From Deltaproteobacteria bacterium (GTDB taxonomy: Bacteria; Myxococcota_A; Polyangia; Polyangiales; JADJMO01): a DNA stretch of 64,000 nucleotides. The translations under genes were made by a program, and so were the position numbers. The DNA lies in assembly GCA_022843175.1 (NCBI GenBank), contig JALHOE010000001.1, positions 70,988-134,987 on the forward strand, given 5' to 3'. The notes beneath the pieces were generated by a model. That model worked only from the letters and a program-made list of their open reading frames with translations. It ran no database searches and was not told the DNA's origin. This document shows positions 1 to 64,000 of the stretch, piece after piece; within the stretch, counting starts at the first letter, position 1, and the number at the start of each line of letters is the position of its first letter.

Positions 1-89
1 CCGCAATCGCGAGAGCAGAGGTCTTCATTGCGCTCGACGTCTTGCCACGCGACACCGCTGACCGCAACGACGCATGCACAGATGCGTTA

Positions 90-106
90 GTGACCGCAGC
101 AGTCAC
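90..106. promoter_or_regulatory. GTGAC-N7-GTCAC dyad (copy 1), upstream of TonB receptor gene
   Basis: perfect dyad gtgaccgcagcagtcac read directly; intergenic. Confidence 0.6.
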
Positions 107-292
107 GGTACAACTTCGCTGGCGCACTCGCAGTTCATCGGCGATTGCAGGTGCAGCTGCGATCGTGTACGCGCGTTCTCGCCACCCAGCGTGCCGATGG
201 CGGCGACTCGATCGTCGAGTCGACCGTAGGCCGTTCGCGGTGGCGACCTGCGCGACGCCGCCGACAAGGTACGGGCGCATGTCGAGGCGTGC

Positions 293-2368
293 ATGGTTCC
301 CACTGTAAGGTTCCGCGTAACGATCGCGATCCTCGCGCTGAGCGGTGGACTCATGCGCACCGCAGCCGCCCACGAGCAGCCCCCGAGCGGCCCGACACCA
401 CCGCAGAAGCCCGCGGAGATCGTCGTGTCCGGCGACAAGGGCTACACCGCTGCCTCCGCCGACGAGGTTCGACACCGCGATCTGTCTCTTCGTCCCCGCG
501 TTCGTCCGGGCGACATCCTCTCGGTAGTGCCGGGATTGTTCGCCGTGCAGCACGCCGGGGGCGGCAAAGCGAACCAGTATTTCCTCCGCGGCTTCGACGC
601 GGACCACGGCACCGACATCGCGCTCTTCGTCGACGGCGTTCCGATCAACCTTCCGTCGCACGGTCACGGTCAGGGTTGGCTCGACATCCATTTCCTGATC
701 CCGGAGCTCGTCACGACGCTCTCGTCGAGCAAGGGGCCGTACCTGGCCCGGTACGGAGACTTTGCGACGGCCGGGGCCATCGACATCCGGCTGAGCGATC
801 ACATCCACGAGTCGAGCGTGCTCGTTCAGGGAGGAAGCTTCGGGTCCGCCCGTACGGTGTTCATGACTGCGCCGGAGCTCGGCGACGATTGGTCGACGAT
901 CGTCGCAGGCGAAGCGTCGACGTCGAACGGGCCGTTCCGCAATCCGGAACGTTTCCGCAAGCTCAACGTCTTCGGACGAGCGACGCGCCACCTCGGGCCC
1001 GGCGCGCTGTCGCTCACATGGATGTCGTACAGCGGCGGGTGGAACGCGTCGGGTCAGGTGCCGCTCCGCGCGATCGGCAAGGTGCCGGAGCTCCCCGACG
1101 AGTTCGGTACGATGGACCCGACGGAGGGAGGCAGCACGCAGCGGCATCAGTTGAGTGCGTCGTACGCGTATCGCCGCGGCGATGACGACACTCGCGCGGT
1201 CATCTACGCGACCCGTTACAACTTCGCGCTGTTCTCGAACTTCACGTTCTTCGCGCGCGACCCGGAGAACGGCGATCAGATCGCGCAGACCGATGGACGA
1301 ACCGTCGCCGGCGCCCATTGGTTCTACCGCCGCACGCGAGCCCTCGGCGGGTTGAAGCTCGCGAGCACCGTCGGCTTCCAAGCGCGCCACGACGCGATCC
1401 AGAACACACTCCACGAGACGCGAGCGCGCAAGAGCCTCGGCACCTCTGTCGACGCCGGCGTGTCGCAAACATCGATCGGCCTCTATGCCGAGGAGGACGC
1501 GACACTCCTTCCCTGGCTTCGCGTCATCGCGGGCCTCCGTGTGGATCGCTTCGATGTGTCGGTGCGCGACCGTCTCGAGCGCACGGATGGCGCGCAGACT
1601 TCCGGAATCGAGGGCGCCACGCTCGCCTCGCCGAAGCTCAGCGTGGTGCTGTCGCCCGCGCCGTTCATCAACATGTTTCTCAACTACGGCCGCGGCTTCC
1701 ACAGCAACGACGCGCGTGGTGCCGTGCGCCGTCTCGATCCGTCGTCGCCAGCGGTGACGCTCCTCGCTGTCGCAGACGGCTACGAAGCCGGCACGCGTCT
1801 CCGCCTGCTCGATCGTCTGGACATCGCCGCTGCCGTCTTCCGGCTCGACCTCCAGAGCGAGACCGTGTGGGTCGGCGACGAGGGAACGACCGAGGCCCGC
1901 GGTCCCACGCGGCGCATCGGTGCGGAGCTCGAGGCACGCGTGAAGCTCGCCAACTGGATCTTCGCCGACGCGGACGCGACGTTCACGAAGGCGACCTTCG
2001 TACAGAACGCGGGGAACGCCAACGCTGTCGCACTGGCACCGACGCGAACGTTCTCTGGCGGGATCGGCTTCAAGCATCCGCGCGGAACGTTCGGCAGCTT
2101 GCGTGTGCGATCGATCGCTGCGAGGCCGGCGACGGAGGATCGCGCGCTCGTCGCCGATGGCTGGACGGTGTTCGACGCCTCGCTCGGCCATCGTTTCGGT
2201 TGGCTCGAAGTCGCTGCGGACGTTCGGAACGTGCTGAACACGCGGTGGCGAGAGGTGCAGTTCGCGAACGAGTCGCGGCTCCGAACCGAGAGCGCCCCGG
2301 TCCGCGACATTCACTTCACGCCGGGCTGGCCGTTCACCGCTCTGGTGCGAGCCACAGCGTACTGGTGA
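293..2368 (+). CDS. TonB-dependent outer-membrane receptor
   Basis: 691-aa ORF. Signal peptide (AILALSGGLMRTAAAHE). Plug-type motifs (ILSVVPGLFAVQHAGGGKANQYFLRGFDADHGTD). Long beta-barrel region ending in aromatic ...ATAYW. Family call by motif recall only. Confidence 0.85.
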   Translation: MVPTVRFRVTIAILALSGGLMRTAAAHEQPPSGPTPPQKPAEIVVSGDKGYTAASADEVRHRDLSLRPRVRPGDILSVVPGLFAVQHAGGGKANQYFLRGFDADHGTDIALFVDGVPINLPSHGHGQGWLDIHFLIPELVTTLSSSKGPYLARYGDFATAGAIDIRLSDHIHESSVLVQGGSFGSARTVFMTAPELGDDWSTIVAGEASTSNGPFRNPERFRKLNVFGRATRHLGPGALSLTWMSYSGGWNASGQVPLRAIGKVPELPDEFGTMDPTEGGSTQRHQLSASYAYRRGDDDTRAVIYATRYNFALFSNFTFFARDPENGDQIAQTDGRTVAGAHWFYRRTRALGGLKLASTVGFQARHDAIQNTLHETRARKSLGTSVDAGVSQTSIGLYAEEDATLLPWLRVIAGLRVDRFDVSVRDRLERTDGAQTSGIEGATLASPKLSVVLSPAPFINMFLNYGRGFHSNDARGAVRRLDPSSPAVTLLAVADGYEAGTRLRLLDRLDIAAAVFRLDLQSETVWVGDEGTTEARGPTRRIGAELEARVKLANWIFADADATFTKATFVQNAGNANAVALAPTRTFSGGIGFKHPRGTFGSLRVRSIAARPATEDRALVADGWTVFDASLGHRFGWLEVAADVRNVLNTRWREVQFANESRLRTESAPVRDIHFTPGWPFTALVRATAYW

Positions 2369-2381
2369 CCGAGCCGGTCAC
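2365..2381. promoter_or_regulatory. GTGAC-N7-GTCAC dyad (copy 2)
   Basis: perfect gtgaccgagccggtcac; overlaps only the TGA stop of the TonB receptor gene; about 210 bp upstream of the micropeptide genes. Confidence 0.6.
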
Positions 2382-2589
2382 ATAGGTCTCCTGGCAGTCG
2401 CTCTGCCGGCCACTCGCACGCGGATCGTTCCGGGGTGCAGCGCACGCATTCGCTGCGATATCCGAACTGTGGTCGGCGCGGTCACGGTGCAACGTTGAGG
2501 TCAGCGCGCGGGCACTCGCCTTGCAGAAGCACGCGACGCCGCGGCACGAGGTCGCGGCGCTGTTAGACTCGTGACCTGGAGGTGCGCAC

Positions 2590-2667
2590 ATGAAGATTCG
2601 TATCCGCATTCGTCAGACCAACTGCAAGTTCTGCGGCGGAGCCTGCGGGTTCTTCTGCAACTGCTGA
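2590..2667 (+). CDS. unannotated 25-aa Cys-rich micropeptide (MKIRIRIRQTNCKFCGGACGFFCNC)
   Basis: ATG preceded by GGAGG 7 nt upstream. Five Cys in the last 14 residues. GC-rich third positions in the Cys-rich half. Below the 60-aa cutoff of the ORF track. Confidence 0.5.
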   Translation: MKIRIRIRQTNCKFCGGACGFFCNC

Positions 2668-2682
2668 TCGGAAGCCATCCCC

Positions 2683-2835
2683 GTGAAAGCTCTCCGTACG
2701 ACGAAGATCAAGAACGTGAAGGTTCGTCCTGCAGCCAAGACGCGCCTGCGTCACTGCGGCGATCCTCCGACGATGCGTCACTGCGGTGATCCGCCGATGC
2801 TTCGGCATTGCGGCGATCCGCCCGCTCGTCGCTGA
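2683..2835 (+). CDS. unannotated 50-aa peptide with three HCGDPP repeats (MKALRTTKIKNVKVRPAAKTRLRHCGDPPTMRHCGDPPMLRHCGDPPARR)
   Basis: GTG start fixed by an in-frame TGA five codons upstream and by alignment to the paralog at 47903-48052 (shared MK.LR....NVKV leader and HCGDPP repeats). Followed by a strong hairpin terminator. Confidence 0.6.
   Translation: MKALRTTKIKNVKVRPAAKTRLRHCGDPPTMRHCGDPPMLRHCGDPPARR
2749..2823 (+). repeat. 27-nt tandem repeat (about 2.8 copies) encoding R-H-C-G-D-P-P-x-x
   Basis: cgtcactgcggcgatcctccgacgatg / cgtcactgcggtgatccgccgatgctt / cggcattgcggcgatccgccc read directly. Confidence 0.8.
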
Positions 2836-2849
2836 CAAGCGGCCCTTGC

Positions 2850-2885
2850 ACGATGCCCCCGCACCGAAAGGAACGGGGGCATCGT
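2850..2885. terminator. bidirectional hairpin terminator between convergent genes
   Basis: perfect 11-bp stem acgatgccccc / gggggcatcgt with a 14-nt loop, followed by cttcttc; lies between the peptide gene (+) and the 2891-4759 gene (-). Confidence 0.6.
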
Positions 2886-2890
2886 CTTCT

Positions 2891-4759
2891 TCAGCGTCGT
2901 CGTCGCAGTGCGAGCGCGGTCACGACGGCCAACCACCCGAGCGATGGACCGAACTTCGTCGCTCCGGCGCCCATGCTGCAACCGCCACCATCGCTGCCGA
3001 CGTCGCCGTTCGGTCCCTGTGTCGCGCCGGGACTCCCGCCGCCGGAACCAGCGTCGCCGCCGGGCCCGGCCTCGGTGAACGTGCCGCCGTCCTTCTCGAC
3101 GGGATCCGGTTCTTCCTCCATCCCTGCGTCGAACAGACCACCATCCGGGGGTGCGGAGGGAGGCGGCGGCACCGTGGGGCCCGACCATCGTGTGAGCGCG
3201 TTGCGGATCATCGTCTCGTAGCGCGCGTCCTGGCTTCCCGCGAATCCGCCGCCCTTCGCGGCCCAGTCATCGAGCGCCCACGCCGTGAAGATCGCGCCCA
3301 TCGAAACGACCTCTGCGCCGGCCGGTGTACGGTAGAAGGCCGCCGAACCCTTGATCTTGCCGTCGGAGACTTGCTTGATCGCGCCAAGGACGCGCTGGCC
3401 AGGTGGCCGGAACTTGTCGAACTCGGGGCTGCTCGCGAGCGTAGAGTCGACTTCGTAACCGAAGACGTTGGCGATCTTGTCTCCGGCCTTCAGCCCAGTG
3501 CCGTCGTACAACCAGAACGTCGGATCGGTGACGATGAGATCCGCCCACGGGTAGAGACCGCCGTGCATCGGGTTGCCCGATGCATCGCGGATGATTCCTG
3601 CAGACTGCACGCCGGTGAGAAGCATGCCCGGACGACGCTCGTCGATCCCTGCTGCGGGATCGTACTCGAGGTTCTTCCACCCGCGCGTCACGAGGCGGTA
3701 CTTCGCCTTCGCCTCCTCGATCTTGCCAGCCGCTTTCAGCGAGTACGCTTCTTTCTGCATCGGGTCGCGCACCCAGCTCTCCTTGTACCCAACGATCGTG
3801 CTGCGCGGTCCGCCGGGACCCGCCTCGAAGCGCACCTGCCACGACCACGTGTCGCCCGAGAGGAAGAGGAAGTTCGCGCCGGCGTCGCGCGCACCCAGCG
3901 CGTTGTCATACATCGGCCGGCTTGTGTACTCCTCGTGTCCCGAGAACGTGATCACCTTGCGCCCCTTCGCGATCTCCGGATCGCGATCGAGGTCTTCATC
4001 GGTGCAATACGCGACCTCGTAGCCGTTCTTCTCGAGCCAGCGGATGAACGGGTACTCGTAGCCGCCGACGTCGGCGATACCGCCCCCAACGAGGAAGGGA
4101 CGATCGAGCGAGACCTTCACGGCCTGCGTCAACGTTCCGATCGATTCGCTCGGGTGCGCAGGGCTCGAGTTGAATCCGTAAAGGCTCTTGCCGCCGCGCT
4201 CCGGTCCCGGCCACGCGTTGTACACGGCGTGCGTCGCCAGTCCGACGACCAGGAGGATCGGCTGCTTCGCGGGCATCCCGTCGTCGCGCACGGTGAAGAA
4301 CGTGAGAGCCTGCTTGCCGCTCGCAGCCTCGACGCGCGCCACGTACAGGCCCGTGGTCCACGTCGAATCGGTCGGGACCGAGACCGAGTCCGGCCAACGC
4401 GCTTCCGCGATTCCGAACTTCTCGTCGGCCGCAGGGTAGCTCCGAGGCGACGCCGGTTGCGCGGTGATGACCTTCATCTCGCGCGCGCCGGTCCCGCCGT
4501 ACCACCCGAGTCGGAAGATCCGAACGTCGTATCCCGTCGTCGAATGGACCTTCAGCTTGACCGTATCGCCGCGTGCGATCGACCACTGCGCGGGGTAGAC
4601 GTCGACGACGCCGCCAAAGCGGGCCGTCCCATCGTTCACCACCGTCCAGCTTCCAGCGATGCCGCTCTTGCCGTTCTCTTCCGACACGACTCCGGCGTGC
4701 GCCACCGCGGATGAAGCGAGGGACGCGAGCACGAAGACCGAACCAACGACACGACGCAT
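2891..4759 (-). CDS. secreted N,N-dimethylformamidase beta-subunit-like (DUF6605-like) protein with a MYXO-CTERM sorting tag
   Basis: 622-aa ORF. Signal peptide (VFVLASLASSAVAHA). GAGGAGG Shine-Dalgarno before the ATG. Body resembles DMF-ase-like family by recall (RLGWYGG..., GLATHAVYNAW). C-terminus GGGCSMGAGATKFGPSLGWLAVVTALALRRRR is a Gly/Cys motif, a hydrophobic helix and an Arg cluster. Confidence 0.65.
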   Translation of the reverse strand: MRRVVGSVFVLASLASSAVAHAGVVSEENGKSGIAGSWTVVNDGTARFGGVVDVYPAQWSIARGDTVKLKVHSTTGYDVRIFRLGWYGGTGAREMKVITAQPASPRSYPAADEKFGIAEARWPDSVSVPTDSTWTTGLYVARVEAASGKQALTFFTVRDDGMPAKQPILLVVGLATHAVYNAWPGPERGGKSLYGFNSSPAHPSESIGTLTQAVKVSLDRPFLVGGGIADVGGYEYPFIRWLEKNGYEVAYCTDEDLDRDPEIAKGRKVITFSGHEEYTSRPMYDNALGARDAGANFLFLSGDTWSWQVRFEAGPGGPRSTIVGYKESWVRDPMQKEAYSLKAAGKIEEAKAKYRLVTRGWKNLEYDPAAGIDERRPGMLLTGVQSAGIIRDASGNPMHGGLYPWADLIVTDPTFWLYDGTGLKAGDKIANVFGYEVDSTLASSPEFDKFRPPGQRVLGAIKQVSDGKIKGSAAFYRTPAGAEVVSMGAIFTAWALDDWAAKGGGFAGSQDARYETMIRNALTRWSGPTVPPPPSAPPDGGLFDAGMEEEPDPVEKDGGTFTEAGPGGDAGSGGGSPGATQGPNGDVGSDGGGCSMGAGATKFGPSLGWLAVVTALALRRRR

Positions 4760-4867
4760 TGGGTGAACCTCCTCAAGCCGGCGTATGCCGGTCTGTCGCG
4801 GTCGTTCATCAAGCGTTGTGCCCTTCTCGGCTGTGCTGCCGCTTTACGGCAGACCCGGTCAGCGCCC

Positions 4868-4884
4868 GTGACTGCGTCGGTCAC
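4868..4884. promoter_or_regulatory. GTGAC-N7-GTCAC dyad (copy 3)
   Basis: perfect gtgactgcgtcggtcac; 109 bp upstream of the 4759 start (minus strand). Confidence 0.6.
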
Positions 4885-4965
4885 ACTTCTCGGAGCCGCT
4901 CCCAACCCGGTACACGGATCGTGGAGACGGCGATCCGAAGATCGGAGGCGTACAAGTTTCGCGTC

Positions 4966-4982
4966 GTGACCGGACGGGTCAC
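4966..4982. promoter_or_regulatory. GTGAC-N7-GTCAC dyad (copy 4)
   Basis: perfect gtgaccggacgggtcac; intergenic between lgt and the DMF-ase-like gene. Confidence 0.6.
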
Positions 4983-5000
4983 GTGCAGCCCGCGACCGCG

Positions 5001-5780
5001 TCATGCCGGTACGAGCGTGACGCGGTCGTTCTCGTCGCGACCACGGATCGCAACGAGCAGCACCACGCCGACGACGGCGAGCAACACGCTGCCGTACTGT
5101 GCCGGCGTCAGGCCCAGGTATCGAGCATCACCGACGCGAAGTGCGTCGAGCGCGAAGCGCACCGGAGCGTAGACCAGCGCAAGGAGTCCGGTGAAGAAGG
5201 CCGGCGGACGTCGACGACGACCGAGAACCGCGAAGAGAGCCGCGATGACGATCGTGTAGAGGGCCTCCTCAAGTCCGAGGTTGTGGCGAACGACGCCGTC
5301 GACGTACCGCTGACCGAGCACGAAGCTGGTGGCCCGCCCCACGTGATCGAACGCGAGCGCGCATCCGATTCGGCCGAAGATCCAGCCGAACGGAAAGGCG
5401 TACGCGATCGCGTCGACTTGACGCCACGAGTGTGCGGGCCGCCGACGCCAGATGTAGAGCGCAGCGCCCGCCACTGCGCCGACGAAGCCGCCGAAGGATC
5501 CGAGTCCGTCCCAGAGCCGAAACACACGCCATGGATCAGTGAGAAGCGTTCGCGGTTCGTAGAGCAGCAGATCGAGCACGTGGCCGCCGAGGAAGCCACC
5601 GAGCACCACCCAGGTCAGCATGCGGTCGATCTCTCCCGCGGGCAGCCCGATACGAACCGCGCGGCGGCGCGCGACCTCGGTTCCGACGAGCACCGCGATC
5701 GCAACGAGGACGCCGAAGGCGTAGATCGTCACCGGTCCGAGAGCGATCCGCGGCTGAGCAATGTACGGGAGCATTCGCAA
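5001..5780 (-). CDS. lgt: prolipoprotein diacylglyceryl transferase
   Basis: 259-aa polytopic membrane ORF with Lgt-type motifs (LGPVTIYAFGVLVAIA, GGFLGGHV, FGRIGCALAFDH, LGLTPAQYGS). Confidence 0.85.
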   Translation of the reverse strand: MRMLPYIAQPRIALGPVTIYAFGVLVAIAVLVGTEVARRRAVRIGLPAGEIDRMLTWVVLGGFLGGHVLDLLLYEPRTLLTDPWRVFRLWDGLGSFGGFVGAVAGAALYIWRRRPAHSWRQVDAIAYAFPFGWIFGRIGCALAFDHVGRATSFVLGQRYVDGVVRHNLGLEEALYTIVIAALFAVLGRRRRPPAFFTGLLALVYAPVRFALDALRVGDARYLGLTPAQYGSVLLAVVGVVLLVAIRGRDENDRVTLVPA

Positions 5781-5965
5781 GGTCTCCTTCTACGGGTACG
5801 TCCATGGAGACACGCGGTATCGATCGACGATTCCGCAAGCGCCGTGGGCGAGGCCGTTCGTGGAGAAGACGCAGCATCGCGCCGGCCATTACACGTGCCG
5901 CTACGGAAGAGACCGGCTCGTCGTGGCGTGTCGCTGGTGGTCATCGCCGAGGTTCCCGCATCTGC

Positions 5966-5982
5966 GTGACCGCGCGGGTCAC
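5966..5982. promoter_or_regulatory. GTGAC-N7-GTCAC dyad (copy 5), divergent lgt / Trx-lipoprotein region
   Basis: perfect gtgaccgcgcgggtcac. Confidence 0.6.
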
Positions 5983-6075
5983 GGTGCTCCCGGGGAACTT
6001 GATCCAGTCGACGAGACGCTTCTGGACGAACGTATCGATTCATGGGACGAACGTCGCGTCGCGGAGGGTGCTCTC

Positions 6076-6831
6076 ATGAAACGTCTCGCTGCTGTCGGCT
6101 GCATCTTCGTTCTCAATGCGTGTAGCTCGCCGAAGGATGCGGCGAATGCCGCCGACACCGCGCCGCCGGTCGAAGACACCGCGCCAGTCGAGGACACCGC
6201 TCCGTGGCTCACCTATCCGGAAGGCCCCTACGGACTGAAGGTTGGCGAGACGTTCCCGAACTTCTCGTTCAAGGGCTACAAGGACGGGACCGGCGAGTGG
6301 ACCGACATCTCGATGATCGACTACTACGATCCGGACGGCACGCGCGGGATCAACGGCATCTACTGGGTCGTGTCGGCGCAGTGGTGCCCGCCGTGCCGCG
6401 AGGAAGCGAAGATCCTGCCGGGGATGCTCGATCGCCTCTATCGCGCGCGCGGTGCGCGGTTCGCGACCGCGATGATTCAGGACAACAAGAGGAACCCCGC
6501 GACGCAGACGACGGTCGACCAGTGGCTCGCCGCGTACCGACTCAACTTTGACATCGTGCTCGACGACGAGCCGCAGACACTGCCTTCGAGCGGCAGCGTT
6601 GGCTTGCCGTACAACTACGTGATCAACCCGCGCGACATGAAGGTCTATCGCATCATCCAGGGCGTGAACCCTGACGCGACGACGATCCCGGCGCTCAGCA
6701 CGATGCTCACCAAGAACGGCGCGCCGCCCCTCGCGATGGATGCAGGGACGAGCTCAGACGCGGGAACGGCGACGGATACTGGCGCGACGACCGACACCGG
6801 AAGCTCCACGCCGGACACAGCCTCCGACTGA
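6076..6831 (+). CDS. thioredoxin-fold (TlpA/redoxin-like) lipoprotein, WCPPC active site
   Basis: ATG at 6076 with GGAGGG upstream. Lipobox FVLNAC. Motif SAQWCPPCREEAK. N-terminal YPEGPYG motif shared with the 7365-7973 paralog. The longer track ORF (5761) lacks a signal peptide. Confidence 0.85.
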   Translation: MKRLAAVGCIFVLNACSSPKDAANAADTAPPVEDTAPVEDTAPWLTYPEGPYGLKVGETFPNFSFKGYKDGTGEWTDISMIDYYDPDGTRGINGIYWVVSAQWCPPCREEAKILPGMLDRLYRARGARFATAMIQDNKRNPATQTTVDQWLAAYRLNFDIVLDDEPQTLPSSGSVGLPYNYVINPRDMKVYRIIQGVNPDATTIPALSTMLTKNGAPPLAMDAGTSSDAGTATDTGATTDTGSSTPDTASD

Positions 6832-6833
6832 GC

Positions 6834-7364
6834 GTGCGTCGGTACCTGCTGCCCTTAGCGCTTTCCATTGGTTGCGCGTCGAGTCCCGCGGCCGACCCCA
6901 GCGCGATGGACGCCGGACGCGCTCCCGTGAAGCATCGCTCGGTCGCCGAGACCTGCTCGCCCGATCCTCCAGCCTCCGATTGTTCGACCTGCAGCACATG
7001 CGCGGACGGCGCGATCTGCATGCAGGGCAAGCACATCTGCACGTGCAGGAAGGACGCGTGTTCGAACGACTCGCAGTGCGCGGACGGCGGCGTGTGCGCC
7101 TGTCGCACGACGGCGAAGGATGCGCGAGGGTTCAACATCTGTCTCGCCGGTAACTGTCGCGTGGACGCGGACTGCGGTGCCGGCGGCTACTGCTCGCCGA
7201 CGTGGGATCTCGCGTGCGGCGAGTCGAATGGCGTCGTCGGCTACTACTGCCACACGGCACGCGACGCCTGCGTCGACGACAGCGATTGCGTCGACGGCGG
7301 CAAGAGCGGGTACTGCGCGTGGTCCGTCGATCGGTGGAAGTGCGCCTACGCCGTGTGTCTGTAG
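6834..7364 (+). CDS. Cys-rich lipoprotein (Myxococcus-type cysteine-rich repeats)
   Basis: GTG start directly after the upstream stop. Lipobox LSIGC. Repeated C-x-x-D-x-(D/Q)-C-x-x-G-x-x-C units (CSNDSQCADGGVC, CRVDADCGAGGYC, CVDDSDCVDGG). Confidence 0.7.
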   Translation: MRRYLLPLALSIGCASSPAADPSAMDAGRAPVKHRSVAETCSPDPPASDCSTCSTCADGAICMQGKHICTCRKDACSNDSQCADGGVCACRTTAKDARGFNICLAGNCRVDADCGAGGYCSPTWDLACGESNGVVGYYCHTARDACVDDSDCVDGGKSGYCAWSVDRWKCAYAVCL

Positions 7365-7973
7365 CTACCCGCCGAGCAGGCGATCGAGATCGCCAGTGAT
7401 ACGCGGCAGGTCGGCGCCCACGACCTTCGTCACGATCTTCATCGTCTGCAGATCGATGATCATGTTCAGCGGCATTGCGCTCTTGTCGAAGAACTGCGTC
7501 ACGTACCCGTCGTCGTCGTTCGCGACCGGATAGGTGAGCCCGTACGTCTGAATCCAGAGGTCGACGTTCGCGTCCGTGGCCGGCTTGCGCGCCGCGTCCT
7601 CGAGAACGATCGTCAGGAACGCGACGCCCTTCGGGCCGTAGTTGGGCACGATGCGCGACTGCATCTCCTTCGCTTCCTCCTTACAGGGAGAGCACCAGAA
7701 GGCCGCCACGTTCAGCACCATGTAGCGCTTGCCCTCGTTGCGCATCGCGTAGTAGCTCGCGAGGTCGAAGGTTTCCCGAGGCGTCGCGAGCCCCCCCTTG
7801 TGGCCGCGAAACGCACCGTTCTCGACGACCTTCCCAACCTCGGTGCCGTATGGCCCGGCGGGATACGCGCCGCTCGCGGTCGTGCCGCTGTCCGGAGGGG
7901 TCTTGCCCAACGGCTCCGACGAGCAGGCGCTGGCGATCGCCAGGAGAACTACAACGATCCAACATGCGCGCAT
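7365..7973 (-). CDS. thioredoxin-fold (TlpA/redoxin-like) lipoprotein, WCSPC active site
   Basis: start at internal ATG 7973 (MRACWIVVVLLAIASAC lipobox); AAFWCSPCKEEAKEM; YPAGPYG motif. Confidence 0.85.
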   Translation of the reverse strand: MRACWIVVVLLAIASACSSEPLGKTPPDSGTTASGAYPAGPYGTEVGKVVENGAFRGHKGGLATPRETFDLASYYAMRNEGKRYMVLNVAAFWCSPCKEEAKEMQSRIVPNYGPKGVAFLTIVLEDAARKPATDANVDLWIQTYGLTYPVANDDDGYVTQFFDKSAMPLNMIIDLQTMKIVTKVVGADLPRITGDLDRLLGG

Positions 7974-8040
7974 CGGTGAGCATCTAGCGCTCTGTTCCGA
8001 TGACGACAACTCGGCTTGCGTGTTGCTCGCGCGGTCACAT

Positions 8041-8057
8041 GTGACTGCTGCGGTCAC
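8041..8057. promoter_or_regulatory. GTGAC-N7-GTCAC dyad (copy 6), divergent Trx / Trx region
   Basis: perfect gtgactgctgcggtcac; extra GTCAC half-sites at 8034 and 8060. Confidence 0.6.
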
Positions 8058-8096
8058 GCGTCACAGCGTCAAGATGGCGATAACCTGCCGCGCTTG

Positions 8097-8621
8097 ATGC
8101 GATCGATCTTCTTGCTCGGCTCACTCCTGCTGACGCTTGCCTGCGCGAGCGGCGGACCGTCTGGCACGACCTCGGCAACGCGCAACGACAGCAGCGCGGA
8201 CGCGATGGACTTCACGTTGACCGACGTCGAGGGCAAACAGGTCTCGCTCTCCGACTACCTCGGCAAGTGGGCGATCCTCGTCGACTTCTGGGCGACGTGG
8301 TGCAAGCCCTGCATCGCCGAGATGGTTCATCTCCAGAAGCTCTATGACAAGAAGAAGGCAGGTGGCTTCGTCGTCCTCGCAGTGTCGATCGACGGCCCCG
8401 AAACAGAGGCGCAGGTCGCGCCGTTCGTGAAGAACAAGGGCTTCACCTTTCCGGTGTTGCTCGATCCGGAGACGCGCGCGACAAGCCTCTACAACCCGCG
8501 GCGCGCCGCGCCCTACACGGTGCTGATCGATCGGAGCGGCAAGATCGTGGTGCGTCGCGAGGGATTCAATCCCGGCGACGAGGTGCAGCTCGAGAAAGAC
8601 GTCGACGCGGCGATGAAATAG
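8097..8621 (+). CDS. TlpA/ResA-family thiol:disulfide oxidoreductase lipoprotein, WCKPC
   Basis: ATG 8097 (MRSIFLLGSLLLTLAC lipobox); classic FWATWCKPCIAEMVHL and TFPVLLD motifs. Confidence 0.9.
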   Translation: MRSIFLLGSLLLTLACASGGPSGTTSATRNDSSADAMDFTLTDVEGKQVSLSDYLGKWAILVDFWATWCKPCIAEMVHLQKLYDKKKAGGFVVLAVSIDGPETEAQVAPFVKNKGFTFPVLLDPETRATSLYNPRRAAPYTVLIDRSGKIVVRREGFNPGDEVQLEKDVDAAMK

Positions 8622-8634
8622 GGCACGTCGAACG

Positions 8635-10461
8635 ATGCGCCTCGGAACGGCGGCCACGGTCGCTTTGTTGATCTCGTGCATGGGTGTCGCGCACGCCGCG
8701 GACGCCGGCAAGCTCGCGGGCTCGCCGGTGCGCGTCGACATCACCGAGACCTCGCTCCTCAATTGGCACGGCGACAATCTCAACGCGACGCGCCGGATCG
8801 ACGACAACTACGCCGAGTGGATCAACCGCTTCAACGTCCTCGCTGTGTGGCGCGCATGGCAGCTCGGTCTGCGGCTCGACACCGCGAAGTACTGGGGCGA
8901 GCCAAACCTCGCTGAGTTCACACAGGAGAACGGCTACACCCGCCTCGAAACGAGGGACGCGGCGCGACAGCTTCCGTATCGATACCGCGACACCTTCCTC
9001 GTTCAGGGGAACTACGTGCCCGGACCGCGCGATCCATCGATCTATCCGTCGAAGTATTTCCTCTCCTACGTGAAACCGAGCTTCGAGCTCACGCTCGGCG
9101 ACGCGTACGCAGCCTTCGGGCGTGGGTTCGTGCTCAACGTTCGCAAGTTCGACGAGATCGGTGCGGACACCACCATCCAGGGCGCGAAGGTCATCGCGCG
9201 CGCGGTCGGCCCGTTCACGTTCACGGGCGTGCTTGGTCTCTCCAACCCCACGCGCGTCGACGACGCGACCGGCTTCAAGCTCGCCGACGCGCCCACGGAT
9301 CCGTGGACGCAGACATGGAGCCGCGACGCGATCCTCGGTCTTCGCGCCGAGGCACGGGCCAAACGCACGACCATCGGCGTTCACGCCGCAAACATCCGCC
9401 GCCGCGACGATCTCTTCACCGACGACCCGTCGTTCGTGCGCGACGTGACCGGCGTCGGCGCGAACGTTGCGATCCCGAAGGTCTCCGACGCGTTCCCGCT
9501 CAACGTGTACTCCGAGATCGCGCTGCAACGACGCGAGCCGTTCCCGGAGCGCAACGAGCCGACCACCGACGGATACGCGGCCTACACCGCGCTGAGCTAC
9601 ACGTCCGGCATCCTCACCACGTCGGTCGAGGGCAAACACTACCGGCACATGAACCCGGTGCGGCTCAACGCCGACAAGTCGCGGTACTTCGCCTTCCAGG
9701 CGGTCCAGTACACGGCCAACCCGACCGTCGAGTTGATCACGCAGGACTCGCTCTTCGACAACTCATGCACGACCGGTGGCCGCGTGCGCTTCGACGTGAA
9801 GCCGGTGAAGTCCTACGCGGTCTATGCGTCGGTGGGTCGCTTCGCCAACTGGCAGCAGGGCTGCGGCGCGGAGCCGACCCTCGGGATCTCTCCGGTCCTC
9901 GATGTGACCGAGCGGCGCGACATCACCGACCTCTACATCGGGTTCGATCTCCGCTCCGGGCGCGACGCGTCGTACATCACGGTGCTGATGGGCACACGCC
10001 GCGAGAACCGCGCCGACGGCAGCAGCTACTACCGCGAGGGTTGGATCCAGGCCAACGGCAGCAAGGTGCTCACGGGGCTCTGGTCGCTCGAGGTCGACGC
10101 GTGGCACCGCAACCGTTACCTCAACCTCGAGCAGTGGCGGGAGGGGCAGACCTACGTTGCGCTCAAGTACGCGTCGAAGTGGTCCGGGGTCATCGGGCAC
10201 GAGTACTCGACCCGGCCCTCGCAGATCACGCCGGTAGGCGTGGGCTCTGGCAGCGACGATCCGCTGCGCGTGCTGCGGTTCCTTCCTAACGACGGCGTGC
10301 AGCACTTCGTGAACGTCGGCGGGCAGATCAAGTTCAGCGATGCGGTGATGTTGCGCTTCCTGTTCGGCGAGCAGCGCGCCGCGCTCAAGTGCGTCAGCGG
10401 CGTCTGCCGCTTCTTCCCGGCGTTCGCCGGCGTGCGCAGCGAGCTCATCGTGCGGTACTGA
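8635..10461 (+). CDS. putative outer-membrane beta-barrel protein, family unknown
   Basis: 608-aa ORF; signal peptide (ALLISCMGVAHAADA); Tyr/Gly/Arg-rich alternating segments; C-terminal ...SELIVRY aromatic terminus. Confidence 0.5.
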   Translation: MRLGTAATVALLISCMGVAHAADAGKLAGSPVRVDITETSLLNWHGDNLNATRRIDDNYAEWINRFNVLAVWRAWQLGLRLDTAKYWGEPNLAEFTQENGYTRLETRDAARQLPYRYRDTFLVQGNYVPGPRDPSIYPSKYFLSYVKPSFELTLGDAYAAFGRGFVLNVRKFDEIGADTTIQGAKVIARAVGPFTFTGVLGLSNPTRVDDATGFKLADAPTDPWTQTWSRDAILGLRAEARAKRTTIGVHAANIRRRDDLFTDDPSFVRDVTGVGANVAIPKVSDAFPLNVYSEIALQRREPFPERNEPTTDGYAAYTALSYTSGILTTSVEGKHYRHMNPVRLNADKSRYFAFQAVQYTANPTVELITQDSLFDNSCTTGGRVRFDVKPVKSYAVYASVGRFANWQQGCGAEPTLGISPVLDVTERRDITDLYIGFDLRSGRDASYITVLMGTRRENRADGSSYYREGWIQANGSKVLTGLWSLEVDAWHRNRYLNLEQWREGQTYVALKYASKWSGVIGHEYSTRPSQITPVGVGSGSDDPLRVLRFLPNDGVQHFVNVGGQIKFSDAVMLRFLFGEQRAALKCVSGVCRFFPAFAGVRSELIVRY

Positions 10462-10474
10462 CGTGCTCCGCTCT

Positions 10475-10491
10475 GTGACCGATGCAGTCAC
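10475..10491. promoter_or_regulatory. GTGAC-N7-GTCAC dyad (copy 7), 36 bp upstream of the multicopper oxidase
   Basis: perfect; arms extend to 9 bp (ctctgtgac cgatgca gtcacagag). Confidence 0.65.
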
Positions 10492-10526
10492 AGAGCGCCG
10501 TCCGCGCATTGTGTCAGAATCGAGCG

Positions 10527-12047
10527 ATGCGCCTGATGTGGGTCCGTATCGTCGCGTTCTTGTTCGCGCTCGTCGTCGTAATGGCGTCGAGCTGCAGCGC
10601 GCGCGACGACGACAGAGCGGCCATCGTCGACGACAACCCCGGCATCACGACAGCCGTCGACAAGAACCCGGATCCGAACGTGTTCGAGATGGACCTCGTC
10701 GCAAAGGTCGCGACGGTGGAGCTCACACCGGGCAAGAAGACCAGCGCGTGGACCTACAACGGAACGGTCCCCGGACCTCTCATCGACGTCGCGGTGGGCA
10801 CGCGCCTGGTCATTCACTTCAAGAATGAGCTGCCGCAGGGCACGACGATCCACTGGCACGGCCTGCGCCTGCCGAACTCGATGGACGGTGCGCTCGTCGT
10901 GCAGAGCCCGGTCATGCCCGGCGGCACGTTCGAGTACTCCTTCGTCGTCCGCGATCCGGGCCTGTACTGGTTCCATCCGCACCATCGATCGGACACCCAA
11001 ATCGAGCGCGGTCTGTACGGCGTGATTCGCGTGCGCGGACCGAACGAGCCGCGCGTAGATCACGAGCATGTGCTGGTGCTCGATGACATCCGCTTGCAGG
11101 GTGACGGCGCGCTCCCACCCGATCTCGACGACTACGCGCAGTTGCCGCTCGATCTGAAGCTGCACGGGCGTTGGAGCGACACGCTCCTGGTCAACGGCAG
11201 GACGGATCGCACGCTCACGCTTCAATCGGGAGCGGTCCACCGTTTCCGCTTCCTCAACACTGCGAACCTTCGGTACTTCAACCTCACCGTCCCCGGTCAC
11301 AAGTTCCGCGTGATCGGCACCGACGGCAGCCTGTTCGAGAGGCCGTATGACGCGACCCACATCCTGATCGGGCCGTCGGAGCGCTACGACGCGTTGCTCA
11401 TCCCCAACGCCGCCGTCGGTAAGGAGGTGTCTCTCACGAGCGACGCGTTCGAGCGCGCGGAGGATGATACGCCGCAGCCCTCGGTGACCGTGCTCAAGAC
11501 GAAAATCGGTTCGAGTGTCACCGGCCGCGCGCTGCCCGATGCGCTCCCTGGCGTTGGCGTTCCTCGGATCGCGGTGCCAGATGGCGAACCATCGCTCATC
11601 GAGTTCGATCAGGGCACCCAGGGCGGTCCGGAGGGCTACACCCTACCGCCCGAGGAGCACGATCCGATCGTCGGACAGAACGGCGATCCGATCTTCGTCA
11701 TCAACAAGAAGGCCGGCGCCGACATCCCGCCGATCGAGGTGAAGCTCGGCGAGACGAAGAAGTTCAAGATCCACAACGTCAGCCACCAGATCCACGTCTT
11801 CCACCTGCACGGGTTCTTCTTCCAGATCGTCGACACCGACGACCTCTACGATCCCGTCAAGAAGCCGTTCGCGCTGCGACGCGAGCTGATGGACCAGGCG
11901 CAGAAGGACTCCGTCACCGTGCGCAGCGGGTTCAGCGTGACGGTCGTCGCGAAGTTCGACGAGGAGCCCGGCCGCTGGATGTATCACTGCCACATCCCCG
12001 AGCACTCCGAGCGCGGGATGATGTCCGAGATCCGGGTGGTGAAGTAG
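10527..12047 (+). CDS. three-domain multicopper oxidase (CueO/CopA-like) lipoprotein
   Basis: copper-ligand motifs HWHGLRLP, WFHPHH, VFHLHGFFF, HCHIPEHSERGMM; lipobox MASSC after the internal ATG at 10527. Confidence 0.9.
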   Translation: MRLMWVRIVAFLFALVVVMASSCSARDDDRAAIVDDNPGITTAVDKNPDPNVFEMDLVAKVATVELTPGKKTSAWTYNGTVPGPLIDVAVGTRLVIHFKNELPQGTTIHWHGLRLPNSMDGALVVQSPVMPGGTFEYSFVVRDPGLYWFHPHHRSDTQIERGLYGVIRVRGPNEPRVDHEHVLVLDDIRLQGDGALPPDLDDYAQLPLDLKLHGRWSDTLLVNGRTDRTLTLQSGAVHRFRFLNTANLRYFNLTVPGHKFRVIGTDGSLFERPYDATHILIGPSERYDALLIPNAAVGKEVSLTSDAFERAEDDTPQPSVTVLKTKIGSSVTGRALPDALPGVGVPRIAVPDGEPSLIEFDQGTQGGPEGYTLPPEEHDPIVGQNGDPIFVINKKAGADIPPIEVKLGETKKFKIHNVSHQIHVFHLHGFFFQIVDTDDLYDPVKKPFALRRELMDQAQKDSVTVRSGFSVTVVAKFDEEPGRWMYHCHIPEHSERGMMSEIRVVK

Positions 12048-12062
12048 CACTGGGAGCTTCGC

Positions 12063-12578
12063 ATGAAGGGATCGCTGCAGCTCGCATTCACGCTTGTAAT
12101 CGTCGTACTCATTGCCGGCTGCGGCGGAGCCGTCGCGAACGATCTCGGCGGATCAGACGCCGCGATCGACACCGCGGACGCGAGCGATGGGTCGTCGAGG
12201 GGCGCCGTGCGCTGTGGGACGGCAACGTGCGCCAGCGGGGAGGTCTGCGCCGTAAGTGCCGATGGGTCGGGGCAGTGTTACGTGCGAGGCAGCGAGCCGC
12301 TCCCCGGCAAGGCGCCGTTCCCCTGGCCATCCATCCTGCTTTATTGCGACGGCGATGACGACTGCGCAGCGGGCACCCGGTGCGTGGTTTCCCACGGAGA
12401 GGTGTTCCGCGCCGAGTGCCTGCCGGAGAGCGGAACGTGCGCGGCGCACGCGGGGCACGTCTGTTCCGATGACCGCGATTGCCACACCTGTCCGAACCCT
12501 GGAGATCCCGACAACCGGTTCACCTGCAAGCCGCTGCGCGTCGCCGGCGCGCCCGACCTCCACGCCTGCTCGCTGTGA
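12063..12578 (+). CDS. Cys-rich lipoprotein (Myxococcus-type cysteine-rich repeats)
   Basis: lipobox LIAGC; motifs CDGDDDCAAGTRC and CSDDRDCHTC; GGGAG upstream of the ATG. Confidence 0.7.
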   Translation: MKGSLQLAFTLVIVVLIAGCGGAVANDLGGSDAAIDTADASDGSSRGAVRCGTATCASGEVCAVSADGSGQCYVRGSEPLPGKAPFPWPSILLYCDGDDDCAAGTRCVVSHGEVFRAECLPESGTCAAHAGHVCSDDRDCHTCPNPGDPDNRFTCKPLRVAGAPDLHACSL

Positions 12579-12590
12579 CGTTCACCTCGA

Positions 12591-13283
12591 TCAGTCCGGA
12601 AGCGCCTTCAGCTTCGGGATCATCTCGCGCTCGGTGATGCTCGGCGGCTTGCCCTTGGCGACGATCTTCATCGTCGCGCGCTCGACAATATAGGTGTTCA
12701 TCTTCACGCCGAGCGTCTTCTTGGCGTTGAAGTCGGCGCCGTCCGGATCGCGGACGACCGTGAACGGCAGCTTCAGGCCGTTGATCCAGCCGGACACCTG
12801 CGCCTTCGTCGTCGGGTTATCCGGCGTCGTGCCCTCGAGCAAGACATTCACGAACATCGCCTTGCCCATCAGCTCGGCGTACTGCGCGCCCCCAGAGGTC
12901 AACGTCTCGCCGGTCATCGGGTCCGTACCATGCGCCACCGAACTGGTGGCGTTGCGGCAGATGCCTCACCAATATGCCGACGTCCAGATGAACGCGTACT
13001 TCTGTGTGCCCTGCGCGACGATCTCGGAGAGCTTCGCCGAGATGTAGGGAGCTGACGTTGCCAGGCCCGTCGCGACGCCATCGCGCACGTAACCCTCGAG
13101 CGGGAGATCGCAGAGGATGTCGCCGACGTTGGTGCCGCACGCGGGAGGCGTCTCCTCGACCGCGACGTCCTCGGCCGGTGCGTCTTCCGCTGCCACTCCG
13201 GTATCGGTGCCGGGACCGCTCGGCGAGCTCGTGCCGCAGCTCATCAAAGCTGTGAAGGAGAGAGCGATGAACAGACGACGCAT
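12591..13283 (-). CDS. thioredoxin-fold lipoprotein with in-frame UGA at the CxxC position (W-U-G-I-C); probable selenoprotein
   Basis: Track ORFs 12966-13289 and 12591-12938 are in the same frame, separated only by TGA (12966-12968). Read-through gives ...KYAFIWTSAYW-U-GICRNATSS..., which aligns with ...RYMVLNVAAFWCSPCKEEAKEM... of the 7365 paralog. Downstream blocks also align (MFVNVLLEG / VAFLTIVLED; ATMKIVAKG / QTMKIVTKV). Lipobox ALMSC after ATG 13283. Confidence 0.75.
12926..12959 (-). promoter_or_regulatory. putative bacterial SECIS hairpin
   Basis: mRNA UGCC GCAA CGCCACC AGUUC GGUGGCG CAU GGUA. It forms a 7-bp GC-rich upper stem, a 5-nt loop with GU, an internal loop and a 4-bp lower stem. 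It starts 7 nt after the UGA, and the loop lies about 21 nt after the UGA. Confidence 0.6.
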
Positions 13284-13322
13284 GATCACTTCCTACCTCG
13301 CTTTCCGGGGTACAGCCACACG

Positions 13323-14231
13323 TCACGATTTCGGGCGAACGCCGATCCACGTGAGGAGAGTGATGCCCTCGCCGGCGTCGGTCTGGATCTTTCCGCCGAC
13401 CACCTTAGCGGTCGCCTGTGCGACCGCCTTGCCGGCCGTGCGATCCTTTACGAAGTCGCTGCCCAGCGCGAAGATCTCCACCGCGGTGCCCTCCGCCAGG
13501 CCGCCGTTGTTCGCGATGGTCACGCCCACCTTCTTGGAGAATTTCGCGTCGAACGGCATCGCGCCGTAGAGCAGCGCTGGCGCGGGCTCCTTGGCGAACG
13601 CGGGAGTGTCCTTCGCGGCGACCTTGACGATGCGGAGCTCCTCGCCCTTCTCCTTGAGCTCGATGTCCTCGAGATCGAGCTCGACGGCCGTGCCGGCCGG
13701 GAACGTCAGCGTCACCTCGGAGGACGTGACCGACGCCTCTGACAGCACCGTGCGCGACGCCGCGTCAATTGGAAGTCGCGGGCCGGTCATGGGAGGGATG
13801 GGAAGCACCATGAGCGTGGGCAGCACGATGGCGCGCGTTGGACCCAGGGGGAGCTTCTCGAAGAGTCCGACGTATTCGGGACGACCGTGCACGTATGCCG
13901 CGAAATTCGCGACGTTGATGAAGTTGTCGACCTTGGCGACGAACGTTCCGTCGGCGTTCGTCTGTGCGTAGAAGCAGACGCTCCCGCACACCGAGACCAC
14001 CTTCTTCGCGAGCGGCGCGCCGGTCGTGTCGATCGCCTTCCCGCTGACCGTCTCCACACACTGCGCGGCCGGATCATCGGACGGTTCCGAGCACGGCGGC
14101 GCGGGCGTTGAGTCGCGACCGGCATCGCGAGCATCGCCGCCCGCGTCTGTGTTCGAGGGCACAGCGGCATCCGGCGTCGAGCTGCAGCCAGCGAACACGA
14201 GCGCCGTTGCGAATGCGAGCGATGAACGCAT
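13323..14231 (-). CDS. lipoprotein of unknown function
   Basis: ATG at 14231 gives MRSSLAFATALVFAGC lipobox; long ORF with coding-like composition; directly upstream of the selenoprotein gene. Confidence 0.55.
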   Translation of the reverse strand: MRSSLAFATALVFAGCSSTPDAAVPSNTDAGGDARDAGRDSTPAPPCSEPSDDPAAQCVETVSGKAIDTTGAPLAKKVVSVCGSVCFYAQTNADGTFVAKVDNFINVANFAAYVHGRPEYVGLFEKLPLGPTRAIVLPTLMVLPIPPMTGPRLPIDAASRTVLSEASVTSSEVTLTFPAGTAVELDLEDIELKEKGEELRIVKVAAKDTPAFAKEPAPALLYGAMPFDAKFSKKVGVTIANNGGLAEGTAVEIFALGSDFVKDRTAGKAVAQATAKVVGGKIQTDAGEGITLLTWIGVRPKS

Positions 14232-14271
14232 GAGGAACGCGCAAGCTAGCACCTGCGATCCCCCGGCGTGA

Positions 14272-14288
14272 GTGACCGGATGGGTTAC
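14272..14288. promoter_or_regulatory. GTGAC-N7-GTTAC dyad (one mismatch)
   Basis: gtgaccggatgggttac; 41 bp upstream of ATG 14231 (minus strand). Confidence 0.4.
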
Positions 14289-14438
14289 ACGATCATCTCG
14301 CGCCGCGCTCGCGAACCTGCGCGATCACTAACTGCACGTTCGACAAGATCGTCCTCTGAAACCTCCTGCGAGTGCAGGGGCTCGTCACGGTGCGCGCGAC
14401 TGGGGACCACCCTCTCCCGCGCGGTGAATGCGTCGGGG

Positions 14439-15365
14439 TCAGCGGCTCACTTCGTAGTGCCCGATCATCCCGCCTTCCATGTGGTCGGGCACGTGGCAGT
14501 GGACCATCCACGTGCCGGGGTTGTCCTCGATCCACTCGAACGTTGAGAACGTTCCGGGACCGAGGTTGATGTTGTCGGTCATGACGCCGTCGTTGCCGAT
14601 CCAGCGATGACCGTGGACATGGAACGTGTGGAACTCGCGACCGATGCTCACGACGCCCCAGCGAACCTTCTGACCAACCTTCGCAGTGAAGGGGGGTACC
14701 CACTCCTCGTAGGCACGACCGTTCAACGTGTGCATGAAGCCGTGACCGCCGCGGAACTCACCGTCCGTGATGACGCCCGCGTCGTCGGCGGTGCCCGGGA
14801 TGGTCTTGTACCGATTCAGGTCCATGTCCATCAGCACGACCGCGTTGAACACGTCTGGTTTGTCGTCGGGCGGATGCACGACGAGCGCGCCGACGAGACC
14901 GGCGGTGAGGCCGCCGGACTCGCCCTCGCTGCCGCCGGCGTGATCGTGATAGGGGAACGTGCCCGCGAATGAGGCGTTCCAGACGACGGTGACGCGGCCG
15001 CCCGGTGGCGCCACGCCGCCCTTCACGCCGTCGCTGTTCGTATCGAACTCGACGATGTGCGTGTGCGCCGAGTGCGGCTCCTTCGTCTCGTTGATCAGCG
15101 TGATCTCGACGCGATCGCCGGCGGTGACCTCGAGCACGGGCCCTGGAACGCGCTTGTTGTACCCGATGGCCTGGTAGATCGCGCCGGGGGCGACCTCCCA
15201 GTCGAACTCAGAGATCGTCAACTCGAACTTCTTCGTCACGCCGGTCGACGGGTAGCGCTTCGTGTTGGTCCGGACGCCGTTGCCCTGAACCGGAGCAGTC
15301 TCCTTCTCGCCGTCACAAGCCGAGAGCGCGACGAAACACGCGAGGACGAGCGCGCGTCGCTTCAT
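14439..15365 (-). CDS. two-domain multicopper oxidase lipoprotein (small-laccase/NirK-like fold)
   Basis: MKRRALVLACFVALSAC lipobox; ligand motifs HSAHTH, YHDHAGG, HTFHVHGHRW, HCHVPDHMEGGM; its ATG overlaps the upstream stop (ATGA). Confidence 0.85.
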   Translation of the reverse strand: MKRRALVLACFVALSACDGEKETAPVQGNGVRTNTKRYPSTGVTKKFELTISEFDWEVAPGAIYQAIGYNKRVPGPVLEVTAGDRVEITLINETKEPHSAHTHIVEFDTNSDGVKGGVAPPGGRVTVVWNASFAGTFPYHDHAGGSEGESGGLTAGLVGALVVHPPDDKPDVFNAVVLMDMDLNRYKTIPGTADDAGVITDGEFRGGHGFMHTLNGRAYEEWVPPFTAKVGQKVRWGVVSIGREFHTFHVHGHRWIGNDGVMTDNINLGPGTFSTFEWIEDNPGTWMVHCHVPDHMEGGMIGHYEVSR

Positions 15366-15811
15366 TTGCTGCACTTCTCCGGCGATAGATCCGACGCCTC
15401 GGTGCCGCGGAACGTCTTCACCGTCCAGCAATACTTGACGGTCGTCCCGGGAGCGGCGGCGTCGTGCCAGTCCTTGGCCGTCCCGGCGAACGTCTTGACG
15501 AGGGTCGCCGCGGCTCCATCGTTGCTGCGCCACAGCTCGATCTTCGTGAGCGCGGTGTCGTTCGCGGCCCAGGTGACATGCCATGCCCCCGCCATCGGCA
15601 TCACGTTCGTGATGGTGGGCGTCGCGGGCTTTCCCGACGGCGCGTCGGCTGGCGCGCCGGTGTCCGACACGATCGCGGTGTCGTCGCTCGCACCGTCGGT
15701 GCCGACGTCCTCGACAGCGTGCGCAGCGTCGTGACCTTCGGTCGAGGGATCATGCGTGCTCGAGCAACCCATTGCCGCGACCAACACGATCAGCATCCAG
15801 TTCCCGGACAT
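15362..15811 (-). CDS. lipoprotein, possibly FN3/Ig-like, co-translated with the two-domain MCO
   Basis: internal ATG 15811 gives MSGNWMLIVLVAAMGC lipobox; C-terminal beta-rich domain (HVTWAANDTALTKIELWRSNDG); stop overlaps the MCO start. Confidence 0.5.
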   Translation of the reverse strand: MSGNWMLIVLVAAMGCSSTHDPSTEGHDAAHAVEDVGTDGASDDTAIVSDTGAPADAPSGKPATPTITNVMPMAGAWHVTWAANDTALTKIELWRSNDGAAATLVKTFAGTAKDWHDAAAPGTTVKYCWTVKTFRGTEASDLSPEKCSK

Positions 15812-15910
15812 GGCAACCACCTTGTGCAGCTCGATCGCAACGAACGTCGATGCGAAGCGGGGGCTCGTTATGCCGGTCGCTTCCCGCATGCGCAACCCTG
15901 CGGTTTGCAT

Positions 15911-15927
15911 GTGACCGTGTCAGTCAC
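15911..15927. promoter_or_regulatory. GTGAC-N7-GTCAC dyad (copy 8)
   Basis: perfect gtgaccgtgtcagtcac; 100 bp upstream of ATG 15811. Confidence 0.6.
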
Positions 15928-15943
15928 AACTCTTCGCCTGGTG

Positions 15944-17758
15944 TCACTCCGGCGCGGCGGTGAGTACCTGCATGAACGTCGTCAACTCGACGATGTGGCC
16001 GTCGACGAACTTACCCACCCATGGCTCGGTCTCGCCCGCCGTCCGAGGATCGTCGGCTTTCAGGCCGGCTGTGCTGTAGACCTTGATGACCTCTTCCATC
16101 GTCGCGAGGGAGCCGCCGTGCCCGTACGGTCCAGTTGATGTCGTCCCGCGAAGCGGCGGCGTCTTGAATGCACCGACGGCCCACGAGCCCGACTTCAGGA
16201 CTGCGAGCGATGGCCGTGCGCTCGGAGCGTCGCTGAACAGGCCGTCGCTGCGGAACTCGCTCGCGAGCAACGTTGCGATCCCGGGTGCCCGTCCCTCGTC
16301 GGGCTTACCGTCGCTCCGGCCGGTGGGAAACCGCACGATGTGAAACGCATCATCGGTGAGACGCGGTCCGTAATGGCACTGCACGCAACCGGCCGAGAAG
16401 AAGGTGCGCAGTCCGGCCTTCTGGTCCGGTGTCAGCGCGAGTGACTCGCCGTCGATATAGCGATCGAGAGCGTTCGGCTTCGCGCGGAGCGTCCGTTCGA
16501 ACGCGGCGATTGCTTTGGCTACGTTGGCGAAGACCCGCGTCGCGGCAGTCTGATCGCTCGCCGTCATCGCGGCCCACCCGGGATCGCCTGGTTTCCCGTT
16601 CGCTGGGAAACGCGTCGTGTCCGCGAGCGCGGGCAGCGGTCCGAACACGGCCTCGTACGCTGCGCGATATCGATCGTAGATCGCGTGCGCGACGAACAGC
16701 CGGTTCGATCCGAACTCTGCCGGGTTCTCGAACGGTCCCGTAGCCTGCGCCCACAGCGTGTCGGCGCGACCGTCCCAGAACTGCCAGCGCGCGTGGCTCG
16801 CGAAGAGGACCGAGGGGGAGTTGCGGTCCCCGGTGCCGACGCCAGTTGAACGACCGCGTCCATCCGCGAACGACTTCGCGGGATCGTGACATGTTGCGCA
16901 TGACACCGTTCCCGACGGCGAGAGCGATGCATCGGAGAAGAGCTGCCGGCCGAGCGTCGCGGCGGCCGGATCATCGGCCTTGCTGTTCGTCGGGTCGGGT
17001 GGAGGAGCGCCCGGCAATTTCATCTCGCGAAGAAGGTCCCACCGCTTCGGCGACAGACCATCGATGCGCGTCGGCAGCTTCGGGGACTCGGGTTTGCGCC
17101 CATCGAGCCGCGCCAGCTCCGAGCGAAGCCGGTCCACAATCTCCTCGCGATCGGGATCGTCCATCGCGACGAGTATCTTCATCGTGCGCGTGTCGATGAG
17201 GACGAACGTCGGCAGGGAGGCGGGCGACAGCCGCGCCGGCGCGAGTCGAAAGCTCGGGTCGATCCCTACGCGCGGCTGCGCGTCGAGCTGCGCGCGGTAG
17301 GCGGGGATGTCGGCAACGGTCGCCGGAACGTTGTCGTCGTTCGCGACCAACAGGTCGAGCAGCAGGACCCGATCGCTCACGTCGGAGGTCAGAAGTTCCT
17401 TCGTCCGCTTCGCGTCCCAGCGGCACGTTCCGCACCATCCAGCCATCACGCGGATGACGAGGAGACGCGATCGTGCCGCGCACGGCTCGAAGTACTCGCG
17501 AAGCGCGAACGAGCGGGGCGTCCCATCGGCGTCCGTGCCGTCGAACGTCATGTCCGGGATCACCGCGCCCATGGCCACCTGGTAGTCGGCGCGCGGATAC
17601 TCGCCGTCCACACTCTTGCCATCTACGCACAGAGCTCGAGGAGCATCTGTCCCGACGTCAACGCCGGTTTCCGCCGCGCCCGCATCGTTTGGCGCGGACG
17701 AAGAGTTGCCGCACGCGGCGGCGAGGATGCACGCGATGAGAGAAGCGAGAGCTCGCAC
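15944..17758 (-). CDS. fusion lipoprotein: N-terminal thioredoxin-fold domain (WCGTC) plus C-terminal di-heme cytochrome c peroxidase/MauG-family domain
   Basis: VMAGWCGTCRWDAKRT in the N-terminal third. Two CxxCH heme motifs (SCATCHDP, GCVQCHYGP) with CCP-like spacing. Start placed at GTG 17758 (MRALASLIACILAAAC lipobox). The track start at 17830 would cover the dyad. Confidence 0.8.
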   Translation of the reverse strand: MRALASLIACILAAACGNSSSAPNDAGAAETGVDVGTDAPRALCVDGKSVDGEYPRADYQVAMGAVIPDMTFDGTDADGTPRSFALREYFEPCAARSRLLVIRVMAGWCGTCRWDAKRTKELLTSDVSDRVLLLDLLVANDDNVPATVADIPAYRAQLDAQPRVGIDPSFRLAPARLSPASLPTFVLIDTRTMKILVAMDDPDREEIVDRLRSELARLDGRKPESPKLPTRIDGLSPKRWDLLREMKLPGAPPPDPTNSKADDPAAATLGRQLFSDASLSPSGTVSCATCHDPAKSFADGRGRSTGVGTGDRNSPSVLFASHARWQFWDGRADTLWAQATGPFENPAEFGSNRLFVAHAIYDRYRAAYEAVFGPLPALADTTRFPANGKPGDPGWAAMTASDQTAATRVFANVAKAIAAFERTLRAKPNALDRYIDGESLALTPDQKAGLRTFFSAGCVQCHYGPRLTDDAFHIVRFPTGRSDGKPDEGRAPGIATLLASEFRSDGLFSDAPSARPSLAVLKSGSWAVGAFKTPPLRGTTSTGPYGHGGSLATMEEVIKVYSTAGLKADDPRTAGETEPWVGKFVDGHIVELTTFMQVLTAAPE

Positions 17759-17806
17759 GGCCGCGAAAGCTACCGCGCTTCCGCGAGGTGCGCCCGCGTT
17801 GCCGGT

Positions 17807-17823
17807 GTGACCGGCGGGGTCAC
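17807..17823. promoter_or_regulatory. GTGAC-N7-GTCAC dyad (copy 9), centred in a divergent promoter region
   Basis: perfect gtgaccggcggggtcac; about 48 bp from both the 17758 (-) and 17872 (+) starts. Confidence 0.65.
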
Positions 17824-17871
17824 GTGCCAACGCTCCGACCGCTGCTACGGTTGACCTGGAGGTTGAAGGTC

Positions 17872-18528
17872 ATGCGTGGCTTCGCGATCGCGATCGCAGT
17901 CGTCGCCCTCGGATGCAGCGGTAACCCGGACGACGCCCAGAGCGCCCCGACACGGGGAACGCTCGGCGGCGTCTGCTACGGCAACGACACATGCAACGCG
18001 GGCCTCGTGTGCGTCTCGAAGACCTGCGTAGCGACCGCTGACGATGCTGGAATCGTGGCGGATGCTCCGATCTCGACGGAGGCGAGCACCGTCCCGAGCT
18101 TCGAGCGGGACATCATCCCGATCTTCGAGACGTCATGCGGAGCGAATAACAGCGAGTGTCACTCGCGGGTCGCGTACCACCCCAAACCGGAGAACGGCTG
18201 CCGCGGATGGCTCGCGCTCGAGAATGCCGCCATCGGTTCGAAAGCGCCGGCCGGGCCCGACATCGGCAAGCCGACTGGCTGCCCCGACATGGCGCTCTAC
18301 GATCGGCTGACGAAGCTCGATTCGTGGGAATGCGGCGACCCCTACTTCCCGATGTTCACGAAGAGAAAGTACGTCGAGCCCGGGAAGCCGGCGACGAGCC
18401 ACTTGCTCAACAAGATGAACGGCGGCCCGCAATGCGGTGTCCCCAATCCGATGCCCAAGGGCGGCAAGGCGAGCGCCGCCGACATCGATGTGCTCACGCG
18501 ATGGATCCAGGCCGGCGCGCCGCGCTGA
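17872..18528 (+). CDS. Cys-containing lipoprotein of unknown function
   Basis: GGAGG SD; MRGFAIAIAVVALGC lipobox; GGVCYGNDTCNAGLVCVSKTC module; FERDIIPIFETSCG..ECH resembles the planctomycete cytochrome-c-like domain but has no CxxCH. Confidence 0.6.
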   Translation: MRGFAIAIAVVALGCSGNPDDAQSAPTRGTLGGVCYGNDTCNAGLVCVSKTCVATADDAGIVADAPISTEASTVPSFERDIIPIFETSCGANNSECHSRVAYHPKPENGCRGWLALENAAIGSKAPAGPDIGKPTGCPDMALYDRLTKLDSWECGDPYFPMFTKRKYVEPGKPATSHLLNKMNGGPQCGVPNPMPKGGKASAADIDVLTRWIQAGAPR

Positions 18529-18541
18529 AGGAGCGACGACG

Positions 18542-19405
18542 ATGAAACATGTTCTCGCGATCGTGGTCCTCTCGATGGGGTGCGGCGGCTCATCGGCCTC
18601 GTTGGCGGACGATCAGCCGGCCGAGGGAACGCGCGGCGGGCCCTGCTATCCGAACAACACCTGCAACGCCGGACTCGCGTGCGTCGCGAGTGTCTGCACC
18701 GAGAGCGATGCTGCGGCCGAAGAGACTGTGGCCGACGACACGGGCGCGGCGAGCGTCGACTCCGGCGCGCCGGTGGACGCGGTATCTGCCGACGCCGACG
18801 CCGCGCCGTCGGGGCCCTATGCGCAGACAACGTTCGCCGCGGCGTGCGACACGCTGGGCGACGGCACGAACGTCGTGGGCGCGAACGGCGACGACGAGTC
18901 CTCGGCCAAGCTCCCACTTCCGTTCGCCTTCAAGTACTTCGGTGTTCCGGTGACCCAGTACTCGATGACCTCGAACGGCTTCGCGCAACTGTGGGACGCG
19001 CCCAGTGGTTCACCCAGCAAGACGCCCGACAACGTCGCGATCCCCGCGAGCGGCGGGCCGAGCGGCATGGTCGCGCCCTTCTGGGACGATCTCGTCCCGC
19101 AGTTCAGCGAGGCCCGAGCGGGCACGCTCGGTACTGCGCCGAATCGCAGGTTCGTCATCTCGTGGGTCCACTGGACGATCAAGAGCGAGACCTCAACCCG
19201 GCTGACGTTCCAAGCGAAGTTCTTCGAGACGACGAACGTGATCGAGTTCCACTACTGCGCGATGGCGCCCGATGGCAACGCGCGTGCGACCGGCTCCTCG
19301 GCGACCATCGGGCTGCAGAACCTCGCGGGCACGGCCGGCGTCCAGATTTCGTTGAACACTACTGGGGCCGCGCCGACGGGGCGTGCGCTGCGGTTTACAC
19401 CCTAG
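18542..19405 (+). CDS. lipoprotein of unknown function sharing the N-terminal Cys module with the 17872 gene
   Basis: MKHVLAIVVLSMGC lipobox; GGPCYPNNTCNAGLACVASVC module; beta-rich C-terminal domain. Confidence 0.6.
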   Translation: MKHVLAIVVLSMGCGGSSASLADDQPAEGTRGGPCYPNNTCNAGLACVASVCTESDAAAEETVADDTGAASVDSGAPVDAVSADADAAPSGPYAQTTFAAACDTLGDGTNVVGANGDDESSAKLPLPFAFKYFGVPVTQYSMTSNGFAQLWDAPSGSPSKTPDNVAIPASGGPSGMVAPFWDDLVPQFSEARAGTLGTAPNRRFVISWVHWTIKSETSTRLTFQAKFFETTNVIEFHYCAMAPDGNARATGSSATIGLQNLAGTAGVQISLNTTGAAPTGRALRFTP

Positions 19406-19923
19406 AGATCGCTCGGCGGGGACCACACGCCACCGACGACGGTCGTCACGGGGGCGACGGCGACGCGGGCGCGGGAATCACCCGCGACGCGGACGACGCC
19501 ACCGATCGCGAGACGGTCGCCCACGTTTGCCGGCACGCTGAAGTGGATACAGCCACCGCCCGGCCCGATCTGATTGGCGCCCGTGAAGTCCTCGCGCGCG
19601 AGCACGCGGAGGACATCGCGGCCCGTCGATCGATCGACATAGACCATCGCGACGATGAACTCGTCGTCGTTGTGAGGATCGGGATCTGTCGGCTGCTGTT
19701 GGAGGGCGGTCGTCGCGACGTCCACCATCGTCACCCCGCGCGCCGCGTCGTACGTCGCGCGTGCGTACAAGAGGTGCTGCCCCTTTGGGCTCGAGGACGA
19801 CGATAGTGCTGCCTGCGCCGTGCCGACGAGCGCATCGTCGGGGTCTTCGGTCGCTGCTGCGCACGAAGACGTGCCGACCAAGAAGACGGCAAGTGCTGAA
19901 CGGAGCGTCGTAGAAGCGGCCAT
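19402..19923 (-). CDS. lipoprotein of unknown function
   Basis: MAASTTLRSALAVFLVGTSSC lipobox; 173-aa ORF. Confidence 0.5.
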   Translation of the reverse strand: MAASTTLRSALAVFLVGTSSCAAATEDPDDALVGTAQAALSSSSSPKGQHLLYARATYDAARGVTMVDVATTALQQQPTDPDPHNDDEFIVAMVYVDRSTGRDVLRVLAREDFTGANQIGPGGGCIHFSVPANVGDRLAIGGVVRVAGDSRARVAVAPVTTVVGGVWSPPSDL

Positions 19924-19993
19924 GCGATCACCTCGCGACAGGGTGGACTCAGCATAGCTGCCGCGTCAGCGAGTGCACGCGCTCGCTGTCGGT

Positions 19994-20010
19994 GTGACCT
20001 CGCGGGTCAC
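19994..20010. promoter_or_regulatory. GTGAC-N7-GTCAC dyad (copy 10)
   Basis: perfect gtgacctcgcgggtcac; 71 bp upstream of ATG 19923 (minus strand). Confidence 0.6.
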
Positions 20011-20023
20011 GCGTGGCCGCCAC

Positions 20024-21028
20024 TTACTCGATGCGCGCCATCATCACGGTCTTGTAGACCGCGGTCGGGCTGGTGCCGCCGGTCCAGTAATACGCGCGGG
20101 GCGCACCGGTCGAGTCGATCTTGAGGCCGATCGAGCCCTGTCCCACACCGGTGGAGGAGGTCCCGCGGCTGTCCCACGCCTTGTACGCGTGCGGCGTCGA
20201 GGTGCTGTCGATGATGGGAACGATCCACTCGCTACGGTCGGCCCGACCCGCGCGCGGGTAGTCCCGCACGATCATGATGTGACCGGTGTTCGGATTGTCC
20301 GAACCGTACTTCCACACGACCATGTCGCCCGGCTTCAAGTTCTTGACGGAGGTGATCCGTCGCCAGCGCGCCGACGTCTGCGTCGAAGCGCTCGTGTAGC
20401 GCGTCGCGATGTAGTTGAAGTAGTCCTCCGCGAGTGGCTTCGATCGCCAGCTCGGGAACGGCACCTTGTCGTACGCCTCGCGAAGCACGCGTTTGAGCAT
20501 GTAGCCCGTGAGGCCAGAGCAGTCCGTGCGGCGCGTGCCCGTGGACTCGTTCATGTACGTCGTGTGCGAGTAGTACGAGCTCGAGCGGTTCAGAAAGTCG
20601 GCGATGCGCTGCGCCTCGTTCTTCAGGATCGTGCCGCGCGTGCCGAGGAGAGCGTCGCTCGTTTGAGCGATGCCGCCCCCGACGTCGCCGTCGGTGTCAG
20701 CGACCGTTGGCGGACGATCCTGTCCGCCGACCGCCTCCGCGTAGCCGGGATCCCCCGCCTCCGTTCCCTCCACCTTCGTGTCATTCTCGAGCTCGCTGAG
20801 CGGAACGCCGTCCGCATTGAGGGCGACCTCGTCGTTCGGACCATTCTCGCCCGCAGCGATCGGAGCGTCGCCCGCACTCTCGTTGGCGGACGCGGGCGGG
20901 GTCGCTTCGCTGCTTGCGGTCGACGGCTGCGCGCCGTCGTTGGAGCCATCGCCACCACCGCACGCCACGAGAGCGACGCAGGGGACCGCGACGATCAGAG
21001 AACGGAAGAGTGTGTCGAAGGGCCTCAT
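20024..21028 (-). CDS. lipoprotein with a C-terminal NlpC/P60-like (papain-fold) domain
   Basis: lipobox ALVAC; acidic low-complexity linker; candidate catalytic RRTDCSGLTGY (Cys) and NTGHIMIV (His). Confidence 0.5.
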   Translation of the reverse strand: MRPFDTLFRSLIVAVPCVALVACGGGDGSNDGAQPSTASSEATPPASANESAGDAPIAAGENGPNDEVALNADGVPLSELENDTKVEGTEAGDPGYAEAVGGQDRPPTVADTDGDVGGGIAQTSDALLGTRGTILKNEAQRIADFLNRSSSYYSHTTYMNESTGTRRTDCSGLTGYMLKRVLREAYDKVPFPSWRSKPLAEDYFNYIATRYTSASTQTSARWRRITSVKNLKPGDMVVWKYGSDNPNTGHIMIVRDYPRAGRADRSEWIVPIIDSTSTPHAYKAWDSRGTSSTGVGQGSIGLKIDSTGAPRAYYWTGGTSPTAVYKTVMMARIE

Positions 21029-21144
21029 GCGGTGTCTCTAAAACGACAGCCGCAGGCCGAAAGGGAGCAGAGGTGCGCACGTACGGAACAAGTGCGCCTC
21101 GACAGTCGATGACCTCGAGTGCGCAGCTTCCCGAGCCCGACCAC

Positions 21145-21176
21145 TTGACCCTGTACCAATGTACGGGCGCTACAGT
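21145..21176 (+). promoter_or_regulatory. MerR-type promoter/operator (TTGACC - 20 bp with TGTAC-N4-GTACg dyad - TACAGT)
   Basis: cttgaccctgtaccaatgtacgggcgctacagt closely resembles the classic mer operator layout (TTGACT ccgtacatgagtacggaag TAAGGT, from memory) and the promoter at 40493-40523. Confidence 0.5.
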
Positions 21177-21281
21177 CTTCCCAATGGGAATTTCCGCACG
21201 GGCGAGGTTACACGAGCAGCAGGGGTCAACGTCCAAACGCTGCGGTTCTATGAGCGCGAGGGCATCCTTCCGCCTCCGCGC
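21159..21281 (+). pseudogene. truncated merR-family gene (N-terminal HTH only)
   Basis: encodes ...FRTGEVTRAAGVNVQTLRFYEREGILPPPR, matching the HTH of the intact MerR at 40070-40483; the family signature then stops and the frame degenerates. Confidence 0.5.
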
Positions 21282-21454
21282 GCTCGAGCATCTTCTCGAT
21301 GTCGGCCTCGACCTGCGCGTGCCTCTCGCCGATGTGTGTGAACCGTCCGACGACGAAGCCGACGGATAGACTCGCGATGGCGACGACGCCCGCGATGACG
21401 ATGGTACGCGACACACGCCTGGCGTAAACCGGCTCGCCTGCGCCGGAAAGCGCC

Positions 21455-22390
21455 TCAGCGGCGGAGACGGTCGAGTGGCACCAGCGGCGGCGCCGGTGAC
21501 TCCGGTTGGATCGTGACGTGCTCGATCGCGTGCTGCGCGCGGATGCGATCGACGACCGCGCCCGCGACCTCGACGCCGTGGTTGCCCGGCTTCAGCACGA
21601 CGTGCGCGCTCACGAGCGGATAGCCATCCGCGATCGACCACGCGTGGAGATCGTGCACCTCGGCCACACCGGGCGTTTCCCGGATGGTCTTCTCGATCTC
21701 GACCGGGTCGACTCCGTGTGGAGTCGTCTCGAGGAGCACGAGCGTCGTGCCACGAACGAGCCCCCACGACCCCCACAAGATCAGGAGCGAGATTATGATC
21801 GACACGATCGGATCGGCCCGCGTCCACCCGAACCACACGACGGCCGCGCCCGCGATCATCGCTGCTACCGAGCCGGCGGCATCGGCAAGCACGTGAGCGA
21901 GCGCAGCACGGAGGTTGGCGCTGTGTTGGCCGCGCGAAAGCACCCACGCCGAGATCAGATTGATGACGAGGCCCGTGGATGCGACGACGAGCATCCACCC
22001 TCCGGCGACGACCGGCGGGGCGCGAAATCGCCTCACTGCCTCGACGATGACCCACACGGCGCTCACGCCGAGGACCACACCGTTGACGAGCGCGGCGAGC
22101 GTCTCCGCGCGGCGTAGACCGAACGTGTACTTCGCCGTGCGAGGTCGATCCGCGAGGCGCTGCGCGAGGACCGCAATCCCGAGCGCAGCGGCGTCCGTCA
22201 ACATGTGGCCGGCGTCCGAGAGGAGCGCGAGGCTGCCCGTGAGCCATCCCGCGATCGCTTCGACCACGAGGAACGTCGTGGTGAGTGCGAGCGCCGTCAG
22301 TAGACGCGAGGCCGGCGACTGCGCATGCGAGTGCGGGCCATGGCTGTGAGCGCCCTGATCGTGATCGTGCGCGGAGTCGTGCTCTCCCAT
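21455..22390 (-). CDS. czcD: cation diffusion facilitator (CzcD/ZitB-like) with a His-rich N-terminus
   Basis: HDHDQGAHSHGPHSH tail; CDF motifs LLSDAGHMLTDAAAL and HVLADAAGS; C-terminal HDLHAWS domain. Confidence 0.9.
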   Translation of the reverse strand: MGEHDSAHDHDQGAHSHGPHSHAQSPASRLLTALALTTTFLVVEAIAGWLTGSLALLSDAGHMLTDAAALGIAVLAQRLADRPRTAKYTFGLRRAETLAALVNGVVLGVSAVWVIVEAVRRFRAPPVVAGGWMLVVASTGLVINLISAWVLSRGQHSANLRAALAHVLADAAGSVAAMIAGAAVVWFGWTRADPIVSIIISLLILWGSWGLVRGTTLVLLETTPHGVDPVEIEKTIRETPGVAEVHDLHAWSIADGYPLVSAHVVLKPGNHGVEVAGAVVDRIRAQHAIEHVTIQPESPAPPLVPLDRLRR

Positions 22391-22391
22391 A

Positions 22392-25300
22392 TCAGCCTCC
22401 TTCCTGCACGCGAGGAGGTCTCGCGAGCGCCGCGTAGACGACCGGCAGCACGAGCAGGGTGAGAACGGTCGCGGAGATCAGCCCGCCGATGACGACGGTC
22501 GCGAGAGGCCGCTGCACCTCGCTCCCCGGCGCGGTGGACAGTGCCATCGGAACGAACCCGAGGGACGCGACCAAGGCCGTCATGAGGACCGGGCGCAGTC
22601 GCATCTCGGATGCCTGTCGAATCGCCTGCACATGATCGACGCCCTCGGCCTCGAGGTGCCGCGCGAACGACACGAGGACGAGGCCGTTGAGCACGGCGAC
22701 ACCGAAGAGCGCGATGAACCCGACACCGGCCGAGATCGAGAACGGAATACTCCGCAACCACAGCGCGAAGACTCCACCGACGATCGCAAACGGCACGTTG
22801 ATGAAGATGAGCGCTCCCGCACGGAGGTCGCGGAATGCCAGCCACAGCATGAACATGATCAGACCGAGCGCGAGGGGAACGACGAGTGTCAGGCGATCGC
22901 GCGCCTCGGTGTAGTGCTCGAACTGCCCGCCCCACTCGACGTGGTACGCGGTGGGCAGCTTGATCTCGCGCTGCACGGCGGCCTGCGCCTCGCCGACAAC
23001 CGATAACAGGTCCCGCTTACGCACGTTGAACTCGACGGTGATGCGCCGCGACTGCTTCTCGCGGCTGATCTGCGCCGGGCCCGTGGTGAACTTGAGATCG
23101 GCGAGGTCGCCAAGGGGTACGACCTGTCCGGTCACCGATCGCAGCGGCAGAGACAGCAGTGACTCCATGCTGTCGGCGACGGAGTGCTGCGTCTTGATGA
23201 CGATCCCGAAGCGGCGCTCTCCCTCGAGCACCTCGCCCACGTGATGACCCACGGCGAGCGTCTCGGTGACGATGTTCACGTCCTCGATCGTGAGTCCGTA
23301 GCGGGCGAGCTTCGCGCGATCGGGCTGCACGCGCAGGTACTGGAGACCAGCCACCTGCTCGAGGCGGACATCGGTCGCTCCGGGGATCTTGCGCACCACG
23401 TCCGCGATTTTCGAGCCGATCGTGGCCAGCTCCGCGAGATCGCGACCGTAGACCAGGACCGCGACGTCGGAGCGGATCCCGGCAACGAGCTCGTTGGTGC
23501 GCATCTGGATGGGCTGCGACACCGCACCAGCGATCTCGGGCACGTCATGCTCGACGATCTCGGAGATCTGTTTCGCGAGTGACTCCTTGGTGACGCCCGC
23601 GCGCCACTCCTTCGGTGGCTTGAGGGTCACGTACACATCCGACTGCTCGACGCCCATCGGATCCGTCGCGACCTCGGGCGCGCCCGCGCGACTGACAACG
23701 GCCGCGACCTCGGGGATCTTCTTGATCGCCGCTTCGAGACGAAGGTCGGTCGCGACGGTGTTGCTGAGCGCAATGCCCGGAAGGCGGCGCGCTTCGACGA
23801 GCAGGTCGCCCTCATCGAGCTGCGGCACGAACTCAGCGCCGACGTGGCCGAAGAGCAGGCTCGCGACCGCGAGCGCCGCGACCGCGCCGGCCAATGGGAT
23901 CCATCGTCGTCTCAGTGCAGCGTCGAGGATCGGCGCGTAGACGGCGCGTGCACGACGAATCAGCCATGTCTCGTGCGAGCCCGGCTTCGGTCGCACGAAG
24001 AAGCTCGTGAGCACGGGAACGACTGTGAGCGAGAGCACGAACGCGCCGGCGAGCGCGAAGAGCACCGTGATGGCCATCGGCCGGAACAGCTTCCCCTCGA
24101 CACCCGTGAGCGCGAGGATCGGCAGGTACACGATCGCGATGATCGCCTCGCCAAAGACGCTCGCGGAACGAACCTCCAGCGTCGACGCGCGCACAACGTC
24201 GATCCTTTCCTCGTTATCGAGAGGCCGTCCGAGCTCGCCCGCGCGTTCTCCCAGCCTACGCACTGCGTTCTCCACGATGATCACGGCGCCGTCGACGATC
24301 AAACCGAAGTCGATCGCGCCGAGACTCATCAGGTTCCCCGATTGCCCCGTCGCGTTCATGAGGATGACGGCGAAGAGCATCGCCAGCGGGATGGTGGTCG
24401 CGACCACGAGTCCGGCGCGCAGATCGCCGAGGAGGACGAGCAGCACGAAGATGACGAGCGCCGCGCCCTCTGCGAGATTCTTCGCCACCGTCTTGATCGT
24501 GCGCTCGACGAGGACCGATCGATCGTAGAAGGACTCGATCTTCGTTCCCGCCGGCAACGTCGACTCGATGGCGGCGAGCTTCGTCTTGACCGCCTCGGTG
24601 ACGACGCGGGAGTTCTCGCCCATGAGCATCAACGCGACACCGATGACCACCTCGCCCTTTCCGTTCATCGACGCGGCGCCACGGCGGAGCCTCGCGCCAA
24701 AACGGATGTCGCCGACGGTCGCGAGCGTGATCGGAACCCCTTGCGAGGTCGCGCCGATCACGACGTTTCGCAGATCGTCGAGATCCTTGACGAGCCCTGT
24801 GGTGCCAATGACGAACTGCTCGCCCTCGTGTTCGATGTAGCCGCCGCCAGCGTTCGCGTTCGACTTCTCGAGCGCCTCGGCGACCTGCGTGATCGAGACA
24901 CCGGCGGCCTGCAGCCGCTTCGGGTCGAGGATGATCTGGTACTGGCGATCCTCGCCACCGAAGCTGTTCACCTCGACGACCCCCGGCACGGTGCGGAGCT
25001 GCGGCGCGATCTGCCAGTCGAGCACCTCCTCGACCTGCATGAGCGTCATGTGCTCGTTGCGCACGACGAACTGGTAGACCTCGCCGAGGCCCGTCGTGAT
25101 AGGCCCCATGTCCGGCCGTCCGTAGCGCGATGGCACCTTCTCCTGCGCCTCGCGGATCCTCTCGCCGACGAGCTGCCGCGCAAAGTAGATGTTCACGTCG
25201 TCGCGGAAAACGACCGTGACCACGCTGAGACCGTACTTCGACACGCTCCGAACCTGTGTCGATCCGGGGATGCCGGCCATCGAACGCTCGACCGGCACGG

Positions 25301-25505
25301 TGACGTACTGCTCGACCTCGAGCGGCGAGAGCGCGGGCGCCGCGGTGATGACCTGGACCTGGACGTTCGTGACGTCCGGCACCGCGTCGATCGGCAGCGT
25401 GAGCGCGGATCGAATGCCGAGCACGATGAGCAAGAGCGTCGCGAGCGTCACGACGGCGCGATTGCGCAGCGACCATTCGACGATTGCGGCGAGGAAGCGC
25501 ATCAC
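22392..25505 (-). CDS. czcA: HME-RND efflux pump, CzcA-type (divalent cation)
   Basis: 1037 aa with 12-TM RND architecture; signature GAIDFGLIVDGAVIIVEN typical of CzcA-type pumps. Confidence 0.9.
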   Translation of the reverse strand: MMRFLAAIVEWSLRNRAVVTLATLLLIVLGIRSALTLPIDAVPDVTNVQVQVITAAPALSPLEVEQYVTVPVERSMAGIPGSTQVRSVSKYGLSVVTVVFRDDVNIYFARQLVGERIREAQEKVPSRYGRPDMGPITTGLGEVYQFVVRNEHMTLMQVEEVLDWQIAPQLRTVPGVVEVNSFGGEDRQYQIILDPKRLQAAGVSITQVAEALEKSNANAGGGYIEHEGEQFVIGTTGLVKDLDDLRNVVIGATSQGVPITLATVGDIRFGARLRRGAASMNGKGEVVIGVALMLMGENSRVVTEAVKTKLAAIESTLPAGTKIESFYDRSVLVERTIKTVAKNLAEGAALVIFVLLVLLGDLRAGLVVATTIPLAMLFAVILMNATGQSGNLMSLGAIDFGLIVDGAVIIVENAVRRLGERAGELGRPLDNEERIDVVRASTLEVRSASVFGEAIIAIVYLPILALTGVEGKLFRPMAITVLFALAGAFVLSLTVVPVLTSFFVRPKPGSHETWLIRRARAVYAPILDAALRRRWIPLAGAVAALAVASLLFGHVGAEFVPQLDEGDLLVEARRLPGIALSNTVATDLRLEAAIKKIPEVAAVVSRAGAPEVATDPMGVEQSDVYVTLKPPKEWRAGVTKESLAKQISEIVEHDVPEIAGAVSQPIQMRTNELVAGIRSDVAVLVYGRDLAELATIGSKIADVVRKIPGATDVRLEQVAGLQYLRVQPDRAKLARYGLTIEDVNIVTETLAVGHHVGEVLEGERRFGIVIKTQHSVADSMESLLSLPLRSVTGQVVPLGDLADLKFTTGPAQISREKQSRRITVEFNVRKRDLLSVVGEAQAAVQREIKLPTAYHVEWGGQFEHYTEARDRLTLVVPLALGLIMFMLWLAFRDLRAGALIFINVPFAIVGGVFALWLRSIPFSISAGVGFIALFGVAVLNGLVLVSFARHLEAEGVDHVQAIRQASEMRLRPVLMTALVASLGFVPMALSTAPGSEVQRPLATVVIGGLISATVLTLLVLPVVYAALARPPRVQEGG

Positions 25506-26722
25506 TCCTCCTCCGCGAACGTCGATTTCAGCACGGCGCTCTTCAGCGTGAAGACGCCGCTAATGACGACCTGCTCGCCCTCGCGGAGGCCGGCGAGGAC
25601 TTCGACCTTTCCGATGCCCGACGTACCGAGGACGACCTCGTGCAGCTCGAAGTCGTCGTCTGGATGACGGACGAACACCACGCTCTTCCCGCCGATCTGG
25701 GTGACCGCGCTCCTCGGGACGACGAGCGTGGGCGGCTTGTCGACGGTCTCCTGCGTCGCGACGTGAGCGACTCCGAACAGCCCGATGCGCAGCTTGGCGT
25801 CGGCGTTCGCGAGCTTGATCCGCGCCGTCACCGTACGCGCCGCCGGATCGACCTGGAAGCCGACGACGTCGAGCGATCCGGGAAAGCGAACGCCGGGGTG
25901 GGCGTTCAGCTCGATCTCGGCGGGCGCTCCGATCGCGACCTGATGGAGGTCGTGTTCGAAGAGGCGCGCGATGAACCACACTTCCTTGAGATCCGCGATC
26001 GAGCCGACGCTCTCGTCGGCGGTGATGGGCTGGCCGACGACGGCGTTGCGCGCCAGCACCGTGCCGTCGATCGGAGCGCGAAGCGTGAGCTTCACGGCGC
26101 CGGTCGCACCTCCCATCGCGGCTAGTTCCGCGCCGAGCGCGGAAGCTTCGGCCTCGAGCGACGTTGCTTCAGCCTCGGCCTCGGCGAGCGCCTTTTTCGA
26201 GGCAATGCCCTCGCCCTCGAGCTCCTTCAGGCGTGTCGCCTGCGCCCGCGCGGCCTTTGCTCGCGCCATCGCGGATACATGCGCGGCACGAATGCGCGCG
26301 AGCTCGGGCACGCGGATGACGACGAGCGGATCGCCCTTCTTGACGTTCGCGCCGTCGAGGAACGTGACCTCTTCGATCCTTCCTGCGACCGGCGCCGCGA
26401 TCCTCGCCGACCTGTCCGGGTGCGCGGCAATCTCGCCGGGGAGCTCGACCTGCGCGCGCAGGACTTCCTTCTTCACGGGCTCGTTGCGGATCCCCGCCGC
26501 AGTGATCACCTGCGGCTGAAGCCTCACCCGTTTCGCCAGCCCGGCATGCGCGGGCTCGTCGTCGTGTTCGGGTTCAGAAGCGGCCGGCGCAGGGACGACA
26601 TTGGGCGCGGCGCGGTATCCGGCGCGATAGGCGATGACGCCTGTGGCAGCCATCGCGAGGAGAAGAACGACGCCGAGCGCGTTCATGCGCGCGCGGGAGA
26701 CTCGGATGTCGTCGTCGCTCAT
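25502..26722 (-). CDS. czcB: RND membrane fusion protein (CzcB-like)
   Basis: 406 aa; TM anchor, coiled-coil hairpin (AKAARAQATRLKELEGEG..AEAEATSLEAEA), beta-barrel domains; 4-nt overlaps with neighbours. Confidence 0.85.
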   Translation of the reverse strand: MSDDDIRVSRARMNALGVVLLLAMAATGVIAYRAGYRAAPNVVPAPAASEPEHDDEPAHAGLAKRVRLQPQVITAAGIRNEPVKKEVLRAQVELPGEIAAHPDRSARIAAPVAGRIEEVTFLDGANVKKGDPLVVIRVPELARIRAAHVSAMARAKAARAQATRLKELEGEGIASKKALAEAEAEATSLEAEASALGAELAAMGGATGAVKLTLRAPIDGTVLARNAVVGQPITADESVGSIADLKEVWFIARLFEHDLHQVAIGAPAEIELNAHPGVRFPGSLDVVGFQVDPAARTVTARIKLANADAKLRIGLFGVAHVATQETVDKPPTLVVPRSAVTQIGGKSVVFVRHPDDDFELHEVVLGTSGIGKVEVLAGLREGEQVVISGVFTLKSAVLKSTFAEEE

Positions 26723-27945
26723 GGCAGCGTTCCGGCCGCGGCGTCGAGCTCGATGCGTGCTTCAGCGAGCGCGAGCTCCGCGTCGAGCGCCTCTGTCGAT
26801 GCGTCTTGCAGCGTCTTGCGGAGAAGGAGGACGTCCGTGACGTTGCTGCTTCCGACGTCGTAGGCCTTGACCGCACGCGCGACGGCAACATCCGCGAGCG
26901 TCGCGACCTTCGCGAGCGCGTCGTGCGAGTCGCGCGCCGACGTCCAGCTGGCGTATGCCGCCTTGAGCTCCCCGATGGCCAGCGCACGAACGGCCGCGAG
27001 ATCGGCCTGGGCGGCGGCGACCTTGGCGTTCGCCGTCGCGATCGCGGTCTTGTTCGTGTTGAACAACGGCAACGGCAGTGACACGCCGACCGTCACGAAG
27101 TTCGTCGACTCGTGGTACTCGTAATTGCCGACGATGCCGAGCGTCGGCCACGCGTCTGACTTGGCGAGTCCGACCTGCGACCCGGCCGCGGTGACCGCTG
27201 CGGCGGCAGCCTGCACATCGGCGCGCTTGTCGATCGATGCGAGCAGCGTGTCGAGCGACTGAGGTGCGGAGATCGCGACGAGGTCACCTCCGACGCGGGC
27301 ATCCTCGGGAGCGCCGATGTACGCGACGAGAAGCGCTCGCTTCGCCGCGACGAGGCCATCGGCCGCCGACAGGCGTGCGTCCTCGCGCCCGAGCTCGATC
27401 TCGAACACGCTGGTGTCACCCTTCGCGATGTCGCCGGTCGCGGCGCGGCGCTTCGCGATGACCAGCAGGTTCGATGCGACCTCCTTGCGTGTCTTGGCGA
27501 GCGCGACGCCTCGCTGCGCACGGAGCGCGCGTGCCCAGCGAAGAAGCGCCTCGCGAACGACTCCGCGAAGACCGTCCGCGGCGCTCGCTTTCGCGGCGTC
27601 GACGTTCGTCGCGGCAGCGTCCGATCTTGCCTTCGGTCGTCCGCCGAGATCGAAGGGGATCAGCAAACTCGCGTTTGCCTCCGGGGTCTTCGGATCGCCG
27701 AAGCGCACTCCGCCCATCGCGGTCAGCGTGGGATTCGTCTGCGACACGATGCCCACGCCGACGGTGCCCGCCTTCGCGACGTCGACCTTCGTGGCGTTCG
27801 CCTTCGCGACGGGCGACTCGGTGCGCGCGTACTTCGCGACGCTCTCGCGATCGAGCACGACCGCCGCGTTGGCGACCTCGGCGTACGAACACAGCACGGC
27901 TCCGGCGAGCGCGATGCTCACCGACGAAGCGATCCAACCAGACAT
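26719..27945 (-). CDS. czcC: TolC-family outer-membrane factor (CzcC-like)
   Basis: ATG 27945 preceded by GAGGAGGAGG; signal peptide; two-repeat TolC-like helical pattern. Confidence 0.85.
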   Translation of the reverse strand: MSGWIASSVSIALAGAVLCSYAEVANAAVVLDRESVAKYARTESPVAKANATKVDVAKAGTVGVGIVSQTNPTLTAMGGVRFGDPKTPEANASLLIPFDLGGRPKARSDAAATNVDAAKASAADGLRGVVREALLRWARALRAQRGVALAKTRKEVASNLLVIAKRRAATGDIAKGDTSVFEIELGREDARLSAADGLVAAKRALLVAYIGAPEDARVGGDLVAISAPQSLDTLLASIDKRADVQAAAAAVTAAGSQVGLAKSDAWPTLGIVGNYEYHESTNFVTVGVSLPLPLFNTNKTAIATANAKVAAAQADLAAVRALAIGELKAAYASWTSARDSHDALAKVATLADVAVARAVKAYDVGSSNVTDVLLLRKTLQDASTEALDAELALAEARIELDAAAGTLP

Positions 27946-28102
27946 GAGAACCTCCTCCTCGGAGGCCCGCGGGCGTTGCCGCGGGCGAGCGCTACGCTCC
28001 AATTGCGGAGGTCAGCGCACTTCCAACGGACAAACTCGTCGCGCGCACGCGACGACGATGCGCCCCACCTGAGGGACGCCGCTGTTCACGGACGAGGAGA
28101 GA

Positions 28103-28435
28103 TCACGCGCGCGGTGGACGGTACGGTGGAGAGCGCGGACGCGATGGAGCCTTCTGGATCGGCTCGAACGCGACATCGACACGAGCCGCCGCGGCGACGC
28201 GCTCGATCTCCGGCGCGCCGATCACGACTGGCAGCGCGTGCGTCACGTGATGGCACTCGGGGCAGCCCGGTGGGCAATCGGCGTCGCTATCGTCGCGGCC
28301 ACCGCCCGTTCGCTCCTGCTCGACGTGGCTCGCGAGCGTCTCGGCGAACACAGCATCCGCGAACACGTGCGCCGCACCGGTGATCTGCAGCGCGATCAAG
28401 GCAACGAGCACACGGAGCGCGCGCATGACACGCAT
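28103..28435 (-). CDS. small secreted Cys/His protein at the head of the czc operon (CzcI-like position)
   Basis: MRVMRALRVLVALIALQITGAAHVFA signal; CPPGCPECHHVTH motif; no family recognised. Confidence 0.4.
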   Translation of the reverse strand: MRVMRALRVLVALIALQITGAAHVFADAVFAETLASHVEQERTGGGRDDSDADCPPGCPECHHVTHALPVVIGAPEIERVAAAARVDVAFEPIQKAPSRPRSPPYRPPRA

Positions 28436-28614
28436 CCGGCCCCGCCAGGACCGAAGCGTTCGCAGGTGCACGCCGCGCGACACGCGCCAAGGTTAGCACG
28501 CGGCCTCGGCGGCAGCCCGGCTCCGCGAGTCGTAGGCTTGCCCGGTGAACCGGCCTCCCCGGTTTCGGTGTCCCGTTCGCGTCCTGCCGCGCCTATGAGA
28601 GGCAGGAGGTCACG

Positions 28615-29280
28615 ATGGAACGGAAGCCGGGCCGCGGGGCAAGCGTCGGAGCTGTGTTCGGACTGGGCGCGCTCGCGTGCATCGGGTGCTGCGCCGCCCC
28701 GTTGTTGATCGCGCTCGGACTCTCGGCAAGCGCCAGCGCGGCAATCGCGATGTGGACGGAGCGTGCCGCGCAGGTCGCCCTCATCGCAGTGCTGGTTGGT
28801 GCGGCGCTCTGGTTCGTGCGACGTCGTTTGCGAGCGCGCGCGGCTGCGTCGGCGTGCGCAGACGCATGCGCCGTGGATCGATCGTGCGGCTGCGCGACCG
28901 GGGCGAGCGGTGCGTCGTCCGGTTGCACGTTGCCGCGCGAGGACGCGCCGAAGCGGATGGATGCATTTCGCGAGCTCTTCGACTCCGGCCTGCGTCGCAC
29001 CGAGCGACGCGCCGGCTCGGTTGCATTCATCTTCGACGACGACGAAGCAACCGCAACTCGCGTGCGTGCGCTGATCGAGCAAGAGAGCCGATGCTGCTCG
29101 TTCCTCGCCTTCGAAGTGAAGCGCGCCGCTGGCGAGCTGCGGTGGACCACGCGCGCGGGCACAGAGCACTCCGACGTCCTCGAGACATGGGCTGAGCTGC
29201 CGTCGCTCGCCAGGCCGCCCGAAGGCGTCGCGAACGCCATCGAGCGCCTCGGCTTACGGGAGGGCGGCCTCGCCGCATGA
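28615..29280 (+). CDS. Cys-rich membrane protein with a MerT-like GCC transmembrane motif
   Basis: LGALACIGCCAAPLLIALGLSAS (compare the MerT CC-x-x-P helix); second TM; Cys cluster ASACADACAVDRSCGCATG...GC; GGAGG SD. Confidence 0.5.
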   Translation: MERKPGRGASVGAVFGLGALACIGCCAAPLLIALGLSASASAAIAMWTERAAQVALIAVLVGAALWFVRRRLRARAAASACADACAVDRSCGCATGASGASSGCTLPREDAPKRMDAFRELFDSGLRRTERRAGSVAFIFDDDEATATRVRALIEQESRCCSFLAFEVKRAAGELRWTTRAGTEHSDVLETWAELPSLARPPEGVANAIERLGLREGGLAA

Positions 29281-29281
29281 G

Positions 29282-29812
29282 ATGACGCCGGCGGAGCGCG
29301 CGGAGCTCAATCGTCTGCTCGTACGGTTCTCCGACGGGGATCGGTCCGTCTTCGCGTCGCTCTTCGAGCGACTCTGGCCGCCAACTCTCGCGATCGCGCG
29401 TCGAATCACGAAGCACGAGGCGGACGCGGAGGACGCCGCGCAGCAAGGAGTCCTCAAGATCTTCGACTCGATTGCAGACCTCGATCCGACGCGCAACGCC
29501 GTTGCATGGGCGTTCTCGATCGCGACCTACGAGGCGCTCACGGCGCGGCGTCGACGCCAGCGTCGCGCGGAGATCGCCAACGCCGATGACCATGACCGAC
29601 GGGATGATCGACCGCTCGCCGACGAGCAGGTGATCGAGGCAGAGGCACGCGCGGCGCTCTTCGAGATGGTCGGCTCGATGGCCGATAGGGATCGCGCCGC
29701 GCTCGCCCACCTGTGGACGGGCGACGCACCGCCGACGGACGAAACGTCACGAAAGAGGAGGCTCCGCGCGGTCGATCGCCTTCGCGCTGCCTGGAGGAAG
29801 CTCTATGGTTGA
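29282..29812 (+). CDS. ECF-type RNA polymerase sigma factor
   Basis: region 2 (DAEDAAQQGVLKIF) and region 4 (DRAALAHLW...SRKRRLRAVDRLR) patterns; starts 2 nt after the upstream stop. Confidence 0.75.
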   Translation: MTPAERAELNRLLVRFSDGDRSVFASLFERLWPPTLAIARRITKHEADAEDAAQQGVLKIFDSIADLDPTRNAVAWAFSIATYEALTARRRRQRRAEIANADDHDRRDDRPLADEQVIEAEARAALFEMVGSMADRDRAALAHLWTGDAPPTDETSRKRRLRAVDRLRAAWRKLYG

Positions 29813-30341
29813 TCTCGATCTCCTTGCTCGGCGCGCGCGGCGCGTCTCCGAGGTCGCGCGTCTGCGCGTCGCGACACGGATGGCGCCGGCTGCGCTGGTG
29901 TTCACGATCGCCGGTGCGGTCATTGCGGGAGCGCTGACTCCGCGTGTCGTGATTGCTTCCGCGGTGTTGATGGCGCTCGTCGTCGTTCTCCGGTGGCGGA
30001 GCCGAACGGCGGGTAACGGTGCGACAGCTGGCCTGATCGCAGGAGCCGCCCCGATCGCAACGGTGTTCGTCGTCCGCGCGCTGTGCGGTCCGGACTCAAT
30101 TGGCGAGTGTGGTGTGTACTGCTCGGCGATCGGGTTTGCAGCGGGAGCGATCGTTACAGCGCTGCACGCGAAGTCACTGCGCTCCAACTCCGGGTGGCTC
30201 GCCGCGGCGGTGACCGCGGTTGCCGCGATCGCAGTTGGCTGCGCGGGACTGGGCCTTGGCGTTGCTGTCGCGGTCGGCACGGTGCTGCTCGCGGGTGTCT
30301 TCGCCGGTTGGGGCGTGTCTCGGGCGCTGGCGGCTTCGTAG
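29805..30341 (+). CDS. polytopic membrane protein, candidate anti-sigma factor
   Basis: overlaps the sigma gene by 8 nt; short cytoplasmic N-terminus then 4-5 hydrophobic helices; CGPDSIGECGVYC motif. Confidence 0.4.
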   Translation: MVDLDLLARRARRVSEVARLRVATRMAPAALVFTIAGAVIAGALTPRVVIASAVLMALVVVLRWRSRTAGNGATAGLIAGAAPIATVFVVRALCGPDSIGECGVYCSAIGFAAGAIVTALHAKSLRSNSGWLAAAVTAVAAIAVGCAGLGLGVAVAVGTVLLAGVFAGWGVSRALAAS

Positions 30342-30346
30342 ATCGT

Positions 30347-30685
30347 TCAGCGTGGCGCGAACGCCATGATTGCCATCCCCAGGATGGCGACCGACGCGCC
30401 GATCAGATCCCAGCTGTCGGGCTGCTGCTTGTCGACGAGGAACGCCCACGCGACGGCGACCGCAACGTACACGCCGCCGTACATCGCGTACGTGCGGCCA
30501 GCCGACGTCGGGTGCAACGTGAGCAACCATGCAAACGCCGACAGACTGAGTGCGGCCGGCAGAACGAGCCACAGCGATCCGCCGCGACGCAGCCAGAGAT
30601 ATGGCAGGTAGCACCCCACGATCTCGGCGAGCGCGGTCGCGACGAAGAGCGCGAACGTTCGAGCGATGGGCAACGGTGCTGACAT
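30347..30685 (-). CDS. ynfA: YnfA/UPF0060 family small membrane protein
   Basis: 112 aa; four TM helices; [13 protein letters not shown] and YGGVYVA motifs. Confidence 0.75.
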
Positions 30686-30701
30686 CTGCTTCGGTCCGAG
30701 A

Positions 30702-31424
30702 CTACTCCTTCGGACCGACGCCGAGCGCCGGCTTCAACGCGCCGAGCTGCCTTCGCTCCTTTTCTTCCGAATAGCGAGTCGTGAGGACATCGACCTGCGT
30801 CCGCAGGAGAAGGGTCATGCGGAACAGCTCCTCCATCACGTCGACAACGCGGTCCCGATAGCTCGAGGGCTTCATCCGCCCCTCTTGGTCGAACTCATCG
30901 AAGGCCTTCGGCACCGACGACTGGTTCGGGATGGTGAACATCCGCATCCACCGTCCGAGCACGCGCATCTGGTTCACCGCGTTGAAGGACTGGCTTCCTC
31001 CGGACACCTCGAGGACAGCGAGCGTTCGTCCCTGCGTTGGACGAACCGCGCCCGTGTTCAACGGCAGCCAGTCGATCTGGTTCTTGAACGCTGCGGTCAT
31101 CGCGCCGTGCTGCTCGGGCGACACCCAGACGTGCGCCTCGGACCAATCGCTCAGCTCGCGGAGCTCGCGCACCTTCGGAAGATCGAACGACTGTCGATCG
31201 AACACCGGCAACCCGCGCGGATCGAACAGGCGGACCTCCGCGCCGAAGCGAGTGAGAACGCGGACGCACTCCTCGGCGAGGTAGCGGCTGAAGCTCTTCT
31301 CGCGGAGGGAGCCGTACAAGACGAGCACGCGCGGCGGATGGGTCGGCAGCGGAGTCCGCGCGAAGCTCGCGAGCGTGGATTCGATGGTGTGCGGCGGCAG
31401 GTCGTCGTCGATCCGGTCGGGCAT
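30702..31424 (-). CDS. arsH: arsenical resistance protein ArsH (NADPH-dependent FMN reductase)
   Basis: [56 protein letters not shown] motifs. Confidence 0.85.
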
Positions 31425-31451
31425 GTGGTCGCTAGGTTGGTCGCAGAGCGA

Positions 31452-32699
31452 TCAGTCGGCCAGCTCGATCTTCGTGTCGGCCGCGAGCGCGATGGGCTCC
31501 CGCTGGGGCAGGAGCACCGAGATAGCGGTCGTGATCACCGTGAAGGCGAGCGTGCCGTAGAGGCAGCCCGCAATGCCGCCGATCTGGAAGAGCGCGCCCG
31601 AGAGCAGCGTGCCCACGAGCCGGCCCGCGGCGTTGGCCATGTAATAGAAGCCGACGTTCGTCGCGACCTTGTCGCCGTCGGAATAGGACAAGATCAGGTA
31701 CGAGTGCACGGCGGAGTTCAGCGCGAAGACGACGCCGAACACTCCGAGCCCGCCGATCAACAGCACAGCCGGCGGTACACCGGAGAGCAGTCCGAATGCC
31801 ATCGCCGCGGACGTGATCGTGAGAAGCAACGCGAGCACCTGCGCGGCTCGCCCCTGCGGCGCGTGACCACCGGTGAAGCGCACGAGCACCGTGGGGGTCA
31901 GCGACTGCACGGCGCCGTAGCCCACGACCCAGAGCGCGAGGAACGCGCCCACCTGTGTGAACGACCACCCGAGCTTTGCGCTGAGGAAGACCGGGACGCC
32001 GACGACGAACCAGATGTCGCGCGCGCCGAAGAGGAAGAGACGCGCCGCGGAGAGCGCGTTGATGTCGCGCGACTTCGAAAGGAGATGTTTGAACTTCGTT
32101 TTCGCCTTGGCCTTGCCCATCTCCGCCGGCAGCGACAGCACACACGCGACGAGGACCACGACGAGCGCGCCGGCCATGCCCCAGAGCGAGCCGCGGAACC
32201 CGGCGAGGGCTAGGAGCAACCCTCCGAGGAAGAAGCCCGCGCCCTTCAGCGCGTTCTTCGAACCGGTCAAGATCGCAACCCACTTGAAGAGCGCCGAGTG
32301 CGCGTCCTCGGGAAGGAGCACCTTGATCGAGCTCTTCGAGCTCATCTTCGTCAGATCCTTCGCGATGCCGGAGAGCGCCTGCGCCGCCATCACGTACGCG
32401 ACCGACACCGCCTTTGACCAGGTGGGGACGAGCAGCGACAACATGACAAGCGCGACGACCTGCATCGCAAGGCCCGAGAACAACGTGACCTTCAGGCCCA
32501 TGCGCGACGCAATCCACCCGCCGAGCAGGTTCGTGACGACGCCGAAGAACTCGTAGAAGAGGAACAGGAACGCGAGCTGGACGGGCGTGTAGCCGAGCTC
32601 GTGGAAGTGGAGCACCACGAGCATGCGGAGCGCGCCGTCGGTCAACGTGAACGCCCAGTACGCGAGCGTGACGAGGACGTAGTTCCGCAGCGCGCTCAT
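31452..32699 (-). CDS. arsJ: MFS transporter ArsJ (1-arseno-3-phosphoglycerate efflux)
   Basis: LRNYVLVTLAYWAFTLTDGALRMLVVLHFHELGY N-terminus typical of ArsJ; adjacent to gapdh. Confidence 0.8.
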   Translation of the reverse strand: MSALRNYVLVTLAYWAFTLTDGALRMLVVLHFHELGYTPVQLAFLFLFYEFFGVVTNLLGGWIASRMGLKVTLFSGLAMQVVALVMLSLLVPTWSKAVSVAYVMAAQALSGIAKDLTKMSSKSSIKVLLPEDAHSALFKWVAILTGSKNALKGAGFFLGGLLLALAGFRGSLWGMAGALVVVLVACVLSLPAEMGKAKAKTKFKHLLSKSRDINALSAARLFLFGARDIWFVVGVPVFLSAKLGWSFTQVGAFLALWVVGYGAVQSLTPTVLVRFTGGHAPQGRAAQVLALLLTITSAAMAFGLLSGVPPAVLLIGGLGVFGVVFALNSAVHSYLILSYSDGDKVATNVGFYYMANAAGRLVGTLLSGALFQIGGIAGCLYGTLAFTVITTAISVLLPQREPIALAADTKIELAD

Positions 32700-32709
32700 T
32701 CCGCGAGCA

Positions 32710-33720
32710 TCAACGGAGGCCGGCGCCGACCTTGCGCGCGAGATCGATCATGCGATGCACGTACCCGATCTCGTTGTCGTACCACGCGAGAATCTTCACC
32801 GACGTGCCGTCGACCACCATCGTGGAGAGCGCATCGATGATCGAGGAGTGCGGATCGTCCTTGAAGTCGATCGAGACCAACGGGCGCGTCTCGTAGGCAA
32901 GGATGCCCTTGAGCGGTCCCTCCGCCGCGCCCTTGAGGAGCGCGTTGACCTCTTCGACCGTGGTCGGCCGCGCCACCTCGAACACGCAGTCGGTGAGCGA
33001 CGCGTTGAGGAGCGGAACGCGCACCGCGAGGCCGTTCAACTTTCCCTTCAGCTCCGGGTAGATCATCGTGATCGCCGTTGCCGAGCCAGTGGTCGTCGGG
33101 ATGAGCGACATGCCCGAAGCGCGCGCGCGTCGGAGATCCTTGTGAGGAGCATCGACCACTGTCTGCGTGTTCGTCAGGTCGTGGATCGTCGTGATGACGC
33201 CATGCTTGATGCCGAGCCCCTCGTGGATGACCTTTACCACCGGCGCCAGGCAGTTCGTCGTGCACGACGCCGCTGTGAGCAGGTGATGCTCGGTCGGCTT
33301 GTACTCGTGATCGTTGACGCCGTAGACGATGTTCAGCGCCCCCTCCTTCACGGGAGCGGCGACGATGACCTTTTTCACGCCCTTCTCGAAGTAGGGAGCG
33401 AGCGTTTGCGGAGTGCGGAACTTGCCCGAGCACTCGAGCACGATATCGACGCCGGCGTCGCGCCAGGGAACCTCGCCTGGCGCCGCGCGATCGGTGAACC
33501 CGAGGCGCTTGCCCGCGATCTCGACCGCGCCCTCCCGCGCGTCGACCTTGTGCGGCCACCGGCCGTGCACCGAATCGAACGTGAGAAGGTGGGCTGCCGT
33601 CTCCGGCCCGCCCTTCGGCTCGTTGATGTGCACGAACTCGAGGTCCGGAGCTCCCCATCCCGCGCGAAGCGCGAGCCGCCCCATCCGACCGAACCCGTTG
33701 ATGCCGATGCGCACGCTCAA
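32710..33720 (-). CDS. gap: glyceraldehyde-3-phosphate dehydrogenase (ars-associated)
   Basis: [18 protein letters not shown] active site, WYDNEIGY; start is TTG 33720 or GTG 33714. Confidence 0.95.
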
Positions 33721-34154
33721 TGGTCACCGCCTTCCTCGACAATCATCAGCAACCGAATGCGACGTTCAAGACCGATCATCACGTCGTGAAACCGCTTCGC
33801 CATCGTGGCCTCGTCGAGGTCACCTTCGGCGGGGTCGCCGAACGACCAATGCGCCACGTGATCGCCGCGCATCGCGCCACACTCGCTCGTGGCACGGTCG
33901 CAGAGCGAGATGACGTAGTCGAAGTGCTGGCCGGCATAGCGCGACAGGTCCTTCGGCTCCTGCCCGCTCATGGAGATGCCGAGATCGGCGACGGCTTTGC
34001 GCGCGAGCGGATGGATATCGGGCCGCGGGCTCGTGCCCGCACTGAAGACCTCGAACCGGTCCCCGCCGATGTGCCGCAGCAGCGCCTCCGCCATCTGGCT
34101 GCGCGCCGAGTTGCCGGTGCAGACGAACAGAACGCGGATGGGTGCGGCGCTCAT
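33717..34154 (-). CDS. arsC: arsenate reductase, LMW-PTPase/thioredoxin-coupled type
   Basis: [18 protein letters not shown]-loop; ISLCD and SECG downstream Cys residues. Confidence 0.9.
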
Positions 34155-34246
34155 GCCGCCGGTTCTTCCAGATTTGCTTGCATGATGCAAGTACCTGTTG
34201 CGGGCGCCGCGATCCGTGTATCGTGCAAGCATCTGCCGGAGGCGTC

Positions 34247-34864
34247 ATGGGTATGCGCAGGAAGGACACGCGGTTCTTCGATGCGTTCGCGAGTCACGCG
34301 AACGTGACCTTGAAGGCCGCCCGCCTCGTCCGATCGATGTTCGACGATCTCGGTAGAGCGCAGGAGATCTCCGCCACGGTCAGCGCGGCGGAGAAGGAAG
34401 GCGACGAGATCACCCACGGGGTGATCCGCATGATCCACGAGACCTGGATCACGCCGATCGATCGACCGGACATCCATCGCCTCATCACCCGCATGGACGA
34501 CGTTCTCGACTTCGCTGAGGCCGTAGCCGAGCGGATCGTCCTCTTCGAGATCCGCGAGACACGCCCCGACGCGAAGGAGCTCGCGGACGTGCTCGTGAAG
34601 TGTTGCGAGTCCATCCAGAAGACGATGCAGCTCCTCCCGAAGATGCCGCGCGTCGAGCTGCTCGAGTGCTGCGGCGCGATCGGCGCCCTCGAAGATCTTG
34701 CAGACGACGTCTACCGGCGTGCGATCGCGACGCTCTTCAAGGCACCGGATGATCCGCTCATCGTGCTCAAGTGGCGCGACATCTACGACGCGCTCGAGAA
34801 CGCGACCGGCCGATGCGCCGACGTCGCGAACAACATCGAGGGCATCGTCCTCGAAGAGGCCTGA
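34247..34864 (+). CDS. DUF47 (PhoU-like, TIGR00153-type) protein
   Basis: FFDAF..HA, EKEGDEITH, IDRPDIHRL, WRDIYDALENATGRC motifs. Confidence 0.8.
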   Translation: MGMRRKDTRFFDAFASHANVTLKAARLVRSMFDDLGRAQEISATVSAAEKEGDEITHGVIRMIHETWITPIDRPDIHRLITRMDDVLDFAEAVAERIVLFEIRETRPDAKELADVLVKCCESIQKTMQLLPKMPRVELLECCGAIGALEDLADDVYRRAIATLFKAPDDPLIVLKWRDIYDALENATGRCADVANNIEGIVLEEA

Positions 34865-34900
34865 GGACGCGCTTGACCAGGCGGCGCGAGACGGACAACC

Positions 34901-35398
34901 TTGGCGGCGAACGTGGCTTCGAAGACTGATTTCGCATCGGCCCTGCGCCGCCTCGTGCGCGGCGTGAGTCGTCTCGAAAGGGACGTCGTGTGCTGCGATG
35001 TAACGTTGCAGCAGTTCGACACGATGAGGCTCCTCGCCGACGGTCCGCGCTTGAACACCGACCTGGCGCAGGCGCTCGGGATCGACCTCTCCACGGCGAG
35101 CCGGAATCTCGCCAAGCTGGAGGACGCCGGTTACGTGGAGCGAGTGGCGGTCGCCGAGGATGGGCGCGCCGTGGCGAACCGTCTCACGCGCAAGGGCAAG
35201 AAGTGCCTCGAGTCGCTGGTGTGCGACGAGCGCTTGGTGCTTGGCGGACTCGCGAACCGGCTACCGCCGGAGCGCCGCGACCTCGCAGCGGAAGTGCTGC
35301 GTGACCTCGCAGCGGCAGTCGACGCCGAGATCGCGGAGCGGACGTCCACGTGCACGACATGCGAGCCCGCGGCAAAGCCGCGCCGCAACGCTCGGTAG
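34901..35398 (+). CDS. MarR-family transcriptional regulator with a C-terminal CxxC
   Basis: winged-helix core LTDLAQALGIDLSTASRNLAKLEDAGYVERV...DGRAVANRLT; start codon uncertain (TTG 34901 or GTG 34913). Confidence 0.75.
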   Translation: MAANVASKTDFASALRRLVRGVSRLERDVVCCDVTLQQFDTMRLLADGPRLNTDLAQALGIDLSTASRNLAKLEDAGYVERVAVAEDGRAVANRLTRKGKKCLESLVCDERLVLGGLANRLPPERRDLAAEVLRDLAAAVDAEIAERTSTCTTCEPAAKPRRNAR

Positions 35399-35410
35399 GT
35401 CGTGGGAACC

Positions 35411-35830
35411 TCACCGCGCGAAGTACTTCGTTGCGCGCTTCTCACCCTTCTTGCGAACGAGATTCTTCGCGAGCGCATGCGACATCGGCCGCGGGAGGTC
35501 CTTGCGGGAAAGCCCAAGCTCCTTTTGGATCTGTTCGGCGCGGAGGCCGTCCGGGTGCTTCTTCAGGAGCTCGACGACCGCGGTGGTGATCTTCTCGAAG
35601 TCCGCAGCAGTGCGGCGCTCACCCGCGCGTGCGCGCGCGAGCCGGGGCGTCGCCTTCAACGCACTCGCCGCGGGCATCGTCGAAGCGGAACGACGCCCAC
35701 CGCGGCTTGGAGCCGGTGCATCAGCGGAGATCGCACTCAGATCGGACAGCGAGGCACCGCGAAGCGCGGCGAGGATCTGGGACGCGAAGTCTTCGGCGAG
35801 ACGCGAAATCGTGGAGCGCAGTGCGGACAT
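35411..35830 (-). CDS. hypothetical protein with a basic, winged-helix-like C-terminal domain
   Basis: ORF with coding-like composition; FEKITTAVVELLKKHPDGLRAEQIQKELGLSRKDL...; no family recognised. Confidence 0.35.
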   Translation of the reverse strand: MSALRSTISRLAEDFASQILAALRGASLSDLSAISADAPAPSRGGRRSASTMPAASALKATPRLARARAGERRTAADFEKITTAVVELLKKHPDGLRAEQIQKELGLSRKDLPRPMSHALAKNLVRKKGEKRATKYFAR

Positions 35831-35902
35831 GGTTGCCAGTGATACGAGACCGTTGATCAACAGTCCACTCGCTCCCGCTATCTGTCTCGGCGCGGCCTTT
35901 CG

Positions 35903-36457
35903 TTAGCAGCTCTTGCAGGGCGCCGAGGCCTTTGGCGTGCACGCGACGACATTGCCACGTCGATCCATTTCGAAGTCACAGCAGGCGCGAACGATCTCCT
36001 CGAACATCTTCCGAGCGCGCTGCACGCGAGACTTGGCGCCCGAGAACGAAAGGCCCGTGCGCTCCGCGAGCTCGCGCTGGCTGAGGCCCTGCATCTCTGT
36101 GAGCTCGAGCGCCTCGCGGTACTCGTCCGGCATCGAGGCCATCAGCGTGCGGAACGAGCTCGCCATCTCGGCGTTGAAGTTCCTCTCGGGCTCCTCGGTC
36201 GACGGCTCTTCGGCATGGTCGAGCGACGCGTGATCGCGGCGGCGGCGGAGGTGATCGGTGACGACGCTGCGGGCGATCCTGAACAGCCAGGGAACGACAC
36301 GCGACTCGTCGCGGAGCTCGTCGGCGTGCTGCTTCATGCGCACGAAGATCTCCTGCGAAAGATCGTCGACGGCGTCCGGCCGGACGCGGCGGGCAACGAA
36401 CTGCCGCACGTCCGTCTGAAGTGCCAGGTACGCCTGCTCGATCTGCTCCATACCCAT
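35903..36457 (-). CDS. ECF sigma factor with a C-terminal Cys-rich extension (CorE-like)
   Basis: regions 2 and 4 (DDLSQEIFVRM, EMQGLSQRELAERTGLSFSGAKSRVQRARK), then ACCDFEMDRRGNVVACTPKASAPCKSC; no adjacent anti-sigma gene. Confidence 0.75.
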   Translation of the reverse strand: MGMEQIEQAYLALQTDVRQFVARRVRPDAVDDLSQEIFVRMKQHADELRDESRVVPWLFRIARSVVTDHLRRRRDHASLDHAEEPSTEEPERNFNAEMASSFRTLMASMPDEYREALELTEMQGLSQRELAERTGLSFSGAKSRVQRARKMFEEIVRACCDFEMDRRGNVVACTPKASAPCKSC

Positions 36458-36493
36458 GAAGACGCACTCGCTGCCAAAAGGACGCAGGAAAAG

Positions 36494-37630
36494 TTAACGG
36501 ACCGTCCTCTGCGGAGCCAGCTCGAGGTTCAAGGCGCCGGCGGCGAGCGCCAGCAACAGGGCCAGGCTGGAGAACGCGACCTTCGCGCCAAAGTGTGCCC
36601 GTGCCCAGCCGAGAACGAACGGAGCTGCTGCGCGCACGATCAGCCCGACGCGCGCGATGCGACCGCTGTTCTCGCCATAATGGTCGCGCCCGTACCGCTC
36701 GGCCACGATCGTCACACGCTCGATCGTGACCAGGCCGTTGCTCAGGCCGAAGACAACGACGCCGAACAGAGCCGCACCCGACCCGATCGCGACGAGCGCG
36801 ACACTCTGAGCGCCGAGCAACACCGTCATTCGCGCGGCCGCGCTCATCGTGCGCATCGCCGATGCTGTCAGCCGGCCGGCGACCTGTGCGACTCCCAACG
36901 TCCCTGCGATCGCTGCCGCGCGTGTAATAGACGCCCCCGTCTCGACGAGGTGCGCGACGAGCTGCACCGCCAGCCCGGTCGATGCGAACGCGTGCGCGGC
37001 AAACACCCAGGACAGCATGCGCACGTCGTCGTGAGCGGTTGATCGTGCGCGCGGGGTCGCACGCGTCGCGGGTAGCGAGGCATGGATCGGCGTCACGACG
37101 AGCAGCACCATTGCGGCCATCGCGACCACCGTGAGTCGCCAGCCGAATGCGCTGGTCGCACGGGCGATCAACGGACCGAAGATCGTGCTCGCGAATCCCG
37201 CGACCAGCGTGACGCCAACGATCGCGCGCAACCGGTCACGGTCGCTCTCGAACCACGACGTGATCGCCGCAAACGCGGGTTCGTACAGCACTGCTGCCTG
37301 CGCCACGCCGATGATTGCCCATGCGAGGTAGAGCGTCGCCACGCCGCGGGCACCGGCAAGCAGGAGCAACGCGACCGTCGCCGCACATGCGCCGGCGGTC
37401 ATCACCGCGCGCGCACCGTGCCGATCGAGCGCGCGTCCGATCGGTGCAGCGGCCAGGCCTCCAGCGAGGAGCGCGATCGAGTACGCGCCCGCGACGACGA
37501 CCTCCGAGGTGCCGAGGTCCTTCGCGATCGGCGCGAGGAGGATCCCGAACCCGTAGTGCAGGATCCCCCACGACGCCGTCTCCGCAATCGCGAGCGCGAC
37601 GACCGCGCGCACCGGGCTCACGCGCAACAA
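36494..37630 (-). CDS. MFS transporter
   Basis: 378 aa; 10-12 hydrophobic helices; GRALDRHGAR loop motif; overlaps the upstream flavoprotein gene by 13 nt. Confidence 0.75.
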   Translation of the reverse strand: MLRVSPVRAVVALAIAETASWGILHYGFGILLAPIAKDLGTSEVVVAGAYSIALLAGGLAAAPIGRALDRHGARAVMTAGACAATVALLLLAGARGVATLYLAWAIIGVAQAAVLYEPAFAAITSWFESDRDRLRAIVGVTLVAGFASTIFGPLIARATSAFGWRLTVVAMAAMVLLVVTPIHASLPATRATPRARSTAHDDVRMLSWVFAAHAFASTGLAVQLVAHLVETGASITRAAAIAGTLGVAQVAGRLTASAMRTMSAAARMTVLLGAQSVALVAIGSGAALFGVVVFGLSNGLVTIERVTIVAERYGRDHYGENSGRIARVGLIVRAAAPFVLGWARAHFGAKVAFSSLALLLALAAGALNLELAPQRTVR

Positions 37631-38820
37631 CCCGCTTCGCCGACGTTGCAGACGCCGGTCTCCGGCAGGTCGAGCTCGACGCGCATCGCCGCTTCGCGAT
37701 CGCCCGCGATCATCGCTGCGACGGAGCGCGCCTGCTCGTATCCAGTTGCGAGGAGGAACGTCGGCGCGCGGCCGTAGCTCTTGCTTCCGATCGTGTAGAA
37801 GCCCGGCTCGGGGTGCGCGAGCTCGATCGCTCCGTGCGGTCGCACCGTGCCGCAGCTGTGCTCATTGGGGTCGATGAGGGGACCGAGCTTCTCCGAGCAC
37901 TCGAGCCACGGATCGATCGCGAGGCGGAGCTCGCGTGTGATCGACAGGTCCGGCCGCTGTCCGGTCGCTGCGATGATCGTGTCAATCCCGCGCACGGCCC
38001 GCTCGACGCCGCGCTGCATTCCGATCACCACGAGCTTTCCGTTGTCGTCGCGAAGCTCGCGGATTGCGAACCCACTGATCCACTTCACGGCCTTTTTGTC
38101 GATGAGCGAGCGGAGGTCGGTCCCGAGCTTGCTGCGCGCGGGCAGTCCGTCGGCCGCTCCACCGCCGAGCACGCGCTTCGCGTCGTCGCTGCGGGTCATC
38201 CAGACCACGCTGGCGCGCATCGCCGCGAGCGCGAGGATCGAGTTCGCGGCGGAGTGCCCCGCACCGACCACCAGCGTGGTTCCGTCGGCGTGATGCACGT
38301 TGGGAATCCCGTAGAAAATCCGGCTCGCGAAGCGCGCCTCGCCGAGCACCGGAAGTCCCGATGCGCCGAGCGGATTAGGCGTTCGCCACGTTCCGGACGC
38401 GTCGATGACTGCGCGTGCCAGCATGTCCTCGTCGCCGATGCGCACGACAAACGGTGCGGCTGCGCGGTCGCGCGTACGTACCTTGTCCATGTTCGCACGA
38501 GAGATCGCGGTGACCCGTGCGCCGACCCGAACGTCGAGGCGGCGCGCGAGGGGCCGGAGATACCGGTCGACGAGATCGCGGCCGGTCGGCAGCTCCTCGG
38601 GATCGGGTGCGTCCCAACCCTCGAGCAGCTGCGCCGCGACGCGATCGACGTTGTAGCGCCACGGCGAGAACAGCCGCACGTGGCCCCACTCGAGGATGCT
38701 CGATCCGACGCTGTCGCCGGCCTCGAGCACGACGCTGCGAATGCCGCGATGGTGCAGGTGCGCCGCGGCGGCGAGCCCGACGGGCCCGCCGCCGATCACG
38801 AGCACGGGGAGCTCGTTCAT
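37618..38820 (-). CDS. CzcO-like FAD/NAD(P)-binding oxidoreductase ending in a vicinal Cys pair (GEAGCCA)
   Basis: ATG 38820. VLVIGGGPVGLAAA and LVVGAGHSAAN dinucleotide-binding motifs. No CxxxxC redox disulfide seen. C-terminal ...TGVCNVGEAGCCA. Confidence 0.75.
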   Translation of the reverse strand: MNELPVLVIGGGPVGLAAAAHLHHRGIRSVVLEAGDSVGSSILEWGHVRLFSPWRYNVDRVAAQLLEGWDAPDPEELPTGRDLVDRYLRPLARRLDVRVGARVTAISRANMDKVRTRDRAAAPFVVRIGDEDMLARAVIDASGTWRTPNPLGASGLPVLGEARFASRIFYGIPNVHHADGTTLVVGAGHSAANSILALAAMRASVVWMTRSDDAKRVLGGGAADGLPARSKLGTDLRSLIDKKAVKWISGFAIRELRDDNGKLVVIGMQRGVERAVRGIDTIIAATGQRPDLSITRELRLAIDPWLECSEKLGPLIDPNEHSCGTVRPHGAIELAHPEPGFYTIGSKSYGRAPTFLLATGYEQARSVAAMIAGDREAAMRVELDLPETGVCNVGEAGCCA

Positions 38821-38821
38821 C

Positions 38822-38980
38822 TCAGCACCCGCAGCTCTTCGGCGGCTTCTTGGTGTCCGTTGTGCCGCAGCACGACGACTTCGCCTCGGGTGCGCAGCAG
38901 CTCTCGGCCTTCTCCGAGTCGCAGCAGCTCTCCTCGGCCTCGGGGATCTCGGCGAGCGTCTTCTCTTCTTCGTTCTGCAT
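38822..38980 (-). CDS. unannotated 52-aa Cys-rich peptide (MQNEEEKTLAEIPEAEESCCDSEKAESCCAPEAKSSCCGTTDTKKPPKSCGC)
   Basis: AAGGAGG 5 nt before the ATG; three SCC repeats plus a terminal CGC; its stop lies 1 nt before the flavoprotein ATG; below the track cutoff. Confidence 0.6.
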   Translation of the reverse strand: MQNEEEKTLAEIPEAEESCCDSEKAESCCAPEAKSSCCGTTDTKKPPKSCGC

Positions 38981-39065
38981 GATGACCTCCTTCGGCACCG
39001 GTCCGGTGCTCTCGGAAGTACAGACGCAGACCGGGATCGGAAGGACGCAGGAAACCCGAAGGACG

Positions 39066-39368
39066 TCAGGTCGGGGTGAAGCCGAGCCGCACGATCTCGT
39101 TCTTGATCGAGGCCGCCGAGGTGCGGCTGGCGTCGTACGAGACGACGACGTCCTTCTTTGCGACGTCGACCTGTACGTCGCTCACGCCGTCGAGCTTCCG
39201 CAATCCATCGCGCAGGCGGTTCGCGCACGCGGAGCACGCGATGCCGTCCACGTGAAATCGCGCGACTGCCGCCTGGACTGCGGATCCGTGCGTACTCGTG
39301 TCGGCGCTCGCCCTCGCACAGCCGGCGAGGGCGAGCGTCACCGTGACCAGCCACGGCGCGACGCGCAT
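39066..39368 (-). CDS. heavy-metal-associated (HMA) domain lipoprotein (MerP/CopZ-like)
   Basis: lipobox ALAGC; GIACSACANRL metal-binding loop; ferredoxin-like fold pattern. Confidence 0.85.
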   Translation of the reverse strand: MRVAPWLVTVTLALAGCARASADTSTHGSAVQAAVARFHVDGIACSACANRLRDGLRKLDGVSDVQVDVAKKDVVVSYDASRTSAASIKNEIVRLGFTPT

Positions 39369-39622
39369 CAGCCCGCCCCGAGGCCCATCTCGCGCAGCAC
39401 CGCGATATCGATCCCGCCCGCCGCGCAGCAGTCGGCGAGCTTCCCGTCGATGACGACGGCGGGAACACGCTTGATGCCAAACTTCTTGGCATCCGCAGCG
39501 ACCGCCGGGTCGTTCATGTCACGCACCGACACGGTGCAGTTCACACAAGCAGCCTGCTTCACCGCGGCGATCGCCTCGTCGCAGCAGGGGCACCCAGCAC
39601 TGAAAATCTGAACGTCAGCCAT
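39368..39622 (-). CDS. small glutaredoxin/thioredoxin-like protein (CPCC)
   Basis: MADVQIFSAGCPCCDEA...VPAVVIDGK pattern of redox-active disulfide protein 2 type; ATGA overlaps at both ends. Confidence 0.7.
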   Translation of the reverse strand: MADVQIFSAGCPCCDEAIAAVKQAACVNCTVSVRDMNDPAVAADAKKFGIKRVPAVVIDGKLADCCAAGGIDIAVLREMGLGAG

Positions 39623-40035
39623 CACACACCTCCACGCTTCAAACGGATTTGCACGAGCGGCGCCCACGGGTGCCGACGCGCCCACCAATCACTGACGAGC
39701 GCCGCGACGAGGAGCACCATGCCCACGTACAGGACGATCTCGTTGAGCAAGAACCGTCCGGTCATCGTCACGACGGCCGCCGTCGCACCGACGCCGATCG
39801 TCCACCATCGACGATGCCGTCGAGCCGACAGCACGAAGCCGATCAACCCGATGGTCAACGTGATGGCGAGGATCCAGCGCACGTTGCGCTCGACCAAGAG
39901 GAACCCGAGACCGAGCGAAGCGAGGATGCCGCCGGAAGTCGCGATGCAGATGGGGCAGAGCCCCTTCGGCACGATGACGGCGAGAACCGTTCCGACGGAT
40001 GACAGCCAGCGCGATCGCGAGAGGTCGTTGGCCAT
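39622..40035 (-). CDS. MerC-like metal transporter
   Basis: first TM motif GLCPICIATSGGILASLGLGFL (compare MerC GCAACFPALASFGAAIGLGFL); four predicted helices. Confidence 0.6.
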   Translation of the reverse strand: MANDLSRSRWLSSVGTVLAVIVPKGLCPICIATSGGILASLGLGFLLVERNVRWILAITLTIGLIGFVLSARRHRRWWTIGVGATAAVVTMTGRFLLNEIVLYVGMVLLVAALVSDWWARRHPWAPLVQIRLKRGGV

Positions 40036-40069
40036 GACCACACCTTGAGGTCTGTACGTAGATACCGAG

Positions 40070-40483
40070 TCAAGAGGGGTTCGGAGTTTTTTCGAGCGCC
40101 TCAAGGATGGGGCACGTCACCGCCCCGCCCGTCGCGCACGCGCACGCCTCCGCAAGCGACGAAAGTGCGGCGCGCATCGCGCTGAGGTCGCGGATCTTCT
40201 CATCGATGTCGGCGAGCTTTGCGGTCGCGGCTGCACGCGCAGCAGGGGCTCGCTTGGGTCCCGCCGACCTCAATCGCAGCAGCTCCTTTGCATCACGCAA
40301 CGTGAACCCGAGCTCCTGCGCGCGCTTCACGAACGTAACGATTCGAACGGCTTCGTCGGTGTACTGCCGGTAGCCCGACGTCGCGCGACGAGGAGCAGGA
40401 AGGATGCCCTCGCGCTCGTAGTACCGAAGCGTCTGCACGTTCACGCCCGCGGCCTTCGCGACATCACTGGTTCGGAGCGCCAT
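40070..40483 (-). CDS. MerR-family metal-responsive regulator
   Basis: HTH VAKAAGVNVQTLRYYEREGIL; C-terminal LAEACACATGGAVTCPILEAL parallels MerR [20 protein letters not shown]; ATG at 40483. Confidence 0.9.
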   Translation of the reverse strand: MALRTSDVAKAAGVNVQTLRYYEREGILPAPRRATSGYRQYTDEAVRIVTFVKRAQELGFTLRDAKELLRLRSAGPKRAPAARAAATAKLADIDEKIRDLSAMRAALSSLAEACACATGGAVTCPILEALEKTPNPS

Positions 40484-40492
40484 CGTCCCCAA

Positions 40493-40523
40493 GCGTAAGG
40501 CTTGTACCCAGGTACAGGGTCAA
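40493..40523 (-). promoter_or_regulatory. MerR-type promoter/operator (TTGACC - 19 bp containing TGTAC-CTGG-GTACA - TTACGC)
   Basis: read on the minus strand: cttgaccctgtacctgggtacaagccttacgct; the -10 lies about 10 nt from ATG 40483, so the transcript may be leaderless. Confidence 0.5.
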
Positions 40524-40789
40524 GCTTCAGCCCACGGAACAGCCCATCGCGGCTGACGCCGCAGATCTTCGGGTCCCCGCCCAGCCCGGCTGGGCTGGAC
40601 CACGTGTGATCGCGGACTTGGCGACCGCCCCGATGGGGACACCCGCACACCCGATCGCGGATCGACCGGGATTTCTCGCGCAACCTCTCGAAACTTCGCC
40701 TTCGAATCCCGTTGGGGACGCTGCTCTAACCTGCTCTGACCTCCCGCGATGCTCGGAGTCCCGGCCGGGATCGTCGCGGGATTTTTTCG

Positions 40790-41739
40790 TTCGCGGCGGC
40801 GCTCGTCGCGGAGAACGAACTGCTTCGGCTGCAGCTCGCGGTCGCGAAGCGGCGGCTCGAGGGGAAGCGGGTGCGCGCGTTCCCAACGCAGCGGTGGACC
40901 GTTGGGGTCCTGTCGCGGTTCACGTCGACGTGGCGGTCCGCGGTGACGTTGTTCGAGCCGGCGACCGTGCTGCGATGGCATCGCGAAGGGTTCAGGGTGT
41001 TCTGGCGATGGCGTTCGAGGAGGTCGGCGACCGAGGTCGCATGCGGCGACGATGCGCGACATGACCGCGAAGAACCCGAGGTGGGGCGCGGAGCGGATCC
41101 GCGGCGAGCTGCTCAAGCTTGGCATCCGTGTCTCGAAGCGCACGATCCAGCGGTACATGCAGGTGGCGCGCAAGCCGGGTGACGGACAGCGTTGGCGAAC
41201 GTTCATCAAGAACCATGCGACGTGGGCCTGCGATTTCATGCAGACGTTCGATGCGCTGTTCAGGCCGATCTTCATCCTGTTCTGCATCGACCTGAAGCGA
41301 CGCCGGATCGTGCACGCAGCGGTCACGTACCACCTAACGGACGACTGGTGCGCGCAGCAGGCGCGCAACGTGATGATGGACGGGCAGCCCGAGGTGTTGA
41401 TCGTCGATCGCCACAGCAAGCTCGGCGGGAAGTCCGCGACCATGTTCAAGGCCGTCGGCGTGCGCGTCGTGCGCACTGTGATCCGCGCACCCCTCATGAA
41501 TGCGTTCGCGGAGCGGTTCGTCGGCACGCTCCGACGCGAGCTGCTCGATCACGTCCTGATCCTCGGCGATGAACATCTCGCGCGGCTCGTTCGCGAGTAC
41601 GTCCCGTTCTACAACGAGGGGCGACCGCATCAGGCGCTCGATCAACAGCAGCCTGTGCCGCGAGCGCCGGAGACGACCGGCGGGATCGTTTCCCTGCCGT
41701 CCTCGGGGGTCTTCATACGACTACCGCCGAGTGGCATGA
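40790..41739 (+). mobile_element. frameshifted IS transposase (rve/integrase-core type), decayed
   Basis: N-terminus ENELLRLQLAVAKRR...VLRWHREGFRVFWRWRS in one frame. Core MTAKNPRWGAERIRGELLKLG...DRHSKLGG...FYNEGRPHQALD in a second frame. Tail VLGGLH / YDYRRVA* in two further frames. This gives at least three frameshifts. Confidence 0.75.
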
Positions 41740-42236
41740 CGCGCCCCTACGACGCGCGCGGCGAAAGTAGCCATCACACGTGCGCCGGCGACGGCGTTCG
41801 TCCAGAATTGGAGGAGCCTCGGTTCCTGTCGCACTGGCGGCCATCATCATCGCGTGCGGCGCCAGCGGCGATCACACCGCGACGACGCCGCGACCTACGA
41901 CAAGGAAATCGCGTTCCGCGATCTCGAGGTCGTCGGGTTCCTTGATCGGAACGCGGACGAGAATTGTCGCCGGAGGAATACGGGCCGTTCCGCGTGAGTG
42001 ATGTCGTCGCTGGGTCCCCCGACTATCCACTTGTGCACGTCGCGTTTCGGGTGTTGCGAGTGGTGCTGGGGGGAAGCGAAGGAGCAGATTCGCTGGTTAC
42101 GCGGCTACGGCGGTCGGCTGCGCGTGCTTCGGGTGTACGTCGATGACCTGCGCGGCCAGCGCGCGGACCGCGCGGACGTCGTCGGCCAGGATCGTCCATG
42201 TGTACGCCCGAACCTTCACCTGGATCGCGCCTCGGC

Positions 42237-42253
42237 GTGACCGAGACGGTCAC
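42237..42253. promoter_or_regulatory. GTGAC-N7-GTCAC dyad (copy 11), upstream of DUF326-GH15
   Basis: perfect gtgaccgagacggtcac; 94 bp upstream of ATG 42347. Confidence 0.6.
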
Positions 42254-42346
42254 TCCGCAACGCGGGTGCGCGGAGGCCATCCACCCACCGCCGCTCGACA
42301 CGCTGTCGAGCGGGAGTGACGCCCGCTCGCGCCCGGAGGACCGACG

Positions 42347-42757
42347 ATGAACCACCTGGAAATGCTGAAGACCCACCCGCGGAAGACGATGGTCGATCCG
42401 AAGGTCCTGTCGGACTGCATCGAGGAGTGCCTCGCTTGCGTCGACGCCTGCAACAGCTGCGCGGACGCTTGCCTCGGCGAGCAGCAGATCGACATGCTCC
42501 GGCGGTGCATTCGACTCAACCTCGACTGCGCTGACGCGTGCCAGTCCGCGGCGCGCATGCTCGCGCGGCAGACCGAGCCCGCTTGGCTGCTGATCCGTGC
42601 GCAGGTCCAGGCGATGGAGCTCGCATGTCGCCTGTGCGCCGAGGAGTGCGAGAAGCACGCGAAGAAGCACGAGCACTGCCGGATCTGCGCGGAGGCGTGT
42701 CGCCGCTGCGAGGCCGCGTGTCGTCGGATCATGTCGCTGTTGCCGGCGCAGGCCTGA
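42347..42757 (+). CDS. four-helix-bundle Cys-rich copper-binding protein (DUF326/Csp3-like), copy 1
   Basis: 136 aa with 19 Cys in repeated C-x-x-x-C / C-x-x-C helical spacing (CIEECLACVDACNSCADAC...CRICAEACRRCEAAC). Confidence 0.85.
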   Translation: MNHLEMLKTHPRKTMVDPKVLSDCIEECLACVDACNSCADACLGEQQIDMLRRCIRLNLDCADACQSAARMLARQTEPAWLLIRAQVQAMELACRLCAEECEKHAKKHEHCRICAEACRRCEAACRRIMSLLPAQA

Positions 42758-42770
42758 GCCACGACAAACG

Positions 42771-44615
42771 ATGCGCCGCATCGCGGTCGAACGCACCATT
42801 GGCGACTACGCGGCGATCGGTGACACGCACACGGTCGCGCTGATCGGTCGCGATGGGTCGATCGACTGGTGTTGTCTCCCCCGGTTCGACTCGGCCGCGG
42901 TCTTCCTCCGCCTCCTGGATGAAGATCGCGGCGGGTCGTTCCGCGTCGCGCCCGTCGAAGCAAGCGACGCACGAAGGGAGTACGTCACCGGTACGAACGT
43001 CCTCGACACGACGTTCTCCTCACCGCGCGGTCTCGTTCGGCTGCGCGACTGGATGCCGTGGCACGGAGCGCACCTCCTCGGCGAGGAGCGGCACGCGATC
43101 GTCCGCGACATCAGCGGTGTCTCCGGCACCTGCAATGTCGAGATCACGTTTCGTCCGACGTTCGACTTCGCACGCCGCAACGCGATCATCGAGCGCTTCG
43201 ACGACGGTGTCGTTGCGATCGAAGGATCTGGCGCGCTCGCGCTCTTTGCCCCGGGGGTGGCGTTCACTGCGCTGGGCGATCGGGCGCGAGGAGCGCTCGA
43301 CGTGCGGCCGGGATCCAGTCAGCGGGTCGTCGCCGCGTTCGCATTGCGCGCGGAGGAAGCGACCGCCGTCGCGCGAGCTGTCTACGAGGAGTCGATCGAC
43401 GACACCATCGCGACGTGGCGCGCCTGGTCCGGCCGGTGTGCGTACGACGGGCCTTACCGCGATGCCGTGCTGCGAAGCGCACTCACGCTGAAGCTCATGA
43501 CGTTCGGCCCGAGCGGCGCGCTCGTCGCGGCGCCCACGACGTCGCTGCCCGAAGCGCGCGGCGGCGTGCGGAACTGGGACTATCGATATGCATGGTTGCG
43601 CGACGCCTCCATCGCGCTGCATTCCTTGATGGCACTCGGGTATCACGACGAGGCGCTGCGGTTCTGGGACTGGCTCGAGATCCTCGGCGAGGGTTGGGAA
43701 TGCGGGATGCCGGTTCGGATCATGTACACGCTCGATGGTGAGGTCGTACCCACCGAGTCAACGCTCGATCACCTCGCAGGATTTGGTGGCGCGCGGCCGG
43801 TGCGCATCGGGAACAACGCGTCCGAGCAGCTCCAGCTGGATGTCCTCGGAGAGGTTCTTCACGCCGCGGACACCTGCCACGCGGCGCTCGGATGGGAGCG
43901 GCCGCGTTTGCTCCGCGCGCTCGCTTGTCTCGCCGAGATGGCGGCGAACGAGTGGCGCAGGCCCGATGCCGGTATCTGGGAAATGCGAACCGCGCCCGCG
44001 CACCATGTGAACTCGAAGTTGTTCTGCTGGGTCGCGCTCGATCGCGCGCTTCTCTTGTCGCGCCGCGCTGGGCTGCACGGCGATACGGCGAAGTGGCAGC
44101 GCGAGGCCGATGCGATCCGCGACGCGATCCTGAGCGATGGATTCTCGCCGGCGCTCGGGTCGTTCACGCAGACGTTGGGCGGAAGCGCCATCGACGCGAG
44201 CGCCTTGCGCATACCGCTATTGCATCTGCTTCCACCCACGGACCCACGGGTCGTGTCGACGGTCGAGCGCATCGAGCGCGATCTGACCCGCGGGGGCCTC
44301 GTGCTCAGGTACCGCGCCGACGACGGCCTGCCGGGTGACGAAGGAACGTTCGCGTTGTGCACCCTCTGGCTCGCGAACGTCCTCGCGCGCATCGGGCAGC
44401 CCGAGCGCGCCCGTGCGTACCTCGATCGGGTGCTCGCGGCAGCCAACGACGTCCGTCTGCTATCGGAGGAAATCGACGCCGACTCCAGTGAGCTCCTGGG
44501 CAACTTCCCGCAGGCGTTCACGCACCTCGGTGTGATCGACGCAGCGCTTGCGATCGCGAAGGCGGAACGAACGCGCGCGGGAGGCGCTGCCTTTCAACCG
44601 ACGCGATCGAGGTAG
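42771..44615 (+). CDS. glycoside hydrolase family 15 (glucoamylase/trehalase-like), copy 1
   Basis: IGDYAAIGDTHTVALIGRDGSIDWCCLPRFDS N-terminus; VRNWDYRYAWLRDAS, LSEEID...LGNFPQAFTHLGVI motifs. Confidence 0.85.
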   Translation: MRRIAVERTIGDYAAIGDTHTVALIGRDGSIDWCCLPRFDSAAVFLRLLDEDRGGSFRVAPVEASDARREYVTGTNVLDTTFSSPRGLVRLRDWMPWHGAHLLGEERHAIVRDISGVSGTCNVEITFRPTFDFARRNAIIERFDDGVVAIEGSGALALFAPGVAFTALGDRARGALDVRPGSSQRVVAAFALRAEEATAVARAVYEESIDDTIATWRAWSGRCAYDGPYRDAVLRSALTLKLMTFGPSGALVAAPTTSLPEARGGVRNWDYRYAWLRDASIALHSLMALGYHDEALRFWDWLEILGEGWECGMPVRIMYTLDGEVVPTESTLDHLAGFGGARPVRIGNNASEQLQLDVLGEVLHAADTCHAALGWERPRLLRALACLAEMAANEWRRPDAGIWEMRTAPAHHVNSKLFCWVALDRALLLSRRAGLHGDTAKWQREADAIRDAILSDGFSPALGSFTQTLGGSAIDASALRIPLLHLLPPTDPRVVSTVERIERDLTRGGLVLRYRADDGLPGDEGTFALCTLWLANVLARIGQPERARAYLDRVLAAANDVRLLSEEIDADSSELLGNFPQAFTHLGVIDAALAIAKAERTRAGGAAFQPTRSR

Positions 44616-44635
44616 CGTCCGATGTTGTCGGCCGC
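44594..44635. repeat. 42-nt direct repeat, copy A (duplicate of the GMC gene 3' end)
   Basis: tcaaccgacgcgatcgaggtagcgtccgatgttgtcggccgc; 41/42 identical to 46412-46453. Confidence 0.85.
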
Positions 44636-44742
44636 ACGTCCAACAAGAGATCGCAGGCCAGGCCGCTTTGCGAAACGACCAGCGCCCGCGTCGGCGCGTG
44701 CTAAGGGCAAGGACCGTTTGATCGCTCTTCGCGAGGAGTACC

Positions 44743-45012
44743 GTGAGGTTCATCGTCTCTTTCGTCGTCGCAACCGTGATCAGCTGTGGTGGCGCCGCAG
44801 CAAGCAGCACCACGCATACCCCGTCCACTACGCAGGCAAGCGAAGCGTCCACTTGCGCCGAAATCGCGCGTGCCTGTCATCCGCACGAGAGCCACAGTGC
44901 GTTGGCATCCGAATGTCACCATCTGGGGCACAAGGCTCCGTCGGAGGAGGCATGCGGGGCACGCAAACAAGAGTGCTTGGCTGCATGCCCGGCTGCCGCC
45001 GCGAGTCACTGA
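44743..45012 (+). CDS. small Cys/His-rich lipoprotein
   Basis: GTG start with GAGGAG SD; lipobox VISC; CAEIARACHPHESH...ECHHLGH...CGARKQECLAAC. Confidence 0.55.
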   Translation: MRFIVSFVVATVISCGGAAASSTTHTPSTTQASEASTCAEIARACHPHESHSALASECHHLGHKAPSEEACGARKQECLAACPAAAASH

Positions 45013-45028
45013 TAACCACGACCTGAAG

Positions 45029-45045
45029 CTGCGTCGAGGTGACCG
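45029..45045. promoter_or_regulatory. GTGAC-N7-GTCAC dyad (copy 12), upstream of DUF305
   Basis: perfect gtgaccgctccggtcac; followed by a second inverted repeat tcgcgtcac-N16-gtgacgcga (45054-45087). Confidence 0.6.
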
Positions 45046-45140
45046 CTCCGGTCACGCGGGAACTCGCGTCACGCGAGCGCGCCGATAGGTGACGCGACCG
45101 CCGTCCCGTTCGGTGGCGCGCTCGTTGCTGCTTGGGTGGT

Positions 45141-46259
45141 ATGGACACAACGAAGACCGCCCGGGTTCTGGCCGTGATTGTAGGACTCGCGCTCGGGGGA
45201 TGCGGCAGCGACGACGCACCGAACACGACGCCCGTGACGGAGGTGTCGAACAATCCTCCGCCGTCGGCGCTCGGTGACAAGCGCGTGCCCTTCACGCCCG
45301 CAAACGACGTCGAGTTCATCGACTTCTTCGTTGGACACCACCGCGCCGCCATCGAGATGGCGCAGATGGTGGTCGCGAAGGGCGAACGCGCTGACGTGGG
45401 TGAAATGGCCCAGAGAATGATTGCCGCGCAGACCGCCGAGCTCGAGAAGATGCGTGCCGCGCGATCGGCGCTGACGGGCACAGCCGAATCGCAACCGCTC
45501 CCGCCGGATCAGCACATGATGGCGGACATGGAGCACATGAAGACGATGAGCGGCAGCATGCTCGATGAGATGTTCCTCGCGGAGATGATCGGTCACCACG
45601 CGGCCGGTATCGCGCCAGCGAAGCGCGCGATACCGAACCTTGCGCGCGATGACATGAGGACGCTCGCCCGGAGCATCGCCGCCAATCAGGCGAAGGAAGT
45701 CGGTGAGATGAACGAGATGCGGACGACGAGGCCCGAAGAACCGAAGGCAGGAGGCGAGGTGTCGCTCGATGGGGATCGGCGGGTGCCGCTCACACCGGGG
45801 AGCGACGTCGTATTCATCGACTTCTTCGTCCCGCATCACATGATGGCCGTCCAGATGGCGCAAATGGTGGTCGAACGAGGTCGCAGCGAGCGCGTGCGCG
45901 CCATCGCGAGGAACATCGTCGACAACCAGACTCGCGAGATTGCGACGATGAAGGAAGCGCGACTTGCGCTGACCGGCTCCGATGCGATCAGCATGCCGAC
46001 CGACGCTCAGATGGAGGCCGACATGCAAAGGATGATGGCCGCCAGCGCCGAGGCTCTCGACGCGATGTTCATCACCGAGATGATTCCGCATCACGCCGCC
46101 GGACTGTCGCCTGCGATGCGCGCGACGCCCTACCTCGCGCGCGACGACATGCGGAAGATGTCGAACGACATCTTCGAGGCGCAAGCGAAGGAGATCGGCG
46201 AGTTGTCATCCATCGCGAAGACGGAGGGCATCAGCGAGCTCCAGCCGACGACGCCGTGA
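45141..46259 (+). CDS. tandem DUF305 (ferritin-like, copper-resistance-associated) lipoprotein
   Basis: lipobox ALGGC; two repeats of FIDFFV.HH..A..MAQMVV...EMI.HHAAG. Confidence 0.8.
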   Translation: MDTTKTARVLAVIVGLALGGCGSDDAPNTTPVTEVSNNPPPSALGDKRVPFTPANDVEFIDFFVGHHRAAIEMAQMVVAKGERADVGEMAQRMIAAQTAELEKMRAARSALTGTAESQPLPPDQHMMADMEHMKTMSGSMLDEMFLAEMIGHHAAGIAPAKRAIPNLARDDMRTLARSIAANQAKEVGEMNEMRTTRPEEPKAGGEVSLDGDRRVPLTPGSDVVFIDFFVPHHMMAVQMAQMVVERGRSERVRAIARNIVDNQTREIATMKEARLALTGSDAISMPTDAQMEADMQRMMAASAEALDAMFITEMIPHHAAGLSPAMRATPYLARDDMRKMSNDIFEAQAKEIGELSSIAKTEGISELQPTTP

Positions 46260-46411
46260 GGACCACACCTTGGACTGCCGGGTGCTGTTCGTCGGAGTCG
46301 CGTCGTGCGACGGGGAGCAGCGCACCGGGAACCGTGAGCAGCACGCATTCATCAATGCTGCGCTCGACGTCGGGTCCGATCCAGCAGACGACGCGCGAAA
46401 GGCGCGGCCGC

Positions 46412-46453
46412 TCAACCGACGCGATCGAGATAGCGTCCGATGTTGTCGGCCGC
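46412..46453. repeat. 42-nt direct repeat, copy B (authentic 3' end of the GMC gene)
   Basis: tcaaccgacgcgatcgagatagcgtccgatgttgtcggccgc. Confidence 0.85.
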
Positions 46454-47773
46454 GCGCAGCGCGTGGGCGAGCACCGTCAGCGTGGGGTGTCGATCTCCGG
46501 CGGTCGGCATCACCGACGCGTCGGCGATCCAGACGTTCTCGAGCGCGCGCAGTCGTCCGAAGGGATCGCACACCGAACTCTCATCAAGTCCCATCGCACA
46601 GGTGCCCGCCTCGTGCCCCGCGCCCGGCTGCAGCGGATCGAGGAAGGGGATGAGCTTGCTGCCGGGAATGGCGATCGCGTCGGCGAGCGCTACGCACGCA
46701 CGGCGCATGTCCGCCGCCATCCGTCGTTCAGCGGCGGACCACGCGAGGTGGATCCGCGGGACTCGGCGGCCGAGCGCGTCACGCTCGTTCGGATCGAGAT
46801 CGACGTACCGCTTCGCGTGCGGAAACATCTCGCCTATCGCGTGGATCTGCGTGGCCGACCATCGGTCCTCCTCGCCACCCGGCACCATCCGTTCGACACC
46901 GAGCGGCGCGAGTGGCAACGGTCCGGTGACTTCGATCGAAACGCCGCCGGGATATGACTCCCGGTCGCCGGGGCCCGTGTTGACCAGACCGTGCGCGAGG
47001 ACCGATCCCGGGAACGGTCCTCGCGCGGCCGTCGCCGAGGGCACGGGGGACGGTTCGAGCAGCAACCAGCTCGCGACCATGTGATCGACGAGCCCATGAC
47101 CGATGCGTCGCGCGCCGACGTCGCTGCTCAGCAGAATGCGTGCCGTCTCGACGGGCGAGGCGGCAAGCACGAAGGCACGCGCGCGAAGCTCTTCGCGGGT
47201 CTCGCGCATGAGGTTCAGCACGGAGAGCGCTTGGGCACGCTTGGCGGTGTGCTCGAGGTGGAGTGCAGCGCGGTAGCAGCGCGCCTTTCGCGCGACCTCG
47301 TGGGCGAGCGGGGTCCACAGGCGGCGACTGCCCGTGCCCGCACGAAGCGCGCCGCGCTTCGCCGCGAACCGGATCGCGAGTGTGCGCGCCACCCGACGAT
47401 AGCGTTCGTCGATCTGTCCCTCGACGACACCCAGCGTGCGTTCGACCGCTGCGTAGTGCGGGGCGAGGGCCGACGCGCCGTAGGGCCACTTCCCGCGGCG
47501 GAAGACCACGTCGGGAAACCGGTACGACCATCCGCCCCAGAGAAGCGCTCGACCGCCCACGGCGCGGACGCGATACCAATCGAACGAGCTGCCCACGGCG
47601 CGATACGCCCAAGCGCGTCGATCGACTTCCGGGGTCCGCTCGCCGTCGCGCAGCCGTGGCCCCGCATCCAACAAGAGAACGCGATAGCCCCGCGAGATAA
47701 GTCGGTCGGCAGCGATCGTCCCCGCGGGACCGGCGCCGACAACGACGACGTCCCACGCGGTCACTGGAGGCAC
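46412..47773 (-). CDS. GMC-family FAD-dependent oxidoreductase
   Basis: VVVVGAGPAGTIAA Rossmann motif; C-terminal GAGHEAGTCAMG...NVWIADASVMPT.G..HPTLT. Confidence 0.8.
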   Translation of the reverse strand: MPPVTAWDVVVVGAGPAGTIAADRLISRGYRVLLLDAGPRLRDGERTPEVDRRAWAYRAVGSSFDWYRVRAVGGRALLWGGWSYRFPDVVFRRGKWPYGASALAPHYAAVERTLGVVEGQIDERYRRVARTLAIRFAAKRGALRAGTGSRRLWTPLAHEVARKARCYRAALHLEHTAKRAQALSVLNLMRETREELRARAFVLAASPVETARILLSSDVGARRIGHGLVDHMVASWLLLEPSPVPSATAARGPFPGSVLAHGLVNTGPGDRESYPGGVSIEVTGPLPLAPLGVERMVPGGEEDRWSATQIHAIGEMFPHAKRYVDLDPNERDALGRRVPRIHLAWSAAERRMAADMRRACVALADAIAIPGSKLIPFLDPLQPGAGHEAGTCAMGLDESSVCDPFGRLRALENVWIADASVMPTAGDRHPTLTVLAHALRAADNIGRYLDRVG

Positions 47774-47902
47774 CTTGGTCTCGAGGAGTGCATGACTTTG
47801 CTCACGACGGGTCGTCGTTCACGAGGAGTGGGCATCGCGTTTGCTCTCGTTCGCGCGACGGCAGTTCGTAGTGAACCGCCGCATCCGAGAAACGAGGCAC
47901 GC

Positions 47903-48052
47903 ATGAAGAATCTTCGTCCCATCGAATTGCAGAACGTCAAGGTCACCCGACGTTCCGCGAAGGTGCGGGATAGCCATTGCGGCGATCCCCCGGCGGCCCG
48001 CCATTGCGGCGATCCGCCTTCTCATAGCGGCGCAGCGACCGAACGTCGCTAG
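47903..48052 (+). CDS. unannotated 49-aa HCGDPP-repeat peptide (MKNLRPIELQNVKVTRRSAKVRDSHCGDPPAARHCGDPPSHSGAATERR)
   Basis: ATG with GAGG upstream; paralog of 2683-2835; two intact repeats plus one degenerate (HSGAAT); followed by a hairpin and a T-rich run. Confidence 0.6.
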   Translation: MKNLRPIELQNVKVTRRSAKVRDSHCGDPPAARHCGDPPSHSGAATERR

Positions 48053-48060
48053 CCGGACGC

Positions 48061-48100
48061 CGAGTCCCTCGCCGGTCCGAGTCTCGACCAGCGCGGGACT
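48061..48100 (+). terminator. hairpin terminator after the peptide gene
   Basis: gagtccc...gggactc outer stem with further inner pairing (ggtc/gacc), followed by atttgttct. Confidence 0.5.
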
Positions 48101-48113
48101 CATTTGTTCTGCG

Positions 48114-48130
48114 TGTGACCGGCGAGGTCA
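48114..48130. promoter_or_regulatory. GTGAC-N7-GTCAC dyad (copy 13)
   Basis: perfect gtgaccggcgaggtcac; the only copy with no obvious gene start within about 200 bp. Confidence 0.5.
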
Positions 48131-48244
48131 CGTGCGCCAATTCACGGAGAGCGCGCGGCGGCGCGTCAATATCGTGGCAGTCGACCTGATCAACTTGGGC
48201 AGTCCGCATCCAACCGATGCGAGGCGAGTTTGTGTCTGCAACGG

Positions 48245-48580
48245 TCACTTGACCAGCCGTGCGACGACGGCACGCGTGAGGAACGACGCGCTGCCGAGCC
48301 GCGCTGCGACGCGGTCCGCGAATCTCGGAAGCACCAACGTCTGCCGGCCTCGCTGTCGCAGCGACGCATCGACGACTTGATCCGGCGTGCGCCAGACGAA
48401 GGAAGGGAGCCGCCCCATGTCGAGCTCTCGATACTCGACCGTGGTGGCGAAGCGAAAGAGACCTTCGCCGCTCGCCCTCCCTGCCGCGACGATTCGCGCC
48501 CGCTCGGCCCCCGTCCGGTGTTTCGCCATGCCCGCGTCGTCGCACGCGCGCGAGGTGTCCGCAACGTGGGGTTCGTGCAC
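48245..48580 (-). pseudogene. possible orphan C-terminal fragment of a short-chain dehydrogenase
   Basis: ...FVWRTPDQVVDASLRQRGRQTLVLPRFADRVAARL... resembles an SDR C-terminal tail; no Rossmann N-terminus present. Confidence 0.3.
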
Positions 48581-48661
48581 CGGTTACGAAGAATCACGTA
48601 CCTCTCGCTCATAACCCAACGGGTCCATAAACCCGTTGGGGACGACTCTTGTCGCCCCAGA

Positions 48662-49417
48662 TCAGAAGGGTCGATACTGCACTGCGACTGCAGCTCGAAA
48701 CGCAGGCGAGTCGGCGCCGATCCCCACGCCGCCACCCACCGCCGCTACGAGCAGCGGCGTCAGCTGCATCCGGAACCCGAGCTCGGCGAGGTTCTGGACC
48801 TTGCCGGTCTGCATTCGCTGCTCGTGAGCGAAGTCGGCGATCCCCATGATCCAACTCGACACGCGAAACGAATACGCGCCGATCAGTCGGTAGCGTCCGC
48901 TTCGCTCCATCTCGTCGCGCCGCACGTTGAATTGCCAGACGCCGTTGAAGTGAAGCGCATGGAGGAACGTGGTCCCCGGCAAGTGCTTCGTGACGTTGAG
49001 CCGCACGGCGGGGTCGAAGCCCTTGCGGCGCGACTCGGCACCCGTTGGTGCTTCGATCATGCCGCCGAGCGCGAACGCCGGCACGGTCAAAGTCTCCTGA
49101 TTGAAGTTGTAGAGCGCGTCCGCTGCGACGCGACCGATGTCCACGTGCTTCCCGGTCTCGAGCACGACGGGCACCCGCACCGCGACCTGCCCGTTCCGGA
49201 TGACGCCCCATTCGAAGCGCGGATCGAGCGTCACCTTGGACGTGCGCTCCCTGCTGTATTCGTAGCGCGTGAGCGCCTGCACCTCGCGGCTGTAGTGACC
49301 GACGACGTACGCGTCGGCTGCTTCGACCGGGAGCCCCTCTTCGAGGTTTGTGTGATCGGCCGCGAGCGCCGTCGTCGGGATCAGCGTGACCGCGAGAAAG
49401 AGAGCGCCGCGCATCAT
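48662..49417 (-). CDS. outer-membrane beta-barrel protein (MetA/phenol-degradation-like transporter family)
   Basis: MMRGALFLAVTLIPTTALA signal; alternating beta-strand pattern; C-terminal ...AVAVQYRPF; its ATG overlaps the upstream stop. Confidence 0.6.
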   Translation of the reverse strand: MMRGALFLAVTLIPTTALAADHTNLEEGLPVEAADAYVVGHYSREVQALTRYEYSRERTSKVTLDPRFEWGVIRNGQVAVRVPVVLETGKHVDIGRVAADALYNFNQETLTVPAFALGGMIEAPTGAESRRKGFDPAVRLNVTKHLPGTTFLHALHFNGVWQFNVRRDEMERSGRYRLIGAYSFRVSSWIMGIADFAHEQRMQTGKVQNLAELGFRMQLTPLLVAAVGGGVGIGADSPAFRAAVAVQYRPF

Positions 49418-50724
49418 TTCGCGGCCCCGTCGGTCATCGGGAACGGCTCGACGTTCGGCATGCCCTGCGCCTTGTCGAGCCACTCCTTCGTCGCCATGGC
49501 AGCGTGTTTCGGCGTCGCGCCAGGCTTCATGCCCTCCTTGTCCATCTTCATGTTGGGCACGAGCTTCATCACCGCGTCGTGCAGCGAGCCGGGGAGCTCA
49601 CCGGGTTGCGTCGCCGGCGAGAGCTTCATCTTGAGTTGCTCGCGCACCTCGGGAGGCACCTCCTTGCTCCCGTCGGGGCTCATCATCGGCCACATGCCCT
49701 CGAACATCTCCTCCATCATCTTGTTCATCGGGCCCTCGTAGCCACGCATCCACGGCTCGTAGCGGCGCGGATCGACGTCGGGGTGCTCGATCGCGAACTT
49801 TCGCGCGAGCTCGCGGTCACCGGGCTGCGCGCTCATCGCCTCGACGACGCGATAGAGCTCGGCGCGCTTCTCGTCGATCGTCCAACCGTCGTACGCGAGG
49901 ATCGCGTAGGCGATCCCGTGCAGCATGTGCAGGTTGTCGAAGATGTTCGCGGACTCCGGCGACATGCGCGAGTAGCGCGGCATGATCTCGCGGGAGAGCA
50001 GCATTCGTTGTGGTCGGTTCGCCAGCACCTCCGTCGAGGTCGCGTGCGTCGCATCGACGATCGCGTCCTGCTCGGACCCGTTGCCGCCGAGCATCTGCGC
50101 TTCGTAGATCGCGGGGTGCCACCAGTGCGCGTAGTAGAAGAACGTCGCCGAGCGAGGATGGTTGTTCCGATAGACGCCGAAGTACGGCTTCATCATCACC
50201 ATCGCGCGGCGCATCGTGAGCTCGAGGGGCGCCGGACTTCGCGCAGCCCTCGGCAAGTTCTCGAGGTAGTAGTCCACCGCGTCGCGGGTCACCTCCGCCT
50301 TCTTGCTCCAGGGGATGTCACGATCCGACAGGATGTCGTAGGTCTGCTCGTGGTGGATGTGCGTCCAGTCGATCGCCTGGTACAGCCGCCACGCAGCCTG
50401 ACCGACGTGCGGCCCGTACGTCATCATCGTCGGCTCCATGCGCGGTGGATCACGGAACCACGCGAGGCACTCCGCCTCGAAGTCCCGATCGATCTCGGCG
50501 GCATGCGCGAGCGTCCCGAGCTGTAGAACGTCGTGCTGCTTTCCGTGCGCGAAGTGGATCGCCCCGCTCGTCCGGAACTGGGTGTTGTGACGCCAGAAGA
50601 ACGCGTTGTTGTAGCTGCGGCGGCGCGAGGCGACCGCGTCGCGCTGCTCCAGATGGAGCGAGCACGCGCTTGTCGCCGTGGTCGCGAGCAGGGCGAAGCA
50701 CAGCGTGGCTCGGGCGAATCTCAT
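49414..50724 (-). CDS. lipoprotein of unknown function with a Met-rich C-terminal region
   Basis: MRFARATLCFALLATTATSAC lipobox; His/Trp-rich core (YYAHWWHPAIYE); C-terminus MNKMMEEMFEGMWPMMSPDG...NMKMDKEGMKPG. Confidence 0.6.
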   Translation of the reverse strand: MRFARATLCFALLATTATSACSLHLEQRDAVASRRRSYNNAFFWRHNTQFRTSGAIHFAHGKQHDVLQLGTLAHAAEIDRDFEAECLAWFRDPPRMEPTMMTYGPHVGQAAWRLYQAIDWTHIHHEQTYDILSDRDIPWSKKAEVTRDAVDYYLENLPRAARSPAPLELTMRRAMVMMKPYFGVYRNNHPRSATFFYYAHWWHPAIYEAQMLGGNGSEQDAIVDATHATSTEVLANRPQRMLLSREIMPRYSRMSPESANIFDNLHMLHGIAYAILAYDGWTIDEKRAELYRVVEAMSAQPGDRELARKFAIEHPDVDPRRYEPWMRGYEGPMNKMMEEMFEGMWPMMSPDGSKEVPPEVREQLKMKLSPATQPGELPGSLHDAVMKLVPNMKMDKEGMKPGATPKHAAMATKEWLDKAQGMPNVEPFPMTDGAAK

Positions 50725-50725
50725 G

Positions 50726-51136
50726 TCACGCCTGCGCCGGCAACGACGACATGAGTCGCGTGCACGCCGCCTCGCAGCGCCGGCAGGCCTCCGCGCAGAT
50801 TCGGCAGTGCTCGTGCTGCTTGCCGTGCTTCTCGCACTCCTCGGCGCAGAGGCGGCACGCGAGCTCCATCGCCTGAACCTGCGCGCGGAGCAGCGCCCAC
50901 GACGGCTCGGTCTGCCGCGCGAGCATCCGCGCTGCGGCCTGACACGCATCGGCGCAATCGAGGTTCGTGCGGATGCAGCGCCGCAGCATGTCGATCTGCT
51001 GCTCGCCGAGGCAGGCGTCCGCGCAGCTGTTGCAGGCGTCGAGGCAGGCGAGACACTCCTCGATGCAGTCCGAGAGGACCTTCGGATCGATCGTGGTATT
51101 GCGCGGGTGGGTCTTGAGCATGTCGAGGTGGTTCAT
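50726..51136 (-). CDS. four-helix-bundle Cys-rich copper-binding protein (DUF326/Csp3-like), copy 2
   Basis: 136 aa; roughly 85-90% identical by eye to copy 1; its stop lies 1 nt before the next ATG. Confidence 0.85.
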   Translation of the reverse strand: MNHLDMLKTHPRNTTIDPKVLSDCIEECLACLDACNSCADACLGEQQIDMLRRCIRTNLDCADACQAAARMLARQTEPSWALLRAQVQAMELACRLCAEECEKHGKQHEHCRICAEACRRCEAACTRLMSSLPAQA

Positions 51137-51642
51137 GGTGAGGTCTCCGACGAATGCGGGACGCGCGCATGCTGCGTGCGTTCAATCGATTCGGACAAGC
51201 GTCGATGACCCGTGCGTCACGGCATCGCGGCGCCACCTTCAAAAAACACATCCAAAGCCGGCGCGAGTACACATCTGTCACGCGGCGCGAACGCCCCGGT
51301 AAGCAACGGTCACGGGGCGCCGTGTCTTCTCTTCCTACGGCGCCATGGGCATTACCGTACGAGTATTGACTTCCCCGATCGAGCAGGTCGCGGTTATCGG
51401 CGGTATCGGCGGACTCCACCGCCACTCGTTCGGAGACGCGCCGATCGACGCAGTGGTCAACCCGCTGTACGCCGGCGCGACATCGATGTCGCACGCGCGC
51501 CCGCGGACTCCTCGTGTTGCGCGCCACTGGTGTTCTTCGAACCGTTCGCGAAGTGCTCGCAACTTCTCTTTCGCCGACTCCAGCGCGCGCCGCCCTTCGG
51601 CGTGATCGAACACAGGCGACGATAGCGCCGGATGGTGTCGCC

Positions 51643-52638
51643 TCACGCGCGCGCGAAGCGCGATCCCACGTACGCCACGCCGGCCACTGCAAGGAACGAC
51701 GCGGCCGCGATGAGTAGCGGCCGCCGCTTCTCGAGCTCGAACCCGAGACTCATCGACCGCGCCGAGTTGTCGAACGTTCCGTGCGCGCCGGCGTCCCCGG
51801 TGAGCGGCTCATACAGGTTGTCTCGGCGCTCCCGCTCGATCGGCTCGTCGGTCTGCTGACCGTCGTAGGCATGCTCGGCGAGGTAGCGATCGGCGAACCC
51901 GGGAGCGAGCTTCTCACCCGCAATCGCCTTCACCACCGGCCAGCCGACGAGGATCTCACGGCGACGATGCTCGGCCGCGAAGACGATTGCCTCGGCCGCG
52001 ACCTCCGGCTGGAAGATCGGCGGCACGGGCATCGGCTTGTTCGGGAGCTTCGCGCGCGACCACGCGAACTGCGGCGTGTTCAACGCCGGCATCTGCACCT
52101 CCGTGACATGCACGTTGCTCCGATCGTGAATCAGCTCCGAGCGAAGCGATTCGGTGAAGCCGTGCACCGCGTGTTTCGCGGCGCAGTACGCCGACTGCAA
52201 GGGGATCGATCGGACCGCCAGCGCGGAGCCGACCTGGACGATCACGCCGCGATCACGCGTTCGCATTCGGCGAAGTGCCGAGAGCGTGCCGTGAACGTAA
52301 CCGAGATAGGTTACCTCGGTGACGCGGCGATACTCTTCCGGCGTCGTCTCGACGACCGGCGCGAACACCGACACCATCGCGTTGTTCACCCACACGTCGA
52401 TCGGACCGAGCTCGCTCTCGACGCGCGCCGCTGCCGCGTCCACTGCGGCCGCATCGGCGACGTCGCACGGGACAGCGAGCGCGCGACGTCCGGCTGCCTG
52501 GACCTCTCGGCGAGCGCCCTCGAGCCCATCGAGACCGCGCGCGACCAACCCGACGTCGTAACCGCGCTCCGCGAACGCGCGCACGGCCGCCCGGCCCACT
52601 CCTGCGGATGCCCCCGTGACGACCACGATCTTCGACAT
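51643..52638 (-). CDS. short-chain dehydrogenase/reductase with a C-terminal membrane-anchor extension
   Basis: VVVTGASAGVGRA, NNAMV, S...YCAAKHA catalytic pattern; extra tail of about 90 aa ending in a hydrophobic helix. Confidence 0.85.
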   Translation of the reverse strand: MSKIVVVTGASAGVGRAAVRAFAERGYDVGLVARGLDGLEGARREVQAAGRRALAVPCDVADAAAVDAAAARVESELGPIDVWVNNAMVSVFAPVVETTPEEYRRVTEVTYLGYVHGTLSALRRMRTRDRGVIVQVGSALAVRSIPLQSAYCAAKHAVHGFTESLRSELIHDRSNVHVTEVQMPALNTPQFAWSRAKLPNKPMPVPPIFQPEVAAEAIVFAAEHRRREILVGWPVVKAIAGEKLAPGFADRYLAEHAYDGQQTDEPIERERRDNLYEPLTGDAGAHGTFDNSARSMSLGFELEKRRPLLIAAASFLAVAGVAYVGSRFARA

Positions 52639-52841
52639 GTTGAGCTCTCCGATGCCGGAGCGACTGCTGCAATCGCTGTGAACGAACGCTGCCCCCGGAC
52701 CCTTGAACGTCTGTGTCACGTTGGCACTGGCCCATCTGTGGAGGTTGCTTCCAATCTCGCAAAACTACCGTGCGTCCGGCACGTGATGCTCTCGCCGCTC
52801 GAGGCGATACCGCGGCCGGGGCAGCGTTACGGTCGAGGCGC

Positions 52842-54638
52842 TCAGCGCGCAGCAGTCGCTTCGGCGATCGCGAGCGCTGCGTCGATGACACCGAGATGCG
52901 TGAACGCTTGGGGGAAGTTCCCGAGGAGCTCGCCGGTCGCAGCGTCGATCTCCTCCGAGAGAAGACCAACGTCGTTGGCCGCAGAGAGCACTCGGTCGAG
53001 ATATCCGCGGGCGTCTTCGACGTCCGCCATGCGCGCGCGGACGTTCGCCATCCACAGGCTGCAGAGCGCGAACGTCGCTTCCGTTCCCGGCAGGGCGTCG
53101 ACGGTGCGGTACCTCAGCACCAATCCCGATCGGGTGAGGTCGTGCTCGATCCGAGCGATGGTCGATTGAACGCGCGGGTCGGTCACCGGCAATAGTCGCG
53201 TCAGCGGGATCCGAAGCGCGCTCGCATCAAGAGCGCTTCCGCCGAGGGTCTGCGTGAACGCACCGACCTCGCGAGAGTATCCCTTCTCGACGATGACGGC
53301 GCGGATCGTATCGGCCTCATGTTGCCATCGTGCGGTGTCGGCGCGTAGGCCGGTTGCGCGCGCGAGACGAACGCCACGATCGAGAGCGACCCAGCAAAGC
53401 AACTTCGAGTTCAGGTGATGTGCCGGAGGGCCGCGCATCTCCCACAAACCCGCGTCGGGTTTGCGCCAGTTGTCGGCGGCGTAGTCGACGAGGTGTCCGA
53501 GCGCGCGGAGCAGCTGCGGTCGATCCCACCCCATCGCGCAGTAGCATGTGTGCGCCGCGTGCAGAACCTCACCGACGATGTCGAGCTGAATCTGCTCGTG
53601 CGCGTCGTTGCCGATTCGAACCGGTCGCGAGTCGGCGAAGCCGCGCAGGTGCTCCAGCGTCGTCTCGCACGGCACCGCCGTGCCGTCGAGCGTGTACATG
53701 ATCCGGATCGGCGCGCCGCGCTCCCACTCGTGGCCGAGTCGCTCAATCCAGTTGAAGAAGCGAAGCGACTCGTCGTGGTAGCCGAGTCCCATCAGCGCGT
53801 AGACGGCGAGCGAGGCGTCACGGAGCCACGCATATCGGTAGTCCCAGTTGCGGACGCCGCCGAGATCCTCCGGCAGCGACGTCGTCGGCGCGGCAACCAA
53901 CGCGCCAGTCGGCGCGAATGTCAGCATCTTGAGCGTCAACGCGCTGCGCAGCACGGCCGCGCGGTAGGGGCCGTCGTAGCAGCATCGATTCGACCAGCTT
54001 CGCCAAGCGTCGATCGTTGCGTCGACAGGTTCGCCGTAGATGGCGCGTGCTGCGGCGATCGCTTCCTCCGGACGGTCCCCGAATCCGGCGACGAAACGCC
54101 GCTGGTCGCCGGCTCGAAGCTCGGCGGTGCCTCGCACGCCACTGTGCCCGACCGTCAGCGATAGGTCGGGAGCGAACAGGGCGAGCGCGGAATCCGACGT
54201 GTGCGCGACGACGCCGCGGTCAAATCGATCGAAGCGCGCGGCAGCCCGTGCGTAATCGAACGTCGGGTCGAAGACGACCTCCGCGCTGCATCGCCCCGAG
54301 ACGACATGAATGTCGCGCACGATCGCACGGGCAGCTGTGCTTTCGTCACTGCCGCGCCATGGCATCCAGTCGCGTAGCGTCGTGACGCCGCCGTCGGTCG
54401 AGAAGGTCGTCTCGAGCACGTTCGTTCCCGCGAGGTACTCCCGCGCGACGGCGCCGCCGTTCGCGGGTCGGACCGAGAAGGCTCCGCCCCTATCGTCGTC
54501 GAGCAGCCGCACGAACACCGCTGGGGCGTCGAACCGCGGCAGGCACCACCACTCGATGGAACCGTCCCGGGCGATCAGCGCGATCGTGTGGGTATCGCCG
54601 ACGACCGCGTAATCGCCGATGGAGCGCCGTGCCGACAT
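52842..54638 (-). CDS. glycoside hydrolase family 15, copy 2
   Basis: ATG 54638 (MSARRSIGDYAVVGDTHTIALIARDGSIEWWCLPRFDA); same motifs as copy 1. Confidence 0.85.
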   Translation of the reverse strand: MSARRSIGDYAVVGDTHTIALIARDGSIEWWCLPRFDAPAVFVRLLDDDRGGAFSVRPANGGAVAREYLAGTNVLETTFSTDGGVTTLRDWMPWRGSDESTAARAIVRDIHVVSGRCSAEVVFDPTFDYARAAARFDRFDRGVVAHTSDSALALFAPDLSLTVGHSGVRGTAELRAGDQRRFVAGFGDRPEEAIAAARAIYGEPVDATIDAWRSWSNRCCYDGPYRAAVLRSALTLKMLTFAPTGALVAAPTTSLPEDLGGVRNWDYRYAWLRDASLAVYALMGLGYHDESLRFFNWIERLGHEWERGAPIRIMYTLDGTAVPCETTLEHLRGFADSRPVRIGNDAHEQIQLDIVGEVLHAAHTCYCAMGWDRPQLLRALGHLVDYAADNWRKPDAGLWEMRGPPAHHLNSKLLCWVALDRGVRLARATGLRADTARWQHEADTIRAVIVEKGYSREVGAFTQTLGGSALDASALRIPLTRLLPVTDPRVQSTIARIEHDLTRSGLVLRYRTVDALPGTEATFALCSLWMANVRARMADVEDARGYLDRVLSAANDVGLLSEEIDAATGELLGNFPQAFTHLGVIDAALAIAEATAAR

Positions 54639-54699
54639 TTCAGTTCGTGCGGACGTTGCAAGTGCGGCGCCCACGTGGATCGCACGGTACGGCGATCGC

Positions 54700-56211
54700 A
54701 TGGAACGCCACGAGGCGCCCATGAACCACTCCGATTCTCAGCACGACGGCATGATGGGGCAGAACGCTGGCATGATGGGACGCGGTGCGACGCGGCCGAT
54801 GATGCCCGGCGACAGCGACGTGGATCGCGGCAAGATGCTCGAGAAGCATCACACCAAGACCCTCTGGGTCTGGTGGACCGTCATCCTCCTCGGCGTCTGG
54901 GTACTCGTGGCGCCGCTGACATTCGGATACGGCACGGGCGTCGTCGACGCGAGCGGCGGCCGTGAGCTCTGGCTGACCACGACGGCGCGCATCGCGGCCA
55001 TGAAGTGGAGCGACATCGTCACCGGCGCGCTCATCGCGTTCTTCGGCTGGCGATCGCTCACGCCGAACCGTCCCGTCAGCATGTGGATCTGTTGCTTCCT
55101 CGGATGCTGGCTCACGTTCGCGCCGGTCCTGTTCTGGGCGCCCACGGCCGCGGCGTACATGAACGACACCATCGTCGGGATGCTGGTCATTTCGCTCACG
55201 ATCCTCGTTCCCGGCATGCCGAACATGGTCGCGTTCATGAAGATGGGCGGCGACGTCCCGCGGGGTTGGTCGTACAACCCGTCGTCGTGGGCGCAGCGCT
55301 CGATCATGATCGCGCTCGCGTTCGTGGGCTTCGTGGTCTCGCGGTATCTCGCCGCCTACCAGCTCGGCTACATCGACCACGTGTGGGATCCGTTCTTCGG
55401 CGGCGGCAGCCGCCGCGTGCTCGACTCAGCGATGTCACACAGCCTGCCCGTGTCGGACGCGGCCCTCGGTGCGCTCGCCTATACGTTCGAGTTTCTCATG
55501 GGCTTCATGGGCGCGACGTCGCGGTGGCGAACGATGCCGTGGATGGTGACGTTCTTCGGGATCCTCGTCCTGCCGCTCGGGCTCGTGCACATCTTCCTCG
55601 TGATCTCGCAGCCGGTGATCGTTGGGTCGTGGTGCACGCTCTGTCTCGTCGCCGCGGCGATCATGCTTCCGATGTTGCCGCTCGAGGCCGACGAGGTCGT
55701 CGCGATGGGGCAGCACATGGTCGAGTCGAAGCGCAAGGGACACCGACTTTGGTCCGTGTTCTGGAAGGGCGGTCCGGCCGGTGACGCGTTGGACGACGAA
55801 CGTTCCCCGAAGCTCATGGCGCTGCCGAAGGAGCCGCGCGCGGTCGTCAACGCCGCGACGTGGGGGATGAGTGTGCCGTGGACGCTCGTCGCGGCGACGC
55901 TGCTCGGGGTGGCGCTCACGTTCACTCCGACGTTCTTCGGGCTCGCGAAGGCGGCGTCCGACGCGCCGCACCTGCTCGGCCTGCTCACCGTGACGTTCGC
56001 CGTCATTGCGATGGGTGAGCCGCTGCGCCCGCTGCGGTTTCTCAACGTCCTATTGGGACTCGCGGCCGCGGTCGCGCCCTGGGTCTTCGGACACGCGCCG
56101 CTGGGCGCGAAGGTCATGCAGGTCGCACTCGGCGTCGCGATCGTTGTGCTGTCGCTCCCGCGTGGACCGAAGAAGGAGCAGTACGGGCTCTGGGACCGCT
56201 TCGTCGTATGA
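54700..56211 (+). CDS. vitamin K epoxide reductase (VKOR)-family membrane protein with a Met/His-rich N-terminus
   Basis: MNHSDSQHDGMMGQNAGMMGRGATRPMMPG tail; multiple TM helices; VKOR-type GSWCTLCLVAAAIM motif. Confidence 0.7.
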   Translation: MERHEAPMNHSDSQHDGMMGQNAGMMGRGATRPMMPGDSDVDRGKMLEKHHTKTLWVWWTVILLGVWVLVAPLTFGYGTGVVDASGGRELWLTTTARIAAMKWSDIVTGALIAFFGWRSLTPNRPVSMWICCFLGCWLTFAPVLFWAPTAAAYMNDTIVGMLVISLTILVPGMPNMVAFMKMGGDVPRGWSYNPSSWAQRSIMIALAFVGFVVSRYLAAYQLGYIDHVWDPFFGGGSRRVLDSAMSHSLPVSDAALGALAYTFEFLMGFMGATSRWRTMPWMVTFFGILVLPLGLVHIFLVISQPVIVGSWCTLCLVAAAIMLPMLPLEADEVVAMGQHMVESKRKGHRLWSVFWKGGPAGDALDDERSPKLMALPKEPRAVVNAATWGMSVPWTLVAATLLGVALTFTPTFFGLAKAASDAPHLLGLLTVTFAVIAMGEPLRPLRFLNVLLGLAAAVAPWVFGHAPLGAKVMQVALGVAIVVLSLPRGPKKEQYGLWDRFVV

Positions 56212-56493
56212 ACTCCGGCAGTCCACACCTCCTCCACGTTCGTCGTCTGCTCGTCTTCGTGGTGACTACGCGAAGCGCGGACGCGGATGCCCTCCTCACG
56301 CACACTGTTCTCGACTGCACGAACAACGAGGGCCGTGGCCTTGGGATCGAGGGGCCCCGCGCGTCCCGGGTCGCCGAAGAGTGCGTGGCCGCTCTCGACG
56401 CAGTGCCCCATCAGCCCGCACTTCTTCGTGTGCTCTATGCTCATCGACCGGGTAGTGACGAACGCACATCAGATCGACGACGTGCGCCCGGTG

Positions 56494-56560
56494 GCGCTCG
56501 ATCAACAGCAGCCCTCGCCGCGAGCGCCGGAGACGACCGGCGCGATCGTCGCCCTGCCGG
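56494..56560 (+). mobile_element. solo fragment of the 3' end of the same IS family as 40790-41739
   Basis: gcgctcgatcaacagcagcc..ccgcgagcgccggagacgaccggcg.gatcgt..ccctgccg matches 41635-41700 almost base for base. Confidence 0.6.
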
Positions 56561-56579
56561 TCCTCGCGGGCCGCTGCTC

Positions 56580-56972
56580 GCCTGCACGCCGCGCGATCAT
56601 CGCGGGCAACACCGCGCGCGACAGCGCCATCGCCGCCAGGACGTGCAGTCGTACCATCGCGAGCTGCTTCTCGAGATCGGCCTCCGCGAACGGCGCGGAT
56701 GTGCCGAAGCCCGCCGCGTTGATCAACGTGCCGACGTCCTCGATCGCACGCACGTGAGCCGCAACATCTCGCCACTGCTCGGCGAGATCGGCGACGACGA
56801 TCTCCGGCGAGGCGCCCCGGCCACGCAGCTCGTTCGCAAGTGCCTCGAGCCGTTCGCGCCGGCGCGCGATGATGACCACGCGTCGACCGTCGTACGCGAG
56901 GGCTCGCGCGAATGCCCATCCGATTCCGCTCGACGCTCCCGTCACCACAGCTGTCCCTGAGGGCGCGCTCAC
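56580..56972 (-). pseudogene. 3'-truncated short-chain dehydrogenase translationally coupled to cusA
   Basis: GTG 56972 overlaps the cusA stop (GTGA). It encodes MSAPSGTAVVTGASSGIGWAFARAL...LPAMIARRAG, then runs into antisense IS-fragment sequence; the catalytic S/YxxxK half is missing. Confidence 0.55.
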
Positions 56973-59900
56973 GCCCGCTCCGTCGCCTGCGGGCGAAGCT
57001 GTTGCGTGCGCCACACTACCCACGCAGCTGGGATCACGAGCAGCGTGAGGATCGTGAGCGACACGAGGCCACCCCACATCGGCGCGGCGATGCGCTTGGC
57101 GACGTCGGCTCCGACGCCGGTGTCGAGCAGGACCGGGAGCAAGCCGAAGATGTTCGTCATCACCGTCATGAGAAGCGGGCGCACGCGCTTGCTGCCGGCG
57201 TCGATGGCGGCGTCGACGAGGTCGCTCGTGCTCGTGAAACCAGCGGAACCACCGCGGGCCTCCCACGCTTCGTCGAGATATACGACCATCACGCTCGCAG
57301 TCTCGGCGGCGACACCGAGCAGCGCGATCATGCCGACCCACACGGCGATAGAGGTGTTGAACTTCGCGAACCACAACGTCCACACGGCGCCGACGGCAGC
57401 GAACGGCACGGCGGTCATGACCAGGAGCGTCTGCGTCACGCCGCGGAAGTTCATGTAGAGAATCAAGAACACGATGCCGAGGGTCAAGGGGATGACGTAA
57501 GCCATTCGCTCGCGGACGCGCTCGAGGAGCTCGTATTGGCCCGTCCATTTGATCATGTATCCGGGAGGCAGCTTCACCTCGCGCGCGACGACCTCCTTCG
57601 CATCGGCCACGTAACCGCCGACATCGCGCCCGTCGAGATCGACGTAGATCCAGCCGGTGAGTTGGCCAACCTCGCTCTTGATCATCGGCGGTCCCATGAC
57701 GGTCTCGACTCTGGCGAGCTGACCGAGTGGGACGAATGCTGCTGGCCTCGCCGGTGTTGCGGACGCACCGTTGGCCATTCCGCTGCCCATGCCGTCGTCG
57801 CCGGCCGGCGCAGCCGCTGTCATCGCGTCACCCGAAGCCATCTCGTCACCGCCGGTGCTGCCGCCGCGCACGGCGCTCGCGTTCCACACCGCGTTGACGG
57901 GACGCTTTCCGGGCGTGGCCCGCACCGGAACGAGGACCTCGCGGAGTGAAGCAAGATCTTGCCGGAGGTCGCGCGGGTATCGAACGTTGATCCGATATCG
58001 TTCGCGACCCTCGATGGTCGTGCTCACGTCCATGCCGCCGATCGCGCTCTCGACGACGTCGAGGACATCGCGAACGGTCACGCCGTACCGGGCGATCGCC
58101 TCGCGATCGGGTGTGATGTCGAGGAAGTAGCCGCCGAGCTCTCGCTCCGCGTAGACGCTGCGGGTGCCGCGGACCTTGCGCAGCGCCATCTCGATCTGAT
58201 CGTTAACGGCGACGATCCCTTCGAGCCCGGGGCCGAACACCTTGACGCCTATCGGCGTACGAATGCCGGTCGAGAGCATGTCGATGCGTGCCTTGATCGG
58301 CATCGTCCACGCACCCTGGATACCCGGAAGCGACGCCTTCGCCTCGAGCTCCGCGATGACCTTCTCCATGGTCATGCCGCTGCGCCATTGCTCGCGCGGC
58401 TTGAGTCGGATGACTGTCTCGAACATCGAGAGCGGCGCGGGGTCGAGTGCAGTCTCGGCTCGGCCCGTCTTGCCGAAGACCTGCTCCACCTCGGGAACGC
58501 TCTTGATCTGGGCATCCTGCCAGCGGAGCAATCGGCGCGCCTCCTCGATCGGAATCGAGGGCACGGAGATCGGCATGTACAGCAAGTCTCCCTCGTACAG
58601 CGGCGGCATGAACTCCGAGCCGAGGCGGACGAACGGCCACGCGGTGCCGACACTCAATCCGATCGCAGCGAGTAGAACGACCCAGCGGCCGCGGAGGCAG
58701 GCACGGAGCAGGGGACGGTACGCGTTGACGCAGAATCGGTTGATCGGGTTCTGCGCTTCTGGCCGGATCTTCCCACGGAGAAACCACACCATGAGCGCCG
58801 GCACGAGGGTGACGGCGAGAACCGACGAGAAGGCCATGGACGCCGTCTTCGCCAGCGCGAGTGGGCGGAACAGTCGGCCCTCCTCGCCCTCGAGCACGAA
58901 CACGGGCAGGAACGCGATCGTGAGGACGAGCAGCGCCCCGAACATCGACGGACCGAGGTCGCGCGCCGCGCCGATCACGAGCTCTTTCCGGTCGACGTTC
59001 GAGCCCTCCCGCTCGGCCTCCTCGATCTTCTTGTGTGCGTTCTCCACGAGGACGACGGCGGAATCGACCATGTCGCCGAGCGCGAGGATCACGCCCGCAA
59101 GCGACATGATGTTGATCGTCATCTTCAGCGCCCAGAACGCGATGAACGATCCGATGGTCGCGACGATGAGCGTGATGACGCTCACGAGCGACGAGCGGAA
59201 GTGGAAAAGGAAGACGGCGATCACGATCAGGACCACGCCGATGATCTGCGCGACGTTGACACCGAGCGTGCGGACCGATTCGTTGATCAGCTGGCTGCGA
59301 TCGTAGACCGGCACGACCTTCACGCCCGGCGGTAGCGAGCCCTGGACCTCGGCGAGCTTGGCCTTGACGCGCTTGATCACATCGAGCGCGTTCTCTCCGT
59401 ACCGCATCACGACGATGCCGCCGACCACCTCGCCGCGGCCGTCGAGATCGACGAGCCCACGACGGATATTTCCGCCGATCACTACGGTGGCGACATCTTG
59501 GATCCGGATCGGCGTGCCGTCCGCCCTGGTCGCGATGACCGCAAGCTCGATGGCGCGCTTGTCCTGCACGTAGCCGCGTCCGCGGACGGCATGTTCGTGC
59601 TGCGCGATCTCGACCACGCGGCCCCCGACCTCGTCGTTCGAGCCGCGAATCGCGCCGGCAACCTGCGCGACGGTGATCCCGAACGCCTTCATGCGCACGG
59701 GGTCCATCTCGACCTGGTATTCCTTCTCGAAGCCGCCGACGCTCGCGACCTCGGCCACTCCCTCGACGCTCTGTAGCCAGTAACGCAGGTACCAGTCCTG
59801 GAACGATCGCAGCTGCTGCAGATCGTTCTTCCCGCTCTCGTCGACGAGCGCGTACTGGAACACCCACCCGACGCTCGTCGCGTCCGGACCGAGCTGGGGG

Positions 59901-60301
59901 GTCACGCCGGGGGGCAGCTTCTCCCGGACCTTCGAGAGGTACTCGAGCACGCGCGAGCGCGCCCAATACACGTCGGTGCCGTCCTTGAAGATGACGTAGA
60001 CGAACGACATCCCGAACATCGTGAATCCACGGACGGTCTTCACGTTCGGCGCGCCGAGGAATGTCGTCACGATCGGATAAGTGACCTGATCCTCGATGAC
60101 GGTCGGGTTGCGGCCCATCCACTCGGTCGCGACGATGACCTGTGTGTCCGAGAGATCGGGCAGCGCATCGAGCGGCGTGTTTCGCGCGGACCATACGCCG
60201 AACACGGTGATGGCGAGTGCGGCGAGCACGACGAGAAACCGCTGTCGTCCCGAGAAGTCGATGATGCGAGCGATGACGCCGAGGCGCGGCTCAGTGGCCA
60301 C
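56969..60301 (-). CDS. cusA: HME-RND efflux pump, CusA-type (Cu/Ag)
   Basis: 1110 aa; LALGDMVDSAVVLVENAHKK signature (compare CusA AIGAMVDAAIVMIENAHK); about 55-aa Met/Asp/Gly-rich insertion. Confidence 0.9.
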   Translation of the reverse strand: MATEPRLGVIARIIDFSGRQRFLVVLAALAITVFGVWSARNTPLDALPDLSDTQVIVATEWMGRNPTVIEDQVTYPIVTTFLGAPNVKTVRGFTMFGMSFVYVIFKDGTDVYWARSRVLEYLSKVREKLPPGVTPQLGPDATSVGWVFQYALVDESGKNDLQQLRSFQDWYLRYWLQSVEGVAEVASVGGFEKEYQVEMDPVRMKAFGITVAQVAGAIRGSNDEVGGRVVEIAQHEHAVRGRGYVQDKRAIELAVIATRADGTPIRIQDVATVVIGGNIRRGLVDLDGRGEVVGGIVVMRYGENALDVIKRVKAKLAEVQGSLPPGVKVVPVYDRSQLINESVRTLGVNVAQIIGVVLIVIAVFLFHFRSSLVSVITLIVATIGSFIAFWALKMTINIMSLAGVILALGDMVDSAVVLVENAHKKIEEAEREGSNVDRKELVIGAARDLGPSMFGALLVLTIAFLPVFVLEGEEGRLFRPLALAKTASMAFSSVLAVTLVPALMVWFLRGKIRPEAQNPINRFCVNAYRPLLRACLRGRWVVLLAAIGLSVGTAWPFVRLGSEFMPPLYEGDLLYMPISVPSIPIEEARRLLRWQDAQIKSVPEVEQVFGKTGRAETALDPAPLSMFETVIRLKPREQWRSGMTMEKVIAELEAKASLPGIQGAWTMPIKARIDMLSTGIRTPIGVKVFGPGLEGIVAVNDQIEMALRKVRGTRSVYAERELGGYFLDITPDREAIARYGVTVRDVLDVVESAIGGMDVSTTIEGRERYRINVRYPRDLRQDLASLREVLVPVRATPGKRPVNAVWNASAVRGGSTGGDEMASGDAMTAAAPAGDDGMGSGMANGASATPARPAAFVPLGQLARVETVMGPPMIKSEVGQLTGWIYVDLDGRDVGGYVADAKEVVAREVKLPPGYMIKWTGQYELLERVRERMAYVIPLTLGIVFLILYMNFRGVTQTLLVMTAVPFAAVGAVWTLWFAKFNTSIAVWVGMIALLGVAAETASVMVVYLDEAWEARGGSAGFTSTSDLVDAAIDAGSKRVRPLLMTVMTNIFGLLPVLLDTGVGADVAKRIAAPMWGGLVSLTILTLLVIPAAWVVWRTQQLRPQATERA

Positions 60302-61520
60302 TGTGACCTCCGGGGCCGCCAGATGTCGCCCGAAGGCGACTCTCCGAGTCGATCAGGAACTGCGCGCTCGTCGCGACGACATCGCCGGCGGCGAGGCCAC
60401 TCGTCACGCGAAAGTGCCCGGCGACCTGCGGGCCGAGCACCACTTCGCGCGGCACGATGTGCGCGCCACCGTCTGCCGCCGAGTGCACCACGAACACGAT
60501 CTTCCGCGTGCCGGCGTGAACGACCGAGGTTTCGGGGACGGCGAGTCCGCGACCCAGCGGCAGATCGAGCTCCGCGGTCGCGAACGCGCCCGGTTTCAGC
60601 TTGCCGGTCGTATTCGGCACGTCGAGGCGAACCTTCAGCGTGCGCGTCGCCTCGTTGATCACCGGTGAGATGAACGTGACTTTGGCGGCGAGCGGATCGG
60701 CGATCCCTTCGACGGTGAGTCGTGCCGACTGGCCGAGGGCCACATGGGGAACGTCGGCCTCGTAGACATCGATGAGGGTCCACAGATTCGACAGGTCGGA
60801 GATCGTGAACAGCTCCGCCCCTGGCTCCACGTAGTTGCCGAACACTGCCTGCTTCGCCACGAGGACGCCGGCACGCGGCGAGGCGATGGCGTAGGTGCGC
60901 TGCGGCTCGAGCGTCTTCTCGAGCCGATCGATCTGGGCGCGCGGCACGTCCCAGAGAAGCAGCCGGCGGCGCGACGCTTCGAGGATCTTCTCGCGCGACT
61001 TGCTCTCGGCGTCGTCGGCGATGGGGTCGCCGAGTGACAGCCGTGGTTGCTTGAGGAATGCCAAGTACTCGAGCTGCGCCGCGTACACGGTTTGGCTATA
61101 AATCGCGGCGAGCACCTCGCCCTTCGTCACGGTCTTCCCGACGAAGTCGGCGGGAAGCGCCTCGATGAAACCCTTCACCTTCGCGTGCACGTGTGCGGTT
61201 CGCCTCTCGTCGAGTGCGACGATGCCGACCGTGCGGAGGTTCCTCGTGAAGTCCCTCTCCTCGACCTTGGCGGTGGCGAGCCCGAGTGGTCCGACGCGCG
61301 AGGGATCGATCGTAATCGGCACGTACCCGCTCGGCGCGCCGGCCGGCGCGTGATCGGCGTGGCTGCCGCCGTCGAGTGAGGGCGCCGGGGACGGCGCCAC
61401 GCTCGCTACCGGAGCATGTGCGGCGTGGCCAGCGTGATCGGTGCCCTGTGCACACTGCCCGCCGAGGCCCAGCGCCGCGAACAGCGTCGCACCGAGCGCG
61501 CCGAGGGCCCGCCTCGTCAT
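60291..61520 (-). CDS. cusB: RND membrane fusion protein (CusB-like) with His-rich termini
   Basis: ATG 61520 overlaps the cusC stop; HAGHAAHAP...SHADHAP N-terminus and GGHSGH C-terminus; the 873-aa track ORF is an out-of-frame extension over cusC. Confidence 0.85.
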   Translation of the reverse strand: MTRRALGALGATLFAALGLGGQCAQGTDHAGHAAHAPVASVAPSPAPSLDGGSHADHAPAGAPSGYVPITIDPSRVGPLGLATAKVEERDFTRNLRTVGIVALDERRTAHVHAKVKGFIEALPADFVGKTVTKGEVLAAIYSQTVYAAQLEYLAFLKQPRLSLGDPIADDAESKSREKILEASRRRLLLWDVPRAQIDRLEKTLEPQRTYAIASPRAGVLVAKQAVFGNYVEPGAELFTISDLSNLWTLIDVYEADVPHVALGQSARLTVEGIADPLAAKVTFISPVINEATRTLKVRLDVPNTTGKLKPGAFATAELDLPLGRGLAVPETSVVHAGTRKIVFVVHSAADGGAHIVPREVVLGPQVAGHFRVTSGLAAGDVVATSAQFLIDSESRLRATSGGPGGHSGH

Positions 61521-62788
61521 GACGGCACCGCGACCCGGGGGGTGCCAACAGCACGTCCGAGCTTGACCCAGGTGATCGCGAGCCGGATCTCCGACACCAC
61601 CTGCTCCATCCGGGTCATCCGCAACATCGCGAGAGAATCGAGCACCGACACGAGCGGTGCCTGGCCGGTCCCATAGCTCGCGAGTTGGAGTGAGACCGCC
61701 TGCCTGGCGATCGGCACCAACTTGTCGCGCGTCGTCTCGAAGCGGATTTTGGCCGCGACGACTGCGCCGCGCGCGCTCGCCACCTCGCCCTCGATCATCT
61801 TCCGCATGGCGGCGGTCTCGGCGTCGACCATCGTCGACATCTGCGTCGCTTCGGCGACTCCCGCACCGAGCTTCTCTCGCCAGAGCGGCACGCTGACGCC
61901 GACCATGAGCATCACGCCGGGGCCATCCGCCATCGTGTACGACGGGCCCGTCCGGACGAAGGCCATCGGGTTGTACATCGACTTCATGACCGCGATGTCG
62001 GCCTGCGCCTTTTCGAGCTTGAACTTCATCACGGTCAATTCGGGGCGCTTCGCAATTGCGAGCGTGACGAGCTTGGGGTTGTCCGGTGGCTCGCTCGTAG
62101 GCACCGTGAGCGCGGTCTCCGGGACGCTCGCTTCGACCGAACGTGCGAGTGTCGCGTTGAGCATGCCCTTCGCCGCGACGAGCTCGGCATCGACGGCCGT
62201 GCGCTCGCTCGTGAGTCGTGCGACGTCGAGCCGCGCGCGCACGACGTCGCCGGCGCTGCCGGTGCCACCCTCGAGTCGGGCGAGCGTCGCTTCGACGATG
62301 GCCTTCGCGGTCGCAATCTGTTCGTCGAGCACGGCCTGCATCCGCTCGCGCTCGACGACCATCAGGTAAGCGACCAACGCCTCCACTTCGACGTCGAGAG
62401 CGACGCGACCCACGTCCGCGCCAGCTGCGCGAGCGTCGGCCTCGGCGGAGGCCTTCTTGTTCCCGAGGACGCCCGACAATGGAAAGTCCTGCTGCACAAG
62501 CAGGGTCGCGTCGACGCCGGTCAGCTTGAGCGGCAGATGATCCATGGAGACCATGACCATCGGATCGGGCAACGCAGAAACCACCTTCGGCGTCTCCGCG
62601 AGCGCGCCCGCCTTTGCCTTCGCCGCCGCGATCTCCGCTCGGTGCGCTTTCGCCCACGTGACCACGTCGTCCGGATGGAGCGGCGATGGGAGTGCCGCAG
62701 GTGCCTGTGCGTGTGCGTTCGTTGCGCCGAGTGCGATGGAGGCGGCGACAGCAATGAGCGGGAGCCAATGAGGTCGGCGAGAGCGCAT
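61517..62788 (-). CDS. cusC: TolC-family outer-membrane factor (CusC-like)
   Basis: ATG 62788 gives signal peptide MRSRRPHWLPLIAVAASIALGATNAHA; TolC-like repeat helices. Confidence 0.85.
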   Translation of the reverse strand: MRSRRPHWLPLIAVAASIALGATNAHAQAPAALPSPLHPDDVVTWAKAHRAEIAAAKAKAGALAETPKVVSALPDPMVMVSMDHLPLKLTGVDATLLVQQDFPLSGVLGNKKASAEADARAAGADVGRVALDVEVEALVAYLMVVERERMQAVLDEQIATAKAIVEATLARLEGGTGSAGDVVRARLDVARLTSERTAVDAELVAAKGMLNATLARSVEASVPETALTVPTSEPPDNPKLVTLAIAKRPELTVMKFKLEKAQADIAVMKSMYNPMAFVRTGPSYTMADGPGVMLMVGVSVPLWREKLGAGVAEATQMSTMVDAETAAMRKMIEGEVASARGAVVAAKIRFETTRDKLVPIARQAVSLQLASYGTGQAPLVSVLDSLAMLRMTRMEQVVSEIRLAITWVKLGRAVGTPRVAVPS

Positions 62789-62895
62789 GCTCGACTGCAA
62801 CAGCAATCTGCAGGCCGCGCGAGAGTTGCGGATGTCCTCGAACTTCAGCGATTTTGGCGGCGCGAATCGCGTGCGCGGCGGTGCAGCTTCTGCGA

Positions 62896-62912
62896 GTGAC
62901 CGGCACGGACAC
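62896..62912. promoter_or_regulatory. GTGAC-N7-GACAC dyad (one mismatch), upstream of cusCBA
   Basis: gtgaccggcacggacac. Confidence 0.4.
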
Positions 62913-62962
62913 AGGTTTGCCCGGCGTTTCGACAGCGCGTCCTTTGCACCGTGTCCGCGTTG

Positions 62963-62979
62963 GTCACGATCGCGGTGAC
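62963..62979. promoter_or_regulatory. everted GTCAC-N7-GTGAC dyad
   Basis: gtcacgatcgcggtgac, between cusC and the beta-propeller gene. Confidence 0.3.
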
Positions 62980-63055
62980 ATCGCTCACGGTTCACCGGGG
63001 TGCCGCGGCCTAGTGTTCGTGCGTGCGCGACACGCGCCCCAAAGAAAGGCCAGCC

Positions 63056-64000
63056 ATGAAGCAGACCCTGATCGCCTCAGTCGCTATCACTCTCGCCGCG
63101 TGCGGATCCACGGAGGAGCAACCGAAGTCGGCCGCGACCGCCGACGCAGTCAAGATCTATGTAGCCGTCGAGGAGGGTGCGGCTATCGCCGTACTCGATG
63201 GACGCGATCTCCGGACGCTCAAGGAGATCGCACTTCCCGAATACATGCCGCACAACGTCCAGGTCGCACCGGACGGAAGGTCGGTTTGGTCGGCGAACGT
63301 CGCGATGGAGGGCATGGGCATGCAGGACCAGCTCGTCCAGATCGATCCGACGACGGACGAGATCGTCGCGCGCATCGACCTCGGCGCCGAGGTCCACCCT
63401 GCGCACGTCGTCGTTACGCCGGACTCGAAGACGGTGCTCGTGACTGGTGCCGAGAAGAACGAGGTCATTCGCATCGACGCGGCGTCGCGCAAGATCCTCG
63501 ATCGCATCGTGTTGGGACACGGCTCGGGCGTTCACGGCGCGCGGATCTCGGTCGACGGCGGCGCGATCTGGGCTGCCGAGATCGACGGCAAGTGCGCGGC
63601 GCGCGTCGAGCTGGCGACGGGCAAGCAGGATCATGTCGACCTCGAAGGGCAGGCCGTTCAAATGGCGGTCTCGCGTGATGGTCGGTACGCCTTCGCGTCG
63701 CAGTACGACACGAAGAAGGTCGCGCGCATCGACCTCGCGTCGCGCGCTGTGAGCTACGTTGCGTTGCCGCCCGAGTCGCAGGGGCCAGTCCAGCTGTATC
63801 CGGCGGCCGGCGGTCGATCGATGCTCGTCGCCGACCAGGGGATCCTCGCGGGGCGCCCGGCCTCGAACAAGCTCTACGTGGTCGACATCGAGGGGCTGTC
63901 GGTAACGGCGACCATCGACGTGGGAGTCGGCGCGCATGGCGTCGTCGCGCACGACAACCGCGCGTACGTGACGGCGATCGGCGACGACACGGTGACTGCG
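63056..64000 (+). CDS. YVTN-type beta-propeller lipoprotein (3' partial, runs off the window)
   Basis: Not in the ORF track (open-ended). I translated it manually: MKQTLIASVAITLAACGS lipobox, then repeated ...D..T..V...I.VG..PH.V.V.PDG... blades with no stop to position 64000. Confidence 0.7.
   Translation, partial: MKQTLIASVAITLAACGSTEEQPKSAATADAVKIYVAVEEGAAIAVLDGRDLRTLKEIALPEYMPHNVQVAPDGRSVWSANVAMEGMGMQDQLVQIDPTTDEIVARIDLGAEVHPAHVVVTPDSKTVLVTGAEKNEVIRIDAASRKILDRIVLGHGSGVHGARISVDGGAIWAAEIDGKCAARVELATGKQDHVDLEGQAVQMAVSRDGRYAFASQYDTKKVARIDLASRAVSYVALPPESQGPVQLYPAAGGRSMLVADQGILAGRPASNKLYVVDIEGLSVTATIDVGVGAHGVVAHDNRAYVTAIGDDTVTA

Follow-up and report, generated by a model that had tools for sequence, protein, structure and literature searches.

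We found that a 17-bp dyad, GTGAC-N7-GTCAC, recurs without mismatch 13 times in a 64,000-nucleotide stretch of DNA (the window) from an uncultured myxobacterium (Polyangiales) and, judging from its sequence and surroundings, is probably the operator of one dimeric regulator of a copper/envelope-redox regulon. A single dimeric helix-turn-helix regulator would recognise the dyad through its two half-sites and would coordinate about 15 operons that serve copper handling outside the cytoplasm and thiol/peroxide redox chemistry. This regulon would include two multicopper oxidases, five Trx/AhpC-like lipoproteins, a cytochrome c peroxidase (CCP), DUF305 and DUF326-GH15, and also cusCBA, a TonB receptor, a DMFA2_C-like protein and Cys/His-rich micropeptides. 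Protein binding to the dyad, induction by copper or by envelope oxidative stress, and the direction in which the regulator would act on its targets are our inferences.

An intergenic dyad and its neighbouring genes

A pattern scan recovered exactly the 13 perfect copies claimed in a preliminary description of this DNA, compared with 0.21 expected from 100 dinucleotide shuffles (maximum 1). Twelve of them are wholly non-coding, against 0.006 expected on our own gene map (coding fraction 0.908; non-coding 9.2%), and the copy at 2365 touches coding DNA solely at the stop codon (TGA) of the TonB receptor, in agreement with the earlier statement that no perfect copy lies inside a coding region. Eleven of the start coordinates had been given exactly, while 45029 should read 45039 and 48114 should read 48115. 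Four one-mismatch copies were judged genuine; those at 14272 and 62896 were already on the list, but 48232 and 62951 had been missed. The everted copy described at 62963 is present as well, as a third half-site after dyad 62951 creates GTCAC-N7-GTGAC at this position. One more one-mismatch copy, at 55990, is intragenic and looks like chance.

The dyad is the sole A/T-containing 5-mer palindrome recurring in the window, with a density of about 1 per 5 kb. The sites share the consensus yGTG(A/t)CY(G/c)-N3-(C/g)RG(T/a)CACr, with two half-sites of 6-7 bp with centres 12 bp apart. The longer form GTGACCG-N3-CGGTCAC, to which most copies had been said to extend, was complete in 3/13 only, the left arm GTGACCG being present in 10/13 and the right arm CGGTCAC in 5/13; the 9-bp arms of copy 10475 had been described correctly. 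All sites and the associated promoter-like elements are collected in Table 1.

Table 1. Dyads and promoter-like elements in the window
Feature	Coordinates	Strand	Context
Perfect dyad GTGACCGCAGCAGTCAC	90-106	.	Divergent: NHL/SGL-like beta-propeller gene (start 28, minus) / TonB receptor (start 293)
Perfect dyad over TonB stop codon	2365-2381	.	Kept in L004 (5379)
Sigma-54-like -24/-12 element GGGCACTCGCCTTGCA	2510-2525	+	Score 14.1; 5' of pepA (2590-2667), pepB (2683-2835)
Conserved GGGCAC-N5-TTGAT element	4808-4823	-	5' of DMFA2_C-like gene; resembles sigma-54 promoter
Perfect dyad, proximal to DMFA2_C-like gene (2891-4759, minus)	4868-4884	.	Centre 117 bp from ATG
Perfect dyad, distal to DMFA2_C-like gene	4966-4982	.	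Just 3' of lgt; L004 orthologue 2786
Perfect dyad	5966-5982	.	Divergent: lgt (start 5780, minus) / Trx-like lipoprotein Ahp1 (start 6076)
Perfect dyad with extra half-sites 8032, 8060	8041-8057	.	Between Trx-like lipoprotein genes Ahp2 (start 7973, minus) and Ahp3 (start 8097)
Perfect dyad, 9-bp arms CTCTGTGAC/GTCACAGAG	10475-10491	.	Centre 44 bp 5' of multicopper oxidase MCO1 ATG (10527-12047)
One-mismatch dyad, GTTAC arm	14272-14288	.	About 49 bp 5' of lipoprotein u309 (start 14231, minus)
Perfect dyad	15911-15927	.	108 bp 5' of FN3-like lipoprotein gene (15362-15811, minus), then multicopper oxidase MCO2 (from 14439)
Perfect dyad	17807-17823	.	Midway between CCP fusion (start 17757, minus) and lipoprotein lip218 (start 17872)
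Perfect dyad	19994-20010	.	79 bp 5' of lipoprotein lip173 (start 19923, minus); last before czc/ars/mer block
Perfect dyad	42237-42253	.	102 bp 5' of DUF326a (42347), then GH15a; first after transposase (41052-41945)
Perfect dyad	45039-45055	.	5' of DUF305/DUF4142 lipoprotein gene (ATG 45142)
Sigma-54-like element TGGCGCGCTCGTTGCT	45114-45129		5' of DUF305/DUF4142 lipoprotein gene
Sigma-54-like promoter	47830-47845		Micropeptide pepB2
Perfect dyad, downstream gene not obvious	48115-48131	.	63 bp past micropeptide pepB2 (47905-48052)
One-mismatch dyad, GTGTC arm	48232-48248	.	Over stop codon of SDR gene fragment
Weak sigma-54-like element CGGCCTGCAGATTGCT	62802-62817	-	-12 GC 15 nt ahead of cusC ATG
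One-mismatch dyad, GACAC arm	62896-62912	.	5' of cusC (ATG 62789, minus), first gene of cusCBA (56969-62789)
One-mismatch dyad, GTGTC arm, with third half-site	62951-62979	.	Divergent: cusC / beta-propeller lipoprotein gene (ATG 63056)

The families adjoining dyads form a coherent set with links to copper or redox chemistry: multicopper oxidases, Trx-like lipoproteins, DUF305, DUF326, cusCBA, CCP, the TonB receptor and Cys/His micropeptides. Ahp3 is the first gene of the row Ahp3-DUF6029-MCO1-Cys171, and dyad 17807 is 57-58 bp from either of its start codons. The Trx-like gene after u309 contains an in-frame TGA. The earlier view that sites stand at nearly every transcription unit goes too far: sites are missing from GH15b, VKOR, the SDR gene and the DUF326b operon, several copper/redox units at 51-56 kb lack them, and dyad 48115 is without a target gene, a counterpoint to the operator reading. 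As previously described, the dyad is missing from the czc/ars/mer block, with no site of up to one mismatch in 20011-42236.

Conservation in related genomes

Phylogenetic footprinting, which had been proposed as a check, revealed dyads at orthologous intergenic positions, with differing spacers, in three related Polyangiales contigs, namely L004 (4 sites), L005 (3) and L130 (4 perfect and about 5 with one mismatch). For example, dyad 90 has its L004 orthologue at 7630 with another spacer, and dyad 5966 is kept in L004, in L130 and, with one mismatch, in L005, where the flanks are unalignable. The arms of dyad 4868 are kept in L005 (1470), while the aligned position of L004 is degenerate (GTAGCC...GGTCAC). 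In L130 the dyads accompany the same gene families despite a rearranged gene order, the FN3-like lipoprotein/MCO2 pair standing there behind dyads 1333 and 1418, and the families beside dyads coincide across all four genomes. Such retention of position across three relatives makes it very probable that a single regulator protein docks at the dyad, and the proposed role as marker of a copper/thiol-redox regulon came through all tests applied and is supported. Among control contigs of the same clade (139 kb in total), L001-3, L126, L128, L129 and L131 contained no dyad and L127 contained one. In GTDB genomes elsewhere there were at least 120 matches, which are singletons among the matches listed and which we read as chance.

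Short intergenic palindromes in many copies also recall REP/BIME elements, and we considered it improbable that the dyad is a generic REP-like palindrome or a structured-RNA/terminator hairpin without regulatory meaning for these genes. Seven copies (2365, 4966, 10475, 14272, 15911, 19994 and 48115) do lie immediately 3' of an upstream gene's end, dyad 48115 lacks a downstream gene, and the 20-42 kb block may be devoid of copies as a recent insertion beside the transposase. However, the apparently native genes at 49-62 kb have no dyads either, and at least five sites lie between divergently transcribed genes and are therefore not transcribed as 3' ends. Moreover, the flanks of the copies are mutually unrelated, with no conserved tail and no T-run seen, which argues that this perfect, orientation-less 17-mer belongs neither to REP nor to MITE repeats; the window yielded no RAYT gene. 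Single-arm variants among 33 sites were never compensated (9/9), which argues against a conserved hairpin, and the inner pair 7/11 was complementary in only 15/33, inner positions varying independently on each side. What is conserved is the sequence of either half-site and not the pairing between them. A comparison with Rfam gave no match. Finally, the copies are limited to one functional gene set, follow the same families through the L130 rearrangement, and are absent from L128, a 16-kb contig of the MAG whose contig L005 bears 3 copies in 6 kb. These results are in line with the earlier preference for a protein operator over an RNA hairpin.

The Ter macrodomain extends over about 800 kb. In E. 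coli it contains 23 matS sites, GTGAC(A/G)N(T/C)GTCAC, for MatP, which share with the dyad identical 5-bp arms and a clustered, multi-copy arrangement (PMC3116907). That the dyad would be a chromosome-organisation site of this type, marking a chromosomal domain instead of promoters, appears highly improbable: its spacer is N7 and not N3, its density is 1 per 5 kb compared with 23 sites in the macrodomain (PMC3116907), its copies are strictly promoter-proximal, all intergenic and adjoining gene starts, the sites travel with the genes when gene order is rearranged (L130), and the 22-kb gap midway through the cluster coincides with a functionally different gene block. Reports of MatP are confined to enteric bacteria (PMC7188993).

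Candidate regulators

No regulator gene for the dyad was found in the window. The MarR at 34901, suggested earlier as a binder, is unlikely because its gene lies in the block devoid of dyads and is not preceded by one. The leading candidate, which we put forward tentatively, is a response regulator of the NtrC family that belongs to a ZraSR-like two-component system in the L130 island. There, a histidine kinase (HAMP-HisKA-HATPase) with a His-rich periplasmic domain and an NtrC-type response regulator are encoded directly behind dyad 15176, which has one mismatch and lies in a divergent promoter region. This link to the dyad comes from a single locus, and the C-terminal domain of the response regulator had no Pfam HTH_8 match in precomputed annotation. 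A neighbouring PspF-like EBP was also tested as regulator and rejected.

Sigma-54-like elements (score ≥9) face away from 14/33 dyads compared with 9.6% of random positions, a control in which random positions are mostly coding while dyads are intergenic and orthologous sites are counted repeatedly. The pepA promoter element is kept in three genomes, identical in L004 and reading CGGCCTTCAGTTTGCA at the equivalent place of L005, and the centre of dyad 2365 is about 164 bp 5' of the pepA/pepB start predicted from it. Upstream of the DMFA2_C-like gene, GGCAC...CTTGATGA is invariant in the window, L004 and L005, with GA instead of GC at -12. An NtrC-type regulator would activate sigma-54 promoters from 53-210 bp upstream at the micropeptides, the DMFA2_C-like gene, DUF305 and cusC, and it would occlude promoters with a dyad 44-80 bp from the start codon, in the manner of NtrC at glnAp1. 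However, no credible -24/-12 element stands before the start codon at six or more dyads (90, 10475, 14272, 17807, 19994 and 42237), about half of the sites are nearer to start codons than classic enhancer action would allow, and several are 44-58 bp from the ATG and therefore too near for enhancer looping.

About as likely as an NtrC-type protein is a one-component regulator from a different family, CRP/MrpC-like or TetR-like. The dyad would then be the operator of a classical MrpC-related CRP/FNR-family or TetR-type dimer on sigma-70-type promoters, for which we see a little less than an even chance; this protein would most probably repress its targets until released by a metal or an oxidant, and other activators would serve the nearby sigma-54-like elements. 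Sites of high information content are characteristic of operators for repressors, e.g. LexA, Fur and TetR, and 13/17 window sites are flawless across all 10 arm bases. Moreover, the centres of about half of the sites are 44-102 bp from start codons, and at least five sites in the middle of divergent promoter regions would overlap core promoters, a putative overlap since a sigma-70 consensus promoter was undetectable throughout 1-20000. In L130 an adenylate/guanylate cyclase that carries a fused copper-binding YHS domain adjoins dyad 8677 and could feed a cNMP-binding regulator. On the other hand, the dyad-rich sequence of the four genomes (about 100 kb) showed no DNA-binding regulator gene besides the NtrC-type response regulator and the PspF-like EBP, no cNMP-binding regulator was found near dyads, and repression does not readily account for the sites 160-210 bp 5' of micropeptide promoters in all four.

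Comparison with known systems

Within the collection of papers that was searched, none describes GTGAC-N7-GTCAC. CRP binds TGTGA-N6-TCACA, and Myxococcus MrpC, a CRP/FNR-family protein, GTGTC-N8-GACAC. The dyad is like these sites in being palindromic, in its variable promoter distance and in its half-site (T)GTGAC, whose commonest natural variant is GTGTC/GACAC (7/9 variant arms), and it shares with MrpC a myxobacterial lineage; the half-sites speak for a one-component regulator. In contrast, its spacing is strictly N7 in 33/33 sites and suits neither CRP nor MrpC, as was noted in the preliminary description.

With the copper regulators CsoR, CopY, CueR, CusR/CopR, CorE and CorSR, the putative regulon has in common multicopper oxidases, Cus efflux and copper-binding periplasmic targets. 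None of their operators is known to be of the form GTGAC-N7-GTCAC, and no gene for CsoR, CopY or CueR accompanies the dyads of the window. The copper regulators of Myxococcus are an ECF sigma factor and an OmpR-type two-component system, not palindrome binders (PMC3107203, PMC3707914).

The half-site sequence differs from that of NtrC/ZraR-type upstream activator sequences, which are enhancers of sigma-54 promoters, and about half of the dyads are without a recognisable -24/-12 and stand 44-80 bp from start codons. The NtrC site is TGCACCA-N3-TGGTGCA, and ZraSR is a metal-triggered envelope stress system. Like these sites, the dyad is 17 bp long with a 7-3-7 architecture, occurs singly or paired, is found 53-210 bp 5' of sigma-54-like promoters at several operons, and in L130 precedes, in a divergent promoter, the operon of a ZraSR-like histidine kinase and response regulator.

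Occurrence, placement and structure of the dyad

The observation that 13 perfect copies of GTGAC-N7-GTCAC lie in intergenic DNA of the window is confirmed, compared with a mean of 0.21 copies, and never more than one, in dinucleotide-preserving shuffles. The preliminary description had placed 11 of the 13 starts correctly and contained small slips in the other two (45029 for 45039 and 48114 for 48115). A search allowing one mismatch added copies at 14272, 48232, 62896 and 62951, and a further one at 55990 that is inside a gene and looks like a chance match. Among all palindromes of the window with 5-bp arms and 3-10-bp spacers, the dyad was the commonest and the sole recurrent one other than plain CG-rich low-complexity sequence.

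Genes were mapped by third-position GC and Pfam, giving a coding fraction of 90.8% and a non-coding remainder of 5.9 kb (9.2%). Results showed that 12 of the 13 perfect dyads are wholly contained in this remainder, where 0.006 would be expected, and that the thirteenth, at 2365, shares the TGA stop of the TonB gene and nothing more, so that the intergenic restriction first described was upheld. The same is true of the absence from the czc/ars/mer-type block, as 20011-42236 contains neither a perfect nor a one-mismatch copy. The dyad shows both over-representation and restriction to intergenic DNA near gene starts, as expected of a transcription-factor operator. The dyad-free block ends at an rve-type transposase and splits the dyad-bearing island, and it is probably an insertion.

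At least five sites (90, 5966, 8041, 17807 and 62896/62951) are found between divergently transcribed genes. The claim that dyads precede nearly every transcription unit of the copper and redox genes was too strong, because the second DUF326 operon, SDR, the second GH15 gene and VKOR have no site and the dyad at 48115 has no downstream gene. Two short-chain dehydrogenase gene fragments, apparently pseudogenes, are present in the window, one of them ending at the one-mismatch dyad 48232, which suggests that the DNA here has been rearranged locally and that dyad 48115 may have lost its gene in this way. No sigma-70 consensus promoter was detectable in the first 20 kb (1-20000), and therefore overlap with core promoters is not readable from sequence. 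A MerR-type promoter, with the dyad inside a 19-bp spacer, was rejected on the same absence and on the lack of consistent -35/-10 elements flanking the dyads.

Features of the window and of the compared loci (positions refer to the window unless a locus is named; distances are from dyad centre to start codon, overall range 44-217 bp)
Feature	Position	Distance (bp)	Remark
Perfect dyads	starts 90, 2365, 4868, 4966, 5966, 8041, 10475, 15911, 17807, 19994, 42237, 45039, 48115
Genes of the first part	0-20 kb		TonB receptor; two micropeptide genes; DMFA2_C-like gene; lgt; three AhpC/TSA-type lipoprotein genes; DUF6029; two multicopper oxidases (MCO), one with FN3-like lipoprotein gene ahead; di-haem cytochrome c peroxidase (CCP) fusion; several Cys-rich or unannotated lipoproteins
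Genes of the second part	20-42 kb (dyad-free block 20024-42100)		NlpC/P60; CDF transporter and czcCBA; two ECF sigma genes; ars cluster (ArsH, MFS-GAPDH, ArsC); MarR; MerC-MerR; rve-type transposase (41052-41945)
Genes of the third part	42-64 kb		DUF326-GH15; DUF305/DUF4142; GMC oxidoreductase; third micropeptide gene; second DUF326 operon; SDR, GH15, VKOR, cusCBA
MCO1		44
Ahp3 (Trx-like lipoprotein)		48
u309 (lipoprotein)		49
lip218 (lipoprotein) / CCP		57 / 58
Ahp2 (Trx-like lipoprotein)		76
lip173 (lipoprotein)		79
DUF305		95
Ahp1 (Trx-like lipoprotein)		102
DUF326a		102
FN3-lipoprotein-MCO2		108
cusC		115 and 170
DMFA2_C-like gene		117 and 215
TonB receptor		195
pepA (micropeptide gene)		217
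Micropeptide genes	2590-2667 (+), 2683-2835 (+), 47905-48052 (+)
Micropeptide genes	L004 ~5135, ~5007 (-); L005 ~3761 (-); L130 ~10860 (-)
Sigma-54-like element	2510		upstream of pepA; strong, score 14.1; identical in L004; L005 version different but valid
Sigma-54-like element	45114		upstream of DUF305; strong
Sigma-54-like element	47830		upstream of pepB2 (micropeptide gene); strong
Sigma-54-like element			upstream of DMFA2_C-like gene; weaker; kept in three genomes; GA at -12
Sigma-54-like element			upstream of cusC; weaker
Promoters with -12 GC 14-15 nt before ATG	45114-45142; 62789-62817; L130 4214-4243		precede DUF305, cusC and, in L130, a methyltransferase
PspF-like activator loci	L004 2-673; L126 8745-11041; L127 3602-10987; L128 7581-10972; L129 472-1551
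Short-chain dehydrogenase fragments	48245-48532 (-); 56502-56960 (-)		first ends at dyad 48232
GH15 genes	42347-44615; 50726-54722; L126 11678-14764

The 33 sites of four genomes define the motif yGTG(A/t)CY(G/c)-N3-(C/g)RG(T/a)CACr, and the longer GTGACCG-N3-CGGTCAC, which had been attributed to most copies, is complete in only 3 of the 13 in the window. In each of the nine sites with one variant arm (GTGTC, GACAC or GTTAC), the opposite arm retains the consensus, producing seven outright mispairs at positions 4/14 and two G-T wobbles at 3/15. Of the 33 sites, 15 have complementary bases at 7/11 and 4 at 8/10. As variation in the arms does not preserve pairing, Rfam gave no match in the window and a simple terminator scan flagged no dyad, a conserved RNA or DNA hairpin was rejected and each half-site is conserved as sequence. 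Such a pattern is predicted by a dimeric DNA-binding protein, already preferred in the preliminary description, and not by a hairpin. Moreover, the 45 bp on either side are unrelated among copies, so that the dyad is not part of a mobile or REP-type repeat; a REP element would be an extended imperfect palindrome with a conserved flank, dispersed between genes regardless of function, and the dyad was not found at 20-42 kb or 49-62 kb of the window, nor in the metal-gene locus L128.

Conservation in related Polyangiales loci

Judging from homologues of its DMFA2_C-like protein, the nearest of which is 88% identical, the window belongs to uncultured Polyangiales. A Logan contig (L004) is syntenic with the window over lgt, DMFA2_C, the micropeptides and the TonB receptor and has four perfect dyads at orthologous intergenic positions, and GCA_046593995.1 (L005) has three dyads. 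A metagenome scan seeded with Ahp1 recovered a JGI contig (L130) and only one other locus, that of an Ahp1 paralogue (L131), which has no dyads. In L130, where Ahp1 is 95% identical and the gene order differs from that of the window, four perfect and about five one-mismatch dyads adjoin two multicopper oxidases, an FN3-lipoprotein, Ahp1, a GMC oxidoreductase, an RHCGxPP micropeptide and an adenylate-cyclase-YHS fusion. When the regions preceding TonB, DMFA2_C and Ahp1 are aligned, the arms do not vary but the spacers do, and the L005 flanks are unalignable. Phylogenetic footprinting, proposed earlier as a check, is thus in favor of the sites: their arms are kept at orthologous promoters, and they persist in the rearranged L130.

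Same-clade control loci (L001-L003, L126, L129 and L131) contained no dyads, nor did L128, a 16-kb stretch of metal genes that shares its MAG with L005, and L127 contained one. The controls thus hold 1 site in 139 kb, compared with 24 in the 101 kb of the island loci, which lends partial support to a functional bias of the sites across the genome. L001-L003 are distant DMFA2_C loci with a different context. A genome-collection (GTDB) scan with GTGACCGNNNCGGTCAC gave at least 120 matches, those listed being almost all singletons in unrelated taxa, and serves solely as chance background. The reading of the dyad as a putative operator is supported by this independent comparative evidence.

Two perfect dyads, L005 4046-4062 and L130 11237-11253, lie inside the 3' end of an MFS gene and encode MVT(S/A)SVTW. 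They are 195-210 bp upstream of a micropeptide promoter, the same position as that of 2365 at the TonB stop, and may represent either a site selected within coding sequence or shared ancestry. We also observed a block of about 50 bp (180-232) ahead of the TonB receptor start, which reads TCGCCACCCAGCGTGCCGATGGCGGCGACTCGA...TCGAGTCGACCGTAGGCCG, holds a hairpin and is nearly identical in L004 (~7480-7540, -), the DNA around it having diverged between the two. It has no Rfam match and could be a leader or promoter element.

Promoters near the dyads and candidate regulators

An outward-facing sigma-54-like element scoring at least 9 was found within 250 bp of 14 of the 33 dyads of the four genomes versus 9.6% of random positions, a generous control, as the random positions are mostly coding and the orthologous sites non-independent. 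No -24/-12 element was found at dyads 90, 10475, 14272, 17807, 19994 and 42237. Three promoters of this kind have their -12 GC so close to the ATG that leaderless or nearly leaderless mRNAs would result.

No regulator gene adjoins a dyad in the window, and no hidden small regulator genes were found in its gaps. The MarR at 34901, suggested earlier as a binder, was rejected together with the MerR at 40070 and the two ECF sigma genes, as all belong to the dyad-free block and none is preceded by a dyad. L130 encodes a histidine kinase together with a response regulator of the NtrC family; their genes immediately follow the one-mismatch dyad 15176, which is in a divergent promoter region whose sigma-54-like element faces away from the kinase operon. 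HAMP, HisKA and HATPase domains were recognised in the kinase, which also carries a His-rich segment in the periplasm. NtrC sites have a 7-3-7 geometry, equal to that of the dyad. An NtrC-type binder, with a candidate from this one locus, is nevertheless only a tentative proposal that we hold at somewhat less than even confidence, because at least six dyads have no -24/-12 element, L130 is a single locus and several dyads are far too near start codons for enhancer looping, which counts against this model. The window, L004 and L005 have no such operon; the sigma-54 activator encoded in L004 was rejected as follows.

L004 encodes a short PspF-like sigma-54 activator beside Ahp1. Its orthologues (L126, L128, L129) are in Cu/Hg islands by HMA and zf_CopZ genes with no dyads around; the loci share instead TCCA-N3-TGGA palindromes upstream of very strong sigma-54 promoters, and this motif is absent from the window. 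This activator, an AAA+ domain with HTH_8 and no receiver domain, recurs behind the HMA and zf_CopZ genes with TGGCAC-N5-TTGCT promoters upstream; it has the look of a metal-responsive sigma-54 circuit in its own right, which metallochaperone-like proteins may control in trans.

A one-component regulator binding the dyad is about as probable as the NtrC-type binder. The half-site GTG(A/T)C, which is CRP/MrpC-like, and the cyclase-YHS gene of L130 are both suggestive in this respect. CRP and MrpC sites as such are excluded by the spacing, which is N7 in all 33 sites compared with N6 and N8, respectively, as had been noted from the window. The L130 gene (7881-8534, -), 143 bp downstream of the one-mismatch dyad 8677, fuses an adenylate/guanylate cyclase catalytic domain to a copper-binding YHS domain and could link copper to cyclic-nucleotide signalling.

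A putative copper/envelope-redox regulon and known systems

Several genes of the island deserve mention. The unannotated micropeptide genes form two conserved families. Micropeptides of one family read MK(I/F)RIRIR(Q/E)T(N/Q)CKFCGGxCG...C and those of the other contain 2-3 RHCG(D/N)PP repeats; neither has an NCBIfam match, and both could be copper-binding peptides or RiPP precursors. Their genes are preceded by sigma-54-like promoters in several genomes and adjoin the DMFA2_C-like gene and the TonB receptor. GH15 (glucoamylase/trehalase-like) genes recur beside copper genes, adjoining DUF326 Cys-rich proteins twice in the window and a BufA1/MbnB (bufferin-type RiPP) pair in L126. A frameshift in MCO2 was ruled out, 15362-15811 being a separate FN3-like lipoprotein gene. 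In addition, a single high-GC3 lipoprotein frame (12591-13289, -) is broken by one in-frame TGA (12964-12966) exactly in a Trx-like motif, W-[TGA]-G-I-C, with a 7-bp hairpin, GCCACC(A)...GGTGGC, about 17 nt downstream whose fold energy is unexceptional (z = -0.03). The frame has no Pfam match, even after Cys substitution at the TGA, and could encode a selenocysteine protein or be a pseudogene.

The identity of the dyad's regulator, its signal and the sign of regulation we infer. In the fullest scheme, less likely than not to be right, an undescribed metal-sensing two-component system of uncultured Polyangiales would run a large envelope copper/redox stress regulon through the dyad. Its histidine kinase would have a His-rich domain in the periplasm, and its response regulator, of the NtrC family but with a non-canonical DNA-binding domain, would activate sigma-54 promoters and shut off overlapping ones. 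Among the members of the regulon would be the two Cys/His-rich micropeptide families (CKFCGGxCG... and RHCGDPP repeats), possibly new copper-binding peptides or RiPP precursors, and the possible selenocysteine Trx-like lipoprotein.

To our knowledge, myxobacterial copper homeostasis is known only from Myxococcus xanthus (CorE, CorSR), with nothing described for the Polyangiales, a large group that is mostly uncultured. The putative operator is very clean, with 10 bases that do not vary and sites that are kept from one genome to the next. It offers a handle to define a whole copper/envelope-redox regulon computationally and to recover the regulator by DNA affinity or DAP-seq. It also helps to assign function to the DMFA2_C-like protein, DUF6029, the GH15 partners of DUF326, the Cys-rich lipoproteins and the Cys/His micropeptides. 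Its value is in a specific regulon with unannotated copper-associated members and in the annotation of a poorly known lineage.

No report of GTGAC-N7-GTCAC was found in the literature searched; the search for MrpC sites likewise gave nothing relevant. The Cmr site reads TGTCA-N6-TGACA. The arms of the dyad are identical to those of matS, the 13-bp GTGAC-RNY-GTCAC site (PMC3116907), whereas density, taxon and spacer differ and the dyad is strictly promoter-proximal; with a spacer of 7 bp rather than 3, a matS/MatP site was rejected. ZraSR provides a precedent for a metal-triggered envelope stress system made of a histidine kinase and an NtrC-type regulator. Regulator binding sites are a familiar kind of feature, of which this motif and its putative regulon are a new example; the known copper regulators of Myxococcus are an ECF sigma factor (CorE) and CorSR (PMC3107203, PMC3707914).

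Follow-up and report, generated by a model that had tools for sequence, protein, structure and literature searches.

Two short open reading frames, ORF-A and ORF-B, are found in tandem between a TonB-dependent receptor gene and a strong hairpin in the window (the whole 64-kb stretch of DNA that was analysed). They sit in a copper-resistance region, and the genome is probably myxobacterial. A paralogue of ORF-B is present elsewhere in the window, transcribed divergently from a gene for a GMC-family FAD oxidoreductase (Table 1). ORF-B begins 15 nt past the stop codon of ORF-A, and its product ends in ...RHCGDPPTMRHCGDPPMLRHCGDPPARR. A preliminary description had listed the 25-codon frame with its GGAGG Shine-Dalgarno sequence, the adjacent receptor and the paralogue of the second peptide, all of which are confirmed. 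It had also listed a 50-codon frame 15 nt further on, made from a 27-nt tandem repeat; the layout and the repeat (2.8 copies at 2747-2822, Tandem Repeats Finder) stand, but the start codon is GTG rather than ATG, the codon that orthologues have at the equivalent position. The terminator described after the pair is indeed a strong hairpin (-29.3 kcal/mol, z = -3.66, with 0/200 shuffles equally stable), although its stem is of 12 bp rather than 11, its tail CUUCUUC has no more than a moderate U content (4/7), and a consensus terminator scan made no call.

Table 1. Features of the peptide loci in the window (strand "." for palindromes).
Feature	Position	Strand	Details
TonB-dependent receptor gene	293-2368	+	Pfam Plug and TonB_dep_Rec_b-barrel
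Palindrome GTGACCGAGCCGGTCAC	2365-2381	.	GTGAC-N7-GTCAC site, possible operator
Sigma-54-type -24/-12 promoter-like element GGGCACTCGCCTTGCA	2510-2525	+	80 nt 5' of the ORF-A ATG
Shine-Dalgarno GGAGG of ORF-A	2578-2582	+	Read directly
ORF-A	2590-2667	+	25 aa, 5 Cys, ATG start, encodes MKIRIRIRQTNCKFCGGACGFFCNC
ORF-B	2683-2835	+	50 aa; leader MKALRTTKIKNVKV..., then three R-H-C-G-D-P-P units
Putative terminator hairpin, 12-bp stem	2850-2885	+	Between ORF-B and the convergent gene 2891-4759(-)
Cytoplasmic GMC-family FAD oxidoreductase gene	46412-47773	-	453 aa; Pfam GMC_oxred_C/N and NAD_binding_8
Sigma-54-type promoter-like element GGGCATCGCGTTTGCT	47830-47845	+	5' of the B paralogue
B paralogue	47903-48052	+	49 aa, two RHCGDPP units and a degenerate third; MKNLRPIELQNVKVTRRSAKVRDSHCGDPPAARHCGDPPSHSGAATERR
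Palindrome GTGACCGGCGAGGTCAC	48115-48131	.	63 nt 3' of the B paralogue

ORF-A and ORF-B are genuine coding genes under purifying selection in related contigs. Conservation of the reading frames, the check proposed at the outset, is evident in both: the first 20 codons of ORF-A differ from the orthologue in locus L001 by eight synonymous and two non-synonymous codons, and pairs within the B family have pN/pS of 0.18-0.73 (<=0.53 in 7/8 pairs), with purifying selection covering the whole leader. The three HCGDPP copies of ORF-B differ from one another at synonymous sites only. The pattern coding for HCGDPP occurs five times in the window (three in ORF-B, two in the paralogue) against 1.04 expected, a count attained in 0/100 shuffles. 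Stop-codon read-through from A into B was rejected, as A and B share a frame in the window and L066 and not in L001; a known RNA element at the A-B region was also discarded, with no match in Rfam.

Peptide A follows the family pattern MK[IL]RIRIR(IR)xTxC[KQ]FCGGxCG...CxC. Its orthologues lie directly 5' of B in L001/L002 and L066, preceded by GGAGG in L001 and AGGAGG in L066, and no A-like ORFs were found outside the window and these loci. Peptide A (25-28 residues) is absent from the called genes of L001, L002 and L066. The five Cys of the window copy are confined to the C-terminal 14 residues, where they are spaced as CxC and CxxC and have contexts that include F-C-G and A-C-G. Both A and B are short and highly charged, lack a hydrophobic N-terminal segment as read directly, and are extremely basic, with a net charge of about +10 by residue count.

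The B family was recovered by exhaustive profile search and comprises ~13 sequences (among them P0001, P0003-7 and P0020-23), known from metagenomes and MAGs only, in which the named relatives are Myxococcota (Polyangia). ORF-B scores 97 bits against the family profile and the paralogue 85 bits. Long high-scoring matches (P0002, P0008-P0019) were discarded as low-complexity repeat proteins. A word-indexed protein search with B alone gave a single relative, and a pattern scan of metagenomes gave one match, lying inside a FAD-oxidoreductase gene, which was rejected as chance. A pattern of two CGDPP units was found at 62 loci in 185,579 species genomes, a collection outside which the source genome lies, and none of the 62 carries the leader. 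Several of them are short repeated elements reading GGCGDPPR, in Planctomycetota and Anaerolineales MAGs.

Family peptides span 41-55 residues. Behind a conserved basic leader, MKxLxxxKxKN[VIL]K[VIL], come one to four R-H-C-G units, and the core varies in copy number and flanking residues. H24, C25 and G26 are invariant, His stands at -1 of the Cys in every unit, and Ser and Thr are few or missing in the cores. Neither A nor B matches any Pfam or NCBIfam model (E <= 1 to 10). The statement that no HCGDPP-repeat family had been described is accordingly right in so far as no Pfam or NCBIfam family exists, but the unit that is conserved is R-H-C-G and not HCGDPP: x-P-P follows most HCG units, and D-P-P itself is replaced in relatives by DST, NPP, APP, QPP or QIT. 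The layout of leader plus Cys core recognised initially as that of a ribosomally synthesised and modified peptide (RiPP) precursor holds, and the RiPP reading has gained substantial independent support. The features generally expected of RiPP precursors are found here as a conserved leader, a variable core, and co-localised GMC and MFS genes.

Upstream of A-B, the sigma-54-type element agrees with the consensus at 10/12 positions, GG and GC being fixed. Equivalent elements are seen 67-91 nt before the first peptide codon at the second B locus of the window and in L068, L001-B', L066, L071 and L082, giving seven loci with the A-B locus included. The element before the paralogue is the best-conserved block in an upstream alignment of the window, L068 and L001. 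Because the count of sigma-54-like motifs across the window is not above chance, it is conservation, and not frequency, that argues for these elements. No sigma-70-like promoter was found in 2200-3000. The palindrome GTGAC-N7-GTCAC occurs at 13 sites in the window against 0.21 expected, all of which map between genes or at gene boundaries, and it recurs ~60-90 nt 3' of B at the second B locus of the window and in L066, L068, L071 and L001-B'. It is a possible operator, and its link to the peptides is putative. Its identification as an enhancer site for sigma-54 promoters was rejected, as sigma-54-like motifs are not enriched nearby.

Wherever the flanking DNA is long enough, B is adjoined by one subfamily of GMC genes, which has ~180 members, with the A-B locus of the window itself the sole exception. 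The proposed profile search with tabulation of neighbours recovered both the family and its conserved neighbours, this GMC subfamily and an MFS transporter. GMC orthologues adjoin B in eight distinct loci (the second B locus of the window, L001, L068, L072, L075, L077, L080 and L082), and their products are 51-89% identical to that of the window. The arrangement varies. B is divergent from the GMC gene at the second B locus of the window and in L068-70, L077-79 and L001-B', and convergent with it in L001 beside the A-B pair; it lies directly 5' of it on the same strand in L075 and L082, and is separated from it by the MFS gene in L072 and L080. Two B genes flank one GMC gene in L001, and the window likewise has two B genes and one GMC gene, the A-B pair being ~44 kb from the latter. 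In L001, L066, L072 and L080 the gene directly 5' of (A)B encodes an MFS transporter, and these four are orthologous to one another (46-59% identity); an MFS gene of this kind is not in the window. No leader-binding (RRE) domain was identified in the neighbourhoods of B, and a leader protease gene was seen in L082 only.

That B is a cis-acting regulatory leader peptide, with metal-modulated stalling at D-P-P or His-Cys codons, is very improbable. B does precede a co-directional GMC gene in L075 and L082, and a 147-aa gene and a multicopper oxidase gene in L077, and x-P-P follows most HCG units, all of which would favour such a role. The replacement of D-P-P in relatives, however, removes the basis of the EF-P-dependent stalling that had been considered for this motif. 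Downstream of ORF-B stand a strong hairpin and a convergent gene, and in most loci the neighbour is divergent or convergent, or B comes last after the MFS gene. Purifying selection, moreover, spans the whole leader.

The GMC protein of the window has a predicted structure of high confidence (pLDDT 90.6), with fructose dehydrogenase and the FAD-glucose dehydrogenase (FAD-GDH) alpha subunit as the nearest folds. H387, H429 and H231 are invariant across 36 homologues, and there is no signal peptide. With an FAD fold in the model and an invariant His pair, the cytoplasmic enzyme looks active. An exact-sequence lookup of the protein returned no record. The preliminary description had supposed that maturation genes lie elsewhere or that the peptides act unmodified; this gene, which stands beside the paralogue and whose orthologue abuts A-B in L001, is a candidate for a peptide-modifying enzyme, linked to the peptide by gene neighbourhood. 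Genes for MNIO, radical-SAM and YcaO enzymes are missing from the window, as had been stated.

Two further loci extend the association. The order in L082 is an S8 protease gene, a promoter-like TGGCAC-N5-TTGCT element, a peptide MKLLQKVRLKNIKV...KVRHCQIRCCK and the GMC gene, and the locus is without copper genes. A family-derived pattern matches only the family members and this peptide among six-frame ORFs (1.26 M residues), while the profile HMM gives it no significant score (E = 0.028 and 7.4). The peptide is a putative relative of the family on the pattern test and the genomic context only. In the distant locus L085, a GMC gene with a product 46% identical to that of the window overlaps the end of a full LanB dehydratase gene by 4 nt, and a 53-aa gene upstream, ending GCCSGCHCSMA, is precursor-like and Cys-rich. 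This is the only LanB found; the window contains no Lant_dehydr domain, and with Ser and Thr few or missing in the B cores the class I lanthipeptide pattern (LanB, LanC, Ser/Thr core) does not apply.

These arrangements also bear on whether B could serve the GMC dehydrogenase as a small subunit, accessory or electron-transferring, with its Cys and His as ligands of a metal or Fe-S centre that is missing from this short GMC subfamily. Small partner subunits do occur in the multi-subunit enzymes fructose dehydrogenase and FAD-glucose dehydrogenase, the nearest relatives of solved structure, and the adjacency of B and GMC genes is tight. The large subunits of those enzymes are ~90 residues longer than the window GMC, and the Cys-rich motif of the TheO type (see below) is absent from it, both of which would suit this role. 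Against it are a repeat number that ranges from 1 to 4, the presence of two B genes per GMC gene in L001 and in the window, the co-conservation of an MFS transporter and the coupling of a GMC relative to LanB. In addition, A-B in the window would form its own terminated transcript ~44 kb from the GMC gene. A subunit role is therefore considered quite improbable.

The RHCG clade sits in copper islands with genes for multicopper oxidases, CusCBA, Csp, DUF305 proteins and CDF/RND efflux. CorSR-like sigma-54 regulators are found near B in related loci, with activator genes adjoining B in L071 (order: kinase, regulator, B) and L077 (B, 147-aa gene, multicopper oxidase, then regulator and kinase); no sigma-54 activator gene was found in the 64-kb window. 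In Myxococcus xanthus, CorSR controls copper genes (PMC3707914), and the copper-induced curA operon has a multicopper oxidase, a DUF305 lipoprotein, a sigma-54-dependent response regulator and sigma-54 promoters (PMC3707914). L077 resembles this operon and L071 is of like character, but the description of curA mentions neither a small Cys-peptide gene nor a GMC oxidoreductase (PMC3707914). No literature was found that joins Myxococcus copper with GMC enzymes or a chalkophore with MFS transporters.

Given this setting, A and B might be unmodified metal-binding micro-proteins resembling metallothioneins or MymT, induced with the copper regulon and holding cytoplasmic Cu(I) through Cys and His, with the GMC and MFS genes merely co-regulated. 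This is the main rival reading, in line with the Cu/Zn-ligand alternative raised initially, and is judged unlikely, while deserving serious weight. Five Cys in the last 14 residues of A, two to four adjacent His-Cys pairs in B, the surrounding copper genes, and the sigma-54-type promoters with CorSR-like regulators nearby all agree with it, and the Cys/His content is compatible with metallothioneins, although no Pfam or NCBIfam model of the SmtA/MymT type is matched. MymT and socAB, which are reportedly small copper-induced ORFs of the M. tuberculosis RicR regulon, offer a precedent, being very small Cys/His-rich or paired ORFs that were overlooked by routine annotation. MymT acts unmodified, and neither it nor socAB is known to be linked to a flavoenzyme or transporter; no sequence relationship of either to A or B was found. 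Unmodified binding, however, leaves unexplained why the peptide is accompanied by one GMC and one MFS subfamily despite inversions and rearrangements, why the peptide-GMC pair is kept in L082 with no copper genes, and why the gene of a GMC relative is coupled to that of a LanB dehydratase. The strongly conserved basic leader with a variable number of cores would be unusual for a metallothionein, as would a net charge of about +10; we know of no bacterial metallothionein that is extremely basic.

The receptor upstream of A had been suggested as a parallel of MbnT, and A itself as superficially resembling the methanobactin precursor MbnA. The short basic N-terminus and Cys-rich C-terminus of A, and the position of the receptor gene, would fit. 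A TonB-dependent receptor and an exporter are likewise encoded in methanobactin clusters. Yet A has no match to any NCBIfam or Pfam model, and neither the window nor any related locus yielded a gene for MbnB (DUF692/MNIO) or MbnC. The receptor stands beside the peptides in the window only: it is not beside A in L001 or L066, and an MFS gene is upstream instead in L001, L066, L072 and L080. NCBIfam matches of the receptor are to generic siderophore, heme and B12 receptors, and its best PDB match is BtuB (1e-6). A methanobactin-type precursor is on these grounds scarcely credible. Methanobactins and bufferins (PMC11626156) are nevertheless alike to the B system in being ribosomal peptides encoded with copper-stress genes, in which Cys-derived heterocycles bind copper. 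They differ in the use of an MNIO/DUF692 enzyme with a partner protein, in place of which a flavoprotein is found here, and bufferin precursors have Sec signal peptides, unlike A and B. The bufferin mark of an MNIO enzyme with a DUF2063 partner is absent from the window and the related loci.

The closest comparison is with ThaO and TheO, GMC oxidoreductases that install thiazoles at Cys beside Gly in RiPP precursors of Acidobacteriota. The ThaA/ThaO and TheA/TheO systems were described in 2026 (Wiederkehr, Paoli, Richter et al., Nature; PMC13083261), with a comment on this type of mechanism (PMC13638132). The target Cys of TheA needs Gly at -1 and +1, and TheO works without a lanthionine synthetase, while ThaO is paired with ThaM (PMC13083261). 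The B system likewise has a small Cys-core precursor beside a GMC-family FAD oxidoreductase and no YcaO; the Gly after the target Cys that TheA requires is invariant in B, and the L085 relative of the window GMC is coupled to a lanthipeptide dehydratase, as ThaO is with ThaM. By BLASTP against TheO residues 1-399, the window GMC is 30% identical over 140 N-terminal residues (E = 1e-9). Judged from the first ~400 residues compared, it appears only distantly related to ThaO and TheO and would belong to a different subfamily, of ~450 aa; it also lacks the Cys-rich motif CVYCDACAGYGC of TheO. We take TheO to fall in the same broad branch as fructose dehydrogenase and FAD-GDH alpha, an assumption drawn from its Cys-rich motif rather than computed. 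Further differences lie in the peptides. B has His and not Gly at -1, and its target is R-H-C-G in one to four copies as against a single G-G-C-G; its leader is short and basic (MKxLxxxKxKNVKV), not of the NHLP type ending in GG; and a small subunit resembling TheB is missing from the B system. B is also set in a Myxococcota copper island behind a sigma-54-type promoter, and is known here from genes alone.

Since the family is almost always found beside one flavin enzyme and an exporter, B is probably the raw material of a new modified peptide, possibly one that binds copper. The preferred reading takes A and B, transcribed from a sigma-54-type promoter within a copper island, as precursors of a peptide whose modification depends on the GMC enzyme, and we regard the case for it as evenly balanced; ORF-A is probably a RiPP precursor alongside B and the paralogue. 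The persistence of the peptide-GMC pairing outside copper islands, in L082, and the tie of a GMC relative to a recognised RiPP enzyme, LanB in L085, speak for GMC-dependent modification. Speaking against it are the position of the A-B pair, ~44 kb from the GMC gene and behind a TonB receptor instead of an MFS gene, and a B leader unrelated to the NHLP-type leader of ThaA/TheA. To these may be added that, in a copper island, unmodified His-Cys repeats would be able to bind metal, and that the ~13 family sequences known are all of one lineage.

The action of the GMC enzyme on the peptide, its chemistry, the export of the product and its copper function are steps that we infer as follows. A sigma-54-type promoter would produce a short A-B transcript ending at the hairpin. 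The basic, strand-like leader (MKxLxxxKxKN[VIL]K[VIL] in B, KIRIRIR in A) would dock the peptide on the GMC enzyme, and the flavin would oxidise the Cys in every R-H-C-G unit. On the model of ThaO and TheO, the thiol would become a thioaldehyde, whose cyclisation onto the carbonyl before it would yield a thiazole, and thiazole formation at R-H-C-G would create imidazole-thiazole ligand pairs. The co-conserved MFS transporter would export the product, which, as read from the embedding of the RHCG clade in copper-homeostasis islands, is most likely a copper-chelating or copper-buffering peptide. A fuller version is put forward tentatively, and is itself rather doubtful. In it, Myxococcota would possess a new RiPP class of copper-induced, sigma-54-controlled precursors with tandem RHCG units, on which a GMC flavoprotein clade not characterised before makes imidazole-thiazole (or related oxidised-Cys) copper ligands without YcaO. 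A would be a second co-transcribed substrate, with export by MFS and, in some genomes, re-uptake by TonB receptors, and the product would be a chalkophore or copper buffer made by a flavoenzyme.

If the GMC enzyme does modify these peptides, the GMC route to heterocycles would extend to a second, distant clade with a different leader and a His-Cys-Gly target. It would also be a third chemically independent bacterial route to copper-binding ribosomal peptides, beside methanobactins and bufferins, and a very compact one, needing just an enzyme and a transporter besides a 41-55-residue peptide. The copper islands of Myxococcota, in any case, carry conserved micro-genes that are often missed or left unnamed by gene callers.

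The features named in the preliminary description, namely a 25-codon ORF with a GGAGG (ORF-A, a Cys-rich micro-peptide gene), a 50-codon ORF 15 nt further on (ORF-B, an R-H-C-G repeat peptide gene) built on a 27-nt tandem repeat, a TonB-dependent receptor gene upstream and a paralogue of the second peptide about 45 kb away, are all present in the sequence. The putative terminator is there as a hairpin, with a 12-bp rather than an 11-bp stem. The window has five matches to a degenerate HCGDPP-coding pattern (three in ORF-B, two in the paralogue) versus 1.04 expected, a count reached in 0/100 shuffles, and the three ORF-B copies differ at synonymous positions only. The ORF-A/ORF-B region has no Rfam match. 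Both peptides are found in the same order in L001, a related metagenome contig (CusA 88% and GMC 73% identical to the window proteins), where A is MKIRIRIRETQCKFCGGACGESGCGCRR, with GGAGG 5' of it, and B is MKTLRSRKPKNVKV...RHCGDPPMLRHCGDPPARR; contig L066 carries a third A-B pair. Both ORFs are real genes: conservation of the reading frames in relatives, proposed earlier as a test, is seen in the first 20 codons of A, where the window and L001 differ synonymously at 8 codons and non-synonymously at 2, with all five Cys kept in 3/3 A sequences, and in B gene pairs (pN/pS 0.18-0.73, ≤0.53 in 7/8 pairs).

Coordinates of features in the window and in related loci
Feature	Locus	Position (strand)	Details
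TonB-dependent receptor gene	window	293-2368	upstream of ORF-A
Sigma-54-type element	window	2510-2525	GGGCACTCGCCTTGCA; 80 nt upstream of A
Shine-Dalgarno GGAGG of ORF-A	window	2578-2582 (+)	read from sequence
ORF-A	window	2590-2667 (+)	start ATG; product MKIRIRIRQTNCKFCGGACGFFCNC
ORF-B	window	2683-2835 (+)	start GTG, not ATG; product MKALRTTKIKNVKVRPAAKTRLRHCGDPPTMRHCGDPPMLRHCGDPPARR
Repeat in ORF-B	window	2747-2822	2.8 copies (Tandem Repeats Finder)
Hairpin 3' of ORF-B	window	2850-2885	-29.3 kcal/mol, z = -3.7; tail CUUCUUC
DMFA2_C-domain protein gene	window	2891-4759	convergent, downstream of ORF-B; MYXO-CTERM match sub-threshold
Integrase-core (rve_3) gene	window	41052-41945	insertion sequence
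Csp-type gene	window	42347-42757 (+)	136 aa
Glycoside hydrolase family 15 gene	window	42597-44615	start overlapped by Csp-type gene
Sigma-54-like element	window	45114-45129	TGGCGCGCTCGTTGCT; palindrome copy 75 nt further upstream
DUF305 gene	window	45132-46259	
GMC gene	window	46412-47773 (-)	divergent from B paralogue
B paralogue	window	47903-48052 (+)	
Csp-type gene	window	50726-51136 (-)	136 aa
Second family 15 gene	window	52842-54722	
Palindromes, 17 nt each	window	90, 2365, 4868, 4966, 5966, 8041, 10475, 15911, 17807, 19994, 42237, 45039, 48115	
Second B-type gene	L001	11642-11794	uncalled; product MKNLRSVRPKNVTVRRRTARVRGRHCGDTSIARHCGDVAVRHCGDANAPR
S8 protease gene, sigma-54 element, peptide ORF, GMC gene, in that order	L082	2933-7365	one strand
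Sigma-54-type promoter	L082	5730-5745	TGGCACAGGTCTTGCT; perfect element, then GGAGG ribosome-binding site
Peptide ORF	L082	5821-5922	uncalled, 33 aa; product MKLLQKVRLKNIKVMTALNKSLKVRHCQIRCCK
53-aa precursor-like gene, full LanB dehydratase gene, GMC gene	L085	2066-7353	733 kb metagenome/NCBI contig

A word-indexed protein search with B gave one relative only. An exhaustive profile search over 1.84 billion representatives and then a further indexed search, with the family alignment as query, gave the proteins P0001, P0003-7 and P0020-23, and an ORF scan of the contig gave the second L001 copy. Counting the two window genes, the family has about 13 different members, 41-55 residues long, all from metagenomes or MAGs, one being an NCBI 'hypothetical protein' of 'Deltaproteobacteria bacterium'. 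Occurrences of A are limited to the window, L001/L002 and L066. In line with the earlier statement that no such family was described, no Pfam or NCBIfam model matches either peptide. The B leader is conserved as MKxLxxxKxKN[VIL]K[VIL]. HCGDPP had been taken as the repeat unit, but the conserved unit is R-H-C-G, in two to four copies with H, C and G invariant in unit 1, and D-P-P is replaced in relatives by DST, NPP, APP, QPP or QIT. The suggested D-P-P stalling loses its basis with this replacement, and B is very unlikely to be a cis-acting leader peptide, a role at odds with the gene orientations as well as with the non-conserved D-P-P. The motif (R)GGCGDPPR, encoded in one frame of a short repeated element at many unrelated positions in Planctomycetota and Anaerolineales MAGs (L006, L010, L011, L022, L025, L033, L034, L040, L055, L057, L060 and L064), was rejected as B kin; the element is unrelated to the A/B peptides, REP-type in appearance and scattered in position.

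Tabulating conserved neighbours across relatives, as had been proposed, identifies one subfamily of GMC flavoproteins (FAD oxidoreductases, ~430-470 residues) as the recurring neighbour of B. These proteins are 51-89% identical to the window GMC at B loci and carry no signal peptide, because their first residues already belong to the FAD-binding fold; named relatives of the adjoining gene are from Polyangiaceae, Polyangia and Myxococcota. The GMC gene is divergent from B at the window paralogue, L068-70, L077-79 and the second L001 copy, convergent with the A-B pair in L001, beyond an MFS transporter gene as seen from B in L072 and L080, and immediately 3' of the peptide gene on the same strand in L075 and L082. 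The L001 GMC gene thus has B-type peptide genes at both sides. The sole real exception to adjacency is the window A-B pair, ~44 kb from the GMC gene; little weight is given to L071, L074 and L076, where an end is too near B, or to the short contigs L066 (3.4 kb) and L067 (1.5 kb), both without a GMC gene. In L001, L066, L072 and L080 the gene immediately 5' of (A)B is an MFS gene; these four are mutual orthologues (46-59% identical), a group to which the window MFS genes do not belong. Thus, the conserved module is MFS, B and GMC, with A optional. That B acts as a small GMC subunit is improbable, given that the number of repeats varies and that two B genes accompany one GMC gene.

Two more distant GMC relatives suggest that the B-GMC pairing is more than copper co-regulation. 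In L082, with a GMC 51% identical to that of the window, copper genes are absent nearby, and the GMC gene starts 79 nt past a peptide ORF with a B-type leader and a Cys core unlike B. A pattern built from other family members matches only the family and this peptide among 1.26 million residues of six-frame ORFs, 62 unrelated GC-rich loci included. As profile HMMs give it no significant score, the peptide is regarded as a probable, rather than proven, B-family member. In L085, the last 4 nt of a full LanB-type dehydratase gene overlap the GMC gene (46% identical), and the 53-aa product encoded upstream of LanB is MNAKKPEATKSDLDRGLAVKKENLKQLTVKTGLRGGLAALKAGCCSGCHCSMA, ending ...KAGCCSGCHCSMA; this locus is a candidate novel RiPP cluster.

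A scan of 2200-3000 found no sigma-70-like promoter. Equivalents of the sigma-54-type element 5' of A precede the first peptide codon by 67-91 nt at the window paralogue, L068, the second L001 copy, L066, L071 and L082, and the element is the best-conserved block in an alignment of the upstream regions of three orthologous B copies (window paralogue, L068 and second L001 copy). The argument rests on conservation, because a single match is uninformative, the window having as many matches as shuffled sequence. No sigma-54 activator gene is present in the window; in L071 and L077, sigma-54-dependent response regulators and their kinases adjoin B, a setting resembling the CorSR/curA copper system of M. 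xanthus (PMC3707914). The curA operon is sigma-54-controlled and includes a DUF305 lipoprotein gene (PMC3707914), and a sigma-54-like element lies just upstream of the window DUF305 gene. Copies of a palindrome, GTGAC-N7-GTCAC (GTGACC-N5-GGTCAC in most), number 13 in the window versus 0.21 expected, 13/13 being intergenic or at a gene boundary by our own mapping. It is also found in L001, L066, L068-71 and L077, several copies lying ~60-90 nt past the B stop codon, and shows no association with sigma-54-like motifs; it is probably either a REP-like element or an operator to which a regulator binds.

The window is a metal island with two multicopper oxidases, a CDF transporter, an RND system, CusCBA, two Csp paralogues (Cys-rich DUF326/Csp-type four-helix bundles, 89% identical), DUF305, thioredoxin-like lipoproteins, a di-haem peroxidase and ECF sigma factors. 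Its Csp/family 15 part looks duplicated and rearranged. The rve_3 integrase gene lies between the island halves and may be related to rearrangements relative to L001 and L068. The main rival explanation, stronger than the other alternatives weighed here, is that A/B are unmodified Cu(I)-binding micro-proteins; this accounts for the copper context, but leaves unexplained why one GMC and one MFS subfamily accompany the peptide even where genes are rearranged and where there is no copper island, and is rather unlikely. The methanobactin-like precursor suggested earlier is scarcely credible, with MbnB and MbnC absent from the window and the related loci.

The RiPP-precursor idea put forward in the preliminary description was largely right. 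The peptides form a leader plus Cys-core family with a GMC/MFS module. No MNIO, radical-SAM or YcaO gene is present in the window, as stated there, but the GMC gene is a candidate maturase gene within it. GMC-family oxidoreductases were described in 2026 as a new RiPP maturase family (PMC13083261). ThaO and TheO of Acidobacteriota form a thiazole at Cys beside Gly (GGCG) with loss of 20 Da, TheO being active without lanthionine synthetase, and mutation of either flanking Gly impairs the reaction (PMC13083261); the thiol is likely oxidised to a thioaldehyde, which then undergoes cyclocondensation (PMC13638132). This is the closest known system to A/B + GMC, although the window GMC is only distantly related to these enzymes: compared with the first 399 residues of TheO, it shows 30% identity across 140 residues of the N-terminal part (E = 1e-9), and the CVYCDACAGYGC motif of TheO is missing from it. 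The solved structures nearest to the window GMC, in both sequence and fold, are the fructose dehydrogenase and FAD-glucose dehydrogenase large subunits (model pLDDT 90.6, TM 0.77-0.80). H387, H429 and H231 are invariant in 36 homologues, and H387 + H429 are taken to be the catalytic pair from their position in GMC C-terminal motifs.

The best-supported reading, with about an even chance of being right, is a compact RiPP-like system in which the GMC enzyme acts on B and probably on A. Recognition would fall to the leader, the Cys of every R-H-C-G unit would undergo oxidation, plausibly giving a thiazole beside the His imidazole, and the product would be exported by the MFS transporter, with a function tied to copper. 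What the sequence establishes is the coding status, the family, the module and the sequence elements, from which the enzyme-substrate link, the chemistry, export and the copper role are inferred. The A/B micro-gene finding is real, directly testable and of considerable interest.

Follow-up and report, generated by a model that had tools for sequence, protein, structure and literature searches.

A probable selenocysteine codon at the active site of a predicted thioredoxin-fold lipoprotein encoded in a copper and metal-resistance island

On the minus strand of the 64-kb stretch of DNA analysed here (the window), two open reading frames, 12966-13289 and 12591-12938, share a common frame with the TGA at 12966-12968 as the sole intervening stop, and the question raised by this locus is whether that triplet ends a gene, marks a broken one or specifies an amino acid. 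An earlier interpretation made from the letters of the window (the sequence-only reading) had described the two frames in these terms and proposed a missed selenoprotein of the UxxC thioredoxin-fold type. The arrangement was confirmed on the sequence, and we infer with high confidence that the in-frame UGA encodes selenocysteine (Sec) at the active site of an exported thioredoxin-fold lipoprotein. The gene has the following features.

12591 to 13283, minus strand: candidate selenoprotein gene in full, with 230 codons, one of them the Sec-UGA, followed by the terminal TGA
13236 to 13283, minus strand: lipoprotein signal peptide MRRLFIALSFTALMS-C with lipobox Cys16, assigned by pattern
12594 to 13145, minus strand: thioredoxin-fold domain (TlpA/ResA/AhpC-like) of the mature protein, placed from an AF2 model of P0001
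12966 to 12968, minus strand: in-frame TGA, U106 when read as Sec, first residue of UxxC in W-U-G-I-C
12957 to 12959, minus strand: resolving Cys109 (TGC) of the UxxC motif, in a column invariant in all family alignments
12888 to 12932, minus strand: clade-specific in-frame 15-codon insertion H118-G132, HGTDPMTGETLTSGG, directly 3' of the hairpin described below

The start is assigned to the ATG at 13283, which is also the start of the public call for the N-terminal half (P0008), with an alternative GTG at 13289. Read-through from this ATG gives 230 residues, including ...FIWTSAYW-U-GICRNATSSVA..., and in the frame of the gene GC3 reaches 0.80 before the UGA and 0.91 after it, compared with 0.46-0.53 in the other two frames. 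The N-terminus, MRRLFIALSFTALMSC, reads as a signal peptide followed by a lipobox Cys; the Cys after the hydrophobic stretch is kept in at least 90% of homologs and a comparable lipobox occurs in every N-terminal half fetched, the lipoprotein call being one of sequence pattern alone with an atypical Met at position -2. The 15-codon insertion lies within the helix after the UxxC motif, as positioned on the AF2 model of P0001. It is missing from P0001-4, L001, L003, L004, L005 and L010, kept with substitutions in P0005, P0064, P0067 and P0068, and partly present in P0063, P0065 and P0066, whose calls begin inside it. An insertion of 15 residues in the middle of an active-site helix was counted against the selenoprotein reading.

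The sequence-only reading had placed the UGA of this 230-residue lipoprotein at the first Cys of its paralogs, and this proved correct: the window contains each of the motifs AAFWCSPC, SAQWCPPC and ATWCKPC, and similarity to the paralog at 7365, claimed for both sides of the stop, is found as one BLASTP alignment across it (E=4e-10). The alignment to Cys-containing homologs that had been proposed as a check shows U106 opposite the leading Cys of a CxxC motif that is invariant across P0001-P0004, P0019, P0022 and P0123-P0126. Full-length homologs thus carry Cys at the Sec column, as WCGIC, WCAPC and others, and the gene forms the Cys/Sec pairs by which a bacterial selenoprotein gene is recognised. 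P0001, 79% identical to the window protein, was considered as a Cys ortholog and rejected because the positional ortholog on the same contig (L001:2903-3562) has TGA; P0001 is a lineage-specific tandem duplicate. The L001 metagenome-assembled genome (MAG) carries tandem Sec and Cys paralogs that are 93% identical, and the Cys copy retains the hairpin intact, with the same core as in the window gene.

The existence of these Cys forms gives some substance to a first alternative, in which a TGC or TGT was changed to TGA, by mutation or by sequencing error, and a normal CxxC gene was lost. The first homologs found (P0001 and P0002) have Cys, TGC is one substitution away from TGA, the insertion falls in the active-site helix, and dN/dS relative to P0001 is higher downstream of the UGA (0.39) than upstream (0.20). 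Against this stands the behaviour of the column in other genomes. We recovered DNA for 8 further distinct relatives, which together with the window gene fall into two subfamilies sharing about 30% identity, and all of them have TGA at the same column (L001:3227, L005:2298, L010:1337, L003:10166, L004:190, L006:9971, L009:10892 and L011:47) and read through into a conserved C-terminal half. The column is therefore TGA in 9/9 distinct genes with DNA and TAA or TAG in 0/9. Subfamily A (4 of the 9, including the positional ortholog in L001 as well as L005 and L010) reads ..SA[YF]W-U-G[IL]C, and carries an additional stretch at the N-terminus that contains a C-x9-C pair; subfamily B (the other 5) reads ..SG[FY]T-U-xxC. 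Protein database entries include at least 38 different N-terminal fragments that stop exactly one residue before the TGA column, and C-terminal halves matching them are also present. A TGA position shared by 8 further independent DNA sequences and marked by at least 38 fragment boundaries far exceeds what chance would give. The named sources of family members are Polyangiales or Polyangiaceae MAGs.

Selection on the downstream half bears on the same alternative. The sequence-only reading had held that a true pseudogene would show a stop followed by sequence that is not conserved. The downstream half proved to be conserved, and between pairs of TGA-bearing genes it gives a dN/dS of 0.18-0.35 with dS up to 1.8, with 103-124 codons past the UGA that hold neither frameshift nor stop. 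The insertion, for its part, is conserved in at least 5 distinct relatives. Inactivation or sequencing error, which would have had to produce the same triplet in three subfamily A loci and five subfamily B genes and to end dozens of independent fragments at one column, is thus effectively refuted, and we regard it as highly improbable. A global reassignment of the codon is also excluded, since TGA is the normal terminator of window ORFs, closing 30/42 of them and ending the TGA-bearing genes themselves. Other TGA-interrupted genes in the window were sought, and none was credible.

Public annotations cut these genes into halves of about 100 residues, as had been anticipated of standard gene callers. 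A second alternative is a genuinely split gene, its N- and C-terminal halves being translated as two chains that associate or function on their own. Some GTG or ATG start can be found downstream of the TGA in every member, but none is conserved; gene callers pick different ones, and the resulting N-termini are non-homologous (VAHG.., MASEY.., MGKAMF.., MALKYP.. and MMFVE..). The 9-17 codons between the TGA and these starts contain the resolving Cys, an invariant residue, and show in-frame conservation, and a separate C-terminal half would have no signal peptide, at odds with a lipoprotein that is exported. Moreover, we know of no precedent for a thioredoxin fold divided at the active site. Separate halves are accordingly a very unlikely account of the locus, and decoding of the UGA as Sec within a single polypeptide remains the favoured one.

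Decoding of this kind in bacteria calls for a hairpin just after the UGA, and the sequence-only reading had described one with GU in its loop about 21 nt from the UGA, within the range of the consensus. Two elements can be drawn.

12933 to 12951, minus strand: SECIS-like core, 7-bp stem CGCCACC/GGUGGCG with apical loop AGUUC
12926 to 12959, minus strand: possible extended SECIS, with a lower stem UGCC/GGUA joined via an internal loop, weakly supported

The stem of CGCCACC-AGUUC-GGUGGCG begins 14 nt and its loop 21 nt after the UGA, and this core is the centroid structure, at -13.6 kcal/mol. The UGCC/GGUA lower stem appears in MFE structures and is missing from the centroid, whilst relatives that do not have the insertion show a different 3-bp lower stem, CCG/CGG. 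In the bSECIS model the loop measures 3-9 nt, the stem 4-16 bp and the distance from the UGA 16-37 nt, with an MFE of -7.5 kcal/mol or below (PMC13188914, Fig. 2); within its first two positions the loop must have a G, with G or U next after it (PMC13188914). The hairpins of 9/9 TGA genes, the window gene among them, fit this model, so the hairpin and its spacing were borne out. In both subfamilies all stem cells are paired and the loop starts 21 nt after the UGA, but the loops themselves differ, being the 5-nt AGUUC in one and the 8-nt CG[G/U]GAYNU in the other. The element resembles the SECIS of E. coli fdhF and the bSECIS model in being a stem-loop just downstream of the UGA, within the open reading frame, with a small apical loop that opens with G then U or G and a spacing of 16-37 nt. 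It departs from that of fdhF in having its loop a further codon away from the UGA and in lacking the bulged U.

The sequence-only reading relied on the hairpin, which by itself is weak evidence in DNA so rich in GC. The fit to the model and the compensatory changes count in its favour: one pair in subfamily B occurs as G:C, U:A and C:G with both sides at synonymous third positions, and the basal pair of subfamily A is C:G in the window and G:C in L001, L005 and L010. This covariation amounts to one varying pair per subfamily in 4-5 sequences each, which is thin, and shuffle controls (24/500 and 135/500) are not compelling. The surrounding 60-76 nt fold no better than shuffled sequence (z = -0.6 and +0.3), and a hairpin that fits the SECIS model, with 7 bp or more in its stem, follows 12.7% of the window's 1420 TGA triplets, the background pass rate for the SECIS test in the window ranging from 12.7 to 76%. 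Its presence in the Cys paralog also weakens the inference. With no significant folding energy and a high background rate, we rejected the hairpin as stand-alone evidence, and it is the comparative data that carry the selenoprotein case. Rfam gave no matches over the whole window at gathering thresholds, nor over 12800-13100 at E up to 10, a result that is uninformative because, to our knowledge, Rfam holds no bacterial SECIS family.

A third alternative accepts read-through but supposes that a near-cognate tRNA delivers an ordinary residue (Trp, Cys or Gly) at the UGA, with the hairpin merely stimulating the event. The hairpin could indeed be a generic stimulator of this kind, and Sorangium, a cultured member of the Polyangiaceae, is missing from the Sec users in PMC5029168 supplementary file 3. 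However, the UGA sits exactly at the nucleophilic Cys, where Trp or Gly would abolish catalysis, and low-efficiency misincorporation of Cys is unlikely to have been favoured over a TGC codon across so many lineages. The hairpin geometry and G[G/U] loop fit the bSECIS model in both subfamilies (PMC13188914), and Sec use is known in the phylum, Haliangium and Plesiocystis being among the other myxobacteria for which it is on record (PMC5029168, supplementary file 3; PMC1794560). We therefore consider insertion of a standard amino acid improbable and retain Sec as the residue at this position. The genes selA, selB and selD and that for tRNA-Sec were not found within the 64-kb window, nor was tRNA-Sec found in any fetched locus, and the literature searched gave nothing specific on Sec use in Polyangiales, its coverage being of other myxobacteria. 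Taken together, the Cys/Sec pairs, the TGA in 9 genes and the purifying selection downstream support the earlier proposal that a UxxC thioredoxin-fold selenoprotein had been missed.

What kind of protein this would be was approached through fold and motif. Pfam and NCBIfam gave nothing significant on the read-through protein; PF00578 reached only 11.9 bits (E=0.22), below its cut-off of 26, and neither it nor PF08534 can be assigned, although these domains are present in the more distant homologs P0022, P0044, P0050, P0059 and P0061. The AF2 model is that of P0001, the Cys paralog and not the window protein, and has a pLDDT of 84.9 overall and above 90 over the domain, with CxxC at 105-108 ahead of a helix at 106-122, which sets the redox motif at the start of helix 1, as in a thioredoxin fold. 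Foldseek with this model returned the DsbE 3gl3, ResA, AhpC, a deiodinase and Etrx lipoproteins, with E values of 3e-6 to 1e-4 for DsbE, ResA and AhpC. The W-U-x-x-C motif has no Pxxx[TS]xx context and so no peroxiredoxin PxxxTxxC/U motif, which rules out a peroxiredoxin selenoprotein (TxxU) and leaves a CxxC-type oxidoreductase.

Among the best structural matches are TlpA, ResA and DsbE (CcmG) and the Etrx1 and Etrx2 proteins of Streptococcus pneumoniae (3gl3, 2h1b, 1su9, 4nmu, 4hqs and 4hqz), with TM-scores normalised to the target of about 0.7-0.8 at 14-21% sequence identity. They share with the window protein an extracytoplasmic anchoring and a CxxC at the N-terminus of helix 1, but have Cys where Sec is predicted here; the C-x9-C segment of subfamily A and the 15-residue helix insertion of this clade are further differences. 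TlpA acts in copper-protein maturation, which echoes the copper-oxidase neighbourhood of the window gene. The principle of such a protein is not new, since UxxC thioredoxin-fold proteins are already known as the most common class of bacterial selenoprotein, and more than 110 families have been listed (PMC13188914). Published families of this class likewise have a thioredoxin-superfamily fold with Sec in place of the first Cys of CxxC, coexisting Cys homologs and a coding-region SECIS hairpin just after the UGA, and they too were predicted by comparative genomics only. In contrast, the members described here are all predicted lipoproteins, and the window protein lies below Pfam thresholds and has no NCBIfam match. 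The window gene would be a new member, and probably represents a new family, of this well-known class.

If the established bacterial mechanism applies, SelB-GTP-Sec-tRNA(Sec) would bind the hairpin through the loop 21 nt past the UGA, and Sec would be inserted at 12966-12968 in place of termination, with 124 further codons to the true TGA. The signal peptide would direct export of the product and a lipid anchor would be added at Cys16, giving an envelope thiol/selenol-disulfide oxidoreductase in which Sec106, positioned where the first helix of the fold begins, would be the attacking nucleophile and Cys109 would resolve the mixed selenenylsulfide. Substrates and an electron donor are presumed for such chemistry, and no CcdA or DsbD-type donor was found within the window.

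The surroundings of the gene offer some indication of its role. One neighbour recurs with it.

13323 to 14252, minus strand: upstream gene for a 309-residue lipoprotein, 39 nt from the ATG at 13283 and 33 nt from the GTG at 13289

This gene adjoins the Sec gene in L001, L005 and L010 (65-81% identity), and L012 carries a homolog with 31% identity, placed two genes downstream of its Cys-form gene; it is a conserved partner and probably belongs to the same operon. It has no Pfam match, and its confident all-beta model finds only generic beta-sandwich matches and no informative PDB analogue, so that the fold gave no indication of function. A link to the Cys-rich lipoprotein at 12063-12578 was also rejected, as this has no homolog in any related locus. 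Other neighbours include multicopper oxidases, a di-haem peroxidase, three Cys-type AhpC/TSA paralogs and Cus-like efflux systems, and the Sec gene sits in a copper and metal-resistance island. From this context the most likely role would be disulfide reduction or isomerisation in the envelope, or control of peroxide or metal damage under copper or metal stress.

More broadly, and rather more tentatively, we suggest at somewhat less than an even chance that these genes represent a family not catalogued before, made up of envelope selenoproteins that have a lipid anchor and a W/T-U-x-x-C motif and come, where a source is named, from Polyangiales and related myxobacteria. Unseen by Pfam and NCBIfam and systematically split by annotation pipelines, this family would be functionally coupled to the beta-sandwich lipoprotein of about 300 residues and to copper-oxidase and metal-stress loci, and the L001 pair would be a very recent Sec-to-Cys conversion. 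If this is the case, selenium would be part of the envelope defence against copper or oxidative stress in largely aerobic soil predators, and a selenoprotein predicted to lie outside the cytoplasm, lipid-anchored and encoded in a copper/metal island, would provide a testable link from selenium to redox balance and copper tolerance. The gene now stands as two hypothetical ORFs or is uncalled, as are dozens of relatives in NCBI, JGI, ENA and Logan assemblies of myxobacterial genomes and of metagenomes, and merging the halves would mend a systematic annotation error and add members to myxobacterial selenoproteomes. The Sec/Cys pair of L001, together with two SECIS variants held at equal distance from the UGA, offers material for the study of Sec/Cys interconversion and of SelB-SECIS co-evolution.

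The minus-strand ORFs at 12966-13289 and 12591-12938 lie in one common frame, with the TGA at 12966-12968 as the sole stop between them, and read-through gives the following product, which ends at a normal TGA:

12591-13283, minus strand: window gene, read from ATG 13283; 230 residues, beginning MRRLFIALSFTALMSC (signal peptide and lipobox Cys) and including ...KYAFIWTSAYW-U-GIC-RNATSSVA..., U being the predicted selenocysteine (Sec)

GC3 is 0.80 upstream and 0.91 downstream of the internal TGA and 0.46-0.53 in the two alternative frames, so both halves look coding in this frame. A single BLASTP alignment with the 7365 paralog spans the stop (E=4e-10), bearing out the claimed similarity on both sides of the UGA; the three CxxC paralogs quoted in the sequence-only reading are all present in the window and the hairpin CGCCACC-AGUUC-GGUGGCG does follow the UGA. 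What that reading had observed in the sequence was correct in every detail.

A recent nonsense mutation in the window gene was at first a serious rival to the selenoprotein reading, given that the only two full-length homologs from the first protein search, P0001 (WCAPC) and P0002 (WCGIC), carry Cys where the TGA falls, and that the DNA of the Cys-form P0001 retains an identical 17-nt hairpin core. This rival was removed by three results: scanning metagenomes gave L003 and L004, relatives at 30% identity whose TGA lies in frame in that very column (VSGFT-U-SAC and VSGFT-U-TGC); the positional ortholog at L001:2903-3562 also proved to have TGA; and many database N-terminal halves were found to stop there. 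A profile search of 5.8 billion proteins gave 61 matches, mainly halves of ~100 aa, with 12 distinct N-terminal fragments ending exactly ...SAYW (or ...SSYW, ...SAHW) and 12 further ones ending at ...SGFT. Exhaustive HMMER searching of 1.84 billion representatives added 14 N-halves, each from a different 50%-identity cluster and all stopping at the TGA column (...SAYW, SSFW, TAWW, AAYW, SAWW, VAFW, SGFT or GGYT), together with more Cys forms (YWCGIC, YWCSMC, YWCPIC, WWCSPC). Dozens of family members thus stand in public databases as the split products that had been expected of gene callers.

At the DNA level, our sample comprised nine distinct stop-containing genes, four from subfamily A and five from subfamily B:

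Subfamily A: window gene, L001:3227, L005:2298, L010:1337
Subfamily B: L003:10166, L004:190, L006:9971, L009:10892, L011:47

The stop at the site is TGA in all nine and TAA or TAG in none; for comparison, TGA terminates only 30 of the 42 window ORFs. A stop with no conserved sequence behind it would have pointed to a pseudogene, and we found instead that the 103-124 codons downstream of the UGA are free of frameshifts and stops, with dN/dS of 0.18-0.35 between TGA-bearing pairs at dS up to 1.8. We consider this comparative evidence decisive for the predicted selenoprotein. Global reassignment of TGA is ruled out, since all nine genes also terminate at TGA. Independent initiation of the C-terminal half is not credible either, because the starts chosen by gene callers vary between genes and the invariant second Cys is encoded between the TGA and those starts.

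The contig of P0001 (L001, Polyangiales MAG JBKJQC010001038.1) carries two gene copies. That at L001:2903-3562, the positional ortholog, directly follows a 308-aa lipoprotein gene and reads FVWTSAFW-U-GLC, whilst the P0001 copy (L001:4320-4964; TGC, W-C-A-P-C) is a tandem duplicate that was duplicated along with the 3' end of a multicopper oxidase gene. The copies share 93% nucleotide identity and each is ~80-84% identical to the TGA-bearing genes of the window, L005 and L010, so the Cys copy is apparently derived, a very recent Sec-to-Cys conversion. Its intact hairpin would then be a relic and no argument against a SECIS.

The hairpin begins 14 nt past the UGA and fits the bSECIS constraints (loop of 3-9 nt, stem of 4-16 bp, G as first or second loop nucleotide, spacing of 16-37 nt from the UGA; PMC13188914, Fig. 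2 legend). On its own this proves little, as 76% of all 1420 TGA triplets on both strands of the window pass at a 4-bp stem and 12.7% at ≥7 bp; shuffled versions of the 60-76 nt 3' of the UGA fold just as well (z = -0.6 and +0.3), and an Rfam search gave no match. The proposal that it is a SECIS draws more from comparison: in both subfamilies the 5' arm gives way to the loop 21 nt past the UGA. The stem of subfamily A is 7 bp long with AGUUC as its loop (GGUUC in L010); that of subfamily B has 4 bp at its core, is variously extended to 5-7 bp and carries an 8-nt loop, CG[G/U]GAYNU. In each loop the second nucleotide is G and the third U or G, matching the bSECIS consensus (PMC13188914), and every stem cell is paired. 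Columns 21:36 of subfamily B, both synonymous third positions of Ala codons, pair as G:C in three genes, U:A in L009 and C:G in L011; the basal pair of subfamily A is C:G in the window gene and G:C in the other three. These compensatory changes may be taken as supporting evidence for the SECIS, short of proof, with modest shuffle controls (24/500 and 135/500) from only 4-5 sequences per subfamily.

Neither Pfam nor NCBIfam assigns the read-through protein to a family; its best match, PF00578, scores 11.9 bits where 26 are required. A confident AF2 model of P0001, the Cys paralog at 79% identity (pLDDT 84.9, >90 in the domain), has a thioredoxin fold with CxxC immediately ahead of helix 106-122, and its Foldseek matches include DsbE, ResA, TlpA-like reductases, AhpC/Prx, a deiodinase and the pneumococcal lipoprotein thioredoxins Etrx1 and Etrx2. 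The W-U-x-x-C context fits a predicted disulfide oxidoreductase, not a peroxiredoxin. Further features of the protein are:

12888-12932, minus strand: 15-residue in-frame insertion HGTDPMTGETLTSGG in the window's clade, mid-helix after the active site and directly 3' of the hairpin
13110-13145, minus strand: residues 47-58, A-C-G-T-N-V-G-D-I-L-C-D, an extra conserved Cys pair in subfamily A

At least five distinct relatives share the insertion, with some residues substituted, and no other family member has it; its conservation argues against decay. Residues 47-58 are replaced by Y-P-x-G-P-Y-G...A in subfamily B and in the Cys forms, and the extra pair is probably a branch-specific structural disulfide.

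Among predicted bacterial selenoproteins, UxxC proteins with a thioredoxin fold form the most common class (PMC13188914), and the current inventory of 119 families and subfamilies includes the UxxC Prx-like thiol:disulfide oxidoreductase (PF00578), thiol-disulfide isomerase-like (cd02966) and Redoxin-family (PF08534) proteins (PMC13188914, Table 1). With TGA at one column in nine genes, a conserved downstream half and a modelled thioredoxin fold, the suggestion of a missed selenoprotein of this class is supported; the window gene shows every computational feature that defines UxxC families, is best filed among them as a prediction, and quite possibly represents a new, uncatalogued lipoprotein family. 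We found no tRNA-Sec or sel genes in the window or any retrieved related locus. Among relatives of named source, a Polyangiales MAG is the closest, and documented Sec users in other myxobacteria are Anaeromyxobacter, Myxococcus, Haliangium and Plesiocystis (PMC1794560; PMC5029168, supplementary file 3), though we found no literature on Polyangiales specifically.

The window is a metal-resistance island, in which the following lie around or beyond the gene:

5001-5780, minus strand: prolipoprotein diacylglyceryl transferase gene (lgt), adjoining the lipoprotein gene cluster
12063-12578, plus strand: Cys-rich (>14 Cys) 171-aa putative lipoprotein, between a multicopper oxidase and the selenoprotein gene
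13323-14252, minus strand: 309-aa lipoprotein gene, upstream of the window gene
21455-28002, 30347-34232, 39622-40104, 45132-46259, 56969-62995: metal-resistance parts
41052-41945: integrase-core fragment
54619-56211, plus strand: fusion of VKOR (vitamin K epoxide reductase, DsbB-like) and SPW repeats, 530 aa

The 309-aa gene lies 39 nt from ATG 13283 (33 nt from an alternative GTG) and also adjoins the Sec gene in L001, L005 and L010; in L012 a 31%-identical homolog sits two genes from a Cys-form gene, so that it is linked to Sec and Cys forms alike. Its product has no Pfam domain, and its very confident all-beta AF2 model (pLDDT 90.5) found no informative analogue among PDB structures. The protein has conserved Cys pairs and an invariant His, and >50 homologs occur in MAGs of myxobacteria and in metagenomes. 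For the 12063-12578 protein, neither a Pfam match nor a homolog in the related loci was found.

The window gene and its 309-aa partner are surrounded by two multicopper oxidases, a di-haem cytochrome c peroxidase, three Cys-type AhpC/TSA-like proteins, DUF6029, lgt and a TonB-dependent receptor. This context makes it reasonable to predict an envelope redox role tied to copper or oxidative stress. Further out are two CusCBA-like RND efflux systems, a CDF transporter, MerC, a DUF305/DUF4142 protein and an ars-like block (GAPDH, MFS, LMW phosphatase, FMN reductase). The VKOR/SPW fusion is a possible envelope disulfide oxidant of the same island, lgt may be a second copy dedicated to it, and the integrase-core fragment suggests that the island is mobile.
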